Part shown: piece after piece, positions 1 through 64,000 of the stretch
How the letters are laid out: each line of letters begins with the position of its first letter
How positions within the stretch are numbered: the stretch's first letter is position 1
Assembly (NCBI GenBank): GCA_035529595.1
Contig: DATKWK010000017.1
Location: 29,384 to 93,383, forward strand
From: Candidatus Bathyarchaeia archaeon
GTDB lineage: Bacteria > Patescibacteriota > Microgenomatia > PFEM01 > JAFGMK01
Reading direction: 5' to 3'
Length of the DNA: 64,000 nt
The notes under the pieces: generated by a model
The model's database searches: none
Told to the model about the DNA's origin: nothing
Seen by the model: only the letters and a program-made list of their open reading frames with translations
Position numbers and translations under genes: made by a program

Positions 1-101
1 TGAACTGTTCCCATAAAGGTCTATCACGTAAATAAGACACTTCCTTTATTGTGGGAGCTTGAGATAAATATCCCTGTAATTCTTCATAAATCGGCCTGAC
101 A
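1..101 (-). CDS. Partial CDS (N-terminus only; continues beyond window start), hypothetical protein
   Basis: Minus-strand ATG at 99..101 (plus-strand 'cat'). The frame stays open to position 1 and reads MKENVRPIYEELQGYLSQAP... No recognisable motif. Confidence 0.3.
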
Positions 102-108
102 TTTTCTT

Positions 109-2505
109 TCATCTACCCGCCCTTTCTTGAATAATTTTTTCGAGTGTCTTAAAGTCTCCTTCATTAACAAGGTGAAATCTCACTTTTCCATCATAAGCTC
201 TTTCTAAAATTGAATCCTCCTTCGTTAAGCCCTGCTTTAATGCCTTTTTCTCTTTTGGTGTTACTTCTTTAAGCTCTGCAAAGACCCAATTTTGGGCAAA
301 ATAGTACCAAACGGCTGTTTTACCGTTAACCTTAATATAGTGGTCTGAGCCAGCTCCCCCTTTGACTACTGCTACTCTGCCATCAACAAAGGTCTCTTTA
401 GTCCAATTAGGTATGCCTCTAACCATCTTTTTTACGAAAGGACTCTTAACCCTCTCGATTATTTCTTTATCCGTTTCAGCGGTACTCTTTTTGACTCCTG
501 TTGCACTAATCATTTTTAGAATAGCTGCTAACCATTCTAAAGCTGCCTCACCTTCTTTTTTAATAAAGGGTGCAATCTCACCTCTACCATGCTTGACGGC
601 ATTGCGGTACTCTTTTAGACTCAGAAATCTTTTTTCCACTTCATATTTTGACCTGAAGATTGATTGAAAAGTGTCCCAGTTCAAAAGAATAATCTTGGAA
701 TAATCCATAATGTCGCAGAAATCTAGCCAATCACGGGGAGAAAGGTCAGTTATTACTTTGGGGGGGTTCTTTTTAAGGTGTTCGCCAACTCTATTTCTAA
801 CAACGCCAACAATATCGCTAGGGATTAATGTTTTCCAATAATTTACATCTTTAGCTATCAGCTTCACGCCAATCAAATCTCTTAGCTGGTTCTCGGTCTT
901 ATCAATTGCCCTGTTAACATCATCGACCACCACCTGACCAATTTTTGACCCTGTAGCAACCGTTATTTCCTCAAGCATTAAAGCGGCCCTGGAAGCCAAA
1001 AAAGAGGTGAAATCACCTTTTTTAATGGAATCGTCATAGCGAATCAAGTGAGTTTTAAGCGTGTCTTCAAAGTCTGGGTTTTCAGAAGCGTAGTCCTCGA
1101 AATATTTACTTGGCTTCTTGTTAGAAATTTCCTTGTTTAATTCGGCTGGTAAGAAGCAAAAATTAGGAAGTGAATGGACCATTACCATCGGGTAATGATT
1201 CTGAATAATGGATTTAGGAAAGATATGGTGTTTCTCTGAGCTGTTGAAATCGGAAAAATAGGCATCACGCAAGGGTAAAAGGGAGTTATTCTTGAAATGT
1301 CTGGGGTTCTTTTTGACAAGCAAACACAAAACACCATTCTTGACGGCTGATTTGCGAGTCATCCTAATTTTCATCAGGGATTCAATGTCTGGATTAAGAG
1401 GATATTTAATAGCTACCTCTTTTCTGTCAGCAATTTTATCCATCAATTTTCTATCCTCGGTCATTAAGGTTAAGGTTGAAGCGGCGTATCTTTCTGAAAA
1501 AGTGGTTTGCCAGAACCATTGTGACAGAAGCTCCACTTGTTTCTGGTCTAGGCTTCTTGCCTTGTTCTTATAAAACAAATAGGCAATCACAGCGATTAAA
1601 CTTCGGTAAGGAAGAAGAAGGGAGTTAACAACGCCAAAATTGCTACAAGCGTAATCTATTGCCAAGCCAAGCGACTCCAGGCAAGTTTTCCAGTAATTTT
1701 TAACATCTTCTACCCGAAGCTGAAGCTGAACAACCCGAGTACAAGAACCCTTAGCAATCAAGGAAAGAGCTTGGATATAAACTTCATTGTGGATTTCGCC
1801 AAACTCTTTGGTTTTGAGTTTCTCGTTTTCTTTTTTAACTGCGACTCTTAAATCAAACTCAGGTGTCCAAGTACTTGCTGAGATTAAATCAAAAAGGTTT
1901 AATTTCTGCCCACCTTGATTGATTCGTTCAAAAATATCACAAACTTCATCCAATTCTTTATCATGAACATCAATGGCAGAAAATGGATAGTTGTTAAATC
2001 GCTGGTAGCATTCATTGAACGCCTTCTTCCGCTCAACGGTTAACCCTTCGTAAACGTCAAACCTGTCATTAGAGAGCAAATCAGAAATAGAAACATATCT
2101 TTGATTATCAGGATTTCGGTCAACAAACACCTTTTCATCCAAATCAAAGCAAATCTTTTTATAATTCCGATTGTAAAGGGTCAATCCCTTGACAGTTACA
2201 TATAGAGAAGTGAGCCTCTGCTGTCCGTCTAAAATAAAAGTTATTTTTTCGTACTTATCAGGCTTGGGAAGATTAAGTTCGGCAATATCTCTGTAGAAGT
2301 CATAATATTTGCGAGGAGCGTCCCAAAAAAAGAAAGAGCCAATCGGATACTCAAGATAAATGCTTTCTAAAAGTTTCATCACTCTAGGCTTGTCCCAAAC
2401 GAACTCTCTTTGAAACTGGGGAATGCGAAGAACACCTTTTTCAATCTCACGAATAATATCCGCCAACTTATAATCACTTTTTATTTTTATCTTTTGTATT
2501 TCCAT
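109..2505 (-). CDS. GmrSD-like type IV restriction-type protein: DUF262 (ParB-like NTPase, DGQQR motif) plus DUF1524 (His-Me finger nuclease, HHIFPKS), with a C-terminal HEPN-like R-x4-H segment
   Basis: Translation carries the ILDGQQRLTSL hallmark of DUF262 in the N-terminal region. A mid-protein SEKHHIFPKSII matches the DUF1524 (D/E)HIxP motif. EYRNAVKHGRGE near residue ~620 matches the HEPN Rx4H signature. The ORF is 798 aa. Confidence 0.8.
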   Translation of the reverse strand: MEIQKIKIKSDYKLADIIREIEKGVLRIPQFQREFVWDKPRVMKLLESIYLEYPIGSFFFWDAPRKYYDFYRDIAELNLPKPDKYEKITFILDGQQRLTSLYVTVKGLTLYNRNYKKICFDLDEKVFVDRNPDNQRYVSISDLLSNDRFDVYEGLTVERKKAFNECYQRFNNYPFSAIDVHDKELDEVCDIFERINQGGQKLNLFDLISASTWTPEFDLRVAVKKENEKLKTKEFGEIHNEVYIQALSLIAKGSCTRVVQLQLRVEDVKNYWKTCLESLGLAIDYACSNFGVVNSLLLPYRSLIAVIAYLFYKNKARSLDQKQVELLSQWFWQTTFSERYAASTLTLMTEDRKLMDKIADRKEVAIKYPLNPDIESLMKIRMTRKSAVKNGVLCLLVKKNPRHFKNNSLLPLRDAYFSDFNSSEKHHIFPKSIIQNHYPMVMVHSLPNFCFLPAELNKEISNKKPSKYFEDYASENPDFEDTLKTHLIRYDDSIKKGDFTSFLASRAALMLEEITVATGSKIGQVVVDDVNRAIDKTENQLRDLIGVKLIAKDVNYWKTLIPSDIVGVVRNRVGEHLKKNPPKVITDLSPRDWLDFCDIMDYSKIILLNWDTFQSIFRSKYEVEKRFLSLKEYRNAVKHGRGEIAPFIKKEGEAALEWLAAILKMISATGVKKSTAETDKEIIERVKSPFVKKMVRGIPNWTKETFVDGRVAVVKGGAGSDHYIKVNGKTAVWYYFAQNWVFAELKEVTPKEKKALKQGLTKEDSILERAYDGKVRFHLVNEGDFKTLEKIIQERAGR

Positions 2506-2570
2506 TTTTATTCTCCAATCATAAACTTCTCGGGTACTCCAAATAAAGACCGATGGTTGATGGTGAAAGT

Positions 2571-5321
2571 TTAATCATTATCACTATTTCTCAATAAATA
2601 TCTTCTTTCTCTTTTAAGAAATGCTTCTTTTCCGCCCTCGAGGACATCACAAATGTGTTCTTTAATACCTTCTTCCTCAATCGCCCCACAGATGATGTTC
2701 TCAGTAACATCATCTTTATCATCATCTTTCAGAACAATCACCAATTCGGCATCGGCAAGAACTACAAGGTTTGGGTCACGAGTACAAATAATCATTTGTC
2801 TTGATTCTTTTTTATCCTTTATAGTAGGAATCAAGCGTTCAATTAAAAATTTCGTATCTATGTGGTCCTCTGGCTGGTCAATAATGAGAGGGCCTCTGCC
2901 TGAACTTAGGATTAACTCTAAAACTGTTCCGCACCTTTCACCAAAAGATAAAGACTCAAGGGGTTTATTTTTGTACTTAATTCTGTTAAGACCTTCAACA
3001 CAAAACTCTTGAAGTCTTAATGACATTTCATCCCTAAGACTGGCTGTTTCTTTTCTACAAAATATCCCATTAAAAAATTTCGACTGCTCGCCCTTGGGTA
3101 ATTTTTCATTCTTTAAACAATCCTTTAATGCCTTAAACAGTTTGTCTCGTGAAGAATACTTGGCAACCAATTGATTCTTAAAGTACTCCACTTGGAATTT
3201 CTCTAATCCTACAATTCTAACTTCTATCTGTTCCTTCCATGCATAATAAGCCTTCGAAAACTGCTCTATTACCCAATTAATCACTTTTTCCATGTCAATC
3301 TCGTAACTAGCACGAATTTCAGAAGAAGAAAACTTTTGATTAAAGGCGTCAACATTCTGCTGGTTAGATTTCTCCCATTTTTGAAAAAGTCTGTTCAACT
3401 TTTTACAACTTTCTTTGTGTTCACCCCTATTTCTTTTACATTGGGTAATTTGTCCCCCCACTTTTTGAAGACTAGAAATAAGTTTTGTCCGCCTTTTTTC
3501 TATCGACTTAACTTCAGCCTCTGAAATATCAATTCCTTGAGAAGCACAATATTGCCTGTAATTCTTTCCAGCTTTAACTAGGTCCTTAGACAATTTCTTG
3601 CACTCTTTAGAGTTAGTAATCTTTTTAAGAACCTGTATTATTTCTTCATCAGTCTTATCAAATCTATCAACTAAATCGGATAATAAATTTAACTTGCCTT
3701 TAAGGCTAGGAATTAATTCGGCAATGTCTTTAGTATCAACAACAAAATATTCTTTTAACTCACTCTTATAGACAGTTAACTTTCCAGACAACCAAGATAG
3801 GCTTTCTTTGAACGAATCAATTTTTTGCTTATTTTGCGAGAGTTCTCGAAAATTATTAAATAGTTTTATAAACTCTTTGGAGTTAAATTTTTTCAGTAAT
3901 AAATCAATCTCTTCTGCCTCCTTTTGAATATCATCTTTCTGTCTTGATAATTGGTAAATTCTCAGATAGTCCTGCCTTTTGTTCTTAATTTCTTTCCTTG
4001 TCTTTTCAATTTCCTCCCATAATTCTTTTAAATTAGCATCTTCAAATTTCTGATAAACTAATGATGAGACTTCATTTTTGTCTCTAGCAATTTTTTCTAC
4101 TTTCCCTTGCGACCAATAGTCAACAGAAATTGCCGTGGCCTTATTATTGGCTTCCTCAATGCCATCTACTTCCTCTTGCAAAGACTTTTTAATCTCATAA
4201 ACATCCTCTCCTGTCTTGACGCTCAATACCACGTTAATACCAGGACACTCTTGCTGAAGCGACTCAATAATCGAAGGCTCTTTGCCTCCAATAACCGTAG
4301 TGGTGTGTTTTCCGTAGACAAAAGAAATAAGTTCAACTAGGGTACTTTTTCCAACACCCCTGGGGCCAATGACTGCAGTTAAGTTAGGGTTAAAAGGAAC
4401 ATGCTCACTTAATTGGCTAAAACAGTATTTATTTTCGGCTTCACTATCCTGTTCGCTCAAAGAAAATTTTGAAATCCGAAAATGAACGTATTGAGGGCAA
4501 TTTTTTCCATACCAAACCCGTTTCTCTGGTTCATAAATAATCTGTTTTAAACCGCTAAAAGTAGGCCTCGCCTTAATCCAACAATATTTTCTTCCAATTT
4601 CGTCAAGAGAATGAGCGTCAGAAGTAACAACGCCCGCCTTTTGCCCGCCCGTTAGCCTTAATACGTCTTCGTGTTTTAAAGACTTTTCTTTTGTCTCAGC
4701 ACTGCTAATTTCGAAGAAATCAACTTCTTTATGAACATTGACCTTTAACTGAGAACCTTTGACTGAGTTTAATGAATCCAGTCCTTTGTGTTTATCATAA
4801 TGTAAATAAATTAAGCCCCCATTATTTTTAATAATTTTATACGCCTCTCGTAAATCAACATACGCATGTTCTAGCCCCTCTTTGAAATACTCGCCATCGG
4901 TCTTTCCTTCCTTTAGCCTCGACTTCCCAAGTTTTATTAGAGCACTTCTACTTATTCCTTCGCCTTTTTTCTCACAAAGAGGAAGTTGGTTTAAAACATT
5001 TTCCTTGATTTCACTGATGTCTATGTCTTCTGGAAACAAAGCCACTGCATGAATCGGAGAATCACCCTTATCTATTCGAAATTCAAATCCAGGCAATATA
5101 GTAATTTCCTCATCGACTGCAAGAATCCTAATTGCATCAACAAGCTCAACCGACCAATGGTCCGTAATAGCAGCTAATTGTATTTTTTCTTGTTTTATTT
5201 TCTCTACTATCTGCCTTGGGGTTATTGCTTTATTTTTATAGTCATAAGAGGCAGGAGTATGAATCTGTAAATCGCACTTTGTCCAAGTGGAACCAATCGT
5301 TCCAGGCTGAGAATCACTCAT
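2571..5321 (-). CDS. PHP-domain (polymerase/histidinol-phosphatase-like) plus ABC/SMC-like ATPase fusion protein; candidate single-gene antiphage system (PPL-like)
   Basis: N-terminus CDLQIHTPASYDY...ITDHWS resembles PHP metal-binding His motifs. Walker A is GPRGVGKST at about residue 320. A long coiled-coil middle is followed by an LSFGER signature-like segment and Walker B/D-loop LIIDQPEDHID near the C-terminus. 916 aa. Confidence 0.75.
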   Translation of the reverse strand: MSDSQPGTIGSTWTKCDLQIHTPASYDYKNKAITPRQIVEKIKQEKIQLAAITDHWSVELVDAIRILAVDEEITILPGFEFRIDKGDSPIHAVALFPEDIDISEIKENVLNQLPLCEKKGEGISRSALIKLGKSRLKEGKTDGEYFKEGLEHAYVDLREAYKIIKNNGGLIYLHYDKHKGLDSLNSVKGSQLKVNVHKEVDFFEISSAETKEKSLKHEDVLRLTGGQKAGVVTSDAHSLDEIGRKYCWIKARPTFSGLKQIIYEPEKRVWYGKNCPQYVHFRISKFSLSEQDSEAENKYCFSQLSEHVPFNPNLTAVIGPRGVGKSTLVELISFVYGKHTTTVIGGKEPSIIESLQQECPGINVVLSVKTGEDVYEIKKSLQEEVDGIEEANNKATAISVDYWSQGKVEKIARDKNEVSSLVYQKFEDANLKELWEEIEKTRKEIKNKRQDYLRIYQLSRQKDDIQKEAEEIDLLLKKFNSKEFIKLFNNFRELSQNKQKIDSFKESLSWLSGKLTVYKSELKEYFVVDTKDIAELIPSLKGKLNLLSDLVDRFDKTDEEIIQVLKKITNSKECKKLSKDLVKAGKNYRQYCASQGIDISEAEVKSIEKRRTKLISSLQKVGGQITQCKRNRGEHKESCKKLNRLFQKWEKSNQQNVDAFNQKFSSSEIRASYEIDMEKVINWVIEQFSKAYYAWKEQIEVRIVGLEKFQVEYFKNQLVAKYSSRDKLFKALKDCLKNEKLPKGEQSKFFNGIFCRKETASLRDEMSLRLQEFCVEGLNRIKYKNKPLESLSFGERCGTVLELILSSGRGPLIIDQPEDHIDTKFLIERLIPTIKDKKESRQMIICTRDPNLVVLADAELVIVLKDDDKDDVTENIICGAIEEEGIKEHICDVLEGGKEAFLKRERRYLLRNSDND

Positions 5322-6475
5322 GAAACTAATTCTCCTTTCATTGCCTTATTAAGCGTGCTTTCAAAAAGTTCATTTAGTAAAGTCTCTTTCATAAAAAGAC
5401 TACTAATGTAATCTAAAAGTTGTTCTGCTTTCACTATTATTTTTTTCTGTTTATCTAACAAAGGTAAGGTTATTTCAATCTCCTTTATCCTATTAGCGTT
5501 GAACTGGGGCTGCCCCGAACCAGTTACCAACTTCCTAGCCTGTTTCCAGTATTTTTCAGTTCTGGTAAACAACCAAATAAACAAGGGTATTGCTAAATCA
5601 GGATTAAATTTAACTCTTATCAGGAATGAAGCAAACACTGATGGTTTATCATAGTCGAATAATAAAAATTTTCCATAAGTTGCACCCGTACGAGCCACAA
5701 GCAAATCGTCATTGCTAAGAACATAGGATTTAGCTGTTCTCTCATTGACTTGCACAAATCTTTTATCATGGTTTCTTAGTTTCCCCGACTCATTAATATC
5801 GGTGATTCTTATTAATCTATAGTTACCTTTGTTCTTGCCTTCAGCTGTTAATCCATACTGAAATTCTGCAATATCACCAAACTTACTAAATTTTGCACTA
5901 TTATTTTGGACGAGCTGGCCAGTTATGAAAGAATCAAATAATTCTTCTGCCTTCTCAATTTCTTGCTGGTTTAGTTCTTGGAGTTTTCGAATCGCATCCA
6001 GTCGCTCAACAATTTTGTGTTGAATCTCGAGAGAAGGAAAAGAAATTTTAATCTTTTTTAGGGCCGTAGTGCTTAATTCTTTAAAAGTGGTTCCATAAGA
6101 TACCCTTTCTAGTCTTCTTTTATTCGCCAACAGCCAATAGGCAAGAAACCATGAGCCTAACTCCTTTTTGGGTGTAATTCCTTTTATGCCTTGGTTGTAG
6201 CCCGAAGCTGTTGAAGTAATCGCTACATTTCCAATTGTTGCTCTAGTCGATAAAAGAATACAATTCTTGTCGACTATTTTGGTATATTTTTTAGCTTCCT
6301 CGCTAATTTGTCTTTCACTGTCTTCTAAAACAGAAACTGTTCCTGAAGTTATTTCGGAAGGAGTAAACCATGGGACGTCGCCATTGAAATATTGAGGCTG
6401 ACTAGTTGGTGGAGTACCTCCGCCGTTGACCTCAACTAAATTGTCCAATTTTTTTGTTTGCCAATTATTTTTCAT
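5318..6475 (-). CDS. hsdS: Type I restriction-modification specificity subunit HsdS (two target-recognition domains)
   Basis: 385 aa with the N-terminal pattern KLDNLVEVNGGGTPPTSQPQYFNGDVPWFTPSEI typical of HsdS TRD1, and a second repeat-like half. It lies in an operon with hsdM/hsdR. The stop overlaps the next gene's start (5318..5321). Confidence 0.8.
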   Translation of the reverse strand: MKNNWQTKKLDNLVEVNGGGTPPTSQPQYFNGDVPWFTPSEITSGTVSVLEDSERQISEEAKKYTKIVDKNCILLSTRATIGNVAITSTASGYNQGIKGITPKKELGSWFLAYWLLANKRRLERVSYGTTFKELSTTALKKIKISFPSLEIQHKIVERLDAIRKLQELNQQEIEKAEELFDSFITGQLVQNNSAKFSKFGDIAEFQYGLTAEGKNKGNYRLIRITDINESGKLRNHDKRFVQVNERTAKSYVLSNDDLLVARTGATYGKFLLFDYDKPSVFASFLIRVKFNPDLAIPLFIWLFTRTEKYWKQARKLVTGSGQPQFNANRIKEIEITLPLLDKQKKIIVKAEQLLDYISSLFMKETLLNELFESTLNKAMKGELVS

Positions 6476-7176
6476 TTCAGTAATCTATATACCTCCGCTA
6501 ATAAAACATCTAAATCATTAGAGAAATCTATTTGGCTATGGCCTGGAAGTACCTCTTTTTTTCTTACTTGTGTATGCAAGAAACTGTCAGCAATCTTTCT
6601 AGAGGAATTTTCCAGGTGCTTCATTTGTTCCCTAAAGCTCTTTGTCCCTCGATAATTATTAGCAATTTCAGAAAAAGACCTAGTATTAAAGATTGGAGGA
6701 ATGTGGTCAAGAATAGACCGCACTACCATGGCCACAGAGTAATAACAATTATTCTCGTAGGCTGTATTCAGCTCCTCACAAAGTCTAATAAGCCTAATTA
6801 AGTCGAAAACATCACTTTTAACACTCTTTAACTCTTTTATCCTAGACTCACTCACATAGGATACGGTTCGTGTTTTGAGAACTTTTTTAGGTAGAACTAA
6901 AAAAGAGTGTAATTTCTTCTTTAAATCTCTCTTAACCGCTAAGGCATCAATTGACCGTCGAATAATATCAATTTTTTCTTCTTCGTTAAGCTCAGAATCT
7001 GCAACTGTCATCACCCAACTATAAGTCAATGCCGACCTTGCAGATGTTATTGCTTCGTTTGGATAATCTTTACACTTTAAATCAGTCAAAGAGTAAAAAA
7101 TACGATTTATCTCATTAATTGTGCTATCGTACTTTATGCCTTCACCAAATTGCGTAGCAAGAAATTTGTAATTCAT
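6472..7176 (-). CDS. Hypothetical helical protein with an R-x4-H (HEPN-like) motif, inserted inside the Type I R-M operon
   Basis: 234-aa ORF whose start overlaps the hsdS start region (6472..6475). It contains VVRSILDHIPP (R-x4-H). There is no TM segment and no other recognisable motif. Confidence 0.5.
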   Translation of the reverse strand: MNYKFLATQFGEGIKYDSTINEINRIFYSLTDLKCKDYPNEAITSARSALTYSWVMTVADSELNEEEKIDIIRRSIDALAVKRDLKKKLHSFLVLPKKVLKTRTVSYVSESRIKELKSVKSDVFDLIRLIRLCEELNTAYENNCYYSVAMVVRSILDHIPPIFNTRSFSEIANNYRGTKSFREQMKHLENSSRKIADSFLHTQVRKKEVLPGHSQIDFSNDLDVLLAEVYRLLK

Positions 7177-7185
7177 ATTAAGGCC

Positions 7186-7896
7186 TTATCTATCCTTTTT
7201 AATAAATTCAAGAAATTTTTCCCCAAATTCAGTCAAAGGTCCGAAAAATGTTCCACCATATCTACCATTTTTGACGGAAATTAAACCATAATTCCCCAGT
7301 CTTGCTAATTTGTCTTCTAAATCAATTTCATCTTCTCTTTTTTGGAGATAACCTGCCTCTTTAACATCTCTAATACTAATGCCCCTGCTTCCATCGACAT
7401 TAATCTTAGCTTCAGGATTCTCTTTTTTTTGTCTCTTAAGGGTGGCCCGAAGAATTCCGTCATATTTTTCATTAAGCCAAGCTAACCTATGTAGCTCATC
7501 AAAAGTAATCGAATTAATCGTCAGAATAATCTTGGAGTGATAATCAAAGGAGGGATAAATATCTTTATGAAGTTGGGAAATATAATTATAGTAGAGTCGT
7601 CTTTTTCTTCTGGATTCTTCCTGCAAAACATTCAGCAAAATTTTATGGAGAATGTCTTTAGCTTTATCGTCTCTTTGGATTAGCTCTAATAACTTTTTGG
7701 CTCCAACTTCATTTTTAACTTCCTTAATCCTGTCACCTCTCCATTTATCAACTAGAGACCAAATCCCTGATGCTGCTGCCGTACCAATGCCAACAAAGGG
7801 AGAAAATACAGAAATTACCGCCCCTGCAACAGGAAGACCTAATTCCTTAACAACATCCTTGGCTTTATCTTTTTTATTCTTGTTATTCTTGCTCAT
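7186..7896 (-). CDS. Hypothetical membrane protein with a Gly-zipper-like single TM segment near the N-terminus, inserted inside the Type I R-M operon
   Basis: 236 aa with a Lys-rich N-terminus followed by LGLPVAGAVISVFSPFVGIGTAAASGIWSLV (GxxxG-rich hydrophobic segment). Its stop overlaps the hsdM start (7893..7896). Confidence 0.5.
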   Translation of the reverse strand: MSKNNKNKKDKAKDVVKELGLPVAGAVISVFSPFVGIGTAAASGIWSLVDKWRGDRIKEVKNEVGAKKLLELIQRDDKAKDILHKILLNVLQEESRRKRRLYYNYISQLHKDIYPSFDYHSKIILTINSITFDELHRLAWLNEKYDGILRATLKRQKKENPEAKINVDGSRGISIRDVKEAGYLQKREDEIDLEDKLARLGNYGLISVKNGRYGGTFFGPLTEFGEKFLEFIKKDR

Positions 7897-9410
7897 CTGA
7901 TAAATCCCTTAACTTTCTTTAATTGTTGCTGAACCTTTTTATTAATTTCCTCAACCTCTTTGAATATCTCTTTTGGTTCTCGATATTCAGTCTCATCATC
8001 TTCAATGGGTTTGTAAGCTGAAGCTGAAAGAATGTAGTCATTTTCATCAATCTGTTTTCTGGTAGCGTACCAACTCCTGTCTGATTCGGGTTTGTCTTTC
8101 CATTTTTCAATTAAATCAGGCAAATCATTTTTATCTGGAGTTGGCCTCCTTTGAGTAGATAGTTGGAAACCGTCAAAACGCACTTCATAAAACCAAACTT
8201 TTTCCGTTTTCTTGCCGTCGTTATTGAAAAAAAGAACACTTGTTTTAACGCCTGAATAAGGCTGGAAAACACCGCCTGGCAAAGAAACTACAGCTACAAG
8301 GTTTCTTTTGTCCATTAGGTAACGCCTAATTTCTTTTGAAGCCCTATTTCTATTAAAAAGAATACCTTCGTTAACAATCACCCCAGCCCTACCACTTTTT
8401 CTTAAAGCATCAATCATTAAGCCTAAAAAGAGAGTGGTTGTATCGTTGGCCTGAACTGGGAGATATTTTCTGATTCTTTCTTTATTTACACTGCCTGCAA
8501 AAGGAGGATTAGTAACGACAACGTCAAATTCTCTGTCTTCCCATTCATCAGGACTGCCAGCAATAGAATCCCTTCTTAACACTTGCGATTTCTCAAGACC
8601 ATGCAAGATAAGATTCATAGTGGCGATTCTGACCATGGCCGCATCAACATCGAAACCATAAAAAGTACCAGTTTGTAAAAATTGCCATTGAGAAGGTGTT
8701 AACTTATCACCTGGTCCTTTTTTGACTTTTTGTCCACTGCCATTTCCTAGTTCTTCAATATTCTTCTTGTCAGAATTGTTTAGTTTTATCCATTCATAGA
8801 CTCCTAAAAGGAAGCCTGCAGTGCCACAGGCAGGGTCTAGCAATGTTTCACCAATCTGGGGGTTAACCAGCTGAACAACGGTTCTGATAATATGCCTTGG
8901 TGTTCTGAATTGGCCTGCTTTGCCTGAAGTAGCTATTTGGTTTAAAAGGTATTCATAAAGGTCACCCTTAACATCAGCATCTAGTTCAATAAAAGAAATC
9001 TCACGCAGCTTGTCAATCACATCTCTTAAAACAACTCCGTCTGGAATCTGAAATCGGGCTCCTGAAAAGAAACTTCTAACCGTTTCATCAGTGCCAGGCA
9101 AATTGGCCATAAAGGGGAAAACTTCATCTCGGACAAATTTATACATTTCGGTATTATCAGGAATATGAGTCCATTGGCTCCAACGGTACTTTTCATTCTC
9201 TTTATCAAAGATTGATTTATAGCCATTCTTACTGCCCATCAGCTTTGTTTCTTTCACTTTTTCGTTGTCCCATTCCTCAAGCATTTTTAGGAAAAAGAGA
9301 TACGATATTTGTTCAATGTAAGTAATGGGGTTTGTTAACCCTGCGGCCCAAAGTTTATTGCAAATTTGGTCGATGACAGATTTAAGTTCCTGTTTAGTTG
9401 TTCTACTCAT
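7893..9410 (-). CDS. hsdM: Type I restriction-modification N6-adenine DNA methyltransferase subunit HsdM
   Basis: 505 aa with the catalytic VVTNPPFAGS (NPPF) motif and the SAM-binding LLDPACGTAGFL motif. Its start/stop overlaps hsdR (9407..9410). Confidence 0.9.
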   Translation of the reverse strand: MSRTTKQELKSVIDQICNKLWAAGLTNPITYIEQISYLFFLKMLEEWDNEKVKETKLMGSKNGYKSIFDKENEKYRWSQWTHIPDNTEMYKFVRDEVFPFMANLPGTDETVRSFFSGARFQIPDGVVLRDVIDKLREISFIELDADVKGDLYEYLLNQIATSGKAGQFRTPRHIIRTVVQLVNPQIGETLLDPACGTAGFLLGVYEWIKLNNSDKKNIEELGNGSGQKVKKGPGDKLTPSQWQFLQTGTFYGFDVDAAMVRIATMNLILHGLEKSQVLRRDSIAGSPDEWEDREFDVVVTNPPFAGSVNKERIRKYLPVQANDTTTLFLGLMIDALRKSGRAGVIVNEGILFNRNRASKEIRRYLMDKRNLVAVVSLPGGVFQPYSGVKTSVLFFNNDGKKTEKVWFYEVRFDGFQLSTQRRPTPDKNDLPDLIEKWKDKPESDRSWYATRKQIDENDYILSASAYKPIEDDETEYREPKEIFKEVEEINKKVQQQLKKVKGFIR

Positions 9411-11629
9411 TGGAATACTCCTTGTTGCAAATCATCAACTACCTGCTTTAAGCCTTCATCTCCAAACACTTTTAAGGCGTACTGTAAACCGCCGTATTGA
9501 GAAATTGGTGGCCTATTGAAGTCAGCAATATCAGCCTTGCTCCCTGCAAGATATTGATTCTTCAGCATTCTTAAAACTCTGGCCTGCTCTGGAGCAAAAT
9601 TCTTTTGAATAATCCAAGCATCGAAGGCCTTGCTGACTCTTTCTTCTTTAGTTGGGAATTTGTGCATTCCAAGGGAAGATTTGATGAAATCTAATAAGTT
9701 GGCAGTTGGTTGGCCATAGGCATCTCTTAAATTGGCTTCATTGAAAAAGTATTCTGGGTGATTTAAAAGTTGGGCTAATTCTTGAAGTTCTTCATCTGTT
9801 ATCTCCTTGCCTTGTTTAACCTTGGCCACAATCTCATTTGAATCAACAAGAGTGCTCACTTCTTCAGCAAACTTATCTTTATACTCTCGAGCATCAACTT
9901 TTTCTCCTTCTGGCCCAAACTCAATAAATTTACGCTCCATCCATTCATCTGGAGCCTGTCCTTTGGGTACAGTTACAAACTCTCTTTTGGGCATCTTCAG
10001 TTCTTCTTCTTGTAGTAAATCTTCTTCCACTTTCTCCTCTTTTAGCTCCCTGGTAGCTGATTCCTTTTGTTCAAATGGGTCATAACCTTCATCGTTAAAA
10101 TATTTAGCATTACCAACGAAGTCATAAATCATAAAAGAAGTTTTACCGATTTCTGGGCAGAGTCGTGAACCCCTACCTCGCATTTGTTGGTAAAAAATTG
10201 GTGAGAGGGTTGGCCGACACATCATCAAATTTTCAATAGCTGGGTAGTCGAAACCTGTGTCTAACATGGCCACCGAAACCGCAATCACGGGCAAAGGTTC
10301 CTTTTTAAAACGTTTAATAGCTCTTTGTGGGTCGAAGGTGTCGGTGGTTATCATCTCAGCATACTTTCCCTTATATTCTGGATAAGCCTGGTTGAAGAAT
10401 CTGGTTAGTTGAGCGGCGTGTTTCTTGGTGACAGCAAATACAATTGTTTTCCTGGGATGGTCGCTTCCTTTCTTTTCTTCTTGCTCTTTGAATTCTTGGA
10501 CAAAGAGCATATTTCTGTCTTCAACTGTAATTACTCTTTCTAAATCTTGCGGCTGATAATCTTCGCCTTGCCATTTAATTCCTTCTAGAGAAATCTTCGA
10601 ACGGGCATGATAAACCTTGTAGCCAGCTAAATAGCCATCATTTATCGCTTGTCTAATGCCGTAAATAAAAGTGGGCTTACCTCGTCTGGTTGATGGGTTC
10701 CAACAGTCAAAAAATTTATAAGTGTTGCGGTCAATAAAATTGGCTGGAGTAGCGGTTAAACCAACATGAATAGCATCAAAATGAAGAAGAAGCGGACGAT
10801 ACATGCTGTAAATTGAACGATGACACTCATCAGTCACTACTAAATCAAAATAGCCACTAGTAAAAGAGTCAACTTGTGATTGAATCGTTGGTAAAGTACC
10901 AATCACTATCTGGCCTTCTTTGCTTCTTTTACCGCCGTATAAAACAATTGAGGGGTATTCAGAAAGATAATCATCAAAAGTTTCCTTGGCTTGGTTGGCA
11001 AGCTCGATTCGGTCGACTAGAAATAAAACTCGCTCAACAAGACCTGCCTGAAATAATCGCTTCATTTGCATGGCAATCACTAGCGTTTTCCCTGTCCCTG
11101 TAGCCATTTCTATTAACATCCGTCGTTTATTTTCTTCTATTCCTTTATCCATTGTTCTTAATGAATCTTTTTGGTAAGGCCTGACAGTGATTTCTTTGCC
11201 TCTAAAAAAGAATTTATCGGGAATGGGAATAGCGGAAAGCGGCTTGCGATATTTTCTTAAAGTGGAAATTCTTTCTAAATCATATCTGGAAAAAAAGGAG
11301 TCAACCAGACGAGCATCTGCCTGAGCGTAATCCCAAAAATAGGTGTCTTCGCCATTAGAAAGGAAAATAAAAGGAGCTTGAAGTTCCTTAGCATAATTCT
11401 CTGCCTGTTCTTTGGCAGAATACGGGTCCTTGTTGAATCTTTTTGTTTCTACGACCGCTAACGACCTTCCTCGAGCGTCCAAAAGAAGATAATCGGCCCT
11501 ACCGTCTTTAGTAGCTTCTTCGGTAGTAACCTGAGTTTTATCTTCAATATCCCAGCCTGCCTCTTTAAGCAAGCGGTCAACAATGATTCTGGAATCCGTC
11601 TCTTTCGAGGCAGATTTAGCATTAGCCAT
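9407..11629 (-). CDS. hsdR: Type I restriction enzyme R subunit HsdR (N-terminal PD-(D/E)xK nuclease plus SF2 helicase/translocase)
   Basis: The N-terminus ADYLLLDARGRSLAVVETKR is a PD-D/ExK-like segment. Helicase motif I is MATGTGKT and motif II is VVTDECHRS. 740 aa, which is on the short side for HsdR. Confidence 0.85.
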   Translation of the reverse strand: MANAKSASKETDSRIIVDRLLKEAGWDIEDKTQVTTEEATKDGRADYLLLDARGRSLAVVETKRFNKDPYSAKEQAENYAKELQAPFIFLSNGEDTYFWDYAQADARLVDSFFSRYDLERISTLRKYRKPLSAIPIPDKFFFRGKEITVRPYQKDSLRTMDKGIEENKRRMLIEMATGTGKTLVIAMQMKRLFQAGLVERVLFLVDRIELANQAKETFDDYLSEYPSIVLYGGKRSKEGQIVIGTLPTIQSQVDSFTSGYFDLVVTDECHRSIYSMYRPLLLHFDAIHVGLTATPANFIDRNTYKFFDCWNPSTRRGKPTFIYGIRQAINDGYLAGYKVYHARSKISLEGIKWQGEDYQPQDLERVITVEDRNMLFVQEFKEQEEKKGSDHPRKTIVFAVTKKHAAQLTRFFNQAYPEYKGKYAEMITTDTFDPQRAIKRFKKEPLPVIAVSVAMLDTGFDYPAIENLMMCRPTLSPIFYQQMRGRGSRLCPEIGKTSFMIYDFVGNAKYFNDEGYDPFEQKESATRELKEEKVEEDLLQEEELKMPKREFVTVPKGQAPDEWMERKFIEFGPEGEKVDAREYKDKFAEEVSTLVDSNEIVAKVKQGKEITDEELQELAQLLNHPEYFFNEANLRDAYGQPTANLLDFIKSSLGMHKFPTKEERVSKAFDAWIIQKNFAPEQARVLRMLKNQYLAGSKADIADFNRPPISQYGGLQYALKVFGDEGLKQVVDDLQQGVFQ

Positions 11630-11643
11630 TCTTTTATTTCTTT

Positions 11644-11838
11644 TTATTTCTTTTGTCTTTCAATATAACTCTCGATGTCTTCGGGCCTGTATCTTCTATC
11701 ACCGACGCCACGCCTGGAGCCAATTCTGACAGCCTTTAAACGGTCTTCGTTATCCAATCGCCTTAGAGTTGCGGGACTAACATTTAAAATGTCAGCTGCT
11801 TGTTTTAAGGTCAACAATTTTCTAATTTTTTTGGTCAT
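11644..11838 (-). CDS. Small HTH DNA-binding protein (excisionase/AlpA-like family); possible regulator or recombination directionality factor
   Basis: 64 aa with LTLKQAADILNVSPATLRRL, typical of excisionase-family HTH. It sits 14 nt upstream of hsdR. Confidence 0.6.
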   Translation of the reverse strand: MTKKIRKLLTLKQAADILNVSPATLRRLDNEDRLKAVRIGSRRGVGDRRYRPEDIESYIERQKK

Positions 11839-11839
11839 A

Positions 11840-12570
11840 GCTAATTGAACTTAATTATATCTTATTACTTACTGTTTTAGAAGTTGAAGATTCCAAAAGT
11901 ATAATTATTATTGTACTTTCATTTTGTACAAAAATATTACTCACCCTGCCTTAAATTTTATCTCAAAATTGATGCATTATGAGGTGAATTTTTCTAGTTG
12001 ACAGCCTCAATTCATTTTCTTAAAATTTAGTTAATCTTGAGTCTTGGTATTTGCCAAGGAGTAACAAGAAATTGTGAAGTTCAACTCAAATTAGGGTTGG
12101 ACTTTTTTTGTTTAAGCAGAAGTCGTAGTGCACCATTGTGTGAGAGGCTAAAGAAGCCAAGGTCTAGTTGTAGGTGAAGTTTAACCCCACTTCACTCTAC
12201 CAACGGGGCCTCACGGGGAGTCGGCAACAAATACGACGTTAAATAAAGGTGTGAGGATGGTTGGCTGTTGACGTGTGACGAAGTCCAAAGTGTGCACGGG
12301 AATGACAACAGAAAAATGTGTCGGGATAAAGAGTTACGCACTATGCTCTCCCACCTTCTAGCTCAATGGAGACTAGTTTGGAGGCGATAGTTGGCTTAAA
12401 CGCTCTGAGAGAAAACAGGTTAAAGCGTTGAAAACATTCTTATTTTCTGTTTCTATGCTCTAAATTCCAAAGTGTGCAGTAAGGGCAACTCTCGGAAGGC
12501 AGTAAACGCTACCGAAATTCAGAAGTAATCTCCAAGTCAATTAATTTGGCACTTTTATGCTCAAATTACT
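11840..12570. ncRNA. Candidate structured non-coding region of unknown class (GC-richer than flanks, no ORF of 60 aa or more, internal hairpins and a repeated 13-nt motif)
   Basis: A ~730-bp gap in a gene-dense genome. Local hairpins include GTGAAGT...ACTTCAC around 12175..12200 and GGGG/CCCC pairs. The motif TCCAAAGTGTGCA occurs twice (~12285 and ~12468). The strand is undetermined. Confidence 0.25.
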
Positions 12571-12792
12571 TTATCTATGAAACAAGTCTTCTACTTTAAC
12601 CTTAAATTTCCTAGATATTCTCATTAAGAGCTTTAAAGATGGGCTCTCTCGACCTTGTTCTATGAAGCCCATATAAACTCTGGAAATACCTAGCTGGTGA
12701 GCTAGTTCTTCTTGGGTTAAATTATTTTGCTTCCTTAACTTTTGCACCTTTTTCCCTAAGGTTCTTAGTGTTTCTTTACTTGTTTTAGGCAT
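12571..12792 (-). CDS. XRE-family helix-turn-helix transcriptional regulator (controller/C-protein-like)
   Basis: 73 aa with LRKQNNLTQEELAHQLGISRVYMGFIEQGRESPSLKLL, a classic XRE HTH. Confidence 0.7.
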   Translation of the reverse strand: MPKTSKETLRTLGKKVQKLRKQNNLTQEELAHQLGISRVYMGFIEQGRESPSLKLLMRISRKFKVKVEDLFHR

Positions 12793-12929
12793 ACATCCAT
12801 ATTGTTGTATGCCGTCGTTTTAAACTCCACTAAGTATAACTAAGCATTTGGCCTTGAAAAAGGCTTGATTTCTTCTCTTAGATATAGTATGATTTCCTAG
12901 AAGATTTAAAATAAAAGAGATAAAACGAA

Positions 12930-13577
12930 ATGAAAAAAATATTTGTAGTTTGCTTCTCTATAATCCTATTAATATTTGCCTCGCAACATTTCACTAAACC
13001 TGCCGAAGCCTTTTCGTTTAGATACTCACGAAACATATTTTTCCCCTATCGACAAGAAGTCCTTAAAATGATTAATAAGGCGATTGAGCCCATACAGGCT
13101 CTAATTGATAGTCTTACCAGTAGGACAGATGATTTAGAAGATAAAGTGGCAGATTTAGAAGAAAGGCTAAAAGGACTGGAAGAAATTGCCCACTGCCCAC
13201 CAGGGATGGTTCCTGAAATCCGTTTTGAGGGTGATTTAGGTCCTCTTAAATGCAGGCTCGTTGATAATCCTCAACCCACGATTGAACCACAACCAACTTC
13301 TAGTCCAGAAGCCTTTCAAGTAAGCTGTGGCGTTCCAGAAGGTTCTAGTAGCTCGAGCGAGTTTACCATTTCTGCCAACAAACCACTCAAATCCTGTCTG
13401 TACACTACCAGTCCGATAGATAACTCTGAGCCAGAAACATCAGTTAGCATAACTCCAAACGATAATATTTGTTCTTTCACAGAAAATAACTGCGACAGAC
13501 AAATATGGGTAGGAATGGAATCATTTGATAACGAAAACCAAGAATGTCTCTACGAAGCGGTTGCATGTAACCCCTAA
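12930..13577 (+). CDS. Secreted hypothetical protein (signal peptide, coiled coil, Cys-rich C-terminal domain)
   Basis: N-terminus MKKIFVVCFSIILLIFASQHFTKPAEA looks like a signal peptide. The heptad-like DDLEDKVADLEERLKGLEE and eight Cys follow. A purine-rich stretch lies upstream of the ATG. Confidence 0.5.
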   Translation: MKKIFVVCFSIILLIFASQHFTKPAEAFSFRYSRNIFFPYRQEVLKMINKAIEPIQALIDSLTSRTDDLEDKVADLEERLKGLEEIAHCPPGMVPEIRFEGDLGPLKCRLVDNPQPTIEPQPTSSPEAFQVSCGVPEGSSSSSEFTISANKPLKSCLYTTSPIDNSEPETSVSITPNDNICSFTENNCDRQIWVGMESFDNENQECLYEAVACNP

Positions 13578-13695
13578 AGAAGAAATAAGTTTCATTTTCC
13601 TTAAAAAAATTATTATCCAAGCTATTAATCTTGAAAATGAAGACTAATAAATATAGAGGTCTGATTAGTGAATTTGCCTGCTAAATAGGAATATT

Positions 13696-13902
13696 TTAAG
13701 AGCTAACGCTTAACAGCTGGTCCAGAACATTGCTCTCCATTTCCTTGAAATTTGGCCTTTTAAGTCTGAGCCACCTCTTTTTACTACCTGGGACAACATA
13801 ATAATCGAGCTCGCTTCGCTTTAAATAACGCCAGATAGTGGTCCGACTTACCCCTTTCTTTTTGGCGTATTCTGATATACCGACAAGTCTAATTTTTGCC
13901 AT
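13696..13902 (-). CDS. Small HTH DNA-binding protein (excisionase-like)
   Basis: 68 aa with YAKKKGVSRTTIWRYLKRSEL, a typical Xis/AlpA-like HTH. Confidence 0.55.
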   Translation of the reverse strand: MAKIRLVGISEYAKKKGVSRTTIWRYLKRSELDYYVVPGSKKRWLRLKRPNFKEMESNVLDQLLSVSS

Positions 13903-14274
13903 AATTTGAAGTTCGATTGATGTTAATTAAACTTATTGTTATTTTACCAGCTAAATACGGAAAATAGCCATTATAAACAGGGTAAGTTTCGAGACAGTTA
14001 GGGCCTATGAGAACTAGCGAACTTTTGTTTGATTGTCTTATTTCTGTAACTTCGGTACCCCCCAGGGCTATTTATTTCAACCCTCTTTGAAGTAGTTTTG
14101 GCACGGTTAAAACACACTATTTGCAAGCCAAAACTTCTTTCTTTTCTAAGTCGATAGAGAAAACTAACTCAACTGGTATCGAAATTGGCATAGTCTGACA
14201 TCTTGACTATTCAGCCTGTTTGTATGAAAATATGTAATTAGGGGTAATTAAATACAATATAAAAGGCTGTCATT

Positions 14275-14649
14275 ATGCTCAATTCAATCTTCAAAGTTTC
14301 TTTAAAAAGTTCCCTTATCACTTTTTTTATAATCCTCACTCCTTTTTTTATTCCCCTCTACTCTTTATTAGTTGTTATCTTTGTTGTCGTTAAACTCATC
14401 AGAATAGCAAACCATCAACTCATTGAAGAACCACGTCGAATAGCAGAGGTCTTGTGTCCAACTGAAGAAATTAATCCCGCCAAAAGACCTCAAAGGACAC
14501 CCGACAAACTCACCTTTTATAAAGACTGTCTGATTGAATCTTTCGTTAAGGAAAAGGCTTACCGAATTTTAACTCCTCAAAGTGCTGATTTAGGCATAAG
14601 TTTTAAAAATTTAAACGAAGCAAAAAGGGAAATAAGTCTTGTTAGATAG
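14275..14649 (+). CDS. Hypothetical small membrane protein
   Basis: 124-aa ORF with the N-terminal hydrophobic stretch LITFFIILTPFFIPLYSLLVVIFVVV. It lies in an AT-rich region. Confidence is low. Confidence 0.3.
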   Translation: MLNSIFKVSLKSSLITFFIILTPFFIPLYSLLVVIFVVVKLIRIANHQLIEEPRRIAEVLCPTEEINPAKRPQRTPDKLTFYKDCLIESFVKEKAYRILTPQSADLGISFKNLNEAKREISLVR

Positions 14650-14983
14650 GGCAAAATTACTATTGCACTTGAGGCTAAAATGTGTTATAAAACATTTAAT
14701 AAGACCTTCGGGTCGACAGAAATAAAAAGAAACAGAAATAAGAGGATAAAGCCATTCGGCGAGGCCTCTTTTTTTATTGGGAGAAAACTAATGAAAGACA
14801 TTGAAGCAAAGCTAAACCAGGCAGCCACCTTATTAGCAGAAGTGATGCTAAGCCAGTTGGGCTTTAATTTCATTCCAAAAGTTAGGATTGAACTTAGTTA
14901 TATTTTCCAGATAAAAATAATCTTGACTGGAAGCCCTTATGAAATTCCGTTTAATTACTACGAGAAACTTAGTTTTACCAGAA

Positions 14984-14989
14984 AGGAGG
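14984..14989 (+). promoter_or_regulatory. Shine-Dalgarno site (AGGAGG) for the serine recombinase gene
   Basis: A perfect AGGAGG sits 6 nt upstream of the ATG at 14996. This supports 14996 as the true start rather than the upstream ATG at 14939. Confidence 0.6.
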
Positions 14990-14995
14990 GATTTA

Positions 14996-16531
14996 ATGAA
15001 CCCATCTACACAGCCTATGCCATCTAAAAAATGCTTGATTTATACTCGTGTCTCGACCGATGAGCAAGTGCGGGAGGGCATGTCTCTTGACGTTCAAAAA
15101 AGAGTTTGTTCTAAATGGGCCAAAGATAATGGCTATCAGATAGTCGGTATTTATACAGACGAGGGCAAGAGTGCCACAACGACCAAGGGCAGACATGGCC
15201 TTGAAGATTTAATTATTCACTGCCAAAAAGAGCACATTGACATCGTACTTGTGCTGGACACGGACCGATTGGCCAGAAACCCATTTAGCCATTATTCAAT
15301 CAAGGAAGAACTAAGAAAGGTTCATACCGAAATTATATCTGTCAGCCAACCAATGATTGATAATTCTCCTGAAGGCAATCTGGTTGATGGCATTATGGCT
15401 AATGTCAACGCTTTCCAGAGCCAATTAACAGGCCGAAAGGTAAGAAAGAGTCTTGAGAAGAAGTGCCAGGACGGCTGGTGGCCAGGATGGGCAAAGTTAG
15501 GCTATTTGAATCACAATAAGGGAACAGCGGACAATCCAGAAAAAATAATCATTGTTGACCCAGAAAGAAGCCCGTTAATTACTTTATTTTTCAAACTTTA
15601 TTCGACAGGCAACTTCTCTATCGACAGTTTAGTTGATTTGATGTACGAAAAGGGCCTGAGGTCCAAAAATGGCAAGAAAGTATCCAGAAGCATTCTTTAT
15701 AATGTCCTCCATGACCCGTTTTATTTTGGCAAGATTGAATTCAAAAGTAGAACCTACCAAGGAAAACATCCTCACCTAACCACTTCTGCCATTTTTAAAA
15801 CTTGTCAAAGAATTTCTAGCCTGCATAATCAAAACGCCTGCCGAAGACGGAAATATCGCTGGTTGCTTAACGGCTTTGCTTATTGCTCGGTTTGCAGGAA
15901 AAGGATTTATGCTGAATGGCACAAGCCAAAGGTCAAGGCTTATTATCATTGTTCCAAGCGAAACGGTGATTGTCGGCAGCCCTATATTGAAATGAATCAT
16001 TTGGAGAAAAAGATAGAATTAGAGTTTAAGAAATTACAACTTTCTCAAGAATTCAGCCAAAGAATCGTTGACAAAGCCAAAGAATTAGTCAAAAAGTCAA
16101 GAGAAAATATTGAAGAAGATAAGCAGGCCCTAAGAAACGCCATCAACCAGCTTGAGATTAAAAGAAATCGGCTTGAAGACGAGCTACTTGACCGCACTAT
16201 CAGCAAAGAGGCCTTTAAACGCAAGCACACTGAGTTAGAAGGCCAGATTAAGAGCTTACAGGAACAAATCCATGATATTGAAACCAACCAGCGAATTGAT
16301 ATTGACGTTATTTCTCGGGTAATGGATATGGCCTCTAATATCTACGAGACCTACAAGAAGTCTAATTTCGATGCTAAGAGAATTTACTTGGGAATCTTCT
16401 TTGAAAAGTTTGAAATCAAAAATAAAAAGGTAGCGAAAGCAATTCCAACGCCACTCTTTGCAAGCCTAATTGAGCACGGCTATTGTAGAGTAACGCCTAA
16501 CTGGCTCCCCGGACTGGACTCGAACCAGTAA
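14996..16531 (+). CDS. Large serine recombinase/integrase (resolvase catalytic domain, recombinase domain and zinc-ribbon domain)
   Basis: N-terminal LIYTRVSTDEQ (catalytic Ser motif), a C-terminal Cys cluster (CSVCRKRIYAEWHK...YYHCSKRNGDC) and a long coiled coil. The last 30 nt overlap the tRNA-Asn 3' end. Confidence 0.85.
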   Translation: MNPSTQPMPSKKCLIYTRVSTDEQVREGMSLDVQKRVCSKWAKDNGYQIVGIYTDEGKSATTTKGRHGLEDLIIHCQKEHIDIVLVLDTDRLARNPFSHYSIKEELRKVHTEIISVSQPMIDNSPEGNLVDGIMANVNAFQSQLTGRKVRKSLEKKCQDGWWPGWAKLGYLNHNKGTADNPEKIIIVDPERSPLITLFFKLYSTGNFSIDSLVDLMYEKGLRSKNGKKVSRSILYNVLHDPFYFGKIEFKSRTYQGKHPHLTTSAIFKTCQRISSLHNQNACRRRKYRWLLNGFAYCSVCRKRIYAEWHKPKVKAYYHCSKRNGDCRQPYIEMNHLEKKIELEFKKLQLSQEFSQRIVDKAKELVKKSRENIEEDKQALRNAINQLEIKRNRLEDELLDRTISKEAFKRKHTELEGQIKSLQEQIHDIETNQRIDIDVISRVMDMASNIYETYKKSNFDAKRIYLGIFFEKFEIKNKKVAKAIPTPLFASLIEHGYCRVTPNWLPGLDSNQ

Positions 16532-16577
16532 CCCTTCGCTTAACAGGCGAATGCTCTGCCAATTGAGCTACCGGGGA
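16502..16577 (-). tRNA. tRNA-Asn (anticodon GTT)
   Basis: Cloverleaf read by hand: acceptor TCCCCGG/CCGGGGA, D-stem GCTC/GAGC, anticodon stem TTCGC/GCGAA with loop CTGTTAA, and T-arm ACTGG-TTCGAGT-CCAGT. CCA is encoded. The 3' end overlaps the recombinase ORF. Confidence 0.8.
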
Positions 16578-16626
16578 ATATTAATGTACTGCACAATTTT
16601 ACCAAACTTGGGAAGTTATTCCAAAT

Positions 16627-17101
16627 TCAAGAAATAGCTATCCTTGCCAAAACTGTTTCGATTTGGCGATAGAGATCTTCGGGAGCAGAATTATTAATCA
16701 ACTGAAAATCAGCGGCCTTAAGACAAACAGTAATATTCCTGCCCTCACTGTATTTATCCCGCTCTTCATTTTTTAAAAAAGCCGGCCAGGTCGTTGGGTC
16801 TCCTGCCCGGTCGCGGGCTATCATTCGCTGAAAACGAAGTCGGGGCTTGGCTGAAACACTCACCAGCCAAAAACCGGGTTGCTCTTTTAAAAATTCGACT
16901 TCCTCAATTCCCCGGATACTATCAATCACCGCTTTTTTTCTTTTGGCAGAGACTATCTTTTGCCAAACTCTCTGGGCCAACACCGTTGGTCCGAGCCGCT
17001 GGCGCAGATCACCGGCCACCCGCTGAAGCGAATCACGGGTAATCGGTTCCTTTGCCGGCGCAAGGCAAACCAACAAAGCCAAGAATTGTTCTGATAGTCA
17101 T
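16627..17101 (-). pseudogene. P-loop NMP-kinase-like gene with an apparent frameshift (possible pseudogene or sequence error)
   Basis: Minus-strand ATG at 17101 encodes MTIRTILGFVGLPCAGKGTDYP* (Walker A GxxxxGKGT) and then hits a stop. The 151-aa ORF 16627..17082 continues in another frame as ...ITRDSLQRVAGDLRQRLG... and starts only with a TTG. Confidence 0.45.
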
Positions 17102-17103
17102 GA

Positions 17104-18261
17104 TTATTCCAAATAGTCTTGCAGCTTCTTTCTCCTCGAGGGGTGCTTCAACTTCCGCAGGGCTTTAGCCTCAATCTGCCGGATCCGTTCACGAGTCACG
17201 CCAAACTCCCGACCAACCTCCTCTAAAGTCATCGGCCGGGAACCATTGAGGCCAAAACGCATCTTTAAAACCTTTGCCTCACGATCCGATAAAGTCTTTA
17301 AAACCTCGTTAACGTTTTCTTTTAAAAGTTGTTTTGAGGCCGAATCATAGGGAGACGGCTGAGAAGTATCCTGAATAAAATCTCCCAAGAGCGAGTCCTG
17401 GTCATCCCCAACCGGCTTTTCCAGCGAAGTCGTATTTTGGGCGATTTTAAAGATTTCCCTGACCCGGTCAGGATCCAATTCCAGTTCATCGCCGATTTCC
17501 TCAGGGCTCGGTTCCCGTCCCAGCTGTTGCATTAATTTCCGGGAAATCCGAATTACTTTATTAATTGTTTCCACCATGTGGACCGGAATCCGAATAGTTC
17601 TTGCCTGATCGGCTATTGCCCGCGTGATTGCCTGCCGGATCCACCAGGTAGCATAGGTAGAAAATTTATAACCTCGCCGCCAGTCGTATTTTTCCACCGC
17701 CCGCATCAACCCTTGATTCCCTTCTTGGATCAGATCCAAGAAGCCCATTCCCCTACCGACGTATTTTTTGGCAATCGAGACCACTAAACGTAAATTTGAT
17801 TGAACCAGTTTCTTTCGAGCCGCATCGGAACCTTTCTCGATCCGCTGGGCTAATTTCACTTCTTCTACGGCGGTCAAAAGAGAAATCCGGCCAATTTCCT
17901 TAAGATACATTCTTACCGGATCAGTGATTGTCTTGTCCTTCAAAGTCGCCAAAACCTCAAGCTCTTTCGTTAAGGCCGAAGCCGCCTTTTCGTCCTCAAC
18001 CATTTCCTCCTTTGTCACCGTTTCAAAAACATCCACTTCGGCTTTCAAAAGATGATCGTAGAGATTGTCAAGTTCCTCGATCCGATCTTCGGCATCGGGA
18101 AAAAGAACCAAAATTTCATCCTGGGTCACAAAACCCTGCTTTTTCCCCTTCTTTATAAGGGCGGTTACATTAACTTTCTTTTTGCGGCTGACTTTTGTTG
18201 GCATAATTGGATAATAAATCAGATAATAATCTTCTCCTACTCTTATTTTATCAAATCTCAC
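17104..18261 (-). CDS. rpoD: RNA polymerase sigma-70 factor RpoD
   Basis: Region 2 [18 protein letters not shown] and region 4 [26 protein letters not shown] are present. It lies in a dnaG-rpoD operon arrangement. Confidence 0.9.
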
Positions 18262-20044
18262 CTAATTTAGTTGAAAGGTCACGAAACTCCTCATTCAATC
18301 GGGCTAACTTTTTTCTTATTTCAGAGTCGTCTTCAGCTGTCCGATCTCTTTTTTGTTTTTCAATTTCTTTTATCTCCCGGGTAAGCTGACCGAACCTTTG
18401 CTTAATTTTAACCCTTTCGATCTCTTTAATCATCTTCTTTATTTCCGATTCCATTTTCTCTTTCTCATCAGTCCAATCGCCTAGATCATAAAGGTAAAGT
18501 TGATTAAAAATCTCCAGCAACTCTGGCGGAAGCATCTTCGCCAACCGGTCACTTTTAAGAGTTTTGAATTTTTTAAGATAAACGCCGATAGTTTCCATTA
18601 TCTGGGAAAGGGCTGGAGTGACGATCAGGTTTTTCAATACCCGCTTGGTTAGAAATTTCCATTTTCCGCTTTGCAAACAAAGAGCTAACAGATATTCCTC
18701 TAAAACCTGCAACCGGTTCTTATCGGCCGGCGGAAAGACAGCCGCTGTTATTGCTTGGCGGGTAGGTTTCTGGCTGAATCTTTCAATTTCTTTAATAATT
18801 ACTTCTTCCCCCACTCCAAGCCGGGCCGCTAATAAACCAATATAATGGCCGCGGACGATATTGTCAGAAATTTTGACTAGCACCGGAATAAACTCTTGGC
18901 CAATTTTCCTTTTTCCCTCGGCCGATCTGGCGTCAAAACGACTTAAGGCCGAGCTCAAGAAATAATCATAGATAGGAACAGCCTCGGCCACCAGCTGGCG
19001 CCAGAGTACCGGATCTTTTTGGGCAACTTCATCTGGGTCTTTTCCGCCTTTAATTTGGACTACTTTAATGGAAAATCCCAAATTATCAGCTAATTCAATT
19101 CCTCTTCTGGCCGCCGCATCGCCTGCCACGTCGCCATCCAAAGCCAGGATCAAATTCTGGCTATAGCGCTTGAGTAAAACCAGCTGTTCTTCGGTCAAGG
19201 CCGAACCTTTAATCGCCAATACATTTCGAACGCCAGTTTGATATGAAGAGATTGCGTCCAGTTCTCCTTCAACTAAAACTACCACGGCCGTTTTTTTAAT
19301 CTCTGACCGAGTCAACCAGAGGTCATACAACAACCGGCTTTTATGGTAGAGCCGTGTTTCCGGCGAATTGACATATTTTGCCTCCTTGGCTTCTTTTTCC
19401 AAGACACGACCGGCAAAACCGCAGGTATTTCCTTGGTGGTCTCGAAGAGGAAACATTAGCCGGTTCCGGAAGCGGTCATAAAACCCCGAACGCCCGCCCC
19501 TGATAATCAGACCGACCGCTTCTAAATCGCTGGAGCGGTAATTTTTTTTCTTGACCAAATATTTCTGGACACCGTCCCACATATTAGGAGAGTAACCTAA
19601 TTTAAAAAGACTAATCGACTCCTGAGAGATACCCCGCCCTAGAATATAATCCAAAGCCTTTTTTCCTGCCGGGTGCTTAGTCAGCAAATAATGATAAAAT
19701 TCGGCAGCCAGGTGGTTGATTTCATAAAAAAGCTGCTTCTGTTGCTCGCCTTGTGAACTTCTGAAAGGCTTAAGTTCAACCCCAACCCTTTTTGCCAACA
19801 AGCGAACCGCCTCCCCGAAATCCATTCCCTCAATTTCCGTCAAGAAATGGAAGGCATCGCCGCCTTTGGCGCAACCGAAACATTTCCAAATCTGTCTTTC
19901 CGGGGAAACAATAAAAGAAGGCTGGGCTTCCGAATGAAACGGACAGAGGGCTTTAAAATTACGGCCGGCCTTTTTCAAAGTGACATATTCACCGACCAGG
20001 TCTACGAGATTGACTTTCTGCCTTATTTCATCCAGTTGATCCAT
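18251..20044 (-). CDS. dnaG: DNA primase DnaG
   Basis: Zinc-ribbon [11 protein letters not shown]...CFGC, and the TOPRIM region VVLVEGELD...ALDGDVAG. 597 aa. The 3' end overlaps the rpoD start by 11 nt. Confidence 0.9.
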
Positions 20045-20153
20045 CTTCTGTCCTTTACAAACCTATCGGTTGTTCCTTAAATATTATTCAAACCAGACGA
20101 TCTTAACTTATCTATATTCTGGTAAAAGGGGAATTTTAAAGGCTGGCCGTCGG

Positions 20154-20714
20154 CTAATTTTTCCTACCAACATATCCTTTGGTTTCGGTGTCAATGGTAA
20201 TTACATCACCTTCCCGGATAAAAAGGGGTACTTTTACGACGATGCCGGTTTCCAGCTTCGCAGATTTCGTTGCCGCCGTGACCGTGTTTCCCTTATCTGA
20301 AACTTCGGCTTCGATAACTTTAAAAGACATCTTCGTCGGAAAATTAATCCCGATTACCTCATTTTCATAAATGACGAGCTGATATTCCAAGCCTTCCTTA
20401 ATTAAACCCTGGCTGTCCTCAACCAGTTTTTCTGCTACTTGGTATTGTTCGTAACTGCGGGGATCCATAAAAACGAACCGGTTTTCGTCTTTATATAAAT
20501 ATTGGGCCATTAGATAATCAACGGCAGTTTCCTCTATCATTTCGTCTGTTTTTATGACTTCGTGCAAAACATTACCGTTTTTCAAATTTTTTAACTTCAG
20601 CCGGACAATTGCCGAACCCTTCCCGGGACTGTAAAACTCTTTATCCGCTACCAAAACCGGTTCGTCGTGCCATTTGAGGTAAATACCTTTAGTGATACTC
20701 CCTGCCTTTATCAT
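20154..20714 (-). CDS. efp: Translation elongation factor P
   Basis: 186 aa with the conserved YSPGKGSAIVRLKLKN loop, which carries the modifiable Lys. Confidence 0.9.
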   Translation of the reverse strand: MIKAGSITKGIYLKWHDEPVLVADKEFYSPGKGSAIVRLKLKNLKNGNVLHEVIKTDEMIEETAVDYLMAQYLYKDENRFVFMDPRSYEQYQVAEKLVEDSQGLIKEGLEYQLVIYENEVIGINFPTKMSFKVIEAEVSDKGNTVTAATKSAKLETGIVVKVPLFIREGDVITIDTETKGYVGRKN

Positions 20715-20745
20715 AGCGCTATTTTACCATTTATCGGGTAATCAT

Positions 20746-21771
20746 TTAAGAAGCGAAGATTTCCTCCCCGGAGAAAAGCAGCACCTCGTCGATCGAGATT
20801 TGGTCGGTAAAAACCATGACTAAACGGTCAATCCCTAAGGCGACTCCGCTACAGGGCGGCAGGCCAGACCTTAGGGCAGCGACAAAATCCCAATCTGGCG
20901 GGCAATCGATTTTACCCATCTTCTTTCTTAAGCTTATTTCCTCTTCAAACCGGCTTTTTTGTTCTTCAGGGTCGGTTAATTCGGTGTATGCATCAGCCAG
21001 CTCGATACCAAAAAGAAAAAGTTCAAACCTTTCTTTTACCCGTGAGTCCGTTTGGCTGGTTTTGGCAAGCGGCGCAAATTGGGAGGGAAAATTGTAAAGA
21101 AGAGCCGGTTTTTTATAGCCTAGGTTCGGCTCAACTTCCTTAAGTAAAATCAGCTCGAAGATAATAGACCAATCGTCATCATCTTTTATCCGGTAGCCTT
21201 TTTTTAAAGCCGTATTCCTAAACTTTTTCTCATCAAATAATTCATCTTCAGCCATACCGGCAAAGCGCGAAAAAGCCTCAATTACGGATAATTTTTCAAA
21301 CGGCTTGGAGATATCGACAACCTGTCCCTGATATTCCAGCTTGGCTTTACCGTGATTAAGAAAACGGATTAATTCCTCGCAGTCTGCCATAGTCTCACCA
21401 TAATCGGTATTGATCCGGTACCACTCAAGCAAAGTAAATTCCGGATTATGGAAATGGCCGCCGATATCGGTATTGCGGAAACTTTTGGTAATTTCAAAAA
21501 TATTTCCCGAACCGGCAGCCAGCAGCTTCTTGTGCCACATTTCCGGCGAAGTTGTCAAAAAAGCCAGCCTTTTACGGCCCATTTTATCCAACAGTTCGGT
21601 TTGAAAATACTCAAGATAGGATTCCGGGATCAGTCTTGGGGTTAAAACCGGGGTCTGGACTTCCAGAAAATGCCTCCTTTTAAAGAATCGCCGAGTTCGA
21701 TCAATAATCCGGCTACGCACTTGGAACCTTTGCCACAGACCAGGATTTGCTTTCAGTTTTTGCCAATCCAT
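20746..21771 (-). CDS. epmA: EF-P lysyl ligase EpmA (PoxA/GenX; class II lysyl-tRNA-synthetase paralog)
   Basis: 341 aa with a class II aaRS core (motif 2-like FRNTDIGGHFHNPEFTLLEWY and motif 3-like GVALGIDRLVMV). It lacks an anticodon-binding domain and sits adjacent to efp. Confidence 0.75.
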   Translation of the reverse strand: MDWQKLKANPGLWQRFQVRSRIIDRTRRFFKRRHFLEVQTPVLTPRLIPESYLEYFQTELLDKMGRKRLAFLTTSPEMWHKKLLAAGSGNIFEITKSFRNTDIGGHFHNPEFTLLEWYRINTDYGETMADCEELIRFLNHGKAKLEYQGQVVDISKPFEKLSVIEAFSRFAGMAEDELFDEKKFRNTALKKGYRIKDDDDWSIIFELILLKEVEPNLGYKKPALLYNFPSQFAPLAKTSQTDSRVKERFELFLFGIELADAYTELTDPEEQKSRFEEEISLRKKMGKIDCPPDWDFVAALRSGLPPCSGVALGIDRLVMVFTDQISIDEVLLFSGEEIFAS

Positions 21772-21878
21772 TTTCCCCCTTTTTTCCGCAAATTAACCGC
21801 AAATTTAACGCAATGTTTATTTGATACGGCAATTAATATTATAAAAAGTCCTGCACCAATTATTACTCATCGCAACCT

Positions 21879-22589
21879 TTAAGAAACATCTTTCTGTTTT
21901 ATAAAAATACAAACCAATGCTTGTCCGTAGTTTCGCAAAACCGGCAGAGTGCAAAAAAAACTGTCAATCCGGTGGATCAGGTTATTACTAAACCAAAACC
22001 GGGGGACACCAAAAGCGTGAAGCGGTGGGAATAAGGTACTTGCCCGCGATTTTTCAAGCCTAAAGCCGCAACTTTCGACAATAGAAATCCATCTTTTTAA
22101 AGGGTAGCTTTGATTGTGAGCGTCAGGATTCCAACCTGAAGTCAGAATTTTTTTCTTTTCTTGCTTTAAGATAACGCATTTGACCTTGGAGACAAGATTA
22201 AGGAATTTGTCATGCATCGCTGGAAAAGTAACCAGCAATCTTCCTTTCCTTTTCAATAATCTGTTGGCTTCAAAGCACAATTTTCCCGGATTCTGTACGT
22301 GTTCAATGATGTCTATGGCAATCGCTTTATCAAAGGAGTTGCTCGGCAAAGGTATATTTTCAACATTGGCACAGATAGTTTGGTAATTCTTGACTCCATA
22401 AATTTTCATCACTTCTTTTGATTCCGCCAGCTTTTTTTTATTAATATCGACGCCGATCATTTCCCGATATTGCCCGGCATAGGCAATTGCCTGGGGACCT
22501 TTACCACAGCCGAGATTGATGACTCTGTCGCTTGGCTCAAAGGAGAAAAATTCTGGATAGACTCTGGCTGATAAAAGTTTGCCTTCCAT
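21879..22589 (-). CDS. Class I SAM-dependent methyltransferase
   Basis: Motif I VINLGCGKGPQAIA. 236 aa. Confidence 0.7.
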   Translation of the reverse strand: MEGKLLSARVYPEFFSFEPSDRVINLGCGKGPQAIAYAGQYREMIGVDINKKKLAESKEVMKIYGVKNYQTICANVENIPLPSNSFDKAIAIDIIEHVQNPGKLCFEANRLLKRKGRLLVTFPAMHDKFLNLVSKVKCVILKQEKKKILTSGWNPDAHNQSYPLKRWISIVESCGFRLEKSRASTLFPPLHAFGVPRFWFSNNLIHRIDSFFCTLPVLRNYGQALVCIFIKQKDVS

Positions 22590-22621
22590 AAAACCAGACC
22601 TACTATTTCTTCTAAGCTTAC

Positions 22622-23122
22622 CTACCGATTCGGGCTTAACACTTTAGCGGCTGTAATTATCTTCAGACTGTCAACGGAATTATAAAATTTAATCTTCGGA
22701 ATATCATTTAAACTAATCCACTCCGGTTTATCGGCATATTTTCTTTCGTCCTGATCAAAATATTTTTTTGAAATTCTACCACCTGTAATTTCACATAAGT
22801 AATGTATTAGAATCGAATGAACGTATTTCCCGACAAAGGGAAGCTTAAAAAAAGAATTTTCGCAGGAAATAACCTGGATTACCTCCACAGTCAGACCTGT
22901 TTCTTCCTTCACCTCCCTTTTAAGAGCATCCTTAATTGTTTCGCCCAAATCGACACCGCCACCGGGAAAATCATAGCCATCCCATTGTTTTGACAAAAGC
23001 ACCTGATTATCTTTAATTATTACCCCATAGACTGACGGTCTGAAAGTTAATCTATCAACTGAAACCCGATATTTTTTCCCTTTAATGTCCTCGCAAATAA
23101 CCTTTTTACTTTTGATATTCAT
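22622..23122 (-). CDS. Nudix hydrolase
   Basis: Nudix box GGVDLGETIKDALKREVKEETGL. Confidence 0.75.
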   Translation of the reverse strand: MNIKSKKVICEDIKGKKYRVSVDRLTFRPSVYGVIIKDNQVLLSKQWDGYDFPGGGVDLGETIKDALKREVKEETGLTVEVIQVISCENSFFKLPFVGKYVHSILIHYLCEITGGRISKKYFDQDERKYADKPEWISLNDIPKIKFYNSVDSLKIITAAKVLSPNR

Positions 23123-23137
23123 AGACTTTAAAAATTT

Positions 23138-24466
23138 CTATTTCTTTGTCTGAACAAAATATTTAATCATTAGAGAATCGTCTTTTATTGTATCAACCGA
23201 AAACAAATTGTTCAATTTACCCTCAAATTGTTTTCTGGTCGGAAGATTGAGTCTTGGTCTTCCCAGATACGATTCTAATTTTATCATCGTCTGTATCTGA
23301 GGGTGTTTTAGACTTGGCATATCAACTACCATCCGTCCGCCCGGTTTCAACACTCGATGTAACTCAAAAAGAGCTTTTTTGATATAACCAAGATCATAAT
23401 ATTCTAAAACACCGATTATTGCGGCGATGTCAAAAAAATTATCAGTAAAGGGTAACCTAGCGACATCAGCAGCAAACAATCCGCCAATTTCGACATCTTT
23501 TCCCTTTAACCACTTTCTGGTTGCCCGAACCAGTTTTGGACTGATATCGATTCCGTAATAATCAGATGGCCATTTATAGAGGGCATAATTGACTAAGTTT
23601 ACACCTGCTCCAACATCTAAAAATTTCATTCCCGGCTTCGGATTTAAATACTTCTTGATATCCGGTGCGCCACTGTTACAACTATGTTTTGTCTGTTGGA
23701 ATTTTTTGAACTCTAGTGAGTTTTTGAATTCTTCCGGTAGTAAATCTAAATCACTAATCTCTTTTTGATAACGATCAACCGTCTGATCATAAGCTTTTTT
23801 AATTAAATCTAGTTGTTTGATAGTATTTTCCCTTTTTTTATCCTTATAGTAATCAATCCTCATTTTTATCAGTCTTGGTAGTTCTTTTTTACCGTAGTCT
23901 GTGATAAATAAGGGACCTCTCTTTTTCTTAACCCCTTTTATATATCTTCTGTTTGATTCAAAATCAAATGTCGGTTTTATCAAGCTGGTGTCTAAACCAC
24001 CCAGGGTATCAGCTTCCATCAAAATTAACTCGTCAAGATCCTTAAGTGCTTTGAGATTATCGTGCACCAACACCAAATGCGCACATCTTTTTTTCTGCCT
24101 TTCAGTTAAGAAAGAAAATAATTTATCCTCAAGTAATTTCGATATTTTTTTCGCTCCAAGTCTCATATGCTCGCTTTTAGCCTGCTGAACATCGTCCATT
24201 TTAAGTATCTGGCCATCCCTGAACAAACCAAAATATCCCCAGTCGTGAGCATAAGCAGCAATCAAGAGAACGATTTTATCAACCTCAATCTGGGGTGAAC
24301 CTTGAATTATTTCTTTTATCTTGGTTACAACAGCAAGTGTATGTGGCCTGTCAAAGTTTGGTCTACTTTTTTCTAATTCAGGTAAGATTTTTGCCTGAAG
24401 ATATTCTTCAACTCTCTCTATTCGTTTTGATTCATTGTTGAGCATAATAGCTTTAGAGTTGACCAA
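23138..24466 (-). CDS. Fusion protein: N-terminal HD-domain-like phosphohydrolase plus C-terminal SAM-dependent methyltransferase
   Basis: N-terminal ...AAYAHDWGYF...VLVHDNLK (HD-like His/Asp). The C-terminus carries FLDVGAGVNLVNYA and VLKPGGRMVV, which are methyltransferase motifs I and post-I. Confidence 0.55.
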   Translation of the reverse strand: MVNSKAIMLNNESKRIERVEEYLQAKILPELEKSRPNFDRPHTLAVVTKIKEIIQGSPQIEVDKIVLLIAAYAHDWGYFGLFRDGQILKMDDVQQAKSEHMRLGAKKISKLLEDKLFSFLTERQKKRCAHLVLVHDNLKALKDLDELILMEADTLGGLDTSLIKPTFDFESNRRYIKGVKKKRGPLFITDYGKKELPRLIKMRIDYYKDKKRENTIKQLDLIKKAYDQTVDRYQKEISDLDLLPEEFKNSLEFKKFQQTKHSCNSGAPDIKKYLNPKPGMKFLDVGAGVNLVNYALYKWPSDYYGIDISPKLVRATRKWLKGKDVEIGGLFAADVARLPFTDNFFDIAAIIGVLEYYDLGYIKKALFELHRVLKPGGRMVVDMPSLKHPQIQTMIKLESYLGRPRLNLPTRKQFEGKLNNLFSVDTIKDDSLMIKYFVQTKK

Positions 24467-24547
24467 AAAATAAAAGTTAAACTTTCCGTATTAGCAAGGC
24501 AATTTTGTATTATTTTAACCGGGTATATCTACCGAGCTCTGTTCCTC

Positions 24548-24982
24548 TTATTTGAGATCTATTACGCGACCAAAAAAATAACAATCTTCTCCGTACCACT
24601 GTTTTTTTAACAGAAATGACTCTTTAAAACCCAGCTTCTGATAAAAACCTTTTGCTTGATATCTACTTAAACTCCAACACCAGAGTTTCAGAATCTTGTC
24701 CTGCTTGCATTTCTTTACTGCGAATTCAATTAACGCCCGGCCTCCACCTTTTTCCTTTGAAACAAGCAAATATATTTCATAACTTTGATCTTCTTGCCTT
24801 AAAATTAATGTTCCAATTATTTGCTTATTTTGGATTGCAATATAGCATTGCTTTTTATTTATATACTGATCAATGTCTTTGGGGTTTGAAAAAAAGTAGT
24901 TCTCAGTATCGAGAATTTTTAATAATTTCGATACTTTCTGGCAATTGTTCTTTTGAGCTAATTGAACTTTTACTGCTATCAT
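24548..24982 (-). CDS. GNAT family N-acetyltransferase
   Basis: 144 aa with the acetyl-CoA-binding pattern GGGRALIEFAVKKC...KGFYQKLGF. Confidence 0.6.
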   Translation of the reverse strand: MIAVKVQLAQKNNCQKVSKLLKILDTENYFFSNPKDIDQYINKKQCYIAIQNKQIIGTLILRQEDQSYEIYLLVSKEKGGGRALIEFAVKKCKQDKILKLWCWSLSRYQAKGFYQKLGFKESFLLKKQWYGEDCYFFGRVIDLK

Positions 24983-24987
24983 CCTGT

Positions 24988-25419
24988 TTATCCCAGAGCG
25001 ACTAGAAGCCCTCCGACGACAATCAAAGCGGCGCCGATGCCGGCTTTCAGAGAAATCTTTTCGCCCAGTATCAGAAAAGCCAGTACTAGGGCAAATACAA
25101 TACTAAGCCTATCGATCGGTACAACCTGAGAGACTTTAGCATTTTTGAGGGCGATAAAATAAAATAACCAGGACAAGGCGCCAACAATTCCACTCAGCAC
25201 AATATAGGTCAACGCCTTGCTATTTGTAAGTATTGAGTTCACCTCATCTAATTTTCCCTGAAACAGAGTCAATCCGATTAAAAATAAAGCCATAACCACA
25301 GCGCGGATTGCAGTCGCCGTATTGGTGTCAATTCCTTCTAACCCGATTTTTCCAAAAACCGCTACCAAGGCGGCCGTTAACGCTGATAATAAAGCAAAAA
25401 CAATCCAGGCAAAATCCAT
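24988..25419 (-). CDS. EamA/DMT-family small membrane transporter (4 TM)
   Basis: 143 aa and entirely hydrophobic with four predicted TM helices. It resembles a half-size EamA domain. Confidence 0.55.
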   Translation of the reverse strand: MDFAWIVFALLSALTAALVAVFGKIGLEGIDTNTATAIRAVVMALFLIGLTLFQGKLDEVNSILTNSKALTYIVLSGIVGALSWLFYFIALKNAKVSQVVPIDRLSIVFALVLAFLILGEKISLKAGIGAALIVVGGLLVALG

Positions 25420-25465
25420 CGATATTTTGTTTATTAACTACTCGGTTATTTTAGTATAATCCCTT

Positions 25466-25864
25466 TTACTCGGTGGTTATCCCGTCAAATTCAGCTTCGT
25501 TAACCTCCGCTTCTTGTTTAGTCAGCCTGATGATTCCGTCCTTGTGATGGGCCGGAGAATAAATCGTGTAGAGCTTTAATTCTTCCGAACTGGAAGTATT
25601 GATGATATTGTGCTGGGCGCCGGCCGGCACAACAATCGCCACCCCGTCACCGACCTGGTATTCATTACCGTCAATCAAACATTTACCTTGACCTTTTTCG
25701 AAACGGAAAAATTGGTCGTTATCCGGATGAACTTCCATTCCGATTTCCTCTCCCGGCCGGAGATTCATCAAAACTAGTTGACTATGCTTGCCGGTATAAA
25801 GCACCCGACGGAAATTGTTATTAGCTAGGGTTTGTTTTTCAATATCACCTCTGAATCCTTTCAT
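25466..25864 (-). CDS. Cupin-domain protein
   Basis: 132 aa with a cupin-like G(x)5HxH...E / H pattern: MEVHPDNDQFFRFEKGQGKCLIDG...AQHNIIN. Confidence 0.55.
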   Translation of the reverse strand: MKGFRGDIEKQTLANNNFRRVLYTGKHSQLVLMNLRPGEEIGMEVHPDNDQFFRFEKGQGKCLIDGNEYQVGDGVAIVVPAGAQHNIINTSSSEELKLYTIYSPAHHKDGIIRLTKQEAEVNEAEFDGITTE

Positions 25865-25966
25865 ACTATCACCTCCTTTTTTAGATTATATTTTTTATAA
25901 CCCAAATAGCAAACAGCTAAACCGACAAAAACGGTTAATTAATAATGTTTGCCTTAACCTGCAAAC

Positions 25967-26434
25967 TTATTCAATAAATATTCTATAAAAAACTTCATCC
26001 TTGTTTTGGCAAATGAATTTTACTTTCGGCATAGTGTTCTTACTGAAATGTTCACTACATTCAACCGAATTAAAACCTTTTTCGTTGCAGAAATCAATCT
26101 TGATCTTTTCAATACTTGAATCACAATTAGGTTCAACTGAATCACATTTTGATCGGATTTTGTCTTCTAAATCTATACTTGGCCCAGCTAAATACTTATC
26201 ACATAAACAACGAGCGATTTCCATTTCGGCATTGTATTTATTGAAGTCAGTTGTTATACAATGCCCGAAAGTTACATACTGACATAAGGTTCTTGAAAAT
26301 AAATATTTATGATAACTAGCAATGCAACCATGCTCTTCAATCCGGGATGAGACAGGTAATCCGTTAAAACTTGCGAAAATCAGTACGAAGATAAATAGAA
26401 TTATTGAGAGTGTAATTGTCCGTTTTTTATTCAT
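25967..26434 (-). CDS. Secreted Cys-rich hypothetical protein
   Basis: Signal-peptide-like N-terminus MNKKRTITLSIILFIFVLIFASF. 155 aa with more than 10 Cys. Confidence 0.45.
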   Translation of the reverse strand: MNKKRTITLSIILFIFVLIFASFNGLPVSSRIEEHGCIASYHKYLFSRTLCQYVTFGHCITTDFNKYNAEMEIARCLCDKYLAGPSIDLEDKIRSKCDSVEPNCDSSIEKIKIDFCNEKGFNSVECSEHFSKNTMPKVKFICQNKDEVFYRIFIE

Positions 26435-26499
26435 GACTCAATACTTTACTTAGCAATGCCGGCAGGTGCTTCGCTGTAACCATATTTTATCATTTTATT

Positions 26500-27138
26500 T
26501 TACCTATAATGAAATGTCCTCATGCCCATTTTCTTTGCCGTTAATATACACTCTTTACTATCTTCTATAAAAAATATCTCTGATGGCTTGACTTTAACTT
26601 TTCGGATAAAGATTTTATATAAATTTTTATCAGGCTTTGTATAACCATAAAAACTAGAGGTAATGAAACCTTTAAAATACTGTTTCAGATGATATTTTTT
26701 TACTCTATAGATCATCCATTCCCGGGGTTCGTCATTTAAGGTATAACAATCATATTTTTTATAAACCGCTTTAAGAAAATCAAACATTGGCAGATTGATT
26801 GCAACCGAGCTACGATAAAATTTTTTACATTGTTCGAGAGAAACATGGTATTTATTTATTAATGGTGCCCAAAAATCCTTCTCGCTTATCTTTCCCTGAT
26901 GAAAGATTTCGTAGTTTCGTGCGAGAAGCTTGTTAACGTCCTCATAGTTGAGTTTATATTGTTTGGCAATTGAACGGTAAGTTATTCCTTCGGGATCATT
27001 TTTGAAAAGCACTCCTCCTAAATCAAAAGCGATTACTTTCGTCTCTTTAGGTATGAATTTAATTAATTTCATGCTTAAAATTATAACCTCCTTATGGCGA
27101 GAATCTTGTTTTTTACCTCTTTTGAAATCAGCTGTCAA
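26500..27138 (-). CDS. HAD-superfamily-like hydrolase (degenerate motif I)
   Basis: VIAFDLGGVLF resembles the HAD motif I DxDGVL, but the second Asp is replaced by Gly. 212 aa. Confidence 0.45.
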   Translation of the reverse strand: MTADFKRGKKQDSRHKEVIILSMKLIKFIPKETKVIAFDLGGVLFKNDPEGITYRSIAKQYKLNYEDVNKLLARNYEIFHQGKISEKDFWAPLINKYHVSLEQCKKFYRSSVAINLPMFDFLKAVYKKYDCYTLNDEPREWMIYRVKKYHLKQYFKGFITSSFYGYTKPDKNLYKIFIRKVKVKPSEIFFIEDSKECILTAKKMGMRTFHYR

Positions 27139-27186
27139 GCCCTGTACCAGACGGTACAGGGCGAATCAAGCTCCGCTTTTACCAGT

Positions 27187-27276
27187 TTGGCGGTGGGTGT
27201 GGGATTCGAACCCACGATAGCCTTTCAGCCATACACGCTCTCCAAGCGTGCGCACTAGTCCACTATGCGAACCCAC
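27187..27276 (-). tRNA. tRNA-Ser (anticodon GGA), long variable arm
   Basis: Acceptor GGTGGGT/ACCCACC; anticodon stem CACGC/GCGTG with loop TTGGAGA; T-arm ...GGTTCGAATCC...; CCA encoded. 90 nt. Confidence 0.8.
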
Positions 27277-27296
27277 CTTTTCAATTTTTTATCAAT

Positions 27297-27818
27297 CTAA
27301 AACAAGCGAAGCCGTTTATTTCCTTCCTCCGATATCTTTTTTGCTTTTTCCAAAATTTCTTTCTCTGAGTCAAAGGTTAACTTAGCTTTTGCCCGGTCAA
27401 AAGTCAACCAAAGAACTTTTTCCACTTCGTTCGAATCAGGACCGGTTTTCGTATCCTTTACCCACCTCATTAAATAAAAAACAATTTCCTTGACTACTCT
27501 CTGTTTCTGATCGTTATAGAAAAAAATCGTAATTTTATCAATCTTTTCAAGAGCCTCTACTTCCACCCCACCTTCTTCTCCGGTCTCCCTGATCGCCGCC
27601 TGAAGGCTGGTTTCTCCCGGATCAATCCAGCCTTTCGGAAGCTGCCACCTTCCTTTTCGCCAAGGTTCAGTTTCGGTTGCTTTTGGCTGATAAACTAACC
27701 AGAGATATTGATTACTGTCATTTTTGTAGACAACACCGCCGGCTGAGTATTCACGTTTAGCTTTTTCCTTCTTCTGTCCTTCCAATTTCAAACCGGGTGT
27801 TATTTTTTTATTTTTCAT
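27297..27818 (-). CDS. Nudix hydrolase
   Basis: Nudix box GWIDPGETSLQAAIRETGEEGGV. Confidence 0.75.
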   Translation of the reverse strand: MKNKKITPGLKLEGQKKEKAKREYSAGGVVYKNDSNQYLWLVYQPKATETEPWRKGRWQLPKGWIDPGETSLQAAIRETGEEGGVEVEALEKIDKITIFFYNDQKQRVVKEIVFYLMRWVKDTKTGPDSNEVEKVLWLTFDRAKAKLTFDSEKEILEKAKKISEEGNKRLRLF

Positions 27819-27822
27819 TAAG

Positions 27823-27895
27823 TGCGCCTGGGAGGAATCGAACCTCTAGCCTTCTGCTCCGGAGGCAGACGCTCTTTCCATTGAGCTACAGGCGC
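27823..27895 (-). tRNA. tRNA-Arg (anticodon CCG)
   Basis: Acceptor GCGCCTG/CAGGCGC; anticodon stem TCTGC/GCAGA with loop CTCCGGA; T-loop TTCGATT. Confidence 0.8.
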
Positions 27896-27900
27896 GAGAA

Positions 27901-28476
27901 TTAAAGGATACGAACTCCAAATTGTTTGAGCTTCTCGGCCAGTAAACAGAGAGGCAAACCGATGACATTATAGTAATCCCCTTCGATCCTTTCAACGATC
28001 AATGCCCCCAAGCCTTGAATAGCAAAAGCACCGGCTTTTCCGATCGGCTCTCCGCTCTTAACATAATTATCGACTTCTGCTTCCGTCAGTTTACGAATAT
28101 AAACTTTTGTTTCCGCCAAATCAGAAACCGTTTTACCGCTTTCTGTATCAATAATGGTAAAGCCGGTAATTACCGACAAAGTTCTTCCCCCGATTTTTTC
28201 AAGCATTTTCTTTGCTTCCACCGCCGTATCCGGCTTGCCTAATAACTGTTTTCCTAAGATGATAAAAGTATCGGCACCAATGATTAATCCGGTTTTGTGA
28301 TTCTTGGCAACTGCTTTTGCTTTTCCCAGTGATAGTAATCTAGCAAGCTTCCGTGGACTAATATCTCTTATCATTTCCTCTTGGTAGTTACTGGCTTCTG
28401 TCTTAAACTTCAAACCAAGTTTTTTTAAAATTTCTTTTCGTCTGGGTGAGGCAGAAGCAAGGATAATAGGTTTCAT
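27901..28476 (-). CDS. maf: Maf-like nucleoside triphosphate pyrophosphatase
   Basis: N-terminal IILASASPRRKEIL and the overall Maf pattern. 191 aa. Confidence 0.85.
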   Translation of the reverse strand: MKPIILASASPRRKEILKKLGLKFKTEASNYQEEMIRDISPRKLARLLSLGKAKAVAKNHKTGLIIGADTFIILGKQLLGKPDTAVEAKKMLEKIGGRTLSVITGFTIIDTESGKTVSDLAETKVYIRKLTEAEVDNYVKSGEPIGKAGAFAIQGLGALIVERIEGDYYNVIGLPLCLLAEKLKQFGVRIL

Positions 28477-28498
28477 ATTTTAGACTGATGATATTATA

Positions 28499-29992
28499 TT
28501 ATTGCCGTCTAAGTTTGAACCTAGCTTTAAAATGCCTTAAAGGCAAATCGCGCCCATAGACGACATCAACGGGTGGGATTTTATCTCTTTCCTTGTATAA
28601 ATTCTTGACCGCTTCAACCACCGAATCCAAATCTTGTTTCTCATAACGGAGCCGGGGAACCGCAAACCTGACAAAGTTAACTTCAGGAAATGTCTCTTTT
28701 CCGGTTTCTTGATCATACGAACCAAAAGCAAAATAGCCCAGTTCACAAGCTCGATGGCCATAAGCCGCTAACAGAACGGCAGTAAAGGCAATCCCACCAA
28801 AATCATCAGGCTTCATTTTGGTGCCGGCAAAAAATCTGTTTACATCCAAATAAACTGCGTGGCCGCCAATCGGGGTTAGCACCGGTACACCCTGTTGCCG
28901 CATACCTTCGCCGAACTCTCGAATCTGATTGATCCGATAATCAAGATATTTTTCCCCAACGACCGTCCTTAATCCGACTGATAAAGTCATAATATCCCGT
29001 CCTGAAAGCCCGCCGTAGGTGGGGTGGCCTTCTTTAATAATTTGATAATTCATCAAGGCATCGGGAAGCCGTGGATATTTTTTAACAAACAATCCACCGT
29101 CCTTCAGAAAGATCCCTCCGCCCATATTGGCCAACCCGTCTTTTTTAAAACTTATCGTAAAACCATCAACCTGGGAAAACATCTCCTGAACAATTTCACT
29201 GATCTTCTTATTTTTATAACCCCGTTCAAATTTCTTAACAAACCAGGCATTCTCAGCAAAACGGCAGGCATCAAAAAACAAAGGAATTCCGAATCTATGC
29301 GAGAGCTCGGAAACCGTTTTGATATTTTCCATTGAAACCGGCTGGCCACCGCCCTTATTATTGGTAATCGTCAAATAAACGAGTGGTATTTTATGGCGCA
29401 TCTTTTTCAAAAGCCTTCCAAATTTGACTAGGTTCATATTACCCTTAAAATGCGAACTGGAATTCTGGTCTAATAACTCGGAAGAAAAAAGACTTAGGGC
29501 TTGTATCTTGTTAGTTTCAATATTGGCCTCGGTCGTATCAAAATGCCCATTACTGGGAATGGCCAGGCCTGTCCCAAGTCTGCCTAAGGCAGTGAAAAGA
29601 GCATCTTCGCTCGGCCTGCCTTGATGAAAAATAAAAGCGTTCGGCCGATTGGCCGTGGGGTGGTTAAAAAACATCTCGCCAAAGGTTTCTTTGATCTGTT
29701 TCATCAGTAAAAAATAACCTTTGTTTGAGCCATAAGCCTCGTCGCCTAAATGAAGAGCTGCCCATTGCTCATTCGTCATTGTGGTTGTGCCCGAATCTGA
29801 TAAAAAATCACCACCGGTAATCATCTCCGAAGGAAAAAAGAAGACATTCGAACCAACCGCTTCAAGCATTTTTGCCCGGTCCTTAGCCGAGTAAATACCT
29901 TTAAATTCCACCGAATGATTAAAGTACGGTCTGGCTTTGACCGTCAGTTTTTCTTCAGGTAAGAAAGTATCAATCACGGTAGTCAGCTGCAT
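28499..29992 (-). CDS. Beta-eliminating lyase family protein (tryptophanase/tyrosine phenol-lyase-like, PLP-dependent)
   Basis: DFLSDSGTTTMTNEQWAALHLGDEAYGSNKGY resembles the tryptophanase/TPL N-terminal region. SFKKDGLANMGG resembles the PLP-Lys region. 497 aa. Confidence 0.7.
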   Translation of the reverse strand: MQLTTVIDTFLPEEKLTVKARPYFNHSVEFKGIYSAKDRAKMLEAVGSNVFFFPSEMITGGDFLSDSGTTTMTNEQWAALHLGDEAYGSNKGYFLLMKQIKETFGEMFFNHPTANRPNAFIFHQGRPSEDALFTALGRLGTGLAIPSNGHFDTTEANIETNKIQALSLFSSELLDQNSSSHFKGNMNLVKFGRLLKKMRHKIPLVYLTITNNKGGGQPVSMENIKTVSELSHRFGIPLFFDACRFAENAWFVKKFERGYKNKKISEIVQEMFSQVDGFTISFKKDGLANMGGGIFLKDGGLFVKKYPRLPDALMNYQIIKEGHPTYGGLSGRDIMTLSVGLRTVVGEKYLDYRINQIREFGEGMRQQGVPVLTPIGGHAVYLDVNRFFAGTKMKPDDFGGIAFTAVLLAAYGHRACELGYFAFGSYDQETGKETFPEVNFVRFAVPRLRYEKQDLDSVVEAVKNLYKERDKIPPVDVVYGRDLPLRHFKARFKLRRQ

Positions 29993-30262
29993 TTCCCTCC
30001 TTTAAAAATTTATTACCAGGCGGCGAACCATTAACGCTGTCAGAACCTATTTCCTACATATCCCCCGGTCTGTATCTATGCCAGTTAAGAATAAGGGTAC
30101 TTACATTGATATCCTGGGAAACATTCTTTAAACCATTGGGGTGGTTTTCCACAAACTTGACCAGGTAAAGCGTATTTTAACAAAACATACCCCATTATTA
30201 ATAAAAACATTAATACAATAACAAAGAATAATTTCTTCATAATTTAATCAAATTTGATTCTG

Positions 30263-30349
30263 CGGAGAGGGCGGGATTCGAACTCGCGTGGGAATTACTT
30301 CCCCCAAGCTTTTCGAGAGCTGGCCGTTAAACCACTCCGGCACCTCTCC
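30263..30349 (-). tRNA. tRNA-Ser (anticodon CGA), long variable arm; slightly irregular anticodon and T stems
   Basis: Acceptor GGAGAGG/CCTCTCC and anticodon loop CTCGAAA. The anticodon stem has a C-T mismatch or bulge, and the T-stem has one A-C mismatch. It may be a divergent or pseudo tRNA. Confidence 0.55.
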
Positions 30350-30401
30350 ATTCGTCAAAAACAAATACTAATCTCGATTGATTATTTACATCAATTTGTA
30401 G

Positions 30402-30475
30402 TGCGCCTGAGAGGATTCGAACCTCTGACCTTCTCCTCCGCAGGGAGACGCTCTTATCCCCTGAGCTACAGGCGC
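30402..30475 (-). tRNA. tRNA-Arg (anticodon GCG)
   Basis: Acceptor GCGCCTG/CAGGCGC; anticodon stem TCTCC/GGAGA with loop CTGCGGA; T-loop TTCGAAT. Confidence 0.75.
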
Positions 30476-30677
30476 GCAATTTATCCTTATTCTATCACGC
30501 ACGACTCAATCTTTCCAAAGAAAGATATCCCCTCGATTATAAATAGAGATATAAAAAATATCATCGCCAACTTCCGATCAAACGTAATAGCCTTTTTTTT
30601 CAATTTTTGAGCTTATAAAACGGGGTAAAAAAAATTAGTCAAAATTAGCTGCATTTAGCAAACTATCTCTATAAGAA

Positions 30678-31238
30678 TTATTGTGAAGAGGGTTTTTCAA
30701 GAGGAATTTTCGTCGATAACCAATTAGTCGCTTTCTCAAGCCAACTTAGTTTAACTTCCTCATAATTTAAAAAGCGGGAAAGAAGCCGATTTATCTCTTC
30801 TTCTTTTTGCATACCTAAAAGAAGAATTAAGGTACCGGGAAACTGAAAGGGAGTCCTGATATTGAGAACTTTTTCTCCCCATTGCTCGCCGAACCAAAAG
30901 ATTCCTAATTCATCCCAGCTGTAATTTTTACCGCTTGTGGAGATCCCCTTGTTAGTAATCTGATGTTCAGTTTCTTCAGGTGGAACGGTGGAAAGAATAT
31001 AAACAAAAAATAAAAGCGCAATAATGGCAATGATTAGAAACCATTCCTTCAAAAAAAACAGAATAACGCCGAAGAGAAAGGCAATTGCTACGGCAGTAGA
31101 GTAAAATTCCTTATTTCTTTTTTTAAAGGGTCTGACCGGCGCTTTCCAAGTTAAAAGCAATTCTCTTTTGACCCCTCTTTCTGTCTCAATCTTTTCCTTT
31201 TTAAGAGTTGTGACTGAAGCTCTCTTTTCAGCCGCCAT
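30678..31238 (-). CDS. Hypothetical membrane protein (2 TM)
   Basis: 186 aa with the hydrophobic segments AIAFLFGVILFFL and IIAIIALLFFVYIL. Confidence 0.5.
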   Translation of the reverse strand: MAAEKRASVTTLKKEKIETERGVKRELLLTWKAPVRPFKKRNKEFYSTAVAIAFLFGVILFFLKEWFLIIAIIALLFFVYILSTVPPEETEHQITNKGISTSGKNYSWDELGIFWFGEQWGEKVLNIRTPFQFPGTLILLLGMQKEEEINRLLSRFLNYEEVKLSWLEKATNWLSTKIPLEKPSSQ

Positions 31239-31338
31239 ATCAGCCCTCCTTGATTTAGTGTAAACAATAATTTTTAAAAAGGCAAGCAGGAGTTTTTCCC
31301 GACCCTGAGGATTAAAGTCAAACTTCGTAAAACACCAG

Positions 31339-31424
31339 CGGAAGGGGCGAGATTCGAACTCGCGAGTCCCTTACAGGACACTGGTTCTCAAGACCAGCGC
31401 ATTAAACCGCTCTGCCACCCTTCC
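31339..31424 (-). tRNA. tRNA-Ser (anticodon TGA), long variable arm
   Basis: Acceptor GGAAGGG/CCCTTCC; anticodon stem CTGGT/ACCAG with loop CTTGAGA; variable-arm hairpin GTCC...GGAC; T-arm GCGAG-TTCGAAT-CTCGC. Confidence 0.8.
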
Positions 31425-31523
31425 AAAAATAGAGTTTATTTTCCCAATATTTTCTCTAAGAAACGGTCAGCTCCTTCCCTATGCAAACTTTGACGTATCT
31501 TAAAATACCGGGGGCTAAAATTG

Positions 31524-31611
31524 CGGAGGAGGTGGGATTCGAACCCACGTGAGCCTTTCAGCTCATCGGTTTAGCAAACCGACGCAATGGACCAAACTAT
31601 GCGACTCCTCC
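31524..31611 (-). tRNA. tRNA-Ser (anticodon GCT), long variable arm
   Basis: Acceptor GGAGGAG/CTCCTCC; anticodon stem TCGGT/ACCGA with loop TTGCTAA; T-arm GTGGG-TTCGAAT-CCCAC. Confidence 0.8.
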
Positions 31612-31638
31612 AATAAATTAATTATAGCAAACCTATAT

Positions 31639-32334
31639 TTACCTAGCCATTGTCATCCCCCAAACTCTAACAGCTTTAGTCTTTTTGAGAACCCGGGCAC
31701 ACTCTTTAATAGTTGAACCAGTTGTCCAAACGTCATCAAATAAGATAAATTTTGAATTGGGAATTCTAAGTTTTAAAATCGGGTTGATCTTAAAAGCCCC
31801 CCGAATATTAGCATACCGGTCTTTTATCTCTCTAATCTCTGCTTGCGGCTGGGTATATTTACGCCGTATCAAGACTTGACCATTAAATCTTAAATTCAAC
31901 ATCCCGGCTATTTTCTCCCCCAAAATTTGTGCTTGATTAAAACCGCGCCATCTTTCTCTTCGGAAATAAAGCGGAACCGGTGTTAAAATCCAACTACCGT
32001 CAAATTTGGGGAAAAATCTGCCTTGGCCTTCCCGAAAATGCTTGATTATCAGGTTAACCATTTCTTCAGCCAAATCAGTAATGAATCTGTACTTTAGTTT
32101 TTTAATCGCCTGCTGGATCATTCCTTCATATTTAAAAACAGTCACCAAACCGTCAAGAGAAAATACCCCTCGACATTGCGTGTGGATGGCACCATAAATC
32201 GAAGACCGAAAACAAAAAGGACAAACCGAAGCCTTAGGTGGCTTAACTGACGGAAGACAACCAGAACAAAAATATCGACCAACTTTGTTGCAGCCTAAAC
32301 ACCGACGAGGAAAAGGAAAATCCAACCAACCCAT
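31639..32334 (-). CDS. comF: ComF-family protein (competence-associated phosphoribosyltransferase with N-terminal zinc finger)
   Basis: N-terminal Cys cluster CLGCNKVGRYFCSGCL...CPFCF and the PRTase motif ILFDDVWTTGST. 231 aa. Confidence 0.8.
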   Translation of the reverse strand: MGWLDFPFPRRCLGCNKVGRYFCSGCLPSVKPPKASVCPFCFRSSIYGAIHTQCRGVFSLDGLVTVFKYEGMIQQAIKKLKYRFITDLAEEMVNLIIKHFREGQGRFFPKFDGSWILTPVPLYFRRERWRGFNQAQILGEKIAGMLNLRFNGQVLIRRKYTQPQAEIREIKDRYANIRGAFKINPILKLRIPNSKFILFDDVWTTGSTIKECARVLKKTKAVRVWGMTMAR

Positions 32335-32385
32335 CGATTCATCTTATCACCAAATTGCCCCACCGATTAGGCAAGGCAATTTCCA

Positions 32386-32774
32386 GGTGGAGACGCCCGG
32401 ATTTGAACCGGGGTCCGAAATTACTTTTTAACAACTTCTACAAGCTTAGTCGACCTTTAATTTTCGCTTCAATCTGATCCAGCCGACGGGAATATTGAAG
32501 CTAAGGCTATTTAAGACTTGGTTCCGCCAGTTTAGCCAAACCGGCGGGATTGTATCCTGGCTTCATTCATGCCCGCCAGATTCCACCAGGAAAGAACCTT
32601 GCGGACAGCATCAATGCCCTGAGCTAGGCATATACGTAAGCATACGCACCACTATCGGCATATCCGCGATCAACATTCTTGTTGACATTTATCTATTGAT
32701 CCTGTTTTAACACTTAGAATCAAAGTGTGCTTGCTGTTGTTAAAGAGCAGATTCCGTCGAAACCTTTCGTCCCC
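32386..32774 (-). ncRNA. ssrA: tmRNA (SsrA)
   Basis: Minus-strand 5' end GGGGACGAAAGGTTTCGACGGAATC is a canonical tmRNA start. The 3' tRNA-like end ...GGTTCAAATCCGGGCGTCTCCACC has its acceptor pairing with the 5' end. The length is about 389 nt. It sits immediately beside smpB. The tag-peptide frame was not resolved. Confidence 0.75.
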
Positions 32775-32819
32775 AAGATAACCTAATTTTATATGAAAAG
32801 GGCCAAAAAATCAATATTT

Positions 32820-33254
32820 TCACTTTTTTAACTCTCTTTTGACTTCCCTTTGCAAGTCTCTTCTTCTGATCGTCTCCCTTTTATCCCATCTCTTCTTGCC
32901 TTTTGCCAAAGCGATTTCCAGCTTAATCCTTCCTTTCTTGGTGTAACAACTCACCGGTACCAGAGTTAAATTCTTAGCTTCCATTTTCTTGGCCAAACTT
33001 AAGATCTCTTTCTTATGTAACAGGAGCCGACGACTTTTTTTTGAATCGTAATCTTGATCACCGGCATATTTATAGGGCGGTATATGGGCATTAACCAGAT
33101 AAGCGCCATCGTCAGTGAGACGGACAAAACTCTCCTCCATCTTGATTTTGTTTTCTTTAACAGACTTCACTTCAGCTCCAGTCAAAACAATACCGGCTTC
33201 GATTCTTTCAAAGAGCTGGTAATCGTAGTTAGCCCGACGGTTATAGACCTTCAT
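32820..33254 (-). CDS. smpB: SsrA-binding protein SmpB
   Basis: 144 aa with the N-terminal pattern ...DYQLFERIEAGIVLTGAEVKS, typical of SmpB, and a basic C-terminal tail. Confidence 0.9.
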   Translation of the reverse strand: MKVYNRRANYDYQLFERIEAGIVLTGAEVKSVKENKIKMEESFVRLTDDGAYLVNAHIPPYKYAGDQDYDSKKSRRLLLHKKEILSLAKKMEAKNLTLVPVSCYTKKGRIKLEIALAKGKKRWDKRETIRRRDLQREVKRELKK

Positions 33255-33302
33255 GAATTTAACTTTAAGTTCTTTTCGTAAAAAACTGTGATTGCCTATT
33301 AA

Positions 33303-35264
33303 TCATTGTTTAATCTTTATCTCGTATATTTTGCTCCCCCCGAGAAGCCAAACTTTACTCATCTTTTCTGAAACAACAAAATCGTCAATGAGCATTTGCG
33401 AAGACCAAATATACTGACAGCGATATTCACCATTTTTACTCAGAACAACAATTCGCCGGTTATCCTGATCCAAAATATAAAGATTTTCTTGATCCATATC
33501 GGTATAAATGCGCCCTATTGAAGAAAAAGGTTTATCTAAACCGGCAATTCCGAAAGGATCGGTAAAACCTTGGGTGAACTTTAGGATTTTTCCTCCTTGT
33601 TTGTAGATCCAAACCGAACCGTTTATCGACATCGAAACCGAACCGGCAAGATCATCCTGGTTACCTTTTGCCCAAGATTGCTTAGCACCAAAACCGCCCT
33701 CAATAACCGGATACCGAAAAAGGCCGGCATTCTTTGAATCAAGCAGGTAAAGATTACCAAAATATGCCCTAAGATCCACTACTTCTCCCCATGTTTGGTC
33801 CCATTCGACAATAACCCGAGGTTGATCATCATTAATGACTTGTTCGATTATGCCTTTTTTTGTCAAGACAAATATTTTATCGTCCGAAACTGCCAACTGA
33901 GATGCTCCCTCGAAACTGTCTCCACCGGCCAGTATCTTACCTTTCTTATTCTCGGTTCCAATCCCATAGACTGCTTTATTCTCATCCAACACAATCAAAT
34001 TATCTCCTAATAAAGCCAATTCTTTGCCCATACCTCCTTCTTTAACTATCTCTAAGTCAAAAAAAAGAGGTAAATCTGCTAAATTATATTCTCTTAAAAG
34101 TAACTTCATTGTTTCTTCAATTTGTTTTTTTAACCCGGATATTGTTTGATTATCTTTTTCTTCCGGCTTAAAGCCGCCTGCCAATTCCCAAGCTTCGGAT
34201 AACAATTGACGGGACCGGATGGGATTAAGTTCAACGAGATTTTTTCCTTCATTGATTTTCGATTCGATCTCTGCTAAAAGCGTTCTGATTTCAGTTTTAT
34301 GCTGTAAAGTCCTTTTTTGTCTTACTCCAAAAACAATACTGGCAGCCAAAAGTAAAATTGAGATAACGCCAATGCGCAAAAAAGGCAAAGACCTCTTTTT
34401 CCGTTCCTCAGGAGAAATTCTACCCAAGTATATCTGCCCGCCTCTGATCCTTTTTGAAAATAAGGCCCGAACAGTCTTTACGGAAATTACTAATTTTGTT
34501 TTCAAATTAGCCAAAGCCGTGAGTTTTTTAGGCTTCGAAGAAGGTTTTTCGGTTTCTTTTTTATCGATAACTGGCGATTTCTGCCCAGTGAGAAAAGGTT
34601 CTTTAAAATGGTCAGAAGCTTCATTCGTTGTTAACTTAATCTGGGCGATAACACCGACCGCAGCGCTCGAATCTTTTTTACCGTAAACAATTGGCGCTAA
34701 GGATTCGGCTACCTCCTCGACACCGCTACCTGATAAGGCTGCTTTGATCACCCCTTCGGCAACGTTTAACCAAAAATCACTGCTGGCTAATAATAGGAAA
34801 TCTCCTTCTTGTAAATAACCGCTAGAAGAGTTTAGTTCTCCCGATCTTCCCCGACAAACTACGGAAAGTAAGTCACCTCGCCCTAACATTGCTTTACCTG
34901 CGCCGTAAATTACTAAATAAACCAATTCTTCCCAAAAGACGGCGACGGCTATTTCCACCGTAAAGCCATCGGTAATTTCCCTGGCTACTTTTAAAACAGA
35001 CTTTTTAAGGTGTTCTAAAATCCCGTCCTCAACTTCCCCATAATATTCCTCATGGAGACGGGCGATTATCTCTCGGCCATAGAGAACCATTTCTTTATCC
35101 CGGTTATCTCCAGTTATCTTTTTCCCCAGAGAGATAGCTGCCAATAGCTGACCGCGCTTCTTGATTTTTATTTCCTCATCGGGAAGAAAACTATGGACTT
35201 GAGACCAAGAGAAACCAGTTGAAGTTCCGACAATTTTACCGATCTCGATTTGGTATCGATTCAT
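33303..35264 (-). CDS. Hypothetical membrane-anchored protein with a C-terminal beta-propeller-like repeat region
   Basis: 653 aa with a central TM (LPFLRIGVISILLLAASIVFGV). C-terminal repeats are rich in G/D/Y (..YILDQDNRRIVV.., ..LYLLDSKNAGLFRY..) and look NHL/propeller-like. Confidence 0.45.
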   Translation of the reverse strand: MNRYQIEIGKIVGTSTGFSWSQVHSFLPDEEIKIKKRGQLLAAISLGKKITGDNRDKEMVLYGREIIARLHEEYYGEVEDGILEHLKKSVLKVAREITDGFTVEIAVAVFWEELVYLVIYGAGKAMLGRGDLLSVVCRGRSGELNSSSGYLQEGDFLLLASSDFWLNVAEGVIKAALSGSGVEEVAESLAPIVYGKKDSSAAVGVIAQIKLTTNEASDHFKEPFLTGQKSPVIDKKETEKPSSKPKKLTALANLKTKLVISVKTVRALFSKRIRGGQIYLGRISPEERKKRSLPFLRIGVISILLLAASIVFGVRQKRTLQHKTEIRTLLAEIESKINEGKNLVELNPIRSRQLLSEAWELAGGFKPEEKDNQTISGLKKQIEETMKLLLREYNLADLPLFFDLEIVKEGGMGKELALLGDNLIVLDENKAVYGIGTENKKGKILAGGDSFEGASQLAVSDDKIFVLTKKGIIEQVINDDQPRVIVEWDQTWGEVVDLRAYFGNLYLLDSKNAGLFRYPVIEGGFGAKQSWAKGNQDDLAGSVSMSINGSVWIYKQGGKILKFTQGFTDPFGIAGLDKPFSSIGRIYTDMDQENLYILDQDNRRIVVLSKNGEYRCQYIWSSQMLIDDFVVSEKMSKVWLLGGSKIYEIKIKQ

Positions 35265-35271
35265 CTTAAAG

Positions 35272-35523
35272 TTAAAGTAAAATCATAGCAAGCAAGAAAA
35301 CAATAATAGTAGCCAAAAAATACAGCCAGGCAATCGTTTTTAACGGACCTTGGGATTTGCCATTCAGAGATCGTCCCATTAAACCTACCTGCCTAACGAT
35401 CATCACGGAAAACCCAATATAAAAGAAAAGGCCAATTAAAATCGCAATTTTAACCAGATTCCAAACTTGCAGACGGAGACCGGTCAGCTGGTTAATTAAC
35501 TGGGTAAAAAAACTCTCAGGCAT
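35272..35523 (-). CDS. Small membrane protein (2 TM)
   Basis: 83 aa with two hydrophobic helices. Confidence 0.45.
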   Translation of the reverse strand: MPESFFTQLINQLTGLRLQVWNLVKIAILIGLFFYIGFSVMIVRQVGLMGRSLNGKSQGPLKTIAWLYFLATIIVFLLAMILL

Positions 35524-35528
35524 TATTT

Positions 35529-36188
35529 TTATCTCGCCCTTCCCTCTAATTTTTCAATTTCTTCTTCGCTAATTAATTCGCGCAATATTTTAGCAACCCG
35601 ACCCGGATCGGGAACATTGTAAAATTCAAAACGGGCTTGTTCGGCCGCTGTCTGAATAAAAACGTCACCAAAATTAAAAAGATTTCTTAAGAACCCGCCG
35701 ACCCTATAAGTCACATCTTGAATATCTTCGGTTTTGGCATCGGATATTTCTTTATAAATCAAACCATAAAAATCAAAATCGATAATCCGTTCATCAGTAA
35801 TAATGAAGACGTTGAAAAACCAACCCAAAAAATGCTGAAAAATAAATCCTCCTAAGAATAAGTACCAAAGTAGAATAGCCATTACCTTAAATCTTAGGGG
35901 AAGAAAACCAAAAGGCAAGAGAATAAGCAAAAATCCGGGTAAAACCGTAAGCAGTACACTAAGAGCAACCCAACCGATATTAGTTATCCAGTGATTCCGG
36001 AGAATAAGAATGATCTCTTCGTCTTTTTCCTGAGTTTCAAAACTCCAATTTTTAGGCGCACTAATAAAAGCTGAGAGAGGATGAGCGACCCTGTCTCTCT
36101 TTATCCTCTCAAGCTCACTTTCCGGTGACGGATTCGGTAAAACCTGAGCATTGCGATTATCTGGAGAAGCAATAAAAACATCAGGCAT
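35529..36188 (-). CDS. Membrane protein with a bacterial PH-like (YdbS/YdbT-type) C-terminal domain
   Basis: 219 aa with multi-TM segments followed by ...IITDERIIDFDFYGLIYKEISDAKTEDIQDV..., resembling bPH_2. Confidence 0.45.
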   Translation of the reverse strand: MPDVFIASPDNRNAQVLPNPSPESELERIKRDRVAHPLSAFISAPKNWSFETQEKDEEIILILRNHWITNIGWVALSVLLTVLPGFLLILLPFGFLPLRFKVMAILLWYLFLGGFIFQHFLGWFFNVFIITDERIIDFDFYGLIYKEISDAKTEDIQDVTYRVGGFLRNLFNFGDVFIQTAAEQARFEFYNVPDPGRVAKILRELISEEEIEKLEGRAR

Positions 36189-36229
36189 ATTGTTTCAGGC
36201 TAATTATAAACTCTAATTTCTAAATTTTA

Positions 36230-38020
36230 TCACTTTTTCTCAATATTAAACAAAGGACTACGAATAGCAATATAGCCTGGGGCGCGCAGATTAAAAGCCT
36301 GTTTATATTCCGACCCGGAAATAGTAACCGATCCTTTATTGGTATTTACAACCAGCGAATTCGTCTCGCCATTATTTCCATAATTGATCGTGACCGAAGA
36401 AACAGCCGTAAAAGCTCCACCTAGACTGCCGGCTTTATTCTTAAGCTCTTCTAGCGTATAAGGGTTTCCGTCAACTCCACCGATCGGGCATTGGTTAATC
36501 GTTACCGGCAAAATTCGCTCATCATTACCCACATCTCTTAAAACCTGCCAGGCATTTAAAATATCAGCCATCTCTTCACTCGTCAACCAAGGATGGGAAC
36601 GGTTACATTTAGCTGAATCAGCGGGATAATTTTGGGTAAACCAGCCACTGTAAAACCAAGGCGATCCGGCCTTGCTTTCCCAGCTTCTCGAAGCAAAACC
36701 TGGCCCGCCTTGGCCATCAACCGTATCCCAACTTGAGGTCGTTAAATAACCACCGGCGGTCGATGAATAAAAGGTGGTAACACCTTCGATTACTTGTCCC
36801 CGAGTCGCCTCAACTGCCTGCCGCCACTGGGCCGGCGGATTATCCGCTTTACCTTTATTAAAAACTTGACAGGATTGACTGGTGCAAATCGATCTCCCTT
36901 CAGCCTTATAACGATAAGCATAACTTCTGGCGGCAATTGCCTGGGCTTTTAAGGCCTCCGGATGCCAGCTTGAAGGCATCTCGGCAATACCGAAAAGATA
37001 ATAATTTTCAAAATCCAGGGCACCGTAGCCATCAATCAGAATCGTCCCGCCGGTATCTTTACCAACCGCTGTCTGATTATAGTAATGTCTGAGAATATCG
37101 TCAGTACTTTGACCGGCTTCGGCCCGGCCTTTAGCTCCGTATTGGCTCATGCCTTTCCGGTGTGTCCAAGCGCCGAAAGAAAAGGCGGCAAACCAATCGC
37201 CACCGCCCGGATCGCAATAGGCCGGACTTCCCGGCGGCCCGCTGCAGGGAATGTTACTGATAGGAACCTCGCCGACACTGGTGGTAAACGTTCCTGACCT
37301 GGCGGCCAATAAAGATTGCTGCTTAGCCGTCAATTGGGCAATCTTACCTTTGATGGCCCCGAGATAATTTTCGGTTTTTTCAACTTCTTCTCCCAAAAAT
37401 TGAGTCGCCTTATCAACTTCAATCCGTGTCTTGGCCAACCAAGCCTTATTGTTTTCTAACTTATCTCTATCACTATGAAGCTGTACCAGATTTTGAGAAA
37501 TCTTAATGATTGCCTCCTTGTCTTCGTTAGTGGCCGCTTGGCGATAAGAAAGCTCGCGCGTCAATTGAGAAGCGGTGGTCGACGAAAGCAGTAAAAACAG
37601 CGGAGAGTATTGGCTGCTGCGTTTGTAGTAACTACGCACCCGGAGGTTAAAAACTTCTTCCTGATGTTGTAAAACCGTTTCTCTTTCGACAATATCCGAT
37701 GCCAGCCTGTCTATCTCAGTCTCAGCTACCTGCATCATTCTTTTAAGATCCTCAAGGCGAGCTTTTAAACCGGCTAGTTTTTCTTTGTTCTTTTCATTAG
37801 CAACATCATAAAGTCCCCAAATCTCGCCGCATTCTTCTTTCTTGCGCTGGCATTCCTCAATCGTCTCACAGCTAGCATCATCGCAAGTCGCGGCAAAAAC
37901 AGAATCATTATTAAAATTACTGGTAAATAAAATACTGAAAACTGAGATAACCAAACCTAGAAAAAGCAGTATCTTTAGAGGTTTCATTCTTAAGTAAAAG
38001 TATACCATTAGGCTATTCAA
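36230..38020 (-). CDS. SpoIID/LytB-domain protein (peptidoglycan remodelling) with N-terminal signal/TM and coiled coil
   Basis: The WHPEALKAQAIAARSYA motif is characteristic of the SpoIID/LytB domain. N-terminal TM, then a long coiled coil. 596 aa. Confidence 0.7.
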   Translation of the reverse strand: MNSLMVYFYLRMKPLKILLFLGLVISVFSILFTSNFNNDSVFAATCDDASCETIEECQRKKEECGEIWGLYDVANEKNKEKLAGLKARLEDLKRMMQVAETEIDRLASDIVERETVLQHQEEVFNLRVRSYYKRSSQYSPLFLLLSSTTASQLTRELSYRQAATNEDKEAIIKISQNLVQLHSDRDKLENNKAWLAKTRIEVDKATQFLGEEVEKTENYLGAIKGKIAQLTAKQQSLLAARSGTFTTSVGEVPISNIPCSGPPGSPAYCDPGGGDWFAAFSFGAWTHRKGMSQYGAKGRAEAGQSTDDILRHYYNQTAVGKDTGGTILIDGYGALDFENYYLFGIAEMPSSWHPEALKAQAIAARSYAYRYKAEGRSICTSQSCQVFNKGKADNPPAQWRQAVEATRGQVIEGVTTFYSSTAGGYLTTSSWDTVDGQGGPGFASRSWESKAGSPWFYSGWFTQNYPADSAKCNRSHPWLTSEEMADILNAWQVLRDVGNDERILPVTINQCPIGGVDGNPYTLEELKNKAGSLGGAFTAVSSVTINYGNNGETNSLVVNTNKGSVTISGSEYKQAFNLRAPGYIAIRSPLFNIEKK

Positions 38021-38088
38021 CGCACAACTTACAAAATCTATTAATCGACTCTTGCTTAGCAGATTATCATTATGCTAGACTGGAGAAA

Positions 38089-38907
38089 ATGAAACTGACT
38101 GTTCAAATTGCACTCATAATCACCATTCTTGGCGGTCTATTTTTAACTAATCCGAAAGGAACAATCGCCGCTTCCTGTACCGCCAAACATTTTTGTTTTG
38201 GATCTTCAGTATTTGGCTACGAATACTGCTGGTGTTCAATTCAAGAGAAATGCGGGGAGGGATATAAAGAAGTAACTGATGAAGACACTTGTAATTGTAC
38301 CTGTAAATCTTTATCAGAACCGGATGAACCGGCTGACTCGGGAACCTGCAAGGTCCAGATGATAGGAGCCTGCGTCGTGATACCCCCGGGCTGTCCAAAG
38401 GGACTAACAGCAGTCTATGACGAAAGCTGTACAACTTGCGATTGCAAAAAACCCTCAGCGGGCAATTGTACCGCGGTAGGTCTTGGTCCCATCTGTTTTG
38501 TTTTAGCTCCACACGGTTGTGCTTATGACCAAGAACCAGTTACCAGCACTAACGGATTAACTTGCGATTGTACCTGTCAACCGGTGAGCGCTGAAGGCGA
38601 TAAAGGCGGTGTTTTCTGCGACGATCGGGGATACTATGTCAATACCGCTTTTGGTTGCCTGCCGACCGATGCTAAAAGATTCGCAAGCTGGATAGTCAGC
38701 CGATTGATGATTATTGGTGGCGGAGTCGCTTTCCTATTAATGCTCTACGGTGCTTTCCAAATCATCACTTCTTCAGGGCATCCTGAAGGTATCCAGGCTG
38801 GAAAAGAACTCTTCACGGCTGCCATTAGTGGTCTTCTGTTGATAATCTTTGCAATTTATATCCTGAGGTTAGTTGGGGTCCAGATTTTGGGTATTCCCGG
38901 ACTGTAA
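38089..38907 (+). CDS. Secreted Cys-rich module fused to a C-terminal VirB2/TrbC-like pilin domain
   Basis: Signal peptide MKLTVQIALIITILGGLFL. About 30 Cys are arranged in C-x-C-x-C repeats. The C-terminal ~90 aa, RLMIIGGGVAFLLMLYGAFQIITSSGHPEGIQAGKELFTAAISGLLLIIFAIYIL, show the two-helix pilin architecture shared with the 44691..47109 paralogs. Confidence 0.6.
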   Translation: MKLTVQIALIITILGGLFLTNPKGTIAASCTAKHFCFGSSVFGYEYCWCSIQEKCGEGYKEVTDEDTCNCTCKSLSEPDEPADSGTCKVQMIGACVVIPPGCPKGLTAVYDESCTTCDCKKPSAGNCTAVGLGPICFVLAPHGCAYDQEPVTSTNGLTCDCTCQPVSAEGDKGGVFCDDRGYYVNTAFGCLPTDAKRFASWIVSRLMIIGGGVAFLLMLYGAFQIITSSGHPEGIQAGKELFTAAISGLLLIIFAIYILRLVGVQILGIPGL

Positions 38908-39211
38908 AATGAAAATCGCCAGTTTGCCTACCTATAATGATATTGACGCAGGAAATTTTAAATTACAAGTAAGTTTGGGAGAACTTATCTCCACCATTAT
39001 TCCCTATACCTACGCTCTGGCTGGCTTAGGACTTTTTTTTTATTTGATTATCGGCGGCTTTAAACTTTTAACCAGTGGCGGTGACCCGAAAAAAGCGGCC
39101 GCCGCCCGACAAATACTAACCAACGCAATTTTCGGTTTCCTGATCGTAATCGCCTCTTATTGGGTCTTTCAAATTGTCGGAGTGATCTTTAAGATTGATG
39201 TCTTCTCCTAA
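38906..39211 (+). CDS. VirB2/TrbC-like pilin paralog
   Basis: The ORF-track frame trimmed to the ATG at 38906 (MKIASLPTYND...). It shows the two-helix pattern YTYALAGLGLFFYLIIGGFKLLTSGGDPKKAAAARQILTNAIFGFLIVIASYWVFQIV. Confidence 0.6.
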   Translation, partial: KMKIASLPTYNDIDAGNFKLQVSLGELISTIIPYTYALAGLGLFFYLIIGGFKLLTSGGDPKKAAAARQILTNAIFGFLIVIASYWVFQIVGVIFKIDVFS

Positions 39212-39236
39212 CAAACACTTCAAGTAGCCTAAAAAT

Positions 39237-39986
39237 TTATTTAGTCTGGTAAACGAAAAACTTACCGCCGCCAAATCTTCTCTCGCGCTTTTGATAAGAA
39301 GCAACTGCCTTATCAAACTCAAACTGGCTAAAATCAGGCCAAAGAACCGGTGAGAAATAAAACTCGGCGTAAACGGACTGCCAGGGCAAGAATCCCGACA
39401 GGCGCATCTCACCGCCGGTTCTGATAATTAGATCGGGATCAGGCAAATCGGCCGTATCAAGATAAGAGGAAAAAAATTCTTCCGTGATCTTACTGACAGG
39501 AATCCGATCTTTAACTAATTTCTTGACTGCCCGGAGAATTTCCGGGCGGCCACCGTAATTTAACGCAAAGGTAACCGTAATTTTATCATTCCTGTGAGTC
39601 TCTTTAATTCCATTTAAAAATTTTTTGATAATATCTTTGGGGAACTTTGAAATATCACCCAAAAAATTAAGCCGGATTCCTTTTTGGTGGAGCTTTTTAA
39701 TCTTGCGGGACAGAATCTGGCGGAAGACTTGCATCAAACCTTTAATTTCCGCTTTGTCCCGTTTCCAGTTTTCCGTCGAAAAGGCCCAAAAAGTAATAAA
39801 CCTGACCCCTAACTCAACCGCCCGATCAATGATCGGTTCGATCGCTTCTTCAGCGGCCACCCGGTGGCCGTCAACCGGACCTAGGCCTCTTTTTGCCGCC
39901 CAGCGCCGGTTACCATCCATAATAATGGCGACATGAACAGGTATCTTACCCTGGTTAAGAGAAATATTTTTCATATAGATACGCAT
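39237..39986 (-). CDS. uppS: Undecaprenyl pyrophosphate synthase (cis-prenyltransferase)
   Basis: HVAIIMDGNRRWA near the N-terminus and the FTFWAFSTENWKR motif. 249 aa. Confidence 0.9.
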   Translation of the reverse strand: MRIYMKNISLNQGKIPVHVAIIMDGNRRWAAKRGLGPVDGHRVAAEEAIEPIIDRAVELGVRFITFWAFSTENWKRDKAEIKGLMQVFRQILSRKIKKLHQKGIRLNFLGDISKFPKDIIKKFLNGIKETHRNDKITVTFALNYGGRPEILRAVKKLVKDRIPVSKITEEFFSSYLDTADLPDPDLIIRTGGEMRLSGFLPWQSVYAEFYFSPVLWPDFSQFEFDKAVASYQKRERRFGGGKFFVYQTK

Positions 39987-40036
39987 TCACCTTTTAACTA
40001 TTTTACCAATTATTTTCAAAAAGACAAAGTAATTTT

Positions 40037-40828
40037 TCAGTTTATTATTGTTCCTTTTACTTCCTGGCCTAAAATCGCTCTTTTCAAGTTTCCCGGAACT
40101 TTCCCATTAACAATTAATGTTTTAATTCCCGATTTAGCTAATTTTAAAGCTGTCTCAACCTTATGCAGCATTCCACCGGTAACATCAATTCCCGCTGAGG
40201 CGCCAAAACACCGTTTTAGCCGACTAAACTGACCGGGCAGAATGGCAGAAATGGTTTGCCCTTTCCGGTTATATACCCCAGCGGTAATTCCTGCATAAAT
40301 CACCTTTTCCACCTTAAATTTATCTTTTAACCTTGTTGCTAAATGATTAAGAATCGTTTCTGTCGACAAAATACTGCAGCCCATTTCCAGATCCAAACCC
40401 ACGTCCCCATAGACAATCGGTAACATTCCAAAGTCCAATGTTCTTAAAAGTGGGCACAAAAAAGAATCTTCAATTTGTCCATTACTGGCAATCATGAAGC
40501 TTGATGGGCTAAAAGAGATAGCATTCTCGCCTTTTTGTAAGAACGCTCTGACAATAATCCGGTTAAGTCTTGCTGCTGCATCCTGGACTTCGGCAATTCC
40601 CCGAAAACTGCTTTTTCCAATCACGCCTTCGTTGGTTTTAAACTTAAGCGCGGGTACATGCGGAAAAGAACCGCCGCCATGACCGATAATCAGTAATTTT
40701 TTTGACCGTTGTTTAGTCTGACAAATCTCCCCGGCAAGACGTTTGATCACCAAACTCTTTTCGGTAAAAGGCTTACTTTTATCAGTAATCAGGCTGCCAC
40801 CAAGTTTAATCAAAATCAATTTATGCAT
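40037..40828 (-). CDS. Isopentenyl phosphate kinase (amino-acid-kinase family)
   Basis: N-terminal LILIKLGGSLITDK and the amino-acid-kinase fold pattern. It sits adjacent to the mevalonate-PP decarboxylase homolog. 263 aa. Confidence 0.7.
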   Translation of the reverse strand: MHKLILIKLGGSLITDKSKPFTEKSLVIKRLAGEICQTKQRSKKLLIIGHGGGSFPHVPALKFKTNEGVIGKSSFRGIAEVQDAAARLNRIIVRAFLQKGENAISFSPSSFMIASNGQIEDSFLCPLLRTLDFGMLPIVYGDVGLDLEMGCSILSTETILNHLATRLKDKFKVEKVIYAGITAGVYNRKGQTISAILPGQFSRLKRCFGASAGIDVTGGMLHKVETALKLAKSGIKTLIVNGKVPGNLKRAILGQEVKGTIIN

Positions 40829-40846
40829 ATCATGACATTATCGAAC

Positions 40847-41857
40847 TCAGAAAATATGATTATGAGCTAATCTCGTTCCCTTGCAAGGTCGATTAATAAT
40901 CGTAAATAATACCTGACTTAACTTTTTCAATCGTCTATTTACTTCCTGGTAATCTTTTTTCTGACAAATTACATGAACATTAGGACCGGCGTCGATCGTA
41001 AAGTAAGCAAATAGTCCTTTTTTGCGCCACTGTCGCAAGACCTGAATAATTTCTATTGTCCCCTGATTCCAGTAAAATATTGGCGGGCGCGAAGTCATGG
41101 CCACTATATGCATCGAAATTGCTTCCTCCTCAATTGCTTCTCCTGATGTCTGAAAATTCTTACTCAAAATTGCCTGTTTTACCCGTTTGATCCGGCTCGG
41201 AAGTTCCTTAAGCCGCGCCCGATAATAAGGACTGATGGCTGCCAATTGGTGGCCGGTGCGGGAAGAAAATTCCTTAATCCCGGTATCAACTACGGCAACG
41301 ATATCGACCAGATCCCACCATTTTTCATCTTTCAACTGGTAGGCATAACAGGTTTCTGAATCCTTCCCTTTCTGCCAATAAGCAAAACCGTCAATAATTG
41401 AACGGCAAGCTGATCCGGAACCGGCCAGACGGGTTAATATCGACAGTTCTTTTTTTGATAAGTTTAAACTCAAGGCAGCAGTTGCCGCCACAGTCAGAGC
41501 CGAGAAAGCCGAACCAGAAGCAGCAATTCCGGCATCGGAAGGAAAGGAATTATGAGAAACAACCTTAACGGGAAAATGGATATTAGCCATTTTTCTTATT
41601 CGGTTAACTTGGGCCAGTACCTTCTCTAAATGGCTACCTTCGGCAGTCTTTTCTTTCTGACCGAAAAACTTAATTTTAACAAGGTCTTTTTCAAAATTAG
41701 GCGAGAATTCAACCGTTGTCGTAGTCAGGCACTTATCCATCGTCATGGAAATACTGTCGTTGTTGGGTAAAACTAAGTCCTTATGCCACCAACCCCAATA
41801 TTTAATAAAGGCGATTGTCGCCGGCGAGATAACTGTCGCTTTGTATTCTTTTCCCAT
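40847..41857 (-). CDS. Diphospho-/phosphomevalonate decarboxylase (GHMP kinase family)
   Basis: N-terminal ATIAFIKYWGWWHKDLVLPNNDSISMTMD resembles the MVD family, and DAGPNVHVI lies near the C-terminus. 336 aa. Confidence 0.75.
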   Translation of the reverse strand: MGKEYKATVISPATIAFIKYWGWWHKDLVLPNNDSISMTMDKCLTTTTVEFSPNFEKDLVKIKFFGQKEKTAEGSHLEKVLAQVNRIRKMANIHFPVKVVSHNSFPSDAGIAASGSAFSALTVAATAALSLNLSKKELSILTRLAGSGSACRSIIDGFAYWQKGKDSETCYAYQLKDEKWWDLVDIVAVVDTGIKEFSSRTGHQLAAISPYYRARLKELPSRIKRVKQAILSKNFQTSGEAIEEEAISMHIVAMTSRPPIFYWNQGTIEIIQVLRQWRKKGLFAYFTIDAGPNVHVICQKKDYQEVNRRLKKLSQVLFTIINRPCKGTRLAHNHIF

Positions 41858-41875
41858 TTAACTTCAAATTAAGTT

Positions 41876-42574
41876 TTAATCCATAGCAACCCAATTCCAA
41901 GAACGAACCTTTCCTAAAAACTCCAAATCTTCCGGCCGTCCAACTTCCTCAGCCGCTGCACACATACCTTCAATTTGATGCAGAATACAAATCGCGGCCG
42001 ATTTTCCGACTAACCTGACACTACTTACTAGGCTGTCAGGATTCGCTTCTTCCCTGCCATTACGACCAGATGGATAGAGAACCGTTATCTCAACCAAACC
42101 CAGTTCATTGGCCCGGCTATCAACAATCGTCTGGTAGACGGCATAAAGCTCGAAGGCATACCGAAGCGGAGTTACTACTCTGCCTCTGGGAATAAACGGC
42201 CGCGATACTGGCACTTTCCGTCCGTTTCCCTCTTTTACTTCATCAAGAAGAAGACGGGGTAATATCCCATTCGGGCTTGATTCCAGACATCCCTGAACCT
42301 GATCACTGCCTCCTGTGATAGACAGATAATCCGAATAACCGAGAGCATGCGCCACTACTTCCCACTCTGGCGTAACTTCGAATTCCAGATCCACAGCCCT
42401 AACTGCCTCTTCGCAAGCTTCCAGTAACCCTGGCGGTGCTGTGACCGGATTCGGCTTAATAGGACGAATCCGCGATCCCGTCTGGTACCTCAGTCGCATA
42501 TCGCCATTCTCTTGATACACCACTGTCATAATCGCTGCCGCAAGGCCAGGTGGCATCGTCATGGCTTCCTTCAT
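41876..42574 (-). CDS. Hypothetical protein (GC-rich) within the isoprenoid gene cluster
   Basis: 232 aa with no recognisable motif. It lies between the decarboxylase and the ECF sigma region. Confidence 0.4.
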   Translation of the reverse strand: MKEAMTMPPGLAAAIMTVVYQENGDMRLRYQTGSRIRPIKPNPVTAPPGLLEACEEAVRAVDLEFEVTPEWEVVAHALGYSDYLSITGGSDQVQGCLESSPNGILPRLLLDEVKEGNGRKVPVSRPFIPRGRVVTPLRYAFELYAVYQTIVDSRANELGLVEITVLYPSGRNGREEANPDSLVSSVRLVGKSAAICILHQIEGMCAAAEEVGRPEDLEFLGKVRSWNWVAMD

Positions 42575-42582
42575 TATTTAAA

Positions 42583-42966
42583 TTACCCCTTAGGGAATTT
42601 ATTAACCCGTCTTAAATACTTGATTACCCAATAAAAGTAATAAATAGTTAAAACGAATAACAAAAAACCAGAAAGCAAAAATAACCTTATACCCAAAGTA
42701 GAAGCCAGCCCCATCGGCCGGACTAAAAGCCAAATTATAAGACTGAAACTGAGAAGCAAAAACCAAAGGTTAAAAGGTAATCCGAAAACTAAAAAAGCTT
42801 GGGAAAGATCTTTTCTGGAAAGAATCTTGGCAGTCGTTATTTCCGGATGAATTATCATTCCTAAAATGTTTTTCAAAAAAAAATAGGCTTCTTTAAAGCC
42901 CACTAATAAGACCAACTCTTTTAAGAAAGAAATCTCTTTTTTAACCTCCCCGGTCGATATTGACAT
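42583..42966 (-). CDS. Hypothetical membrane protein (2-3 TM)
   Basis: 127 aa with hydrophobic helices. It overlaps the upstream sigma-factor gene by 26 nt. Confidence 0.4.
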   Translation of the reverse strand: MSISTGEVKKEISFLKELVLLVGFKEAYFFLKNILGMIIHPEITTAKILSRKDLSQAFLVFGLPFNLWFLLLSFSLIIWLLVRPMGLASTLGIRLFLLSGFLLFVLTIYYFYWVIKYLRRVNKFPKG

Positions 42967-43522
42967 AGATACGAGCGAAGGCTTTCCTCGCCCGGGTCAA
43001 CCTTGATTCGATCGCTTTTTCCGTTTCTCCGAACTTTTGGGCAATTTCCCGAACAGAAAACCCCTGCATATACTTTAGTCGCAATATACGAGCATATCCT
43101 TCGGCCAAAAGCCGTAAAACTTTTAATACCTTTCTCTTTAATTCTTTCTCTTCCAGGTCTGCCTCCGGACCCAGAGCTTTACTGACAAAGATTTCCAAAG
43201 AAGGGAAAAGAGAAAAAACGACCGTCTTAATTTTCTTCTTCCGGTAAAAATCGGCGATCTCATGTTTGGCAATACCGCAAATCCACGTCAGCCAGGAAGA
43301 TCTACCGGAATAAAAAGGCAAGGCTTCAAAAGCAGAAATAAAGGTTTCCTGCAGAATCTCCTCAGCATCCTCCAAACTCTGAACCCGCGATAAAATATAG
43401 TTTAATATCCGCTTGTGATAACGACGATAAATCAATCCCTGTGCTTTCTTATTACCCCGAATTGCTTTTTCGATCATCCTCGACCGAATATTTAATATCT
43501 GAAACTTGAAGCTTTGACTCAT
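42941..43522 (-). CDS. ECF-type RNA polymerase sigma factor (sigma-70 family)
   Basis: Region 2-like ...ILNYILSRVQSLEDAEEILQETFISAF and region 4 HTH REIAQKFGETEKAIESRLTRARKAF. 193 aa. Confidence 0.7.
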   Translation of the reverse strand: MSQSFKFQILNIRSRMIEKAIRGNKKAQGLIYRRYHKRILNYILSRVQSLEDAEEILQETFISAFEALPFYSGRSSWLTWICGIAKHEIADFYRKKKIKTVVFSLFPSLEIFVSKALGPEADLEEKELKRKVLKVLRLLAEGYARILRLKYMQGFSVREIAQKFGETEKAIESRLTRARKAFARIYVNIDRGG

Positions 43523-44583
43523 TTCTCCCTGTTAATCATATAATCCGCAAGGCTCGAATAAATTTCACTCAAATTTGAATCAGAAGTTAATTCCGGAATT
43601 GCTCTTTTACCTTTAATAACTAAATCGCAGGCCAACTTTTGACAATAATCAACCGCTCCTGAATTTCTAATAATTATTCTCACTTTTTCAATTCCTTCTT
43701 CAGTCAAATTTTTGTCTCCTAAAGCTTTTTCAAGTATCTTTTTTTCATTTCCGTTTAATACTTCCAGAGCTTTGGCAACAATCAATGTTTTTTTACCTTC
43801 CCGCAGATCCGAACTAGCTGACTTGCCGGTTATTTTTTCGTCACCAAAAAGCCCAAGAAAATCATCTCTTAATTGAAAGGCAATACCAACCGGAAAACCA
43901 TATTTTTCAGCTGCTTTAATTTTTTCTTGGCTGGCGCTTGCTAAACTAATTCCAACTACAAGAGGCATAATCAAAGTATAATAAGCAGTTTTTAATTTCC
44001 GGATCTTAATTACTTCATTCCAAGCAAAACCAGGAACTAAATCATAGGTAATATCTAAAAATTCACCGAAACCTGTTTTAATCAAGTGATCCGATAAAAG
44101 AGAGATCGCTGTCATTTTGCGCTTGGCCGGAAAATCCGATTCGGAAATTAATCGGTGGCCTAGCCAACAACCAATATCACCCAATACAAAAGCCATTCCA
44201 CCTGACCACCTCTTCGGATCGCTTTTCTTAAAGCGTTCCCGATGGATCTGCTCGTACTGTTTATGAACTGTTGGCCTGCCATAACGCATCAAGTCGTTAT
44301 CAATCCAATCATCATGAATTAACAAAAAAGAGTGTATTATTTGCACGGCAACCGAAGGAGCAATAATCGCTGATCGATTTTTTCCACCGGCTGATTTGTA
44401 TCCGAGACAAACCAGAGCACCCCGAAGCATTTTTCCGCCTTTAGCAAATTTTTCATAAATTCCGACTGCCTCCGCACAAAGAGGTGACACTTTAGCGGCT
44501 TTTCTTTTTTCCTGCTGGAAAAATTTGTCCAAAAAGACGTCCGCTGCTTGCCGGTAACGAGCCAGGTAAGTTTTAATATCCAC
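43519..44583 (-). CDS. Polyprenyl diphosphate synthase (trans-isoprenyl diphosphate synthase, FPP/GGPP-type)
   Basis: The first Asp-rich motif LLIHDDWIDND and the second FQLRDDFLG are present. 354 aa. Confidence 0.85.
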   Translation of the reverse strand: MDIKTYLARYRQAADVFLDKFFQQEKRKAAKVSPLCAEAVGIYEKFAKGGKMLRGALVCLGYKSAGGKNRSAIIAPSVAVQIIHSFLLIHDDWIDNDLMRYGRPTVHKQYEQIHRERFKKSDPKRWSGGMAFVLGDIGCWLGHRLISESDFPAKRKMTAISLLSDHLIKTGFGEFLDITYDLVPGFAWNEVIKIRKLKTAYYTLIMPLVVGISLASASQEKIKAAEKYGFPVGIAFQLRDDFLGLFGDEKITGKSASSDLREGKKTLIVAKALEVLNGNEKKILEKALGDKNLTEEGIEKVRIIIRNSGAVDYCQKLACDLVIKGKRAIPELTSDSNLSEIYSSLADYMINREK

Positions 44584-44690
44584 GGTCTCTTAGTATAACG
44601 AAATGCCGGCTGAGTTGCAAAAACATCCCGGCATTTGCTATCATGAGATTGGTCAATCGTTTTCATAAATGTAATTGATAACTAAGAGAA

Positions 44691-45002
44691 ATGACAAATA
44701 TTGCCTTTGCTTTCGATATCGGAACCGCCTTCAACGCCCCGTTTAATTCAGTGGGCGAATTAATCTCGATCCTTTTACCGAATATTTATATTCTCGCCGG
44801 CGTCCTGCTTTTATTCCTCTTGATCGGGGGCGGATTTGGGGTTATATTGAGTGCAGGCAAAGGAGCCAAAGAAGGGGTTGGTCAAGGAAGCAAGGCGATT
44901 ACGACGGCCATAATCGGTTTCTTAATCATAATCGGCTCTTACTGGATTATCCAAATTATCAGCGTCGTAACCGGTCTGAATATCCTTGATCCCGGTCTAT
45001 AA
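44691..45002 (+). CDS. VirB2/TrbC-like pilin paralog 1
   Basis: 103 aa with two hydrophobic helices separated by a short polar loop: ILAGVLLLFLLIGGGFGVILSAGKGAKEGVGQGSKAITTAIIGFLIIIGSYWIIQII. Confidence 0.65.
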   Translation: MTNIAFAFDIGTAFNAPFNSVGELISILLPNIYILAGVLLLFLLIGGGFGVILSAGKGAKEGVGQGSKAITTAIIGFLIIIGSYWIIQIISVVTGLNILDPGL

Positions 45003-45015
45003 AGCTTATAAAAAA

Positions 45016-45378
45016 ATGGTCAAACACCTGTTAGCCAACGACTCAATCGGCACCGTCACTAATCCTTGGGAAACCCTAAACCCGGCATATACTGGCACCA
45101 GCGGCGAAGGATTGGTCACCTTATTAAACAACATCCTGAAATTAGCTGTTGTTGTCGCCGGCATCTTTTCATTCATTAATCTGATCGTCGCCGGCTACGG
45201 TTTTATGTCGGCCGCCGGTAACCCGGAAAAAATTACTGAAGCCTGGAGCAGAATTTGGCAATCACTGGTTGGTTTACTGATTGTCGCCAGTTCGTTTGTC
45301 CTGGCCGCCCTTTTTGGCTATCTGGTCTTTGGCGATCCGACAGCGATTATTTCACCTAAAATTTACGGACCGTCCTAA
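45016..45378 (+). CDS. VirB2/TrbC-like pilin paralog 2
   Basis: The ORF-track frame (44986..45378) trimmed to the internal ATG at 45016 (MVKHLL...). It contains LKLAVVVAGIFSFINLIVAGYGFMSAAGNPEKITEAWSRIWQSLVGLLIVASSFVLAALFGYLVF. Confidence 0.55.
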   Translation: MVKHLLANDSIGTVTNPWETLNPAYTGTSGEGLVTLLNNILKLAVVVAGIFSFINLIVAGYGFMSAAGNPEKITEAWSRIWQSLVGLLIVASSFVLAALFGYLVFGDPTAIISPKIYGPS

Positions 45379-45379
45379 A

Positions 45380-45745
45380 ATGAACCAAAAATTACTGGCT
45401 ACTTCATTGGGCAGTTTTCAAGGCTTCGGTAAAATCGGTACCGATTTTCTGGCTGACCCGGTTGCTTCTTTAGAGAAAATAATCTCTTTAGTAATCGGTA
45501 TAATGACTATCGGAGCCGGTATCTATTTCATATTTCTGTTAATTATCGCCGCTTACGGATGGATGAGCGCCGGCGGCGATAAACAAAAAATGCAAAAAGC
45601 CCAGGACAGCTTTACTCAGGCTATCATTGGCTTAGTAGTGGTTGTTGCCGCTTATGCTATCGCCTCGGTTGTCGGTTTCATGCTGGGCGTTAACATCTTA
45701 AATCCGTCAGAACTGTTAGGAAATATATGGTCAACCTCAACTTAG
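45380..45745 (+). CDS. VirB2/TrbC-like pilin paralog 3
   Basis: The frame (45281..45745) trimmed to the ATG at 45380 (MNQKLLATSLGSF...). It contains IMTIGAGIYFIFLLIIAAYGWMSAGGDKQKMQKAQDSFTQAIIGLVVVVAAYAIASVV. Confidence 0.6.
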   Translation: MNQKLLATSLGSFQGFGKIGTDFLADPVASLEKIISLVIGIMTIGAGIYFIFLLIIAAYGWMSAGGDKQKMQKAQDSFTQAIIGLVVVVAAYAIASVVGFMLGVNILNPSELLGNIWSTST

Positions 45746-46098
45746 AAAAAATGTTCAAGCCGGCTTACGCGCAAATTACCAACCCGGCTATCGGTGAGGC
45801 CGGAAGCGGTGAAGGAGCTCAGATTTTAAGCCGCCTTATCTCAATAATTCTGAGTGCTCTGCTAATTATGGGTGTAATCTTCTTTATGACCAATTTCATC
45901 CTTGGGGCATACCGGTGGATAAGCGGAGGCCATGACAAAAGCTATATCCAGGAAGCAAGAGACAGGGTTTCCCATGCGATTATCGGCCTGGTGATCCTTT
46001 TCTCCGTTTTTGCTATAATCAGATTGATCGGGGATATCTTTGGTCTTAATTTGATGAAACTTTCAATTCCGACAATTTCTGATGTAGGAGGAATTTGA
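45727..46098 (+). CDS. VirB2/TrbC-like pilin paralog 4
   Basis: It contains LISIILSALLIMGVIFFMTNFILGAYRWISGGHDKSYIQEARDRVSHAIIGLVILFSVFAII. The start may instead be the ATG at 45751. Confidence 0.6.
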   Translation: MVNLNLEKMFKPAYAQITNPAIGEAGSGEGAQILSRLISIILSALLIMGVIFFMTNFILGAYRWISGGHDKSYIQEARDRVSHAIIGLVILFSVFAIIRLIGDIFGLNLMKLSIPTISDVGGI

Positions 46099-46175
46099 AA
46101 TTACCGGTTAGAAGTTATTAAACTATTCCTTAGAACTATATCCTTAATAAGGAAATACTGAAAGGGGGTGAGAAG

Positions 46176-46598
46176 ATGAAAAAAATAGTCAAAACTACAG
46201 TCGCCTTAGGTTTAAGCGTTTTGCCTTTGATAACCTCAGTATCTATGGCTATGGCACAAGACCCTCTTACAGGACCGTTTAATCTTGCCCCTGGTGAAGG
46301 ATGGGAAAATCTATCCAAAATCAGTGTTGCCAGCATGGTAAAAGGACTGCTTTCTTTAGCGATGGTCCTGGCAGCCCTTGTCGCTTTTGGTTTCTTGCTC
46401 TATGGAGGTATTCTTTGGATTACTTCAGGCGGAGACAAAAGCAAGACGGAAACTGCCCGCAATACAATCACCGCTGCCTTAGTCGGATTGGTAATCGTAT
46501 TCGGCAGCTTTGCAATCATCCAATTAGTCCAGATAGCCTTTGGGGTCAGCATTCTTAAGCTTAATTTCGAATCGTTTAAGTTCTATTCAGGTAGTTAA
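46176..46598 (+). CDS. VirB2/TrbC-like pilin paralog 5 (with signal peptide)
   Basis: A strong RBS (AAAGGGGGTGAG) lies upstream. The signal peptide MKKIVKTTVALGLSVLPLITSVSMAMA is followed by LLSLAMVLAALVAFGFLLYGGILWITSGGDKSKTETARNTITAALVGLVIVFGSFAII. Confidence 0.65.
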   Translation: MKKIVKTTVALGLSVLPLITSVSMAMAQDPLTGPFNLAPGEGWENLSKISVASMVKGLLSLAMVLAALVAFGFLLYGGILWITSGGDKSKTETARNTITAALVGLVIVFGSFAIIQLVQIAFGVSILKLNFESFKFYSGS

Positions 46599-46725
46599 CG
46601 TGGAAATATTCAAGTTCCAGACAGCTAAAGCATGGGTACCAAAGCCACAAAGCTACCTTTCATCTCGCAATTAAGAGATGAAGGGTGGCTTTTGGCCATA
46701 GGGAATTAATAAATAGTCTAGAAAA

Positions 46726-47109
46726 ATGAAACAATACAAAGGACTGATTCTAAAACTAATTGTGACTGGTTGGTGTTTGCTGACTTTCTTCCCTTTTTCT
46801 GCAGCTTTAGCTCAGGATTGGTCGACTCCGCCTGACCAGCCGGCAGATTTGAAGGATATTGAGGTCGTCTTTGCCAGAATTATCGGGGTTGCCATTCCTT
46901 TAGCCGGATTCGCCGGCCTGATTATGTTGATTATCGGCGGCTTCCAATATCTTACCGCCGGCGAAGACCCAAAGGCAGTCGAACAAGCATCCAAGTCCCT
47001 TACTTCGGTCTTTACCGGGTTAGTGCTCTTAATCAGCGCCTGGATAATTCTTAAAGCAATCCAAACAATTACCGGGATAAATGTAACCATTTTTAAGATT
47101 TCGCCCTAG
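46726..47109 (+). CDS. VirB2/TrbC-like pilin paralog 6 (with signal peptide)
   Basis: The signal peptide MKQYKGLILKLIVTGWCLLTFFPFSAALA is followed by ARIIGVAIPLAGFAGLIMLIIGGFQYLTAGEDPKAVEQASKSLTSVFTGLVLLISAWIIL. Confidence 0.65.
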   Translation: MKQYKGLILKLIVTGWCLLTFFPFSAALAQDWSTPPDQPADLKDIEVVFARIIGVAIPLAGFAGLIMLIIGGFQYLTAGEDPKAVEQASKSLTSVFTGLVLLISAWIILKAIQTITGINVTIFKISP

Positions 47110-47156
47110 CTTAGATCATGTTGAAATAAAACGTCCTATAAGGTAAAATAACGTAT

Positions 47157-50100
47157 ATGGCTAATAAAAAAGTAAAATTATCGAAAAAACTAGGGGGGCT
47201 AGTCGTACTTTGGTTCTTGGCTGGTTTATTGGCAACCAAACCCTGCTTCGCCCAAAATGGCTCGGGAGCCTTATTCGGCTTTAATATTCACCATTTGGCA
47301 AAAATGGAAGAACAGGATATTAGCTCAATCTTACAGAAGCTCTCGACCGATTGTTCCACCAAAATAGTACGGATTTGGGGATACGAGACAGGAATTGACG
47401 CTTATGTCAGCCTGGAAAAAGTACTTCGGAATGCTCCGGAAGATGTTAAATTTATAGTTGCCTTAGAAGACTTTGCCCCAATTATTGAAGATCCGGTAAA
47501 CTGGTATCAGGAGGCTGCCCGGCCCGGATCAAATTACTATCGGCATGTCCAGCGGATGCTGGAACGCTACGGCAAGAATCCTCAGATTCTGGTTTGGGAA
47601 CTGGCTAACGAACCTTCCTGCGGTGGTTATTATGATGCTTGCTTGCCTAATTTTTTAAATTGGGTGGAGAAGATTTCCAATCTGATTGACGGTTATACGG
47701 ACGCCTATATTTCCCCCGGTCTGATCGGAATTCCCCAGTTCTCCGAGTACGATTATGAGCGGATTTCCAACACCGGCAGCATTAATGCTAATTCCTGCCA
47801 TTTTTATAGCAGTTATTCAGATAATGTCGTTAGTTGCCAATGGGCTTTTGATCACAAAGGCCGGGTTGAGTTTATCTATGCCGGTGAGGCCGGCTACGAA
47901 GGCGAGTTCGACTGTTCCGGCGGCGGCTGTACTACTAAACACTGTGAGAACTGCTGTGAACGGCCTATCCTTGAAAAACGAGCCAAAAAAGCGCTTGCCG
48001 ACTATGAAACATTGTCAAAAATGGGTTTTGATGCTTTCTTAATCTGGCAATTTTCACCCTTAGGCAGAGCTTGCGACAACTTTTCGGTCTTTCCGGGCGA
48101 CCCCCTCTGTCCGGGAATTCTAAATATCGCCCCGGACGAATTGACTCTGCCCCCGAATCGAAAAACCGAATGGGCCGATTCGGTTCCGGGAAGGAATATC
48201 CCCTGCCGGCCGCTGGTCGTCTCCCAACAGCAATGGGCTAGTGATACCACCAAAGGCGCCAACTATTTTAACCCATATTTTTTTAATACTGATCCGCTGG
48301 CTGCGGATTCCCTGAGCGGTTTTCCTTTTGATTATTCGCCCTGGCGGCCGTTTCCCGGCGATGCCGGCCGGGCTTTTTACGACACCAAGGGCAATATTAT
48401 CAACCAACCGCACAACGAAGACGACCAGGATGTCTGTTACGATTTGGAAAAGCTGGAAAAAGAAAAGCAGATCACCAGCTACTGCAATCCTTCCCCGCAA
48501 ATCACCGATTACATTCAATGGTTCCCTGACGAATCGGCTTTGGAAAAAACCGTAAGAGTCCTGGGCTATTACCGGCCTTTTTGGACCGACTCGCCGGCTC
48601 CGGAATATAAAACCACCCAGATTCCCTTCTTGGGCAACAGCTTAACCGCCTCACGGGAATACACCGACAACGCCCAAAGGATGTCTCTTTTTGTAAACGA
48701 TTTTCTGCGGGGAACGGTTTACTGGGACCAAACTGAAGTCGAAGAAAGAGACCCGCGGATTGCCCCGGAAAGCGGGCCGATCAGAAAACTGTTGCCTAAA
48801 AACCGGCAGATAAATAATGAGTATATTGATGCTTATATCGGCTGCCGTCTCTTTAAAGACCCTGATCAGTGTGGTTATCCGCTGCTGCATGAAGATGCCA
48901 TCCACGACTATGCTGTTCTGTGGACGACCGGAGACGCCGGTATTATCAAGACCGGCAATTTTACCGATCTGCCTGACCATCGAGAAATAAAAAAGTCTTC
49001 TGCCGTCCCCAATCCATGGCGGTTAAGCGCCTGGTTTTGCGGGTTGCCTGGTATCGCCCGACCACTTAAATATACTAATCTTTGTCCGGAAGACGATTAC
49101 AGCGGCGAAGGCATCTACTGGATCAGAAGTCAGGAAGGTTATCCCTATTTTCCGCTGACCTCCCGAGAAGACGTCCCGGCAGTGGTTGATGTCGGTTTTG
49201 ACGGCGTCTGGGATCCAAACGACCCAAGATTAAGTGAAATACCGCCCGGGAAACCTTTCCCCGTCGGCTATCAGATGAAAATGGAAGATTATTACGCTGT
49301 CATTGAAGACGGCTACTGGGAAGATTCCAATGGCGACGGAATTATGGAATATAATAAATGGGGTGGGATTTACCATATCGACAAGGGCGCCAATTCACCC
49401 GACAGCGATCCACCTCTGCCAATGTACGAATTCCACTTTGTCGATCTGGTTTTTATTCCCCATATAGCTGAAGCCCGCGAACTGGGAGAATGGGCTGGTT
49501 TAACGTTAACCCCCTATACAATGATGAAAAAAGATTTGCCTGATTTTTGGGAAAAAGACCGGAGCGTTCATCAACTTAATCTGGTCACCAGCCGTACCTG
49601 CGAGATCAATGATATTGCCCGCGGCGGACCGGGTGATGCCCTGGCAGTCGACTGGCGGCATAGTTTCCGCTATGTTGATTATCCTACCGACCCCTGGAAC
49701 ATCGGCAATGAAGGTGAAAGACAACTTAGGATACTGCGCGAAGAAAAAGCGATACCAGACCCCCTTCATGACTGGTGGTGTAAAGCCGATCCCAGCGAAT
49801 GGCCGGATCGGGAAACCACGCCGATTGAATCCAATAAAGGCTGGGTAGTGACCAAAATTCCTTATCTGGAACAAGTCGCCAAAAGACTCATCGGCCAAGC
49901 CGGGGTTTTTAAAACCTTAATGCCTTATAGTTTCAACGAGGAAGTCGAAGACTTGATTACAGAAGTTGGCAGAGGCAGCGTCTATCCTTGGGAACTGCCC
50001 GGTTACGGACCGGCCCAACACAGTTACAACAACGGCTTAGCCCCGGAAGGGGTTAAGGAACATTGGGGCTGCTGTAATTATCCAGGTGACAAGTGTGATG

Positions 50101-50387
50101 GTATGGATTATCCCCAGGCAGATTGTCCCGATTACTGCAAATGGAATTCTGAAGCTGGACTTTGTATAGTACCGGGAACTAAAGTAGATTGTATCGCCCC
50201 CTGCAACTGCGATTATTGCAGTAAAGATAACTGCGGACCGGTATCCAAGGACGGATCGGATATCCGCGGTTGGGGAACTGCCAATAATGAAGATGCCCGT
50301 TTCTATTATCCTTATATCGGAACGATTGATATTTTCCGGCAATACTTTATGAATGCCGTTCTCCCCTCTGAGCTATCGACTTTATAA
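47157..50387 (+). CDS. Large secreted protein: N-terminal GH5-family glycoside-hydrolase-like domain plus long extension with a Cys-rich C-terminus
   Basis: Signal peptide MANKK...LLATKPCFA. The GH5 acid/base motif QILVWELANEP is present, with the candidate nucleophile FIYAGEAGYEGE. The C-terminal ~100 aa are Cys-dense (GCCNYPGDKCDG...CNCDYCSKDNCGP). 1076 aa. Confidence 0.65.
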   Translation: MANKKVKLSKKLGGLVVLWFLAGLLATKPCFAQNGSGALFGFNIHHLAKMEEQDISSILQKLSTDCSTKIVRIWGYETGIDAYVSLEKVLRNAPEDVKFIVALEDFAPIIEDPVNWYQEAARPGSNYYRHVQRMLERYGKNPQILVWELANEPSCGGYYDACLPNFLNWVEKISNLIDGYTDAYISPGLIGIPQFSEYDYERISNTGSINANSCHFYSSYSDNVVSCQWAFDHKGRVEFIYAGEAGYEGEFDCSGGGCTTKHCENCCERPILEKRAKKALADYETLSKMGFDAFLIWQFSPLGRACDNFSVFPGDPLCPGILNIAPDELTLPPNRKTEWADSVPGRNIPCRPLVVSQQQWASDTTKGANYFNPYFFNTDPLAADSLSGFPFDYSPWRPFPGDAGRAFYDTKGNIINQPHNEDDQDVCYDLEKLEKEKQITSYCNPSPQITDYIQWFPDESALEKTVRVLGYYRPFWTDSPAPEYKTTQIPFLGNSLTASREYTDNAQRMSLFVNDFLRGTVYWDQTEVEERDPRIAPESGPIRKLLPKNRQINNEYIDAYIGCRLFKDPDQCGYPLLHEDAIHDYAVLWTTGDAGIIKTGNFTDLPDHREIKKSSAVPNPWRLSAWFCGLPGIARPLKYTNLCPEDDYSGEGIYWIRSQEGYPYFPLTSREDVPAVVDVGFDGVWDPNDPRLSEIPPGKPFPVGYQMKMEDYYAVIEDGYWEDSNGDGIMEYNKWGGIYHIDKGANSPDSDPPLPMYEFHFVDLVFIPHIAEARELGEWAGLTLTPYTMMKKDLPDFWEKDRSVHQLNLVTSRTCEINDIARGGPGDALAVDWRHSFRYVDYPTDPWNIGNEGERQLRILREEKAIPDPLHDWWCKADPSEWPDRETTPIESNKGWVVTKIPYLEQVAKRLIGQAGVFKTLMPYSFNEEVEDLITEVGRGSVYPWELPGYGPAQHSYNNGLAPEGVKEHWGCCNYPGDKCDGMDYPQADCPDYCKWNSEAGLCIVPGTKVDCIAPCNCDYCSKDNCGPVSKDGSDIRGWGTANNEDARFYYPYIGTIDIFRQYFMNAVLPSELSTL

Positions 50388-50439
50388 AGTAAAAATCGCC
50401 TCTTGCATTGTCAAAAAAAACCTGTTACTCTAAAAATCA

Positions 50440-52179
50440 ATGAACCTGAAAAGAATCGTTAAAAGCAAAAAAATACTAATCTTTTTACTGGCCTCTTTTT
50501 TGCTAGTCCCCCTTTTCACTAACCTGATTCTGGCTTATGACTCGACACCGGATGAAGATGATGTCCCCTATATTAAGCAGGTCTGGTTACCGGCGGTTAA
50601 ATCTTCGGAAATGAACTTGGAAAGCTTCGTCTACGAAACAATTAAAGCAATTCCCCCGTCTCTTATCAGTATGATTTTAACCAATAAGAGGTGGGCTGAC
50701 AGCTGGATAATCAAAGGAGATGTTACTCCCTATAAAATTCCCAAACCCTCCGAAGCTGGTATCTTGCAGTCTCTTTTGGGCTTTATCACCTATCTCTATG
50801 CCCAACCGCCGGCTTCAGGATTAAACTACATTGCTTACGTCCGCCAGAATCTCGGATTAGCCCCGGCCTATGCTCAAGGCAGTTACGGCTACCAAAGCTT
50901 GTCTCCGGTCATTCCGATGTGGACGGCCTTTCGTAATATAACGTACGCCTTATTTGCCATTTTGCTGGTCGTCGCCGGATTTCTGGTGATGTTCCGAATC
51001 AAGACCGATCCCCGGACGGTAATTACTGTTCAAGCCGCCATTCCTAAAGTAATTATGGCCTTGCTTTTGGTTACTTTTTCCTATGCCATTGCCGGTTTTG
51101 TGATGGACTTAACCTACGTAATTCTATTTGCCGCTCTTGGACTCTTCCGGGGAGCCGGCTTAATCGGCGGTGAAGTCTTGGGGGTAGATGTCATTAAGAA
51201 GGCGCTTACCGAGTGGAACGCGGCCTGGTTTGGTTTCATGGTCCTGATTTTTAGTACCGGTGGGCTTTTTAACGGCATTAACAATATTGTTTCCGGTTTC
51301 CTGACACCGCCGGTCATCCCCAGCATTCCATTAATCAGTGACACCTTAAGATATGTTGTCGGAATTGCTCCTTCAGCCTTGGTTTTGCTGATTATTCTGG
51401 TTGTGATTATCTTTGTCCTTTTTAAGATTTCTTTTCTACTTATTAAAAGCTACATCAGTATCATTCTGGCAGTCCTGATCGCTCCTTTCCAAATTATGCT
51501 AAGTTCTCTGCCGGGAGTAAACGGGTTTGGTTCTTGGCTAAAAAACCTGGTGGCGCATGCGGCAGTTTTCCCGATCGTCGGCATTATGTTCCTGGTGGCG
51601 GCGATTCTCATGGGACCGACAATCGGGATTCAGATTGGTCCGGTGGGCATTTCGTTTGACCCTTTTGACCGGACTAAAAGCGGTTTTAGTACCCCAGTTG
51701 CTCCGCCACCGCTTTTGGGCGACAATCTTTCCAAGCCCGGCTCGATCGAAACTTTAATCGGCCTGGGAATTATCTTTTATATCCCCAGCATCTGCAGCCG
51801 ATTACAGGAAGCGCTCCGACGCCCGCTTGGTCTTGAATCGGCGATTTCGATGGTCGGTTTTCAGAAGTCGTTTGTCGGCGGTGCTCTTTACGGATCAGCC
51901 CAGAAAAAAGCTGGGGATGCTGCTACTACGTTTCTAGGCAGTGTTCCAGGTAGGATCGCTGGTAAGGTCAAAGAAGAAAAAGGTAAGAAAGCTGTTTCTC
52001 CTACAGACCAAAGCCTTGCGCCGTCAACCCAGCAAACAGCTCATCACCCAGGTTGGCAACTACCGAGCCATAGACCGGCATCCGGCGGTGGCGCCCAGTT
52101 AGCTAAAGGTCAACAGGTTAGTCCGGCACCAACCGCGGGCCAGGCTGCAACCCCGAAGAAAACTCCAAGAGTAAGATAG
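50440..52179 (+). CDS. VirB6/TrbL-like polytopic membrane protein with a Pro/Ala/Gln-rich C-terminal tail
   Basis: 579 aa with an N-terminal signal/TM and five or more internal TM helices (ITYALFAILLVVAGFLV, IMALLLVTFSYAIAGFV, LVLLIILVVIIFVLF ...). This matches TrbL/VirB6 topology. The tail is low-complexity. Confidence 0.55.
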   Translation: MNLKRIVKSKKILIFLLASFLLVPLFTNLILAYDSTPDEDDVPYIKQVWLPAVKSSEMNLESFVYETIKAIPPSLISMILTNKRWADSWIIKGDVTPYKIPKPSEAGILQSLLGFITYLYAQPPASGLNYIAYVRQNLGLAPAYAQGSYGYQSLSPVIPMWTAFRNITYALFAILLVVAGFLVMFRIKTDPRTVITVQAAIPKVIMALLLVTFSYAIAGFVMDLTYVILFAALGLFRGAGLIGGEVLGVDVIKKALTEWNAAWFGFMVLIFSTGGLFNGINNIVSGFLTPPVIPSIPLISDTLRYVVGIAPSALVLLIILVVIIFVLFKISFLLIKSYISIILAVLIAPFQIMLSSLPGVNGFGSWLKNLVAHAAVFPIVGIMFLVAAILMGPTIGIQIGPVGISFDPFDRTKSGFSTPVAPPPLLGDNLSKPGSIETLIGLGIIFYIPSICSRLQEALRRPLGLESAISMVGFQKSFVGGALYGSAQKKAGDAATTFLGSVPGRIAGKVKEEKGKKAVSPTDQSLAPSTQQTAHHPGWQLPSHRPASGGGAQLAKGQQVSPAPTAGQAATPKKTPRVR

Positions 52180-52353
52180 GATGTCAAACAAAGACTTTAA
52201 AAAGAAGAAAAAGAAGCTTAAAGTAAGTCCGCAAGTTAAAGCGAGTTTACCCGCTTGGCAAATCTCAACCAAAAAGAAAGAAGACAACCTCAGGTTATGG
52301 AAAAAAACTCCCTACATTAGATAGAAGACTTTTTCTAATTCAAATATTAAAAC

Positions 52354-55300
52354 TTACCATCTTGGCGGTTTTTCCGGGCCAAATATTTCCCTAAATAATT
52401 GATGTCCGATACTGAAACCTAACTCCTTAGCAAACTGACTTAACCGGAAAGCATGGCCTGGCGTAATTAAACCGTCTGCTAACAGTGCGGGCACTAACGG
52501 TGCTCGTTCCCGAGTTAAGCCAAAGGTTGTCCTCAACTCCATCGTTTCAACTATCTCTGAAGCTGGCACTAACGCTTTTGAAAACGGCTGAGCCATGGCA
52601 TCCTTCCGCCACGGTGAAACCTGAACTAGGACATTCGCCGTCAGGATAGCTACATGATCCTGATAGGCTTGAATGTTCGCTTCATTGGATAATCCCCGCG
52701 TCCAAGCGCAAACGTCCATCAAATTTCGCAGAGCGCCGACCGCGCCATCAACTACTGCTACCGGATCAGTTAATTTCCTCGGATCAATTTGGCCGGTAGC
52801 CATTTCCATAAAAGTCATTGCCTGTATCCATAAGAAGTTCATATATAAACCATTATAAAATGTCTCCGATAACTGTCCAAACGGTATTGTCTTCCAACTG
52901 CCCCCGACAGTGAAATGTTCCAGAGGGATATCCGGCATCCCTTCTAGGCCGATTTTATCAATCGACTGCTGATGCTCCCAAGCCTCCTCTTCCGAACCAG
53001 TTAAGGCTAATCCCCGTTCTTTTTTACTCCTTGCTTGAGCTACTAAAGCTCTTAAGTCCCCATCCTCGTTCCATCTTTGCCTAATGTCATCTATTCTGCT
53101 TTTGATTTCAAGAATCATAGCCTCATCTGGAGCTAGTGGTTGTCCGCTGACCTTTTTAGCAGTAATATCCCGAAGAGCCGTATCTAATTTTGAGCCCTGA
53201 ATAGGACAAGTTGTCAGCACGTCAGCCACAATCTCGCCGATCAAGGGGTCTTTAGGATCGACGGTTAAAGGATAGCGGCGATCTACAAGTTCACCAGTGA
53301 CTCCAATTTCCAATAAACGTAAAAGCTTTTCTTGAGTAAGTCCTTTAGGTGTTCTTGACCGTTGTAGGGCTTTTTCTCTGGCCGCTTTTCCTGCCCGCTG
53401 ATAAAGCCTTTTAAACTGAGCAATATCGGCAAGTTCTTTCAAGGCCGGCTCACCTTGTTTTTGATAGCTTTTTAACAAAGCCGAAGCTCCTCGCCCTCTG
53501 ATATTCCAATTTGCCAGTAACGGCCTGACCGCATCCGCTCCTGCACGATGGTATATCGCTCTGAGTCTGCTTTCGGATTCCTTAATGCCAACTTTTTCAG
53601 CAACTACTGTAACTCTAGCCCGGTTATACGCTTTTATTAAATCACGTGCCTGACTCTCATGTACTCCCCCCGGTTTTTTTCCGCCCGCCATCAATCTGGC
53701 AACTCCAATTTCTCCCCCCAGCCTATATGCTTCGATCGCTTTTTCTGTATTTAAATGCCAATTTCTTAGTCTAATTAAATTCGCCACAGCCTGCTGGCCT
53801 GCCTGATCGCACTTCTCTGTCAATTCAGCCGGAAGAAAGAAAATACAAGCAGGATTTTTCACCTTAGCATCAACCTTAGCATTACTGACGAAGCGATATG
53901 TGGCTGAAATAAATATCTTATCGAGATAGGCACCAATATGCCAGGATCTATGGACATCTTCAACCGCGAACCGAAAAAGAGCCACCCTGGCTTTTCTGGC
54001 CATCTCAACCGCAAAAGGACTTCTGACGACTTGACCGATGCCTTCGACGAACCTATTCATTAACGAGGCCGACGTGTAGGCATCATCCAAAGACGGCATA
54101 TCATGCGGTAAACGATCTAGCATTTTGTCAACTAAGTTGCGTCTATTTGCCCGTTCTTCATCGCTTATACCCGGCTCATCCGGTTGTACGGCTCCCTCTA
54201 AGGCGACCCGGTATGCCTGGTTAGCCGCGCCGAGCCCTTCCTGGGCAAAAGAAGACCAACTGATAGATCTCATTGCCGGTGAAGCCAAAACATCCCAAAT
54301 GTGGTAGGCGCCCTCAAAAGGCTGGCTATACTCCGGGTTTGCGTAAACTTCGCCATCTTCGTCCGTTTTTGCAATTTCTGCTATAAACAGCTCATCCCAA
54401 AAGGCCATCATGGTTAAATGTTCCGGTTCGATTGTCGTACATCGAATTCTTGGAACAGATTCACCATAACCAAGTAATAAACCAACCTTTTCTCCGGCAG
54501 TACCGCTGCCCAAAGCGATTCTCATCTCCAAATAACGGTCGGTAAAGGCGATTACCGCTCGAGATAGCATTCTTACTCTTTCTTTAAAGGATCGCTCAAT
54601 TCCCATAATCGATTTCCATTCACCAACTTCGTCAGGAATCATAGCCATCCATTCTTGGATGTCCTGGACTAATGTATTATTTACCTCAAAATAACTAGGC
54701 TGTTCGGTTCTAATTAAAGTATCCAGACGGCGATAAAACCCATCCAACCAGTAATTAGGACCTTTTTCTTTCGTTTCTGTCGATTTAGCCGCTTCATTTT
54801 CTTTCTTTATCTGATCTTTTAAAATGCCGCATAAAGCTTCCATCACCCGGTGCTGACGGGTGTGTTCAAGGATATCTTTATCCAATCTTTCAATCTCATG
54901 TCTGTTACCCGCTGCTTGTACCTTGGCATAGCTAATAAATCGCCTCATTTGATCCCGCCAAGCCCGTTCCCGATCCATCAGATCCTCGATCTTGTCAAGA
55001 GTAAGATCTCCGTCACGACGCAACTCAACCGTCTCGATCACTAAATCAATCGGCGGCACTAACATTCCTGTTCCTGGAACTCTCTCTCTTGGTCCAAAAC
55101 CCTCATTCAAATCAGTCAGAGTCAAGACCTCAACATCGGCTTCAGGAATAAAAACCTGCCAGACCAAACAATTCAGGTTTTTTTCTAAAGCGGCGACTGC
55201 CTCTATAGTCCTCTCAGGGAATCTTTTAACCCGCTCTTTAAGACTCCTGATATCGCGAAGCCAGGCTGCCAATGAGGCCGCACTGACCCGATCAACTCCT

Positions 55301-55722
55301 TCTATTTCATTAATTTCTCTTTGAACCTGACCTAAAAAATCAAGAATTAAATCACGATCTCTGGGGTCTCCAACTAGATGAAGATTAACTGGCACAACTC
55401 CGTGCTGAAGCATTGAAACAATATCCGGGGGCAAACCTTCAGGATGACTCGCATCAACCCTGCCTAAATTATACTGCTGCCTGATTCTCTCCAACCCATA
55501 AGAAATAAATTCTTCCGGTGGCGACCAGTCTCCAGACTCCGGAGAAGTCGGCCCTTCACTATCTGGAGGAGGAGGCGTCTCCGGCGGCTGTCCACCCTGA
55601 GGAGATTGAGGAGGATTTTCAACAAATTCACCCTCTATTTCCTCGATTCTACCGTTAGCACCCTCATCACTGGAAGCATCATTTTCTTGAACAACGCGCC
55701 ATCTATTTTGTTCGTTACTCAT
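52354..55722 (-). CDS. Large soluble hypothetical protein (1122 aa) with a Pro/Glu-rich N-terminus; candidate secreted substrate
   Basis: No TM and no signal peptide. The N-terminus is PPQSPQGGQPPETPPPPDSEGPTSPESGDWSPPEE. It is GC-rich and encoded antisense to the surrounding T4SS-like genes. Confidence 0.55.
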   Translation of the reverse strand: MSNEQNRWRVVQENDASSDEGANGRIEEIEGEFVENPPQSPQGGQPPETPPPPDSEGPTSPESGDWSPPEEFISYGLERIRQQYNLGRVDASHPEGLPPDIVSMLQHGVVPVNLHLVGDPRDRDLILDFLGQVQREINEIEGVDRVSAASLAAWLRDIRSLKERVKRFPERTIEAVAALEKNLNCLVWQVFIPEADVEVLTLTDLNEGFGPRERVPGTGMLVPPIDLVIETVELRRDGDLTLDKIEDLMDRERAWRDQMRRFISYAKVQAAGNRHEIERLDKDILEHTRQHRVMEALCGILKDQIKKENEAAKSTETKEKGPNYWLDGFYRRLDTLIRTEQPSYFEVNNTLVQDIQEWMAMIPDEVGEWKSIMGIERSFKERVRMLSRAVIAFTDRYLEMRIALGSGTAGEKVGLLLGYGESVPRIRCTTIEPEHLTMMAFWDELFIAEIAKTDEDGEVYANPEYSQPFEGAYHIWDVLASPAMRSISWSSFAQEGLGAANQAYRVALEGAVQPDEPGISDEERANRRNLVDKMLDRLPHDMPSLDDAYTSASLMNRFVEGIGQVVRSPFAVEMARKARVALFRFAVEDVHRSWHIGAYLDKIFISATYRFVSNAKVDAKVKNPACIFFLPAELTEKCDQAGQQAVANLIRLRNWHLNTEKAIEAYRLGGEIGVARLMAGGKKPGGVHESQARDLIKAYNRARVTVVAEKVGIKESESRLRAIYHRAGADAVRPLLANWNIRGRGASALLKSYQKQGEPALKELADIAQFKRLYQRAGKAAREKALQRSRTPKGLTQEKLLRLLEIGVTGELVDRRYPLTVDPKDPLIGEIVADVLTTCPIQGSKLDTALRDITAKKVSGQPLAPDEAMILEIKSRIDDIRQRWNEDGDLRALVAQARSKKERGLALTGSEEEAWEHQQSIDKIGLEGMPDIPLEHFTVGGSWKTIPFGQLSETFYNGLYMNFLWIQAMTFMEMATGQIDPRKLTDPVAVVDGAVGALRNLMDVCAWTRGLSNEANIQAYQDHVAILTANVLVQVSPWRKDAMAQPFSKALVPASEIVETMELRTTFGLTRERAPLVPALLADGLITPGHAFRLSQFAKELGFSIGHQLFREIFGPEKPPRW

Positions 55723-55775
55723 AAATTCGTTGAATTAATAAGCAGCCTTATTTTACCATATCATGTCTGCTGAAG

Positions 55776-56297
55776 CTATCGTCGATACAATAATACAAAG
55801 CCGAAAGTAGCATCTGCTAAAATTGATTTTTCCGGTTGCCAACCTTCAAAAGTAAAACCGTAAGAAATAATCCGGGTACCGGGTTTCAATTCCTGCCAGA
55901 ATTTTTCTTTTAGAAGCTGATTAGTTGATTGAAGTAAGAACACACAGACAATGTCGGTAGCCGACAGATTAACATTAAAAAAATTATCATGGATAATTTC
56001 AGCATTTTTGCCAAGCCGCAGTAACCGAATCCACAGTCGGGAATAAAAAACCCGCAAAGAATTTATTTCAATACCATAAGCTCGAGCTCCTTTTAAAGCA
56101 GCAGCGATTACCAGTCGCCCATCACCCGAACCTAAGTCGTAAAAAATCTCGCCTTTTTTAATATCAGCCAGTTTCATTACCGCTTTAATCACTTCCGGAT
56201 CCATAGCAACATAAGGAGCGCCAAAACGGGCAAAAGACAAGTTGTACAAAAACCAAAAAACAAGAATAAGAATTCCCAGAATAAAACCAAGCTGCAT
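55776..56297 (-). CDS. Small SAM-dependent methyltransferase-like protein with an N-terminal TM anchor
   Basis: N-terminal hydrophobic LGFILGILILVFWFLY, then the motif I-like IFYDLGSGDGRLVIAAALKGARAYGIEIN. 173 aa. Confidence 0.5.
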   Translation of the reverse strand: MQLGFILGILILVFWFLYNLSFARFGAPYVAMDPEVIKAVMKLADIKKGEIFYDLGSGDGRLVIAAALKGARAYGIEINSLRVFYSRLWIRLLRLGKNAEIIHDNFFNVNLSATDIVCVFLLQSTNQLLKEKFWQELKPGTRIISYGFTFEGWQPEKSILADATFGFVLLYRR

Positions 56298-56700
56298 GAT
56301 TTTATTCTAACACAAGTTTCGCAGTTGTCTGTCATTCTGAAGCATCAGCAGTAGAATCTCTTTTTTACTTTGAGATCCTATCGGGTCGAAGGTTCTACCC
56401 TCCGGGATGACAAATAGAGAGAAAACAAGCGAAATCACTCCTGCCTGCCCGCAATCGCTACGCTCAAGCGTTGGCAGACGGGCAAGGTGACAGGTTGAAA
56501 GATTCGAATCCTAAACTTTCGACTTCTAAAAAAGTTACTTGGATAACGGATTCAAACCTGAAAAAAGTAGAAGGACGCGAGGCATCCTCCTCGGAGTGTG
56601 GGATTGAGTGTAGATACGGCAACGGAATCGGAGTTGAGAGCCAACCGTGATTATGATAGAGTGATTACATCAGAGTAAGTAATAAGCCGTCTATTCATTC

Positions 56701-57723
56701 ATGGAACAACACCCGATCCCGCAACAGATTTCAAGTTATCAATTCCGCCTGATCGGCGATATGACCCTCAAACAGTTTTCTCAACTGGCCGGCGGGGTAG
56801 TTATCGCCATACTCATTTATTCTCTGCCGATCCTTTCAGTCATTAAATGGTTTCTGGTTATTTTTTTTGTATTTTTAGGCTTTGCCTTAGCCTTTCTGCC
56901 TCTTGAAGACCGGCCTTTGGATAAATGGATCACTGCTTTTATCAGATCTATCTACTCCCCGACTCAATATATTTGGCAAAAAACAAAGAAAATACCCGAC
57001 TTCCTCCAGGAAATAACTACCAAATCAAAAAAAGCGGCAGAAAATATTCCCCAGATCGAAACAACCAGGCCTAATCTCGAGGAATATTTTGAAACTTTTT
57101 CGCCTCGCCGGCCGGAATCAAAGATTGAAAAAGAAGAACAATTAGCCTTGGAGAAAATGAATTCTCTTTTCCAGGCTACCAAATTACCAACGGATTTTAT
57201 TCCGGAAACCAGACAGATTGAACCTGAAGAACAAACGATGCCGCAAATTAAAGTCAGGCCGCATAAATTAAGAATTCCCCCTTCCGAGGCGGTTGTCCTA
57301 AAAATCGGTATCATTCCTAACCCCGTAAGAAAACCTAAGAAAAGCAGTGTTTCAACGATCACTCCTACGCCTAAGATCAGGATGCCTCCTTTCAAAAGAC
57401 AATCAACCAAGACAGCGGTCGAGGCCGTAACCTCAACTGACTTACCGATTCCTGATACTCCAAGACAACCAAACGTTATCGTTGGCATGATTCTGGATCA
57501 CAACGGGAAAATAGTGGAAAGAGCGATTGCCGAAATCAGGGATAAAGACGGCATCCCGGTTAGAGCTCTCAGGAGCAACCGTCTGGGCCAGTTTCAAATC
57601 GTGAACCCCTTGCCTGACGGCGCCTATGAAATCGAGATTGAAAAGGAAGGTTTTGAATTTGATATAATTAAATTAAATCTGACCGGGGAGGTTGTCGCCC
57701 CGATTGAAATTCGAGCCAAATGA
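56701..57723 (+). CDS. T4SS-associated membrane protein (VirB3-like 2-TM N-terminus, Pro-rich linker, C-terminal beta-sandwich-like domain)
   Basis: GVVIAILIYSLPILSVIKWFLVIFFVFLGFALAFL is a TM hairpin. The C-terminal ...VIVGMILDHNGKIVERAIAEIRDKDGIPV...DGAYEIEIEKEGFEF resembles a carboxypeptidase-regulatory-like fold. The stop overlaps the next gene's start. Confidence 0.45.
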   Translation: MEQHPIPQQISSYQFRLIGDMTLKQFSQLAGGVVIAILIYSLPILSVIKWFLVIFFVFLGFALAFLPLEDRPLDKWITAFIRSIYSPTQYIWQKTKKIPDFLQEITTKSKKAAENIPQIETTRPNLEEYFETFSPRRPESKIEKEEQLALEKMNSLFQATKLPTDFIPETRQIEPEEQTMPQIKVRPHKLRIPPSEAVVLKIGIIPNPVRKPKKSSVSTITPTPKIRMPPFKRQSTKTAVEAVTSTDLPIPDTPRQPNVIVGMILDHNGKIVERAIAEIRDKDGIPVRALRSNRLGQFQIVNPLPDGAYEIEIEKEGFEFDIIKLNLTGEVVAPIEIRAK

Positions 57724-58736
57724 ACTCAACCCAAACTATCATAACACCGATCAAATCAAGTACGCAGAAATTTTTGGAGATCGAAGATATTAAGGATGGA
57801 ATCATCATGCTAATGGGTGGCAGTTGTCTTTTAGTGCTTACGACCACGGCAGTTAATTTTGGTCTTCTTTCGGAACAAGAGCAGGATACGGCTATTTATG
57901 CTTACGGTTCTTTGCTTAATTCGTTGACATTTTCGATTCAAATTCTGATTCGTTCAAAAAGAAAGGATATTTCTTCCTACCTTAAATTACTTGAAGCGCA
58001 AGAAAAAAAAATTACAGGGGCTCTATTAAAAGAGCAAATCCAAAGGTACCGAAAATTTATTCAAGAAACGGTTCAGGTAAACAATGTTTTAGAGAAAAAA
58101 TTCTATATCATCATTCCGATGTCTTTTCTGGAATTGGGTGTCAGCAAAACCGTCGGCTCCAAAATTAAAAAGACAGGCAATCTCCCCTATCCCAAGGAAT
58201 ATATTATTGAAAAGGCAAAAACTAACCTTTATCCAAAACGGGATCACCTTTTCCGCTTGTTTAATCGTTTAGGTTTAAGATCAAGACAATTGAATACACA
58301 AGAATTAGTTAGGCTTTTTTTTGAAATCTACAACCCCGGCCAACAGGGACAAATATTAAGTATGCCTGCTGATTACCAAACTCCGATAGTTAAACCGGCA
58401 ACAGATTTTATGGAAACAAATTTACCGGAAGAAATCGAAATAGAAACACCTACAGAACCGGCAACGGATCTTCCTTCTCAACCGGAAGAGGCGGGCGCTA
58501 CGGAGGAGGCAGCCAATCAGATGCAAGCGAATCCGTCCCCAGTAAACTCTCAAAATAATGAGACAATAACCGGAAATGAAGAAACCTCGCCTCAAGACGA
58601 AATCGATCAATTAGTCAAGAAAGAAACTCCAGCCAGCAACCCCCAGCAAACCAATAATGAAGGTCAACCTTCCTCTCAAAACTTTAAGAACAAATTTAAG
58701 GCGATATTTGAATCAAAGCAAAAAAATCAATTATGA
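57720..58736 (+). CDS. T4SS-associated protein with a VirB4-N-terminal-like segment (no ATPase motifs)
   Basis: N-terminal FLEIEDIKDGIIMLMGG...VNFGLLSEQEQDTAIYAYGSLLNSLTFSIQILIRS resembles the N-terminal (CagE/TrbE-type) region of Gram-positive-type VirB4 proteins. There are no Walker motifs. The stop overlaps the virB4 start (ATGA at 58733). Confidence 0.45.
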   Translation: MNSTQTIITPIKSSTQKFLEIEDIKDGIIMLMGGSCLLVLTTTAVNFGLLSEQEQDTAIYAYGSLLNSLTFSIQILIRSKRKDISSYLKLLEAQEKKITGALLKEQIQRYRKFIQETVQVNNVLEKKFYIIIPMSFLELGVSKTVGSKIKKTGNLPYPKEYIIEKAKTNLYPKRDHLFRLFNRLGLRSRQLNTQELVRLFFEIYNPGQQGQILSMPADYQTPIVKPATDFMETNLPEEIEIETPTEPATDLPSQPEEAGATEEAANQMQANPSPVNSQNNETITGNEETSPQDEIDQLVKKETPASNPQQTNNEGQPSSQNFKNKFKAIFESKQKNQL

Positions 58737-60709
58737 AACTACCGCTATCTTTACCATTACCGTTTCTTAAACGTAAAGACAAGGAACAAGCCAAGCAAAC
58801 AGAAGGGCAACCGGAGAAAAAACCAAGCGAACTGCTGGCTGAAGGAATGGTTTCGATTCAGGATATCATTGCGCCTTCGGCAATCGAGGTTGATTTTGAC
58901 CAGCTTAAAATTGGCAACACTTATTTCAGAACTCTTTTTATTTCCGGCTATCCCCGCTACGTTTCCGCTAATTGGCTGGCTCCCCTGATCAACTTTGATC
59001 ACTCGCTCGATGTGTCAATGTTCATCTATCCGATCGAAGGACGTTCTATTCTTGATGACTTAAGAAGAAAAATTGCCGAGATGGAGGCAGAAATCCAGAC
59101 TGATCTTGAGCGCGGCCGGGTCGTTGATCCAAGCACTCAAGCTAAATTGGAAGATGCCCGGTCACTTCAAGAAGAATTAGTGAAAGGAATCGAGCGTTTT
59201 TTTCAATTCAGTCTTTACGTTACCATCCCCGCCCCGTCAATCGAAGAGCTAAATCATATCTCCAAACAGATCGAGTCAACCTTAGGATCACTTTTAATTA
59301 TTCCGAAACATGCTACTTTGCAAATGGAGGAGGGCTTTAAAACCACCATCCCCATTTGCACCGATAAGTTAATGATTACCCGCAACATGGATACGACTTC
59401 TTTGGCGACAACTTTTCCTTTTACTTCGTCGGAATTAACCGCCAACGAAGGCATTCTTTTCGGCATCAATGAACATAACGATTCCTTAATTATCTTCGAC
59501 CGATTCACCTTGGAAAACGCTAACTCGGTTGTCTTTGCCAAATCCGGTGCCGGCAAATCGTATCTTGTTAAGTTAGAAGCCCTTCGGTCACTGATGTTCG
59601 GCACAGAAATTATTATTATTGATCCTGAAGCCGAATACCAAACTCTCAGCGAAGCAGTCGGTGGCCAATATATCGGTTTTGGTTTCGGCAGCTATGCGAA
59701 AATCAACCCTTTTGACCTTTCTACCGTTTATGCCGAAGAGGAAAACGAATTAAACCAGAAACTGCTTTCTCTTCATTCGCTTTTTAAAGTAATTATGGGG
59801 GTGTTAAACCCTTCGGAAGAAGCGACTTTAGACCGGGCTCTGGTCCTGGCTTATAAAATGAAAGGCATCACACCGGATCCGGCCACTCAGAAAAACGAAC
59901 CCCCCCTGATGGAAGATTTATATAAAGCCTTAACCGGTATGGAGGAACCGGAAGCCAGATCTTTGGCCGATCGGATCGAAAAATTTGTCAAAGGTTCCTT
60001 TCGCGGCATATTTGACCAACATTCAAATGTTGATATTCAAAATTCCTTTACTGTCTTTTCCTTAAGGGATCTTGAAGACACCCTGCGCCCGATAGCGATG
60101 TTTATCCTGCTTGATTATATTTGGACAAGAATCAGAAGAGAAATGAAAAGAAGGATCCTGATTGTCGACGAAGCCTGGTACATGATGAGGTATCCCGATT
60201 CAGCCAATTTTCTGCGCTCAATTGCCAAAAGAGCCCGTAAATATTATTTGGGTGTAACCACCATTACCCAGGATGTCGAAGATTTTTTCACTACCGAATA
60301 CGGCAAAGAGATTGTCTCCAACTCGTCAATGCAAATCCTGATGAAACAATCCTCGGTCGCCATTGACCGGCTAGCCGAGGTTTTTTATCTCTCCGAAGGG
60401 GAGAAAAATTTACTTCTGGCAGCTGATGTCGGCGAAGGCCTTTTCTTTGCCGGTACCAACCACGTTGCTATCCGGGTGGTCGCCTCACCTGAAGAACATA
60501 AATTAATCACTTCAAAACCTGAGGAATTAATGAGAATGGCAGAAGAAAAAAGACGCAAGATTGAAGCCGCCAAAAGAGCCGGTATCGGTCCAATCCCTGC
60601 TGAACAAGAAGTTACAGAACAAGAAATCAGTGACAGCACTGAAATCAGGCCGGAGGCAGAAAGAGTTTCACCGGCCGAAGTAGCCTCGATTACCGCCAGA
60701 CCAAAATAA
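58733..60709 (+). CDS. virB4: VirB4/TraC/TrsE-family type IV secretion ATPase
   Basis: The N-terminus IQDIIAPSAIEVDFDQLKIGNTYFRTLFISGYPRYVSANWLAPL is the CagE/TrbE/VirB4 pattern. Walker A is AKSGAGKSYLVK and Walker B is RILIVDEAWYM. 658 aa. Confidence 0.85.
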   Translation: MKLPLSLPLPFLKRKDKEQAKQTEGQPEKKPSELLAEGMVSIQDIIAPSAIEVDFDQLKIGNTYFRTLFISGYPRYVSANWLAPLINFDHSLDVSMFIYPIEGRSILDDLRRKIAEMEAEIQTDLERGRVVDPSTQAKLEDARSLQEELVKGIERFFQFSLYVTIPAPSIEELNHISKQIESTLGSLLIIPKHATLQMEEGFKTTIPICTDKLMITRNMDTTSLATTFPFTSSELTANEGILFGINEHNDSLIIFDRFTLENANSVVFAKSGAGKSYLVKLEALRSLMFGTEIIIIDPEAEYQTLSEAVGGQYIGFGFGSYAKINPFDLSTVYAEEENELNQKLLSLHSLFKVIMGVLNPSEEATLDRALVLAYKMKGITPDPATQKNEPPLMEDLYKALTGMEEPEARSLADRIEKFVKGSFRGIFDQHSNVDIQNSFTVFSLRDLEDTLRPIAMFILLDYIWTRIRREMKRRILIVDEAWYMMRYPDSANFLRSIAKRARKYYLGVTTITQDVEDFFTTEYGKEIVSNSSMQILMKQSSVAIDRLAEVFYLSEGEKNLLLAADVGEGLFFAGTNHVAIRVVASPEEHKLITSKPEELMRMAEEKRRKIEAAKRAGIGPIPAEQEVTEQEISDSTEIRPEAERVSPAEVASITARPK

Positions 60710-60759
60710 AGCTGTCTACTCTATTGTCACTTGGTTAAAAACTTGCTATAGTAAAGCTG

Positions 60760-63474
60760 ATGGCAACGCAGAGTGTACAATCTACAGGAAGATACGTCAG
60801 AGGCCCATCTGACATCCGTTTCAGAGTACCAATTCGCATTTCCCCAACCATTATCAGGCTGACTAAAGATATCAGACCGAAAACTAGCAAACTGCTGTAC
60901 GGCCTAGCCCGAAAAGACACATTACGCCGGCTTTCACAAATCCATCCCGAAGCAAGACCCGAAGTAATTAGAACTCAAATTAAAGAGGCAGCCAGAGTCA
61001 ACGGCATTACTTTCACTTATACGCAAACTCAAATAATCCAGCAAGAAATCCGATCACCACACCGTCGTTCAGTTGAGCTTCCCCACTCCGTTAAAGCAAA
61101 AATTGAGACTGAAAAAGCCAAAATTGTTTATCCTAAAATCAGCCCCGTTGTTGTCCAATTAAGAAGCCTTTCACCAACCGGCCGCATTGCCAGAGGCATT
61201 GAAAAATCGATCGCCTCGCTTTCTGAAGAGCAGAGACAGAGATTAGAGCCTTGTTATCTCCATCCGGCTTTCCAGATGATGGCCAATGGTATTTTTGAAT
61301 CCGACTTCGAAAATACCATCCAAGAACTTAGAAAAATCGTTCAAGACCCAGCCACAAGCCAATCAGACACTCGTCAGGTCAATCAAGTGATTGAACAATA
61401 TCAGGACATTCAAACCCAACTGGCCGCGTTCAGACAATATCACCGAGCGACTGCCCAAGCTTTAGAGAATGTTTGGGAACCAGCCCGCCAGGCAGGTCTA
61501 GTAGACACCAAAAAAGTTGCCGAAAAACTGAATTTACCTCATCTGGAAAACATCGAGATCGTCCCCAAAACAGTAGACGCAGCAAAACTCAAGGTAAGAA
61601 ATTTCCTTGGTCAAAAAGTAGCCGAACCCTTAGGTTTGGTTAGGGCAGGGATAGTCAAAGAAGTTAAGCTCGGAGCCGGCAAATCTACTTATCGGTTGGC
61701 AATTAAAGATGCCGTTAAAGCTGTTGGGAAAAAAGCTTTTATCCGCTTTGCCCAAACTGCGGGCGGACGAGCGTTAATTACCTTTTTCCAAAGTTCGGTC
61801 AAACCACTACTGGTAGAACTGGGTAAAAAAGCAGTCTTTCTAGCCGCCAAAATCGGAGCCAAAATTGCGGCTAAATTCGGGTTAGAGATCTCTGCCGCCG
61901 TCTTAACGGCGATAATTCCCGCCGGTGTTACTCAAATTGCCGGAATCTTAATGCTGGTATATGGAATATATGATACTGTCCTCAGCCTGATAGAAGCCAT
62001 TCCGGTCATCGGTAGGCCACTCGCTCTACTACTTGATCTTTCTAATCCTCTCGGTTGGGCAAGAAGATTATTTAAGGTTGCCACCGGATTTTTGACTTTC
62101 CGCTATCTCCGGGAAGGATTAAAAGAGGGCGGTTTCAAAGGGACTGTCAAGGTAGTTATTAATGTTCTCCCTCTAGTCTTACTCGCCGGTATCTTTCTGC
62201 CTATATTGCTGCCTTTAATTGCTATACCGCTCCTGGTTATCGGCGGACTCTTTCTTGCCAGCCGTCTCGGAGTTACGGCCATCAGAACGGCGGGCTCATT
62301 AGCCGCCTTACCCGGTATCATCATCGGAGGTATCGCTACCCTTTTACTGACACCGATTGGTTGGGTTACCCTATTCTCCGCTAGTTTTCTCATGACTTTT
62401 ATTTATATTTTCTTGGGGCTGGTTTTATTGACTGTCATCATTGTCGTCATGCTTGCCGGCGGAGCGTTCATGGTCAATCCGGCTAAATTAGAAACCGAAA
62501 GCCCAAGAGATTTCGATCTTCCTTATTCAAGGTATATTAAAGTTGATAAAACTGCCCAACCCAGTTCATATACAGAAGAGCAATTAACCCAAATTTGGGA
62601 TGTCTCTGGAAGTAAAGCAGGAGTTGATTATACTCTGACTATTACAGCCCAAGAAAAGGATATTACTGTTACTGCAATTGAAGAAACATTTAACTCTTAC
62701 CCAGAAGGAGTCCCAACTCCCTCTTCCTCGATTAACATAACCTTACCCTTAGAAATTAGAGTCGATACACCCTTCACTTATACGTATAGAAAGGAGTTTG
62801 GTAAAGAATATAAGGACTCTTCCGTTATTAATAAGATTATAGTCACTGCTAATGTTGCTGACGGCCCAACTGGAGAACAATCAGGTGCCAGTGCCAGTGT
62901 TACGTTTGGTAATGCACCGACTCTTTGTTTTGTTTTCGATGAGAACTGGAACGAAACTGATAAAGCCTTAGAAATAAGTGCAATTAACTATCTTTCTCAA
63001 TGGCCAAACTGGGTTAATTTAGTATGCACAGATATTGGAAGCATTACTTTAAAAAGGAGTTATGCGTCAGTTACTTATGGAGGTTATAAAGAATCTAACT
63101 ATGCTATTCGTATTTATGATTTAGGTCTTGGTAGTTTCGCAAATACAATTTATACTTTAGCCCATGAGTGTGGCCATATGATCGAGGACCGAAATTCACC
63201 ATACCTGATGGACCGCTTTATGACCCAAGGTATCGATACCGAACAAAAAGACGGTAACTTTTGTAGCTATTGTTATGGATTTACTTCAAGAGAAAATTTT
63301 GCTGAAATGATTGGTGTTTTCCCGGTTTATGAAATGAGAAGATTTACTGATTGTTGTCCCAATGGCGCTCTTGATCATTGCGAATATAAGGCAAGCTTTC
63401 AATGCACAATTGATTACCCGAATGATTTTCCTAACTATTACAATTTTGTTACTAGCGAAATTTATCAGCCCTAA
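60760..63474 (+). CDS. Large polytopic membrane protein with a C-terminal extracytoplasmic domain carrying an HExxH zinc-metalloprotease-like motif (possible second VirB6-like/TcpH-like component)
   Basis: 904 aa. The central ~250 aa form six or more TM helices (IAGILMLVYGIY, VLPLVLLAGIFLPILLPLIAIPLLVIGGLFLA, FIYIFLGLVLLTVIIVVMLAGGAF). The C-terminal LAHECGHMIEDRN is an HExxH motif. The C-terminal third is AT-rich, unlike the rest of the gene. Confidence 0.55.
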   Translation: MATQSVQSTGRYVRGPSDIRFRVPIRISPTIIRLTKDIRPKTSKLLYGLARKDTLRRLSQIHPEARPEVIRTQIKEAARVNGITFTYTQTQIIQQEIRSPHRRSVELPHSVKAKIETEKAKIVYPKISPVVVQLRSLSPTGRIARGIEKSIASLSEEQRQRLEPCYLHPAFQMMANGIFESDFENTIQELRKIVQDPATSQSDTRQVNQVIEQYQDIQTQLAAFRQYHRATAQALENVWEPARQAGLVDTKKVAEKLNLPHLENIEIVPKTVDAAKLKVRNFLGQKVAEPLGLVRAGIVKEVKLGAGKSTYRLAIKDAVKAVGKKAFIRFAQTAGGRALITFFQSSVKPLLVELGKKAVFLAAKIGAKIAAKFGLEISAAVLTAIIPAGVTQIAGILMLVYGIYDTVLSLIEAIPVIGRPLALLLDLSNPLGWARRLFKVATGFLTFRYLREGLKEGGFKGTVKVVINVLPLVLLAGIFLPILLPLIAIPLLVIGGLFLASRLGVTAIRTAGSLAALPGIIIGGIATLLLTPIGWVTLFSASFLMTFIYIFLGLVLLTVIIVVMLAGGAFMVNPAKLETESPRDFDLPYSRYIKVDKTAQPSSYTEEQLTQIWDVSGSKAGVDYTLTITAQEKDITVTAIEETFNSYPEGVPTPSSSINITLPLEIRVDTPFTYTYRKEFGKEYKDSSVINKIIVTANVADGPTGEQSGASASVTFGNAPTLCFVFDENWNETDKALEISAINYLSQWPNWVNLVCTDIGSITLKRSYASVTYGGYKESNYAIRIYDLGLGSFANTIYTLAHECGHMIEDRNSPYLMDRFMTQGIDTEQKDGNFCSYCYGFTSRENFAEMIGVFPVYEMRRFTDCCPNGALDHCEYKASFQCTIDYPNDFPNYYNFVTSEIYQP

Positions 63475-63476
63475 TT

Positions 63477-64000
63477 ATGAAAAGCTTAATTTTAAAAATC
63501 AAATTTCTGATTAAAAAATATTGGATCTTTATTCTGCTTCTATTAATTATCGGCATTTTAGTATCTATTACTTCTAGACCTAAAAAAGAAACTTATCAAG
63601 AGGTCGTCCCTCCTTCTCCTACTCAAGAAGCAGAGCCCACTATCATTCCTTTCTGGCAAGAATTCGAACCTGAAAAGACGTCCGAAACTGAGATCAAAAA
63701 CAAAGTAGGCACGCCTCTAAAAGAATACGAAAAAGAGGGCCAGAAAATTCTGGAATACCCTTCGGATTACGAATACTATCCAAATAAAATTTACCTAAAA
63801 GATGACAAGTTGCAATTAGTAAAAGAGCTTGTTAGTTATCAAAGAAATATTAAACTTGAATCTTTCATAAAAAAATATGGAAACCCTTCACTTATTATGT
63901 ATGAAGAAAATCTCAACCAAGGATATCCAATAAATATCTTTCTAGATAATGGTATCGCTGTTGCTGCTCATATAGCTGATGGAAGTGTTTTAGAAATCTG
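63477..64000 (+). CDS. Partial CDS (N-terminus; continues past window end), membrane-anchored hypothetical protein
   Basis: The ATG at 63477 opens a frame with no stop up to position 64000. It reads MKSLILKIKFLIKKYWIFILLLLIIGILVSITSRPKKETYQEV... with an N-terminal TM anchor. Confidence 0.45.
   Translation, partial: MKSLILKIKFLIKKYWIFILLLLIIGILVSITSRPKKETYQEVVPPSPTQEAEPTIIPFWQEFEPEKTSETEIKNKVGTPLKEYEKEGQKILEYPSDYEYYPNKIYLKDDKLQLVKELVSYQRNIKLESFIKKYGNPSLIMYEENLNQGYPINIFLDNGIAVAAHIADGSVLEI

Follow-up and report, generated by a model that had tools for sequence, protein, structure and literature searches.

Gene 1, the first of eight pilin genes in the window (the whole 64-kb stretch of DNA that was analysed), encodes a protein in which a two-helix pilin domain is preceded by a long Cys-rich N-terminal module. 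We propose, with a probability of roughly one half, that this protein is a modular VirB2-like pilin presenting a host-binding ectodomain, most likely as a low-copy, tip or distal subunit. The proposal builds on the architecture of the protein, the homology of its C-terminal domain, its positional orthology, its synteny and the hypervariability of its ectodomain.

Gene 1 (38089..38907, + strand) runs from ATG to TAA and encodes 272 aa; the GGAG of its ribosome-binding site (38082-38085) precedes the ATG by 3 nt. The ORF is real, and an identical protein, encoded on a 385-kb contig, is present in NCBI as HUW21171.1, 'pilin [Candidatus Bathyarchaeia archaeon]', so the product already bears the name 'pilin' there. 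The taxon label is wrong, since the window carries bacterial RpoD, DnaG, SmpB and SpoIID genes; all close relatives belong to the Microgenomatia, within the ultrasmall Patescibacteria, and fall among the Pace-, Shapiro-, Woese-, Gottesman-, Blackburn-, Collier- and Roizmanbacteria. From the N-terminus, the protein consists of a predicted Sec-type signal peptide, three Cys-rich tandem repeats, a Cys-bracketed beta-hairpin and a two-helix pilin domain, laid out as follows:

38021..38088, no strand: divergent intergenic spacer shared with a SpoIID-like gene, containing the GGAG at 38082-38085
38089..38172, + strand: predicted signal peptide, aa 1-28 (MK, hydrophobic core, TIAA↓S), from the hydropathy peak, the AF2 helix 2-20 and the AxA-type sites of orthologues
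38173..38343, + strand: Cys-rich repeat 1, aa 29-85, 8 Cys, CNCTC at its end
38344..38463, + strand: Cys-rich repeat 2, aa 86-125, 6 Cys, CTTCDC at its end
38464..38616, + strand: Cys-rich repeat 3 and linker, aa 126-176, 6 Cys, CDCTC at its end, modelled as two beta-hairpins (pLDDT 84.6)
38617..38670, + strand: Cys-bracketed beta-hairpin, aa 177-194 (C177...T186-A-x-G189-C190), from invariant columns and AF2 strands 183-186 and 189-192
38671..38769, + strand: pilin helix 1 (transmembrane helix 1), aa 195-227, from AF2 (pLDDT 84-90), hydropathy and hhalign
38770..38781, + strand: inter-helix loop SSGH(P), aa 228-231, with invariant G230 and P232 in the alignment of orthologues
38782..38889, + strand: pilin helix 2 (transmembrane helix 2), aa 232-267, from AF2, hhalign and hydropathy
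38890..38907, + strand: conserved C-terminal tail LGIPGL and stop codon; P270 is nearly invariant, and orthologues end in IPGF or IPGL

The N-terminus reads as a signal peptide of the signal peptidase I type, predicted from hydropathy, the IAA↓S site and the AF2 helix spanning residues 2-20, in agreement with the initial annotation of this DNA, which had claimed a signal peptide. A lipoprotein signal was considered and rejected, as the sequence IAAS-C, having K at -7 as well as A at -3, breaks the lipobox rule, and AxA sites are found in orthologues. A class III prepilin leader was likewise rejected, the G/A-F-T-L-x-E motif being absent and the N-terminus being of the Sec type. Hydropathy analysis revealed three hydrophobic segments, namely the signal peptide and two helices centred near residues 210 and 255, and the ectodomain is acidic, with a net charge of -10. 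By analogy with solved conjugative pili, from which the orientation is taken, the inter-helix loop is predicted to be cytoplasmic while the protein resides in the membrane and to face the lumen in a filament. A strict sigma-70 scan of the 68-nt spacer at 38021..38088 did not identify a consensus promoter.

The C-terminal domain

Judged by sequence, the C-domain of gene 1 is a true pilin domain, homologous to the seven small PF18895 pilins of the window. The sole Pfam match of the protein was PF18895 (T4SS_pilin), covering residues 202-260 (E=2.7e-4, 21.4 bits); this score lies below the gathering score of 26.6, which counts against our reading. An HMM was built from the seven small pilins, six of which score at or above the PF18895 gathering score. 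With this model, gene 1 scored 45.3 bits (E=9e-14), compared with 5.2 bits for the best non-pilin ORF among the 251 ORFs of the window. Moreover, hhalign of 20 orthologous C-domains against the seven small pilins returned a probability of 98.4% (E=8.5e-15) over 73 columns. The possibility raised in the initial annotation, that this region aligns with the other pilins no better than random transmembrane helices do, is therefore at odds with the small-pilin HMM, the hhalign comparison and the Pfam result, all of which favour pilin homology.

The orthologues of gene 1 are 50-69% identical in the C-domain, and many of them carry a precomputed PF18895 match. Across an alignment of 39 sequences, C177, T186, G189, C190, G230 and P232 are invariant and P270 is nearly so; AF2, run with a 39-sequence alignment, predicted a beta-hairpin at residues 183-192 followed by a helical hairpin (195-227 and 232-267), with pLDDT values of 84-90. 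Gene 1 fits the PF18895 layout of an export signal, two hydrophobic helices and a short Gly/Pro-containing loop. It also carries the complete signature of its orthologue group, which comprises a Cys...TAxGC hairpin before helix 1, an SSGxPxK.QAGKEL loop and an IPGF/L C-terminus. The Cys-bracketed hairpin is the mark of this group and is missing from the small pilins. The domain had previously been called a bona fide copy of that of the downstream array; the homology is genuine, but gene 1 represents a separate and ancient orthologue group rather than an array copy.

PF04956 (VirB2/TrbC) did not match gene 1 at E<=1, and its matches in two small pilins of the window were weak (E=0.012 and 0.088). 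A sequence search of the PDB with the C-domain profile returned chance matches only. In a Foldseek search of the PDB, the A. pernix conjugation pilus (8dfu) was retrieved as the best pilin match, with E=2.2 and a TM(target) of 0.53, among many generic helical hairpins; the structure search found no significant link between the gene-1 model and a solved pilin, a result that counts against our reading.

The Cys-rich N-module and its variation among orthologues

The mature N-module, of 148 aa, contains 20 of the 22 Cys residues of gene 1, whereas the initial annotation had put the number at about 30. With 13.5% Cys, the N-module far exceeds the 1.06% of the remaining 55 window ORFs (binomial P about 2e-16). 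A module of about 180 aa had been proposed, which agrees with the 176 aa obtained when the signal peptide is counted but not with the mature module. The repeated C-x-C-x-C/C-x-x-C motifs noted earlier are present, as CWC (47-49), CNCTC (68-72), CTTCDC (114-119) and CDCTC (159-163). The N-module is organised as three tandem repeats with the pattern C-x5-8-C-x6-10-C-x11-14-C-x1-2-C-x-C, whose pairwise scores exceed those of composition-preserving shuffles by 3.3-4.6 SD. At the DNA level, a 21-nt echo links the ends of repeats 1 and 3 (38287-38307 and 38560-38580).

Structure prediction, suggested earlier as a check on the module, delivered a tentative fold for one repeat but no match in the PDB. 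AF2 applied to the full-length protein left the Cys-rich region unpredicted (pLDDT<50 over residues 64-172). When applied to one repeat with a module alignment of 5 sequences, it yielded two beta-hairpins with a pLDDT of 84.6; because this alignment is shallow, the two-beta-hairpin fold is regarded as tentative, and a Foldseek search of the repeat model against the PDB did not find a counterpart. Pfam and NCBIfam models revealed no match of the N-module to known Cys-rich families (EGF, knottin, CXCXC repeat and others). When residues 28-176 were searched exhaustively against 1.84e9 representative proteins with phmmer, the N-module had no relatives beyond the protein itself, apart from two spurious matches, to eukaryotic Ig repeats and to BACON-like repeats. 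No binding fold was recognised in the N-module by Pfam, phmmer or Foldseek, which counts against our reading. A diversity-generating retroelement was also considered and rejected, as neither a template/variable repeat pair nor a reverse transcriptase was seen.

The N-extension varies widely among 68 orthologues, from 0 to 484 aa (median 81), and reaches at least 60 aa in 45 of them. In these 45 extensions the median Cys content is 9.3%, and the number of Cys is even in 42 (93%, P=9e-10), as fully disulfide-bonded extracellular domains would show. The extensions diverge far faster than the pilin domain: between proteins whose C-domains are 80-90% identical, extension identity is 38%, and it falls to 19% at 70-80% C-domain identity, with lengths often differing. 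For instance, L004 (260 aa) and L006 (189 aa), from the same sample, have C-domains that are 86% identical. BLAST grouped 68 extensions of at least 60 aa into 55 clusters, none of which matched the extension of gene 1. A similar 6-Cys module occurs in a few orthologues (P0003, P0021, L045 and L067). Furthermore, gene 2 of the related locus L002 has gained a module that is homologous (E=4e-6) to the one on its gene 1, which indicates that modules move between pilins.

Only two pairs were similar enough for a measurement. In these, with dS saturated, dN/dS of the extension was 0.02-0.08; on the strength of these two pairs, the extension is a constrained domain under purifying selection and not a loose linker. 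The same pairs gave no signal of positive selection, again with dS saturated, and this counts against our reading. Since 15 of the 68 orthologues have almost no extension (<30 aa), the ectodomain is dispensable for, and accessory to, the core role of gene 1, which also counts against our reading. The extensions are thus nearly species-specific, yet they look folded and functional.

Gene order and the eight-pilin set in Microgenomatia

Around gene 1, the window contains the following features:

36230..38020, - strand: SpoIID/LytB-domain protein with an N-terminal transmembrane segment and a coiled coil (Pfam 69 bits, TIGR02669 99 bits)
38909..39211, + strand: gene 2, a small PF18895 pilin of 100 aa (Pfam 33.3 bits)
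39237..44583, - strand: block splitting the pilin operon after gene 2, containing isoprenoid genes, an ECF sigma factor and unknowns
44691..47109, + strand: genes 3-8, six small pilins forming the rest of the same ancestral operon
56701..60709, + strand: T4SS core genes of the monoderm type, about 18 kb downstream of gene 1

Gene 2 begins 1 nt past the stop codon of gene 1, and because only this nucleotide separates them the two genes are probably translationally coupled. Gene 2 showed a weak match to NF045849 (E=3e-4, 20.4 bits, below the 40-bit cut-off), and gene 1 showed none. The remaining small pilins, genes 3-8, lie on the + strand at 44691-45002, 45016-45378, 45380-45745, 45727-46098, 46176-46598 and 46726-47109. 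Between gene 2 and gene 3, the block on the - strand encodes UppS, an isopentenyl-phosphate kinase-like protein, a mevalonate-diphosphate decarboxylase, two unknown ORFs, an ECF sigma factor and a polyprenyl synthase. The SpoIID-like gene is divergent to gene 1, as had been described, and the spacer that they share (38021..38088) measures 68 nt if the SpoIID-like gene starts at the TTG at 38020; the JGI call places that start at 38008, which lengthens the spacer to 80 nt. The T4SS core comprises genes for a PrgI/VirB3-like protein (56701-57723), a TrsD-like protein (57720-58736) and a VirB4-type ATPase (58733-60709). These genes share the strand of gene 1 and, at about 18 kb, are loosely linked to it, which counts against our reading. 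No VirB5-like gene was recognised in the window.

A scan with the C-domain profile identified relatives in 272 species genomes, and the best 80 of the 272 (species representatives) were analysed. A gene-1 orthologue was intact at the same locus in all 80; the loss or pseudogenisation of the gene in all relatives, which the initial annotation had named as decisive against its reading, is thus contradicted by these genomes. The co-occurrence with pilins and with the SpoIID-like gene, also put forward there as a check, was found as well: a small pilin lies directly downstream of gene 1 in 58 of 75 genomes, and the divergent SpoIID-like gene lies beside it in 60 of 69. At least five further pilins are located within 10 kb of gene 1 in 30 of 47 genomes, seven being the commonest number. 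Of 32 genomes, 16 have a contiguous array headed by gene 1 and 16 a split one.

Six related loci share the order SmpB, a ~650-aa unknown gene, DUF5657, bPH_2 and then the SpoIID-like gene divergent to the pilins; on the pilin side, the long pilin is followed by a small pilin, six or seven more small pilins and a 600-1100-aa protein. Two loci (L009 and L010) have a single contiguous array with the long pilin first. L002, L004, L006 and L008 resemble the window in having an insertion behind gene 2, a reverse-strand block of isoprenoid and ECF-sigma genes. In the window, the ancestral pilin operon is thus split by an inserted block. Throughout the window and L001-L010, gene 1 is the first pilin, has the divergent SpoIID-like gene and is followed by a small pilin.

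Positional orthology was assessed in the 25 genomes having gene 1 and exactly seven further pilins. The best cross-genome match occupied the same position in 100% of cases for gene 1 (600/600), and in 93, 91, 100, 85, 70, 94 and 94% of cases for positions 2-8, respectively; a smaller set gave an agreeing result. Orthologues at a given position are 43-57% identical, compared with 31-44% between the pilin paralogs within this genome. Gene 1 itself is about 54% identical to its orthologues and at most 34% identical to any paralog of its own genome. A wide length range is found at position 1 only (120-416 aa), the medians of the other positions being 107-125 aa. To judge from these comparisons, gene 1 is position 1 of an ancient eight-pilin set that extends across the Microgenomatia and not a stray paralog. 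By the same-position best matches and the identity levels, the eight pilins are therefore ancient distinct subunits rather than recent duplicates, which argues against the analogy with antigenic variation drawn for pilin arrays (PMC12102498).

Proposed role, alternatives and known systems

For the gene-1 product we infer processing, disulfide bonding, incorporation into a filament, location at the tip and binding to a host. The precursor would be exported by Sec and cut by signal peptidase I. The mature protein of ~244 aa would then sit in the membrane via its helical hairpin, with the loop cytoplasmic and both termini outside, and the 148-aa N-module, with its three putatively disulfide-stabilised beta-rich repeats, would be extracellular, a topology drawn from hydropathy and VirB2-family structures. 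The conserved hairpin may enter a structure of the seven small pilins built by the VirB4-type T4SS, which could be a pilus or a cell-wall-spanning conduit. As a low-copy, tip or distal subunit of this structure, gene 1 would show its binding module to the host surface and would represent an adhesin that published surveys of Patescibacteria T4SSs missed.

An architectural parallel is offered by the VirB2/TraA/TrbC pilins (PF04956) of diderm T4SSs, in which, as in gene 1, a signal peptide precedes two hydrophobic helices that form a hairpin around a short loop. Unlike gene 1, these pilins are about 70 aa when mature and have no extra domain. VirB2/TrbC systems encode a VirB4-type ATPase and other T4SS parts, as does the window, in loose linkage, at 56701-60709. 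The solved structures of conjugative pili show the loop that joins the two long helices on the lumen side and the termini on the outer side; a domain fused N-terminally to the hairpin would therefore lie outside. Using H-pilus parameters (C5 symmetry, 12 Å rise, 90 Å diameter), we estimate an outer surface of ~700-950 Å2 per subunit, which would barely accommodate the 16-kDa head of gene 1 at every position but not the heads of 300-480 aa found in orthologues. Provided that all orthologues play the same part, this points to a low-copy or terminal subunit. A low-copy or tip subunit is also most likely because gene 1 alone regularly carries a bulky, nearly species-specific domain. A modular binding pilin is thus favoured by the presence of one such gene per genome, its first position in the operon, the probable coupling to gene 2, the conserved pilin domain and the nearly species-specific head. 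To our knowledge, no host is known for any member of the Microgenomatia, and no pilus has been observed for any Patescibacteria T4SS; both points count against our reading.

A more far-reaching version, which we regard as possible but doubtful, would make gene 1 the host-recognition subunit of a heteromeric eight-pilin filament or conduit and the first natural modular T4SS pilin, its head setting the host range of the episymbiont and replacing the VirB5/PrgB adhesins missing from Patescibacteria. VirB5 proteins of diderm T4SSs are minor components of the pilus tip that serve contact, the very role proposed here for gene 1, but they are not pilin-domain proteins and share no sequence or fold similarity with it. 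According to a review, VirB2 and VirB5 are absent from Gram-positive T4SSs, the Patescibacteria being the sole exception named. The same logic of grafting a bulky module onto a small pilin is found in the modular type IV pilins of Streptococcus sanguinis, PilB (vWA) and PilC (lectin); these adhesive minor subunits sit at the pilus tip, where they bind host ligands, and have several other pilins encoded alongside them. However, type IV pilins constitute an unrelated superfamily, whose members have a class III signal peptide and one N-terminal helix and come with a prepilin peptidase. Their module lies C-terminal to the pilin helix, whereas that of gene 1 is N-terminal to the helical hairpin, and the resemblance is one of analogy only. 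In monoderm T4SSs, the Mbov_0395 family (NF045849) of Mycoplasma ICEs comprises small two-helix pilin-like proteins, to which gene 2 is weakly similar; unlike gene 1, they have no ectodomain.

The alternative that survives best, though we consider it rather unlikely, holds that the pilin-like hairpin is only a two-helix membrane anchor and that the ectodomain works at the cell surface and never in a filament, for example by associating with the wall, acting as an envelope adhesin or partnering the SpoIID-like enzyme. The predicted topology would place the ectodomain outside in any case, a Patescibacteria T4SS pilus has never been observed, and gene 1 lies tightly beside envelope genes (SpoIID-like, bPH_2 and DUF5657) and not beside VirB4. 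However, at 54% identity (versus 43-57%) the C-domain equals the best-conserved small pilins in conservation and has kept the loop and helix signatures of the family, which a plain anchor would not need, and gene 1 heads the pilin operon, in probable translational coupling with gene 2.

It is improbable that gene 1 is instead a major, sheath-forming pilin, present in stoichiometric amounts with its ectodomains coating the whole filament. Its first position in the operon and highly conserved C-domain would suit such a role, and the outward N-terminus of VirB2-type pilins makes a coat geometrically conceivable for small extensions; nevertheless, extensions range from 0 to 484 aa, the large ones being by our estimate too big for every lattice position, and the seven other conserved pilins would be left without a role. 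Still less probable is a pro-domain or released peptide, in which the Cys-rich region would be cleaved off as a long leader or as a secreted disulfide-rich peptide, leaving a small pilin. The alignment of orthologues contains no conserved cleavage motif between extension and hairpin, a separate Sec signal peptide is already there, and purifying selection and even Cys counts are as expected of stable folded domains. These points stand against the heavy processing known for VirB2-family pilins (maturation of VirB2 and TraA) and the conserved Cys hairpin just before helix 1, which could mark a boundary. Finally, an ORF that is spurious or decaying and Cys-rich by compositional chance, a reading for which no supporting point was found, is refuted by the exact protein called on the 385-kb contig, the intact orthologues at the same locus in 80/80 related genomes and the Cys enrichment (P about 2e-16).

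Our proposal of a pilin with an outer binding module extends what has been published on Patescibacteria. The T4SS pilin arrays described there, such as SEML1_0014-0019 of Southlakia epibionticum, are tandem arrays of the same PF18895 family and occur in the same genome as a monoderm-type T4SS (PrgI/VirB3, TrsD, VirB4), as here. All six of the Southlakia epibionticum pilins are essential. An N-terminal extension occurs there too, in SEML1_0015 (185 aa, pilin domain 115-180), although the main text of the paper does not discuss it. The published arrays were described as small, sequence-divergent pilins with a suggested role like antigenic variation, and no adhesin was detected in the Patescibacteria T4SS (PMC12102498). 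Here, in contrast, the pilins fall into eight position-specific orthologue groups, and gene 1 has a long, Cys-rich and nearly species-specific ectodomain and a Cys-bracketed hairpin, neither of which is mentioned in the papers retrieved. In the literature searched, neither Cys-rich nor N-extended T4SS pilins were described for Patescibacteria, and the Cys-bracketed hairpin, the positional orthology and the SpoIID linkage were likewise absent.

The one Patescibacterium that is genetically tractable cannot live as an epibiont without its T4SS and the pilin array. A conserved pilin position bearing a nearly species-specific outer domain, predicted to be disulfide-rich, is a candidate for host recognition, and gene 1 would accordingly encode a plausible host-recognition subunit. 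The sequence of its ectodomain could mark differences in host range among uncultured Microgenomatia. Furthermore, these arrays should be modelled as eight position-specific groups, which points to a multi-subunit assembly and not to antigenic variation.

Positional orthology and module exchange among the pilins

The eight pilin genes of the window (38089-39211 and 44691-47109) were compared with their counterparts in 25 Microgenomatia genomes (from loci L011-L090, which carry relatives of the long pilin gene 1), and same-position best matches amounted to 70-100%. Judged from these matches, the eight genes form position-specific orthologue groups across the 25 genomes, and this positional orthology implies a fixed multi-subunit assembly in preference to recent duplication or antigenic variation. 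At another locus with a gene 1 relative, L002, the second pilin gene (10763-11380 of JAFGMK010000018.1, 205 aa) also encodes a Cys-rich N-terminal extension. Over 57 aa this extension shares 37% identity (E=4e-6) with the first module of the gene 1 at that locus, and this homology indicates that adjacent pilins exchange modules.

Genes interrupting and flanking the pilin operon

The pilin array, uninterrupted in about half of the related genomes, is split in the window by a block on the opposite strand.

39237-44583 (-), block of isoprenoid genes, ECF sigma factor and 127-aa protein
42941-43522 (-), ECF sigma factor
42583-42966 (-), 127-aa 3-TM protein overlapping the ECF sigma factor

The isoprenoid genes comprise uppS, an isopentenyl-phosphate kinase-like gene, mevalonate-diphosphate decarboxylase and polyprenyl synthase, and the 127-aa protein is possibly an anti-sigma factor.

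Upstream, a SpoIID/LytB-domain protein gene lies divergent to gene 1 in 60 of 69 genomes. Further upstream, beyond the SpoIID-like gene, sits a conserved block (32820-36188, minus strand) present in all relatives.

36230-38020 (-), SpoIID/LytB-domain protein with N-terminal TM segment and coiled coil
35529-36188 (-), bPH_2
about 35272-35523 (-), DUF5657
33303-35264 (-), uncharacterised protein of 653 aa, 2 TM segments
32820-33254 (-), SmpB

Surveys of Patescibacteria found little linkage between virB4 and the VirB1 lytic transglycosylase in most classes, and the SpoIID/LytB-domain protein is a candidate functional substitute for VirB1.

Downstream, the array is followed by a large protein (593-1104 aa) in every locus examined, and this protein may therefore be a secreted hydrolase or effector.

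47157-50387 (+), 1076-aa signal-peptide protein immediately 3' of the last pilin
50440-52179 (+), 579-aa 7-TM protein with a weak (13.6-bit) match to the profile built from the seven small pilins
57720-58736 (+), 338-aa TrsD-like protein similar to the N-terminal part of VirB4
60760-63474 (+), 904-aa 6-TM protein 3' of VirB4

The 1076-aa protein displays weak GH42/GH5 TIM-barrel matches and a Cys cluster at aa 960-1020, and the 904-aa protein may be a divergent VirB6.

Other features and source label of the window

109-16531, defence or mobile island
14939-16531, large serine recombinase in this island
25967-26434 (-), small ORF of 155 aa with 10 Cys
12930-13577 (+), small ORF of 215 aa with 9 Cys

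The island also holds a GmrSD-like endonuclease, PHP plus SMC-like ATPase, and the HsdS, HsdM and HsdR genes of a type I restriction-modification system. Both small ORFs have signal-peptide-like N-termini, are rich in Cys and, where tested, gave no Pfam match.

The public record of the gene 1 protein (HUW21171.1) gives its source as 'Candidatus Bathyarchaeia archaeon', and 'uncultured Gammaproteobacteria' is the label on many of the related TPA bins. The genes for RpoD, DnaG, SmpB and SpoIID in the window are bacterial, and the window matches Microgenomatia; both labels are probably taxonomy errors.

An extended pilin in Southlakia epibionticum

SEML1_0015 of Southlakia epibionticum is one of six essential pilins in the only genetically studied Patescibacteria T4SS (PMC10633639). 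Its PF18895 domain occupies residues 115-180 of 185 aa (PMC10633639 supplement), so it too has an N-terminal extension, as gene 1 does. SEML1_0015 therefore offers a tractable site for probing the role of pilin N-terminal extensions.

Follow-up and report, generated by a model that had tools for sequence, protein, structure and literature searches.

Eight VirB2-like pilin-family genes in conserved order beside a type IV secretion system locus of a Microgenomatia chromosome

Introduction

Do the divergent VirB2-like genes that stand in tandem on one chromosome encode interchangeable versions of a single surface protein, or different parts of one structure? In Patescibacteria, 441 arrays of 2–11 VirB2-like genes have been described from 383 assemblies, with a mean identity of about 25% and a maximum of 54% (PMC12102498; Quinonero-Coronel et al. 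2025). These authors proposed a repertoire for variation by analogy with the VirB2 paralogues of Bartonella and Anaplasma, whose presumed role is antigenic or host-cell variation (as cited in PMC12102498). An array of six pilins is essential in Ca. Southlakia epibionticum ML1 (PMC10633639; Wang et al. 2023). This is the one genetically tractable species; both array and type IV secretion system (T4SS) are essential there (PMC10633639; PMC12857230), and it belongs to a different class from Microgenomatia.

The question was examined for a window (i.e. the whole 64,000-nt stretch of DNA analysed) of a Microgenomatia (Patescibacteria) chromosome. The original prediction for this stretch had identified eight small paralogues of the VirB2/TrbC pattern, and had suggested either a loop diversified for antigenic or host-range variation or a heteropolymeric filament.

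Methods

Family membership was assessed with Pfam PF18895 (i.e. T4SS_pilin, 'Type IV secretion system pilin'), whose gathering cut-off is 26.6 bits. Conservation was surveyed in 80 species-level genome loci recruited through B5, so that the sample is biased to genomes with a B5-like gene, using type HMMs built from five related genomes. Loci are given as L001, L002 and so on.

Results

Two-helix pilin-family genes were found eight times in the window, all on the plus strand, as a pair (A1 and A2) and a run of six (B1–B6, 44691-47109; Table 1). All eight predicted ORFs exist, and when an HMM built from them was run over the window in six frames (616 segments), it recovered just these eight (next match, E = 0.12), bearing out the proposal of paralogues with a shared architecture. 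Each protein contains two hydrophobic segments of ~30 residues by KD hydropathy, separated by a short polar loop of G/S/D/K composition; this loop is 13 residues long except in B1, whose 15-residue version recurs in the L002, L003 and L004 orthologues. An AF2 model of B6 was a confident helical hairpin (helices 43-77 and 82-116; pLDDT ~88 or higher over roughly residues 51-110). Pairwise identity among the paralogues was 16-39% in global alignment and at most 44% in local BLAST. The predicted size of 100-140 aa applies to seven of the proteins, A1 being larger at 272 aa.

Table 1. Array genes and neighbouring features, by position in the window
Feature	Coordinates	Strand	Size (aa)	Remarks
A1	38089..38907	+	272	pilin-module fusion protein
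A2	38909..39211	+	100	pilin-family; no canonical signal peptide; starts 1 nt past A1 stop
Cassette between A2 and B1	39237..44583	-		gene calls and Pfam; not a component of the system
B1	44691..45002	+	103	pilin-family; 15-residue loop SAGKGxKEG
B2	45016..45378	+	120	pilin-family; true start ATG 45016, not TTG 44986
B3	45380..45745	+	121	pilin-family; true start ATG 45380, not TTG 45281
B4	45727..46098	+	123	pilin-family; overlaps B3 end by 19 nt
B5	46176..46598	+	140	pilin-family; Sec signal peptide (..AMAQ|D)
B6	46726..47109	+	127	pilin-family; Sec signal peptide (..ALAQ|D)
Secreted protein right after array	47157..50387	+	1076	signal peptide; weak GH42 match, 24.4 bits; Cys-rich C-terminus
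VirB6-like polytopic membrane protein	50440..52179	+	579	predicted fold
Lysine-rich ORF	52181..52324	+	47	gene calls in L001, L002, L003
Protein without signal peptide	52354..55722	-	1122	large minus-strand gene there in relatives too
PrgI/VirB3-like membrane protein	56701..57723	+	340	PF12666, 31.4 bits; C-terminal CarboxypepD_reg-like domain
TrsD/TraC-like protein	57720..58736	+	338	60% over 137 aa to L004 gene carrying PF26593 TraC-like
VirB4-type ATPase	58733..60709	+	658	PF19044 TraG P-loop, 97 bits, and AAA_10
Polytopic membrane protein after VirB4	60760..63474	+	904	C-terminal HECGH (HExxH) motif

Start codons were corrected for A2 (38909, not 38873), B2 and B3, and the JGI gene calls match the corrected starts, giving the lengths in Table 1. 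With these starts the B3/B4 overlap is the only one among the array genes, the gaps elsewhere including 1 nt at A1/A2 and B2/B3, 77 nt at B4/B5 and 127 nt at B5/B6. The genes are co-directional and tightly packed, in keeping with the predicted operon, but most of the overlapping starts and stops cited for it were longest-ORF artefacts. Signal peptides were read by eye from the sequences: a canonical Sec signal peptide with an A-x-A site was seen in A1, B5 and B6 only, the N-termini of A2 and B1–B4 being short and polar and that of B4 resembling a degenerate signal peptide (..PAYAQ).

The eight proteins are genuine members of the Patescibacteria 'T4SS pilin' family PF18895. Six scored above the cut-off (B2, 39.9; B6, 39.2; B3, 34.2; A2, 32.9; B5, 28.2; and B4, 26.9 bits). 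The scores of A1 (21.4 bits) and B1 (10.5 bits) fell below it; these two are linked to the family through their paralogues, B1 by BLASTP against A2 (E = 4e-21, 44% identity) and A1 by the HMM of the paralogues (E = 6.5e-29). Hydropathy, alignment and AF2 placed the two hydrophobic helices and short polar loop typical of PF18895 within about 70 residues. Database homologues all carry PF18895 and all come from Patescibacteria or Microgenomates.

The VirB2/TrbC assignment stood at the level of a T4SS pilin family but did not extend to PF04956 (TrbC/VirB2), for which none of the eight reached the cut-off of 27.9 bits (best, B6 with 16.3 bits, E = 0.012, then B3 with 13.0). An hhalign comparison of 119 family members with seven plasmid VirB2/TrbC sequences, a small template alignment of MPF_T only, placed helix 1, loop and helix 2 in register with a probability of 3% (P = 0.015). 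Homology to the classical pilus-forming VirB2/TrbC proteins could not be shown by sequence or fold. The best curated match outside Patescibacteria was the pilin-like family NF045849 of Mycoplasma ICEs (Mbov_0395 / MMCAP2_0565). Seven of the eight paralogues matched it over almost the whole 80-position model with significant E-values (5e-7 to 2e-3), the scores of 18-29 bits (best, B2 with 29.2 and B6 with 28.8) all lying below the curated cut-off of 40 bits. The sub-threshold matches that recur across several paralogues are to pilin families, namely TrbC and NF045849. Scans of Pfam, NCBIfam and PHROGs gave no significant match of the eight proteins to holins or bacteriocin immunity proteins, the identity against which the original prediction was to be checked; the best holin match had E = 0.21 (NCBIfam), with none at E <= 0.1 in PHROGs and none in Pfam.

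Comparison across genomes indicates that the eight copies are distinct subunit types of ancient origin, whose order is fixed across the class. The exact order A1 A2 B1 B2 B3 B4 B5 B6 was present in 30 of 81 loci, and nearly all remaining loci were collinear subsets or carried a B5 duplication. Orthologues shared 44-63% identity as compared to 27% between paralogues within a genome, which favours specialised subunits over the antigenic or host-range variation originally suggested. Reciprocal best matches were positional in L002, L003, L004 and L013, and for the most part also in L012, which is more distant. When 240 sequences were placed in an NJ tree, seven of the eight types were monophyletic. 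By type, identities were 36-62% for A1 (L002, L003, L004 and L013), 46-51% for A2 positional orthologues, 47-62% for B1, 38-66% for B2, 37-59% for B3 and, for B4, 34-45% in L002, L003 and L004, as compared to about 30-36% in L012 and L013, which are more distant. Relative to L002 and L003, the pilins (34-66%) were somewhat more divergent than their housekeeping neighbours (52-71%), but far less so than the large proteins encoded next to them, which gave 32% or no match. A search for repeats, invertible elements and homopolymer tracts able to drive phase variation, the last of which had been proposed as a check upstream of individual copies, found none.

The supposed diversification of the loop was contradicted by the alignments. 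Loop length is fixed, and loop and helix 2 are the best conserved segments among the paralogues (30-32%, as compared to 19-20% for the tails), with a near-invariant motif, G-G-x-x-W-I-T-S-G-G-D-K, across 119 family members. Variability, in length as well as in sequence, is greatest in the N- and C-terminal tails. Cys-rich extensions precede the module in A1 of the window and in L003_A1, L003_A2, L004_A1 and L013_A1, and follow it in L002_A1, L002_B4 and L004_B3. As such extensions occur at either terminus in orthologues, both termini are probably outside and the loop, far from being exposed as first thought, probably faces the cytoplasm or lumen.

In A1, a Sec signal peptide is followed by an extension of ~167 aa, which holds all 22 Cys, and by a C-terminal two-helix pilin module, the latter with a mean identity of 62% across 30 genomes. 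Its extension comprises three ~40-aa Cys repeats, two of which end in C-x-C-x-C and the middle one in C-x-x-C-x-C. B5 is the most conserved type (mean identity 63%), carried a signal peptide in each of the six genomes in which this was inspected and is duplicated in a lineage-specific manner in many genomes. It is preceded by a strong Shine-Dalgarno sequence (GAAAGGGGGTGAGAAG at 46160-46175), the only strong one among the array genes in the window and close relatives and conserved in L002, L003, L004 and L012; it is not general, a core of 5 nt or more being present in only 23% of B5 genes of the 80 loci. Because of its conservation, signal peptide, strong Shine-Dalgarno sequence and duplication, B5 is probably the major subunit. 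The 77-nt spacer upstream of B5 also holds a promoter-like site (46095-46124).

The pilin array is linked to a T4SS. Genes for PrgI, a TrsD-like protein and VirB4 are located 9.6-13.6 kb downstream of the array, and this layout is the same in L002, L003, L004, L012 and L013; of 40 full loci, only 9 had VirB4 at a distance of up to 10 kb. The PrgI/VirB3-like protein with a CarboxypepD_reg-like domain is also found in L004 and L013. Among its large ORFs the window yielded neither a relaxase nor a coupling protein, and the context consists of chromosomal housekeeping genes and not of a prophage. The VirB6-like protein had no Pfam match at E <= 1 and no PDB sequence match with a 31-sequence profile; its predicted fold best matched VirB6/DotA, with a fold match to solved VirB6-family structures. 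VirB6 is reported to be scarce in Microgenomatia, for which this gene may supply a candidate.

Immediately after the array lies the gene for a 1076-aa secreted protein, whose weak glycoside-hydrolase-like stretch is N-terminal. Its position is kept in L002, L003, L004, L012 and L013 and its sequence is fast-evolving (only 32% identity to L002 and L003, no match to L004); the product may be an adhesin, a tip protein or a wall-degrading partner. A small ORF was also observed in relatives at the position of the lysine-rich ORF. The 1122-aa protein had no detectable sequence similarity to the large minus-strand genes at the same position in relatives, and the 904-aa protein had no significant Pfam match and no BLAST homologue in the 10-kb flanks of the 80 loci.

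The minus-strand cassette between A2 and B1 interrupts the array, whose genes follow one another without a break in many relatives. It carries uppS, isopentenyl-phosphate-kinase-like and mevalonate-diphosphate-decarboxylase-like genes, an unknown gene and genes for a small TM protein, an ECF-type sigma factor and a polyprenyl synthase. In L013 uppS alone separates A2 from B1, and no insertion divides the eight genes in L015, L017 and others.

Discussion

The locus adds no new kind of system, as arrays beside Patescibacteria T4SSs are already documented. Like the arrays defined in PMC12102498, it has genes in tandem (six, plus two) and a VirB4, TrsD and PrgI/VirB3 core. It shares with Patescibacteria arrays, including the 'Sec secreted array' of TM7x, membership of PF18895, tandem genes with tolerated interruption by non-pilin genes, a within-array identity of ~25% (here 16-44%), core linkage, the lack of a nearby relaxase or coupling protein and enrichment in Microgenomatia; it differs in that eight types are split 2 + 6 by a 5.4-kb housekeeping cassette.

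Classical VirB2/TrbC/TraA pilins (PF04956; T-pilus, F-pilus) are alike in a precursor of ~100-140 aa, two hydrophobic helices, a short polar loop with basic residues, genes beside VirB3, VirB4 and VirB6 homologues and an inferred topology that puts the two termini outside and the loop inside or towards the lumen. Apart from the unreached PF04956 threshold and the non-significant profile-profile comparison, the array proteins differ in a loop that exceeds that of MPF_T VirB2 by about 7 residues, in the apparent lack of a long cleaved leader in most copies, in a monoderm host and in forming eight co-conserved types, where the classical systems have one major pilin. The Mycoplasma ICE system of NF045849 is likewise wall-less or monoderm and of MPF_FATA type, but has a single gene per ICE and is conjugative. 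Bartonella and Anaplasma T4SS loci also carry several divergent VirB2 genes in tandem; the copies here, by contrast, are of old origin, keep their order and are each conserved in their own right, a pattern that points to division of labour.

Could the copies nevertheless be alternative major pilins for antigenic or host-range variation? Their low identity, in line with the published 25% mean (PMC12102498), would suit such a repertoire, as would the lineage-specific duplication of B5 in many genomes and the variability in length and sequence of the tails, which would be surface-exposed in a VirB2-like pilus. This explanation is nevertheless quite improbable: each copy is closer to its positional orthologue than to any paralogue, order is fixed over 80 species-level genomes with monophyletic types, repeats, homopolymers and invertible elements were not found, genes packed as one or two operons would be co-expressed, and the array is reported to be essential in S. 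epibionticum (PMC10633639, PMC12857230). A chance placement of unrelated small membrane proteins, such as holins or immunity proteins, near a T4SS is scarcely credible given the significant PF18895 matches, the insignificant holin matches, the chromosomal housekeeping context and the recurrence in many genomes of synteny with PrgI, TrsD, VirB4 and the VirB6-like gene.

The proteins might instead be pilins in name only, residing in the membrane as translocon subunits or as anchors that show variable extracellular tails or domains. Homology to pilus-forming VirB2 is unproven, monoderm T4SSs are generally without pili (PMC12102498, PMC10633639), five of the eight proteins appear to lack a signal peptide, A1-type members resemble anchored surface proteins, and where thin filaments of a CPR cell have been solved to date, they are those of an Ig-like Pam system that is unrelated (bioRxiv 10.64898/2026.03.03.709456). 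Set against this are eight co-conserved hairpin paralogues beside a VirB6-like platform and VirB4, as expected of a multi-subunit polymer, a near-invariant loop motif, suggesting that all share a contact, be it with lipid, ATPase or an adjacent subunit, and the recurring sub-threshold matches to TrbC and NF045849, so that a membrane-resident role appears unlikely.

We consider it probable that the locus encodes eight distinct VirB2-like hairpin subunits of a chromosomal, relaxase-less T4SS, forming an ancient ordered set that builds a heteromeric short pilus or conduit; of the original suggestions, the heteropolymeric filament best fits the data. The analysis itself establishes the family and architecture of the eight proteins, their linkage to a T4SS, positional orthology with its pattern of conservation, and the VirB6-like fold of the nearby protein; we infer membrane topology, polymerisation, major and minor roles and biological function, including pilus formation by the eight proteins, as follows. 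Once inserted in the cytoplasmic membrane, each pilin would have its two termini outside and its conserved G-G-D-K/P loop at the cytoplasmic face. The VirB4 ATPase, with PrgI/VirB3 and TrsD, would extract the subunits, which would stack on the VirB6-like platform encoded just 3' of the array. The product would be a short heteromeric pilus or conduit with B5 as its abundant major subunit, the remaining types acting as minor, initiating or specialised subunits and A1 presenting a disulfide-rich domain outside the cell. Such a structure would serve host-cell contact or exchange and not conjugation. Speaking against this reading, five of the eight proteins appear to differ from classical propilins in having no canonical signal peptide, and a filament of the PF18895 family has so far not been observed.

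A more detailed version can be put forward only tentatively, namely a VirB2-like pilus or conduit of a monoderm T4SS with fixed roles and fixed stoichiometry on a divergent VirB6-like platform, in which B5 would form the shaft, A2, B1–B4 and B6 would be initiating, adaptor or tip subunits and A1 would be a pilin-anchored disulfide-rich adhesin. If true, this would be the first multi-pilin conjugative-type pilus and the physical link by which Microgenomatia exploit their hosts. Eight ancient ordered types with a conserved loop and variable outer tails would imply a multi-component assembly and not a variation repertoire. Such an assembly predicts that all types are co-expressed at defined ratios with B5 in excess, that individual types are non-redundant and that subunits interact with the VirB6-like protein. 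Three observations go beyond the array papers, in which none of them was found: positional orthologues in fixed order across the class, the loop as the conserved part of the protein and a VirB6-like gene after the array.

Architecture and family membership of the array

The window carries six co-directional small genes at 44691-47109 (i.e. B1-B6) and two more at 38089-39211 (i.e. A1 and A2), as originally predicted. In all eight products, two hydrophobic helices of ~30 residues are connected by a loop of 13 residues (15 in B1), confirming the predicted common architecture. Pairwise identities among these paralogues were 16-39% in global alignments and reached 44% in local BLAST alignments, and BLASTP detected all 28 of the 28 pairs. 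An HMM built from the eight found no ninth copy in the window. Six of the eight exceeded the gathering threshold of an independent Pfam model, PF18895 ('Type IV secretion system pilin'). The AF2 model of B6 was a confident helical hairpin (helices at residues 43-77 and 82-116) with a pLDDT of at least about 88 across roughly residues 51-110. Scans of Pfam, PHROGs and NCBIfam returned nothing meaningful for the eight among holin, immunity or other small membrane families, and a holin or immunity identity, the alternative raised with the original prediction, was rejected as no such family was matched.

Start codons were assigned from upstream context and confirmed with JGI gene calls on the source contig of the window, Ga0307380_10000013 (385 kb; JGI metagenome 3300031539). 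The proposal of an operon with several overlapping starts and stops was upheld for the packing but not for most of the overlaps. Coordinates initially given to B2, B3 and A2 were longest-ORF extensions, and most of the overlaps therefore vanish, leaving only that of B3 with B4 (19 nt). Other genes are separated by spacers of 1-13 nt, followed by 77 nt ahead of B5 and 127 nt ahead of B6. A promoter and terminator scan of the array gave suggestive signals only. The five types without a signal peptide (i.e. A2 and B1-B4, e.g. at 44691, 45016 and 45380) and their orthologues share a short N-terminal sequence of the form M-x-x-x-hydrophobic-hydrophobic-A/G, loosely conserved and followed by a polar segment, which could be an unconventional leader.

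Features of the pilin array and its surroundings (window positions; starts of A1-B6 by upstream context and JGI gene call)
Feature	Position	Strand	Length	Remarks
Probable defence island	109-16577			low GC (35-39%)
A1	38089-38907	+	272 aa
A1 Cys-rich extension	38173-38673			residues ~29-195
A2	38909-39211	+	100 aa
Cassette	39237-44583	-	5.4 kb	uppS, isopentenyl-phosphate-kinase-like, mevalonate-diphosphate-decarboxylase-like, ECF sigma factor, polyprenyl synthase
B1	44691-45002	+	103 aa
B2	45016-45378	+	120 aa
B3	45380-45745	+	121 aa
B4	45727-46098	+	123 aa
B5 Shine-Dalgarno site	46160-46175			ahead of ATG
B5	46176-46598	+	140 aa
B6	46726-47109	+	127 aa
Secreted protein	47157-50387	+	1076 aa	weak glycoside-hydrolase-like stretch, Cys-rich C-terminus
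Polytopic membrane protein	50440-52179	+	579 aa	shortly downstream of array, beyond the 1076-aa gene
1122-aa gene	52354-55722	-	1122 aa
Polytopic protein	60760-63474	+	904 aa	after VirB4; soluble C-terminal domain with HECGH (HExxH, metalloprotease-like)

Relationship to classical conjugative pilins was examined at several levels. The best score among the eight against PF04956 (TrbC/VirB2) was 16.3 bits as compared to a cut-off of 27.9. In profile-profile comparisons (hhalign) with seven proteins annotated as VirB2/TrbC in plasmid records, helix 1, loop and helix 2 aligned in register at a non-significant probability of 3%. A PDB sequence search with the profile of the eight paralogues retrieved no conjugative pilin; its best match, a transmembrane segment of a viral attachment glycoprotein (E = 5e-4), was judged spurious. 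Sequence comparison thus points only weakly to homology with classical conjugative pilins, and the predicted fold does not discriminate. The proteins can safely be described as PF18895 members whose architecture and genetic context resemble those of VirB2, VirB2 homology being unproven here. Beyond Patescibacteria, the best curated match (E-values down to 5e-7) was NF045849, which represents a pilin-like protein for conjugal transfer encoded by Mycoplasma ICEs. Seven of the eight paralogues matched it significantly by E-value, all under the curated cut-off. These matches suggest that monoderm MPF_FATA systems do not lack pilin-like proteins altogether, in conflict with a premise of PMC12102498. 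The 'Pam pilus' of CPR bacteria described in 2026 was rejected as the same system, the Pam family having an Ig-like, donor-strand-exchange architecture.

Conservation of eight ordered pilin types

Pilin arrays have been published previously, and the window array is therefore an instance of a known phenomenon. A survey of 3,035 Patescibacteria genomes based on the PF04956 and PF18895 models (PMC12102498; Microbial Genomics 2025) reported a mean identity within arrays of 25% (maximum 54%), and its authors considered that pilin diversity may help adaptation to different hosts. In Ca. Southlakia epibionticum, the series of pilins lying within the T4SS cluster was found to be essential (Wang et al. 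2023; PMC10633639). Three incremental results are added here: positional orthology of the eight types in a fixed order, conservation of the loop as against variable tails, and a neighbour resembling VirB6. Together they offer a multi-subunit model, open to testing, for the question of what the arrays build.

Divergence of the paralogues had been attributed either to diversification of an exposed loop for antigenic or host-range variation or to a heteropolymeric filament. Five other long contigs (L002, L003, L004, L012 and L013) share the window's layout, in which a minus-strand SpoIID gene is followed by A1 and A2, minus-strand genes including uppS, B1 to B6, a large secreted protein, a polytopic protein of ~550 aa and, further on, PrgI, TraC-like and VirB4 genes. 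In L002, L003, L004 and L013, the best BLAST match of each window paralogue was the gene in the same position, reciprocally, the sole exception being in L002, which lacks an A2 gene call. Positional orthologues in these four were 34-66% identical as compared to 31-44% for the best within-genome paralogue. The more distant L012 was largely collinear with the window array. As a calibration, housekeeping neighbours were 52-71% identical to those of L002 and L003, as against 34-66% for the pilin orthologues.

GTDB species-representative genomes were scanned with an alignment of six B5 orthologues, yielding 80 loci in which a family HMM found a modal number of eight pilin ORFs per locus, on a single strand and often contiguous. 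With type-specific HMMs built from five genomes, the exact order A1 A2 B1 B2 B3 B4 B5 B6 was recovered in 30 of 81 loci, and nearly all others were collinear truncations or contained a duplicated B5. Mean orthologue identity across these 30 genomes was 44-63% by type (62% for the A1 module and 63% for B5) as compared to a mean of 27% for paralogues within the same genomes, and seven of the eight types were strictly monophyletic in an NJ tree of 240 sequences. A tandem-repeat scan for phase-variation signals detected no relevant repeat or homopolymer. The fixed order and the greater similarity of orthologues than paralogues therefore argue against a repertoire for antigenic or host-range variation, indicating that the eight types are subunits with separate, conserved roles. 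This ancient ordered set favours the heteropolymer alternative. We infer a putative pilus formed by the eight proteins.

The distribution of conservation within the proteins also bears on the proposed loop diversification. Among the eight paralogues, helix 2 (32%) and the loop (30%) were the best conserved segments, and the N-terminal (20%) and C-terminal (19%) tails, of 8-49 and 4-18 residues respectively, were the least. Column conservation across 119 family members peaked over the loop and the adjoining parts of both helices, with the motif L-x-x-G-G-x-x-W-I-T-S-G-G-D-K...A...I-T-x-A-L-x-G-L, and WITSGGDK was invariant in all six B5 orthologues. Cys-rich extensions lie N-terminal to the pilin module in A1 of the window, L003, L004 and L013 and in A2 of L003, and C-terminal to it in A1 and B4 of L002 and B3 of L004. 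As disulfide-rich domains are extracytoplasmic and are fused at either terminus, both termini should be outside, with the conserved loop at the cytoplasmic face. Diversification of an exposed loop is therefore unsupported. In a VirB2-type polymer, by comparison with the solved F- and T-pilus structures, the loop would face the lumen.

Two types offer hints on roles. B5, probably the major subunit, shows the highest conservation of all types and has been duplicated in many lineages. Each of the six genomes inspected encodes a B5 with a canonical signal peptide, and in the window a spacer with a promoter-like site precedes the gene. B5 is also the dominant form of the family in the database, and the family consensus is B5-like. 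In the window and close relatives, B5 alone has a strong Shine-Dalgarno site (GAAAGGGGGTGAGAAG), with equivalents in L002, L003, L004 and L012. Such sites were rejected as a general mark of B5, as within the 80 loci they precede just 23% of B5 genes as compared to 0-16% for other types, and lend weak support to B5 as the major subunit. In A1, the signal peptide and pilin module are separated by three ~40-aa repeats with 22 cysteines, the first and third repeat ending in C-x-C-x-C and the middle one in C-x-x-C-x-C. This extension matched no Pfam family, and A1 is plausibly a displayed adhesin or tip element.

Neighbouring genes and linkage to a T4SS

B6 is followed in turn by genes for the 1076-aa secreted protein, the 579-aa polytopic protein, a 47-aa ORF and the 1122-aa gene on the opposite strand, and further on by a DOT1-like methyltransferase, a PrgI/VirB3-like protein (PF12666), a TrsD-like protein (60% identity with a TraC-like/TrsD member of PF26593), VirB4 (PF19044, 97 bits) and the 904-aa protein, which obtained no family assignment. 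Among the window's large ORFs, none was identified as a relaxase or coupling protein. The pilin family assignment, operon and T4SS linkage of the array all hold.

The 579-aa protein matched nothing in Pfam or in PDB sequence searches, and its 77 homologues are all 'hypothetical'; a homologue lies downstream of the array in 48 of the 80 loci. Its AF2 model had a mean pLDDT of 69.6, with a membrane core above 90, and the predicted fold was closest to DotA and TrwI/VirB6, making this protein a good candidate for a divergent VirB6 of Microgenomatia. VirB6 homologues were reported to be scarce in this class, 'suggesting extreme sequence divergence' (PMC12102498), and the R388 stalk, composed of VirB6 and VirB5, is the proposed site of pilus assembly (PMC12857230). 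An order of pilin array, large secreted protein and VirB6-like gene fits a pilus-biogenesis module.

Both the 1076-aa and 1122-aa genes keep their position beside the array in relatives whilst their sequences evolve very fast, the former being 32% identical to its L002/L003 counterparts and the latter having no detectable similarity to L002/L003. Their products may be host-specific adhesins or effectors. The minus-strand cassette splits a once-contiguous array in the window; in L013, uppS alone intervenes. Some isoprenoid/uppS genes recur between the array halves in relatives.

Host assignment and wider window

The NCBI label 'Candidatus Bathyarchaeia archaeon' (locus tags VMW41_00800-00830) conflicts with bacterial-chromosome markers in the window (i.e. 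tmRNA, seven tRNAs, RpoD, DnaG primase, EF-P, a class II aminoacyl-tRNA synthetase and SpoIID) and is likely to be a taxonomic mislabel. By synteny and identity, the closest relatives are MAGs labelled Pacebacteria/Paceibacterota, Woesebacteria, Shapirobacteria, Collierbacteria and Microgenomates, and the contig therefore belongs to class Microgenomatia, Patescibacteria. The same array also occurs in many MAGs that carry the labels Gammaproteobacteria, Pseudomonadales, Clostridia or TM6. The low-GC region at the start of the window encodes GmrSD, an SMC/AAA-PHP protein, a complete type I restriction-modification system (hsdS, hsdM and hsdR) and a large serine recombinase beside tRNA-Asn, and is probably an integrated defence island. 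In L013 (GCA_964530385.1), the VirB4 gene (L013 positions 17622-20369, + strand) contains an intein with a LAGLIDADG homing endonuclease.

Follow-up and report, generated by a model that had tools for sequence, protein, structure and literature searches.

[quoted passage not shown] 2023, Cell, PMC10633639). A phylum-wide survey of Patescibacteria recovered their VirB4 proteins as one monophyletic clade inside MPF-FATA; pilins come in arrays of 2-11 (about 25% identity), which Microgenomatia have in abundance, the T4SS lies near dnaA, and just 103 of the 3,035 genomes encode a relaxase (Quinonero-Coronel et al. 2025, Microb Genom, PMC12102498). The MPF-FATA prototype is the Prg/Pcf system of pCF10 from Enterococcus faecalis, where the genes follow the order PrgH (VirB6)-PrgI (VirB3)-PrgJ (VirB4)-PrgK (membrane-anchored wall hydrolase)-PrgL.

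The locus analysed here lies in a stretch of 64,000 nucleotides, called the window below. An original prediction had placed at 44691-63474 a T4SS-like cluster of Gram-positive type lacking both coupling protein and relaxase, and had proposed a non-conjugative surface machine. This region is a real T4SS gene cluster with these coordinates. Since relaxase-less, pilin-rich T4SS and their repurposing away from conjugation were both already published in 2023-2025, the locus is a typical new example rather than a discovery, and our interpretation agrees with Wang et al. 2023 (Cell) and Quinonero-Coronel et al. 2025. The small additions are fold-level support for a divergent VirB6, wall-hydrolase cassettes that swap after virB4, and hypervariable orphans in fixed slots.

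Gene content and synteny

The host genome is that of an ultrasmall member of the Patescibacteria (Microgenomatia), with the T4SS cluster beside the replication origin. Comparisons were made with a set of 80 related loci; those with informative labels come from Microgenomatia or Patescibacteria MAGs, whereas many of the labels are plainly wrong. The features are as follows:

38089..38907, plus strand: VirB2-like protein, 272 aa, with a signal peptide, a Cys-rich region and then the pilin hairpin
38909..39211, plus strand: another VirB2-like gene, directly after the preceding one
44691..47109, plus strand: array of six VirB2-like pilin paralogues (44691-45002, 45016-45378, 45380-45745, 45727-46098, 46176-46598 and 46726-47109)
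47157..50387, plus strand: secreted GH5-like protein, 1076 aa
50440..52179, plus strand: polytopic membrane protein, 579 aa, probable divergent VirB6 analogue
52354..55722, minus strand: orphan protein, 1122 aa, divergently oriented
55776..56297, minus strand: membrane-anchored SAM-dependent methyltransferase, 173 aa (Pfam DOT1 and PrmA)
56701..57723, plus strand: VirB3-like protein of the PrgI family, 340 aa
57720..58736, plus strand: TrsD-type protein, 338 aa, homologue of the N-terminal domain of a split VirB4
58733..60709, plus strand: VirB4 ATPase of CD1110/MPF-FATA type, 658 aa
60760..63474, plus strand: PrgK-like membrane protein, 904 aa, putative hydrolase
63477..64000, plus strand: 5′ part of the gene for a membrane-anchored extracellular protein, 201 aa

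Profile, structure match and synteny together identify the components of a Gram-positive-type T4SS core, as had been predicted. The VirB4 ATPase scores 399 bits with NCBIfam NF045971 (VirB4-like CD1110 family; cut-off 325) and matches the VirB4 crystal structure PDB 4ag5 (E=7e-49), P-loop_TraG (1e-27) and PrgJ of pCF10 (7e-42); its Walker motifs are intact (Walker A AKSGAGKS at 269, Walker B ILIVDE at 475). Two small VirB3-like membrane proteins had also been proposed. The product of 56701-57723 is indeed VirB3-like, with a PrgI domain (PF12666, 31.4 bits, above the gathering threshold, GA, of 27) at residues 5-89 and a weak CarboxypepD_reg-like C-terminal domain, whereas that of 57720-58736 is TrsD-type: its match to the VirB4 model NF045975 (894 positions) spans positions 108-281 (E=3e-7), and it weakly matches PF26593 (TraC-like). 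At 340 and 338 aa, neither is small. The three genes prgI, trsD and virB4 are translationally coupled via ATGA overlaps, the stop of prgI overlapping the start of trsD.

This core is syntenic in 77-80 of the 80 related loci, which takes the predicted T4SS cluster far beyond chance. The TrsD-like gene adjoins virB4 in 78 of them and the PrgI-like gene in 77, while the published survey found virB3 rarely linked to virB4 in Microgenomatia (22.6%, PMC12102498). VirB4 is 64-76% identical to its counterparts in the 80 Microgenomatia loci; the best plasmid VirB4 matches, Firmicutes and Actinobacteria proteins of the CD1110 family, are only 30-37% identical. This gap between identities within the class and those to plasmid proteins suggests that VirB4 has long been inherited vertically, with purifying selection acting on it, and it indirectly favours a place of this VirB4 in the monophyletic Patescibacteria clade.

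The pilins had been counted as eight. This number holds for the window, but only six lie within 44691-63474, the remaining two being found at 38.1-39.2 kb. The array pilins all share a two-TM hairpin whose loop is G-rich (‘SxGGD-x-K’). PF18895 (T4SS_pilin) exceeds its GA in five of the six ORFs, and the sixth (44691-45002) aligns to the others on the same hairpin. All six align on this one hairpin with 15-39% pairwise identity, a divergence comparable to that of published arrays (PMC12102498). The upstream pair (38089..39211) was recognised from TM prediction, alignment and a weak PF18895 match (21.4 bits, below GA). A single BLAST cluster holds all eight pilin-like ORFs together with the pilins of related loci. 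By analogy only, tandem VirB2 arrays of Bartonella and Anaplasma also supply several divergent pilin paralogues to a T4SS, and are thought to support antigenic variation or varied host-surface interaction (PMC12102498). Those systems belong to diderms, are of the MPF-T effector type and possess VirD4, whereas the present locus is MPF-FATA-like with no coupling protein (T4CP) nearby.

The 579-aa protein has six predicted TM segments and a disordered Pro/Gly/Ala-rich tail. Profile searches gave no Pfam or NCBIfam match, and hhalign against pCF10 PrgH was negative. In its AF2 model the core reaches a pLDDT of ~67-96 per 10-residue block, mostly >85, and Foldseek places R388 TrwI/VirB6 (PDB 7o3v, 8rt9, 8rtd) at ranks 1-4, 6 and 7. 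The best of these matches is non-significant (E=0.089, prob 0.97, TMt 0.41); over the TrwI matches E ranges from 0.09 to 1.3 with TM-scores of at most 0.41, and the protein is about twice as long as TrwI and without sequence signal to it. The gene is kept near virB4 in 41 of the 80 related loci. On the modelled fold, it probably encodes a divergent VirB6 analogue. VirB6 homologues are described as scarce in Microgenomatia (PMC12102498), whereas here a conserved polytopic protein has VirB6 as its best fold match.

These data support, at the level of sequence, an MPF-FATA-like (Gram-positive-type) T4SS core accompanied by pilins. Nothing essential distinguishes it from the Microgenomatia-type T4SS (PMC12102498), with which it shares the MPF-FATA VirB4, the adjacent TrsD, PrgI/VirB3, the PF18895 arrays, the lack of a nearby relaxase or T4CP, and the proximity of dnaA/dnaN. 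With S. epibionticum it has in common Gram-positive-like subunits, a divergent VirB2-like array, peptidase or lysozyme genes directly 3′ of virB4, and a cluster in which neither a relaxase nor a coupling protein can be recognised (PMC10633639). That organism belongs to another class (Saccharimonadia), and it is there that essentiality and host dependence were shown. The order VirB6-like ... PrgI-TrsD-VirB4-PrgK-like-small TM protein parallels that of pCF10. Unlike in pCF10, VirB4 is split, the locus is chromosomal and not on a plasmid, and the gene at the PrgL position is DUF4309/BLIP-like rather than VirB8-like. Moreover, pCF10 encodes PcfC (T4CP) and PcfG (relaxase) but lacks pilins, whereas the window locus encodes pilins and no homologue of either PcfC or PcfG.

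Relaxase, coupling protein and chromosomal context

The original prediction had reported no VirD4, relaxase or oriT. Pfam scans of the larger ORFs of the window (>=100-110 aa) revealed no T4CP, FtsK or relaxase family, nor did Pfam tables of the 10 kb on either flank. The survey covered contig positions 19.3-102.7 kb, about 83 of the contig's 385 kb. A pCF10 PcfC seed and an HMM of the T4CP-like proteins of Microgenomatia found no match in the window, and a PcfG seed none in the window or in the 80 related loci. The window contains only short inverted repeats (<=28 nt), none assignable as oriT-like.

The absence of VirD4 is, however, local only. In 27 of the 80 relatives a T4CP-like ATPase is encoded within the locus, between the VirB6-like gene and prgI. 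It carries DUF87, and both TrwB_AAD_bind and TraG-D_C score above GA; its best 120 database matches are all at least 72% identical to the query. It has no TM anchor, and its matches to T4CP models are found mainly around the P-loop and far below the cut-offs. Another contig of the same metagenome (L107) also carries such a gene, paired with nadD and next to groESL. A T4CP homologue is present in 2,918 of 3,035 Patescibacteria genomes; in all the Microgenomatia rows consulted in the published tables it is encoded far from virB4, and the T4CP-like protein is non-essential in S. epibionticum (PMC12102498). A T4CP-like ATPase may thus lie outside the surveyed part of the present genome; the same is less likely for a relaxase. 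Because T4CP-like ATPases occur in the loci of relatives and elsewhere in the genomes, the non-conjugative reading rests on the absence of a relaxase and on the chromosomal context, not on the absence of a T4CP. To this extent the predicted non-conjugative machine is supported, but not on the ground of a missing coupling protein, which was part of its original basis. A conserved in-locus T4CP-like ATPase would fit a substrate-translocating, even DNA-translocating, machine and not only a pilus.

A VirD4 and a MOB relaxase encoded just beyond position 64000 would have contradicted the prediction. Instead, the window end is followed by the 201-aa protein gene, then dnaN, dnaA, rnpA, yidD and yidC, with dnaN ~0.6 kb and dnaA ~2 kb past the 201-aa ORF that adjoins the cluster. 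Upstream neighbours of the locus are isoprenoid genes, including a polyprenyl synthase, and dnaN/dnaA accompany 57-58 of the 80 related loci. This position between isoprenoid genes and dnaN/dnaA, vertically conserved across Microgenomatia, supports a T4SS locus that no mobile element carries and that does not form a self-transmissible module for conjugation.

Function of the machine

The locus is very probably best explained as a chromosomal, vertically inherited T4SS of the ‘Patescibacteria clade’, derived from monoderm MPF-FATA conjugation machinery and found here in Microgenomatia. By analogy with epibiotic growth of Saccharibacteria, it would most likely serve host-cell contact and contact-dependent transfer; the link to the essential T4SS of these epibionts, already drawn in the original prediction, is a statement of the literature (PMC10633639, PMC12102498).

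It is very unlikely that the machine conjugates or mobilises DNA with a coupling protein and a relaxase supplied in trans from other parts of the genome, even if the highly conserved ATPases of the 27 relatives, the published T4CP homologues far from virB4, the gene on L107 and integrative elements with serine recombinases in the window could be read in this way. Against it, no relaxase was found in the 83 kb, relaxases are rare in the phylum, and the locus is fixed beside oriC across the class; further points against it are the missing anchor, low T4CP scores, nadD/groESL context and dispensability in S. epibionticum of the T4CP-like protein. We give still less credit to the idea that an integrated conjugative element is decaying here and no longer works. 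That neither relaxase nor T4CP is encoded nearby and that several slots are occupied by orphan ORFs lacking detectable homologues might suggest decay, but all core ORFs are intact, with preserved Walker motifs and coupled start and stop codons, and VirB4 identity and synteny are maintained across 80 species-level genomes. In addition, no integrase or repeats flank the T4SS locus, whose neighbours are housekeeping genes.

Relaxase-independent T4SS importers of DNA exist, and the machine might take up DNA, as do Helicobacter ComB and archaeal Ced/Ted, and so supply DNA or nucleotides that the cell cannot synthesise itself. A comFC-like gene lies in the window at 31639-32334, and Saccharibacteria genomes are without de novo nucleotide synthesis (review, PMC12857230). 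VirB4 also matches the CedB and CedD models, but weakly (42.8 bits for a cut-off of 700 and 18.7 for 600), and no ComB-like or Ced-like partner genes were detected in the locus. In S. epibionticum, competence depends on type IV pili, and deletion of comEC ends competence but not viability, whereas the T4SS is essential (PMC12857230). DNA uptake is on balance improbable.

For the preferred contact-dependent machine, homologous systems suggest how pilus formation, wall remodelling, substrate transfer and host interaction might proceed. The split VirB4 (TrsD-like N-domain and ATPase proper) would dock at the membrane via the PrgI/VirB3-like and VirB6-like proteins and power extraction of the VirB2-like pilins from the membrane, giving a surface filament or conduit. 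The PrgK-like protein would open the cell wall locally through its C-terminal hydrolase domain, here of HExGH zincin type. The eight pilin paralogues and the fast-evolving large proteins (GH5-like, 1122-aa orphan) would probably fit the machine to the surfaces of its hosts or be its cargo.

Hydrolases and variable slots

A wall or glycan hydrolase had been predicted, and two genes are candidates for it. The 1076-aa protein is Cys-rich (33 Cys) with one N-terminal hydrophobic segment; its N-domain is GH5 (clan GH-A) mannanase-like, with Pfam GH42 and GH5 matches and a match to the GH5 mannanase PDB 3ziz (E=8e-8) covering WELANEP. No homologue was found in the 80 related loci, and in mapped relatives this lineage-specific slot, which separates the pilins from the VirB6-like gene, also contains a large ORF. 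The 904-aa protein has about five TM segments at residues 369-565 and a C-terminal extracytoplasmic domain with a conserved LAHExGH...SE(D/N)FAE motif, a putative zincin. An iterated HMM finds this PrgK-like family directly 3′ of virB4 in 52 related loci, with C-termini of Peptidase_M23 (5), CHAP (2) or C39-like (1) type. The HExGH motif is kept within a five-member subfamily, but the domain itself is without match in Pfam or PDB sequences. Position and architecture make the protein, by analogy, a VirB1-type wall hydrolase candidate (cf. PrgK, TraG, TcpG).

The 201-aa protein gene is always found 3′ of the HExGH-type hydrolase gene in related loci. Its product, from the full gene read past the window, is modelled as a DUF4309/BLIP-like tandem alpha-beta fold (AF2 pLDDT 93.2); the best Foldseek matches are SAV1118 (4h0a, E=1.9e-4) and DUF4309 YjgB (4ygt, TMt 0.52). 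A VirB8 assignment, considered for its PrgL position, was rejected: it matches DUF4309 and SCP-associated domains and has no VirB8/NTF2 Foldseek match. No other candidate for a VirB8-like (NTF2-fold) bitopic protein (cf. PrgL, TraM, TcpC) was identified in the locus.

The 1122-aa orphan has no Pfam, NCBIfam or PDB match, and no TM segment, signal peptide or P-loop (Walker A) was found in it. Compared by hhalign with the T4CP-like ATPase family, it reached a prob of 2%. In relatives, its slot contains other large orphans and additionally, in the 27 loci mentioned above, the T4CP-like ATPase.

As a rather doubtful reading, we tentatively put forward that pilins, VirB6-like, PrgI, TrsD and VirB4 form a conserved chassis of the Microgenomatia T4SS locus, into which other genes are plugged at three hypervariable slots; if true, these would give the epibiont its host-range determinants and translocated effectors. 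One slot would be the large secreted protein after the pilins, here the GH5-like one. Another would be the divergently transcribed large orphan, which may be T4SS cargo or an effector. The last would be a cassette of two genes 3′ of virB4, where each type of hydrolase domain (M23, CHAP, C39-like or HExGH) comes with its own small membrane-anchored partner and both are exchanged as a pair; the 201-aa partner, of DUF4309/BLIP-like fold, might regulate or inhibit the HExGH domain. The methyltransferase, with a homologue in two of the 80 loci and the same position in one of these relatives (L011), is probably accessory and outside the T4SS core.

Composition and descent of the T4SS locus

ORF listing and profile scans confirmed a T4SS-type gene cluster on the + strand, at window positions 44691-63474. 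The original prediction's observation of this locus holds with minor corrections: matches above threshold to PF18895, PF12666 and the NCBIfam CD1110 family bear out its pilins, VirB3-like protein and VirB4. The relevant features, including those adjoining the locus, are as follows.

38089-38907, +, pilin paralogue of 272 aa: signal peptide, Cys-rich region of ~190 aa, then a C-terminal VirB2-like hairpin
38909-39211, +, plain pilin paralogue, directly 3' of the 272-aa fusion and outside 44691-63474
44691-47109, +, six small pilin ORFs encoding two-TM hairpin proteins
47157-50387, +, secreted Cys-rich protein of 1076 aa following the pilin array; similar in its N-terminal part to GH5 beta-mannanases, with the catalytic motif WELANEP covered by the match
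50440-52179, +, polytopic membrane protein of 579 aa, VirB6-like, following the 1076-aa gene
52354-55722, -, orphan protein of 1122 aa
55776-56297, -, small membrane-anchored methyltransferase, on the opposite strand between the VirB6-like gene and prgI
56701-57723, +, PrgI/VirB3-family protein (PF12666 above threshold), upstream of trsD
57720-58736, +, TrsD-type protein, between prgI and virB4, matching full-length VirB4 models in their N-terminal domain
58733-60709, +, VirB4 of 658 aa, after trsD (NCBIfam CD1110-family, 399 bits, cut-off 325; 4ag5, 7e-49)
60760-63474, +, membrane protein of 904 aa, after virB4
63477 to beyond the window end, +, membrane-anchored protein of 201 aa, after the 904-aa gene and cut by the window end

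Five of the six array ORFs pass the PF18895 (T4SS_pilin) gathering threshold and the sixth aligns with them; pairwise identity among the array pilins is 15-39%. Eight VirB2-like pilins had been counted within the locus. Eight paralogues are indeed present in the window, but six lie inside the locus and two outside it, at 38089-39211, and this pair probably explains the count. Isoprenoid genes separate the pair from the main array, and in one related locus (L066) homologues of both genes adjoin dnaA. The three genes prgI, trsD and virB4 are translationally coupled, and VirB4 keeps its Walker A and B motifs. A promoter/terminator scan was uninformative (42 promoter-like sites versus 32 expected).

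A VirB4 scan of species-representative genomes gave 338 relatives, of which the best 80, with VirB4s 64-76% identical to that of the window, were analysed by counting genes within 10 kb of virB4. Where their titles are informative, they name lineages of the Microgenomates group (Shapiro-, Beckwith-, Curtiss-, Gottesman-, Chisholm- and Woesebacteria); a good many of the remaining titles are plainly wrong. prgI, trsD and virB4 occur together in 77-80 of the 80 loci, dnaN/dnaA lie nearby in 57-58, the post-virB4 membrane protein family was found in 52 (iterated HMM) and that of the 579-aa membrane protein in 41. The best plasmid VirB4s, from Firmicutes and Actinobacteria, reach 30-37% identity. 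Together, synteny and the pattern of VirB4 identity indicate that the core machine is of MPF-FATA ancestry and has been inherited vertically rather than acquired as an element in recent times. The window is chromosomal, since it carries seven tRNAs, tmRNA, dnaG, rpoD and efp; it lies within a 385-kb JGI contig (3300031539, Ga0307380_10000013).

The GH5-like gene (47157-50387) lies where the GC content of the window peaks (0.496 versus about 0.35-0.45 over most of it). None of the 80 related loci has a homologue, consistent with a gene that was acquired recently or turns over fast. Immediately before the T4SS locus come two minus-strand genes, one for an ECF-type sigma factor (42941-43522) and a small ORF that overlaps it (42583-42966); neither is conserved in related loci.

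Coupling protein and relaxase

The locus had been described as devoid of an FtsK/VirD4-type ATPase, a relaxase and oriT-like features, and the scans bear this out for the locus. A Pfam scan of the larger ORFs (at least 100-110 aa) found no T4CP, FtsK or relaxase family in the 64-kb window; PcfC and PcfG of pCF10, used as seeds, had no match in the window, its flank or the 80 related loci; and a repeat scan showed no evident oriT-like or att-like structure. The 10 kb upstream of the window contain mobile-element genes, with no T4CP or relaxase among them. Nor do VirD4 and relaxase genes occur just beyond position 64000, since the contig carries there the rest of the 201-aa gene, dnaN, dnaA, rnpA, yidD, yidC, jag, and wzy and flippase genes.

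Some relatives differ. In 27 of the 80 loci (L039-L083), all Gottesmanbacteria-like, the interval from the VirB6-like gene to prgI contains a minus-strand gene for a soluble P-loop ATPase of 729 aa (for example L045:5512-7698, -). It contains DUF87, TrwB_AAD_bind (30.6 bits, GA 20.5) and TraG-D_C (23.8 bits, GA 22) domains; PF26449 also appears in precomputed annotations of its homologues. Its alignments to curated T4CP models centre on the P-loop, with scores well under the cut-offs, and a TM anchor is lacking. This T4CP-like family is very conserved, the best 120 of 3,221 matches being at least 72% identical to the query. T4CP homologues were reported in 2,918 of 3,035 Patescibacteria genomes, relaxases in only 103, and in every Microgenomatia genome of the examined part of Table S3 the T4CP homologue is far from virB4 (PMC12102498). 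The absence of VirD4 is therefore established for the locus only, and a putative T4CP-like ATPase is very probably encoded elsewhere in this genome.

Because the T4CP-like ATPase occupies the same interval in the 27 relatives, the 1122-aa minus-strand protein was considered as a divergent coupling protein. This was rejected: it lacks a Walker A motif, and hhalign against the T4CP-like family gives a probability of 2%. It has no Pfam, NCBIfam or PDB match, no TM segment and no P-loop, and it was not among the weak matches to an HMM of the T4CP-like family, for which the best window ORF gave E=0.24. The interval in the window thus holds only this unrelated orphan and the methyltransferase, with no T4CP-like gene. 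A homologue search with a Microgenomatia T4CP-like protein returned none from this contig among the best 120 of 3,221 matches, and the contig was not among the matches listed by a metagenome scan for T4CP-like genes. A contig from the same sample (L107) does carry such a gene, at 2989-5151, flanked by radical-SAM, nadD and groES-groEL genes. By tetranucleotide correlation to the window, this contig (r=0.944) comes first among the listed T4CP-like loci measuring 4 kb or more, but with the next at 0.939 this is non-discriminating, so that the L107 gene is a lead only. The gene lies far from any T4SS gene. A CTP_transf_like (nadD-type) gene adjoins the T4CP-like gene in L107 and in locus L054, and 24 of the 80 loci have a member of that gene family close to the T4SS.

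Divergent and variable components

The 579-aa protein had been assigned as a VirB6/TrbL-like component. Sequence comparisons (Pfam, NCBIfam, PDB profile search, hhalign against PrgH) gave no match to VirB6, but fold searches lean towards it. Modelled by AF2 with 41 homologues, the protein shows a helical core of good confidence, and the PDB structures ranked highest are R388 T4SS chains of TrwI/VirB6 (ranks 1-4, 6 and 7), with DotA at rank 5; these matches are non-significant (E-values 0.09 or worse, TM-scores 0.41 or lower). From the model, the protein is a probable, very divergent VirB6 analogue. VirB6 was reported to be scarce in Microgenomatia (PMC12102498), whereas here a candidate has fold-level support.

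Between the VirB6-like gene and prgI, 52 of the 80 loci carry large minus-strand ORFs (358-2134 aa). Most lack a TM segment, a Pfam family was found in none of those scanned, including the proteins of closer relatives, and the only homology across loci links two families, each about 1,200 aa in length. Such proteins may be fast-evolving cargo or take part in host interaction; hypervariable and fixed in position, they deserve experimental attention as possible effectors or factors of host specificity.

A wall or glycan hydrolase had also been proposed. GH5-like and PrgK-like genes are indeed present, but the 904-aa protein's own domain is recognised at motif level, as HExGH: with four relatives it shares a strictly conserved LAHExGH, followed about 45 residues on by SE(D/N)FAE. 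It resembles PrgK of pCF10 in its position directly after virB4, its membrane anchor and its predicted C-terminal wall-active domain. C-termini of ten relatives tested matched Peptidase_M23 (5/10), CHAP (2/10) or a C39-like domain (1/10). At the level of sequence, this comparison shows that the gene after virB4 encodes a predicted PrgK-like protein with interchangeable wall-hydrolase domains.

The gene that comes next differs between loci (window 60760-64000; L015, L056, L062 and L083). Every HExGH-type protein is followed by a 201-aa DUF4309/BLIP-like protein and M23-type proteins mostly by a different, 340-aa family; in loci grouped with the CHAP-type protein, a Big_5-domain TM protein comes next. 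Hydrolase type co-varies with the family of the next gene, so that domain and downstream gene appear to swap together, which suggests a putative two-gene cassette. The 201-aa gene holds the position of PrgL and was hence examined as the missing VirB8/PrgL analogue. This was rejected, as its AF2 model (pLDDT 93.2) has no NTF2/VirB8 match; it resembles DUF4309/YjgB and non-SCP (SCP-associated) domains of SAV1118-type proteins. A profile search of PDB sequences was empty, and the family comprises 521 representative clusters. The probable divergent VirB6, the swapping hydrolase-partner cassette and the hypervariable fixed-slot orphans are leads, not results.

Published systems and genomic setting

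Patescibacteria T4SSs are considered the basis of epibiotic life in a very large uncultivated radiation and are, to our knowledge, currently the sole T4SSs reported essential for the bacterium carrying them. The T4SS of Ca. Southlakia epibionticum is essential and Gram-positive-like in composition; its pilin array is essential too, neither coupling nor relaxase proteins are recognisable, and protein export or another role was proposed for the system (Wang et al. 2023, PMC10633639). Quinonero-Coronel et al. (2025, PMC12102498) placed Patescibacteria VirB4 as a monophyletic clade nested in MPF-FATA, with the T4SS near dnaA/dnaN and relaxases rare, and described TrsD, PrgI and pilin arrays of 2-11 genes (about 25% identity), abundant in Microgenomatia. 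A 2025 review gives the same picture and notes that comEC deletion in S. epibionticum abolished competence and kept viability (PMC12857230). The reading of the locus as a repurposed, non-conjugative machine is essentially the published view, and is partly supported here, with the absence of a coupling protein established for the locus only. The window is a further typical Microgenomatia instance of the Patescibacteria T4SS, which leaves the existing picture unchanged; its practical use is as an annotated reference for such loci.

Elsewhere in the window, next to the tmRNA/smpB region, is a comFC-like gene (31639-32334, -) whose product begins with a double zinc ribbon; it matters here only because it is related to competence. 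In 1-16577 and the 10 kb upstream (L085) there is an integrated island with its end at tRNA-Asn (16502-16577). Among its genes are those for two large serine recombinases, a type I R-M system (hsdR, hsdM, hsdS), GmrSD, an SMC/PHP-like ATPase and a dCMP deaminase, as well as a NucS-like gene. The NCBI label 'Candidatus Bathyarchaeia archaeon' (tags VMW41_00830, VMW41_00865) contrasts with plainly bacterial, patescibacterial content (tmRNA, sigma-70, DnaA/DnaN, Microgenomatia-type VirB4), and several related MAGs are likewise mislabelled as 'uncultured Gammaproteobacteria', 'Clostridia' and others.
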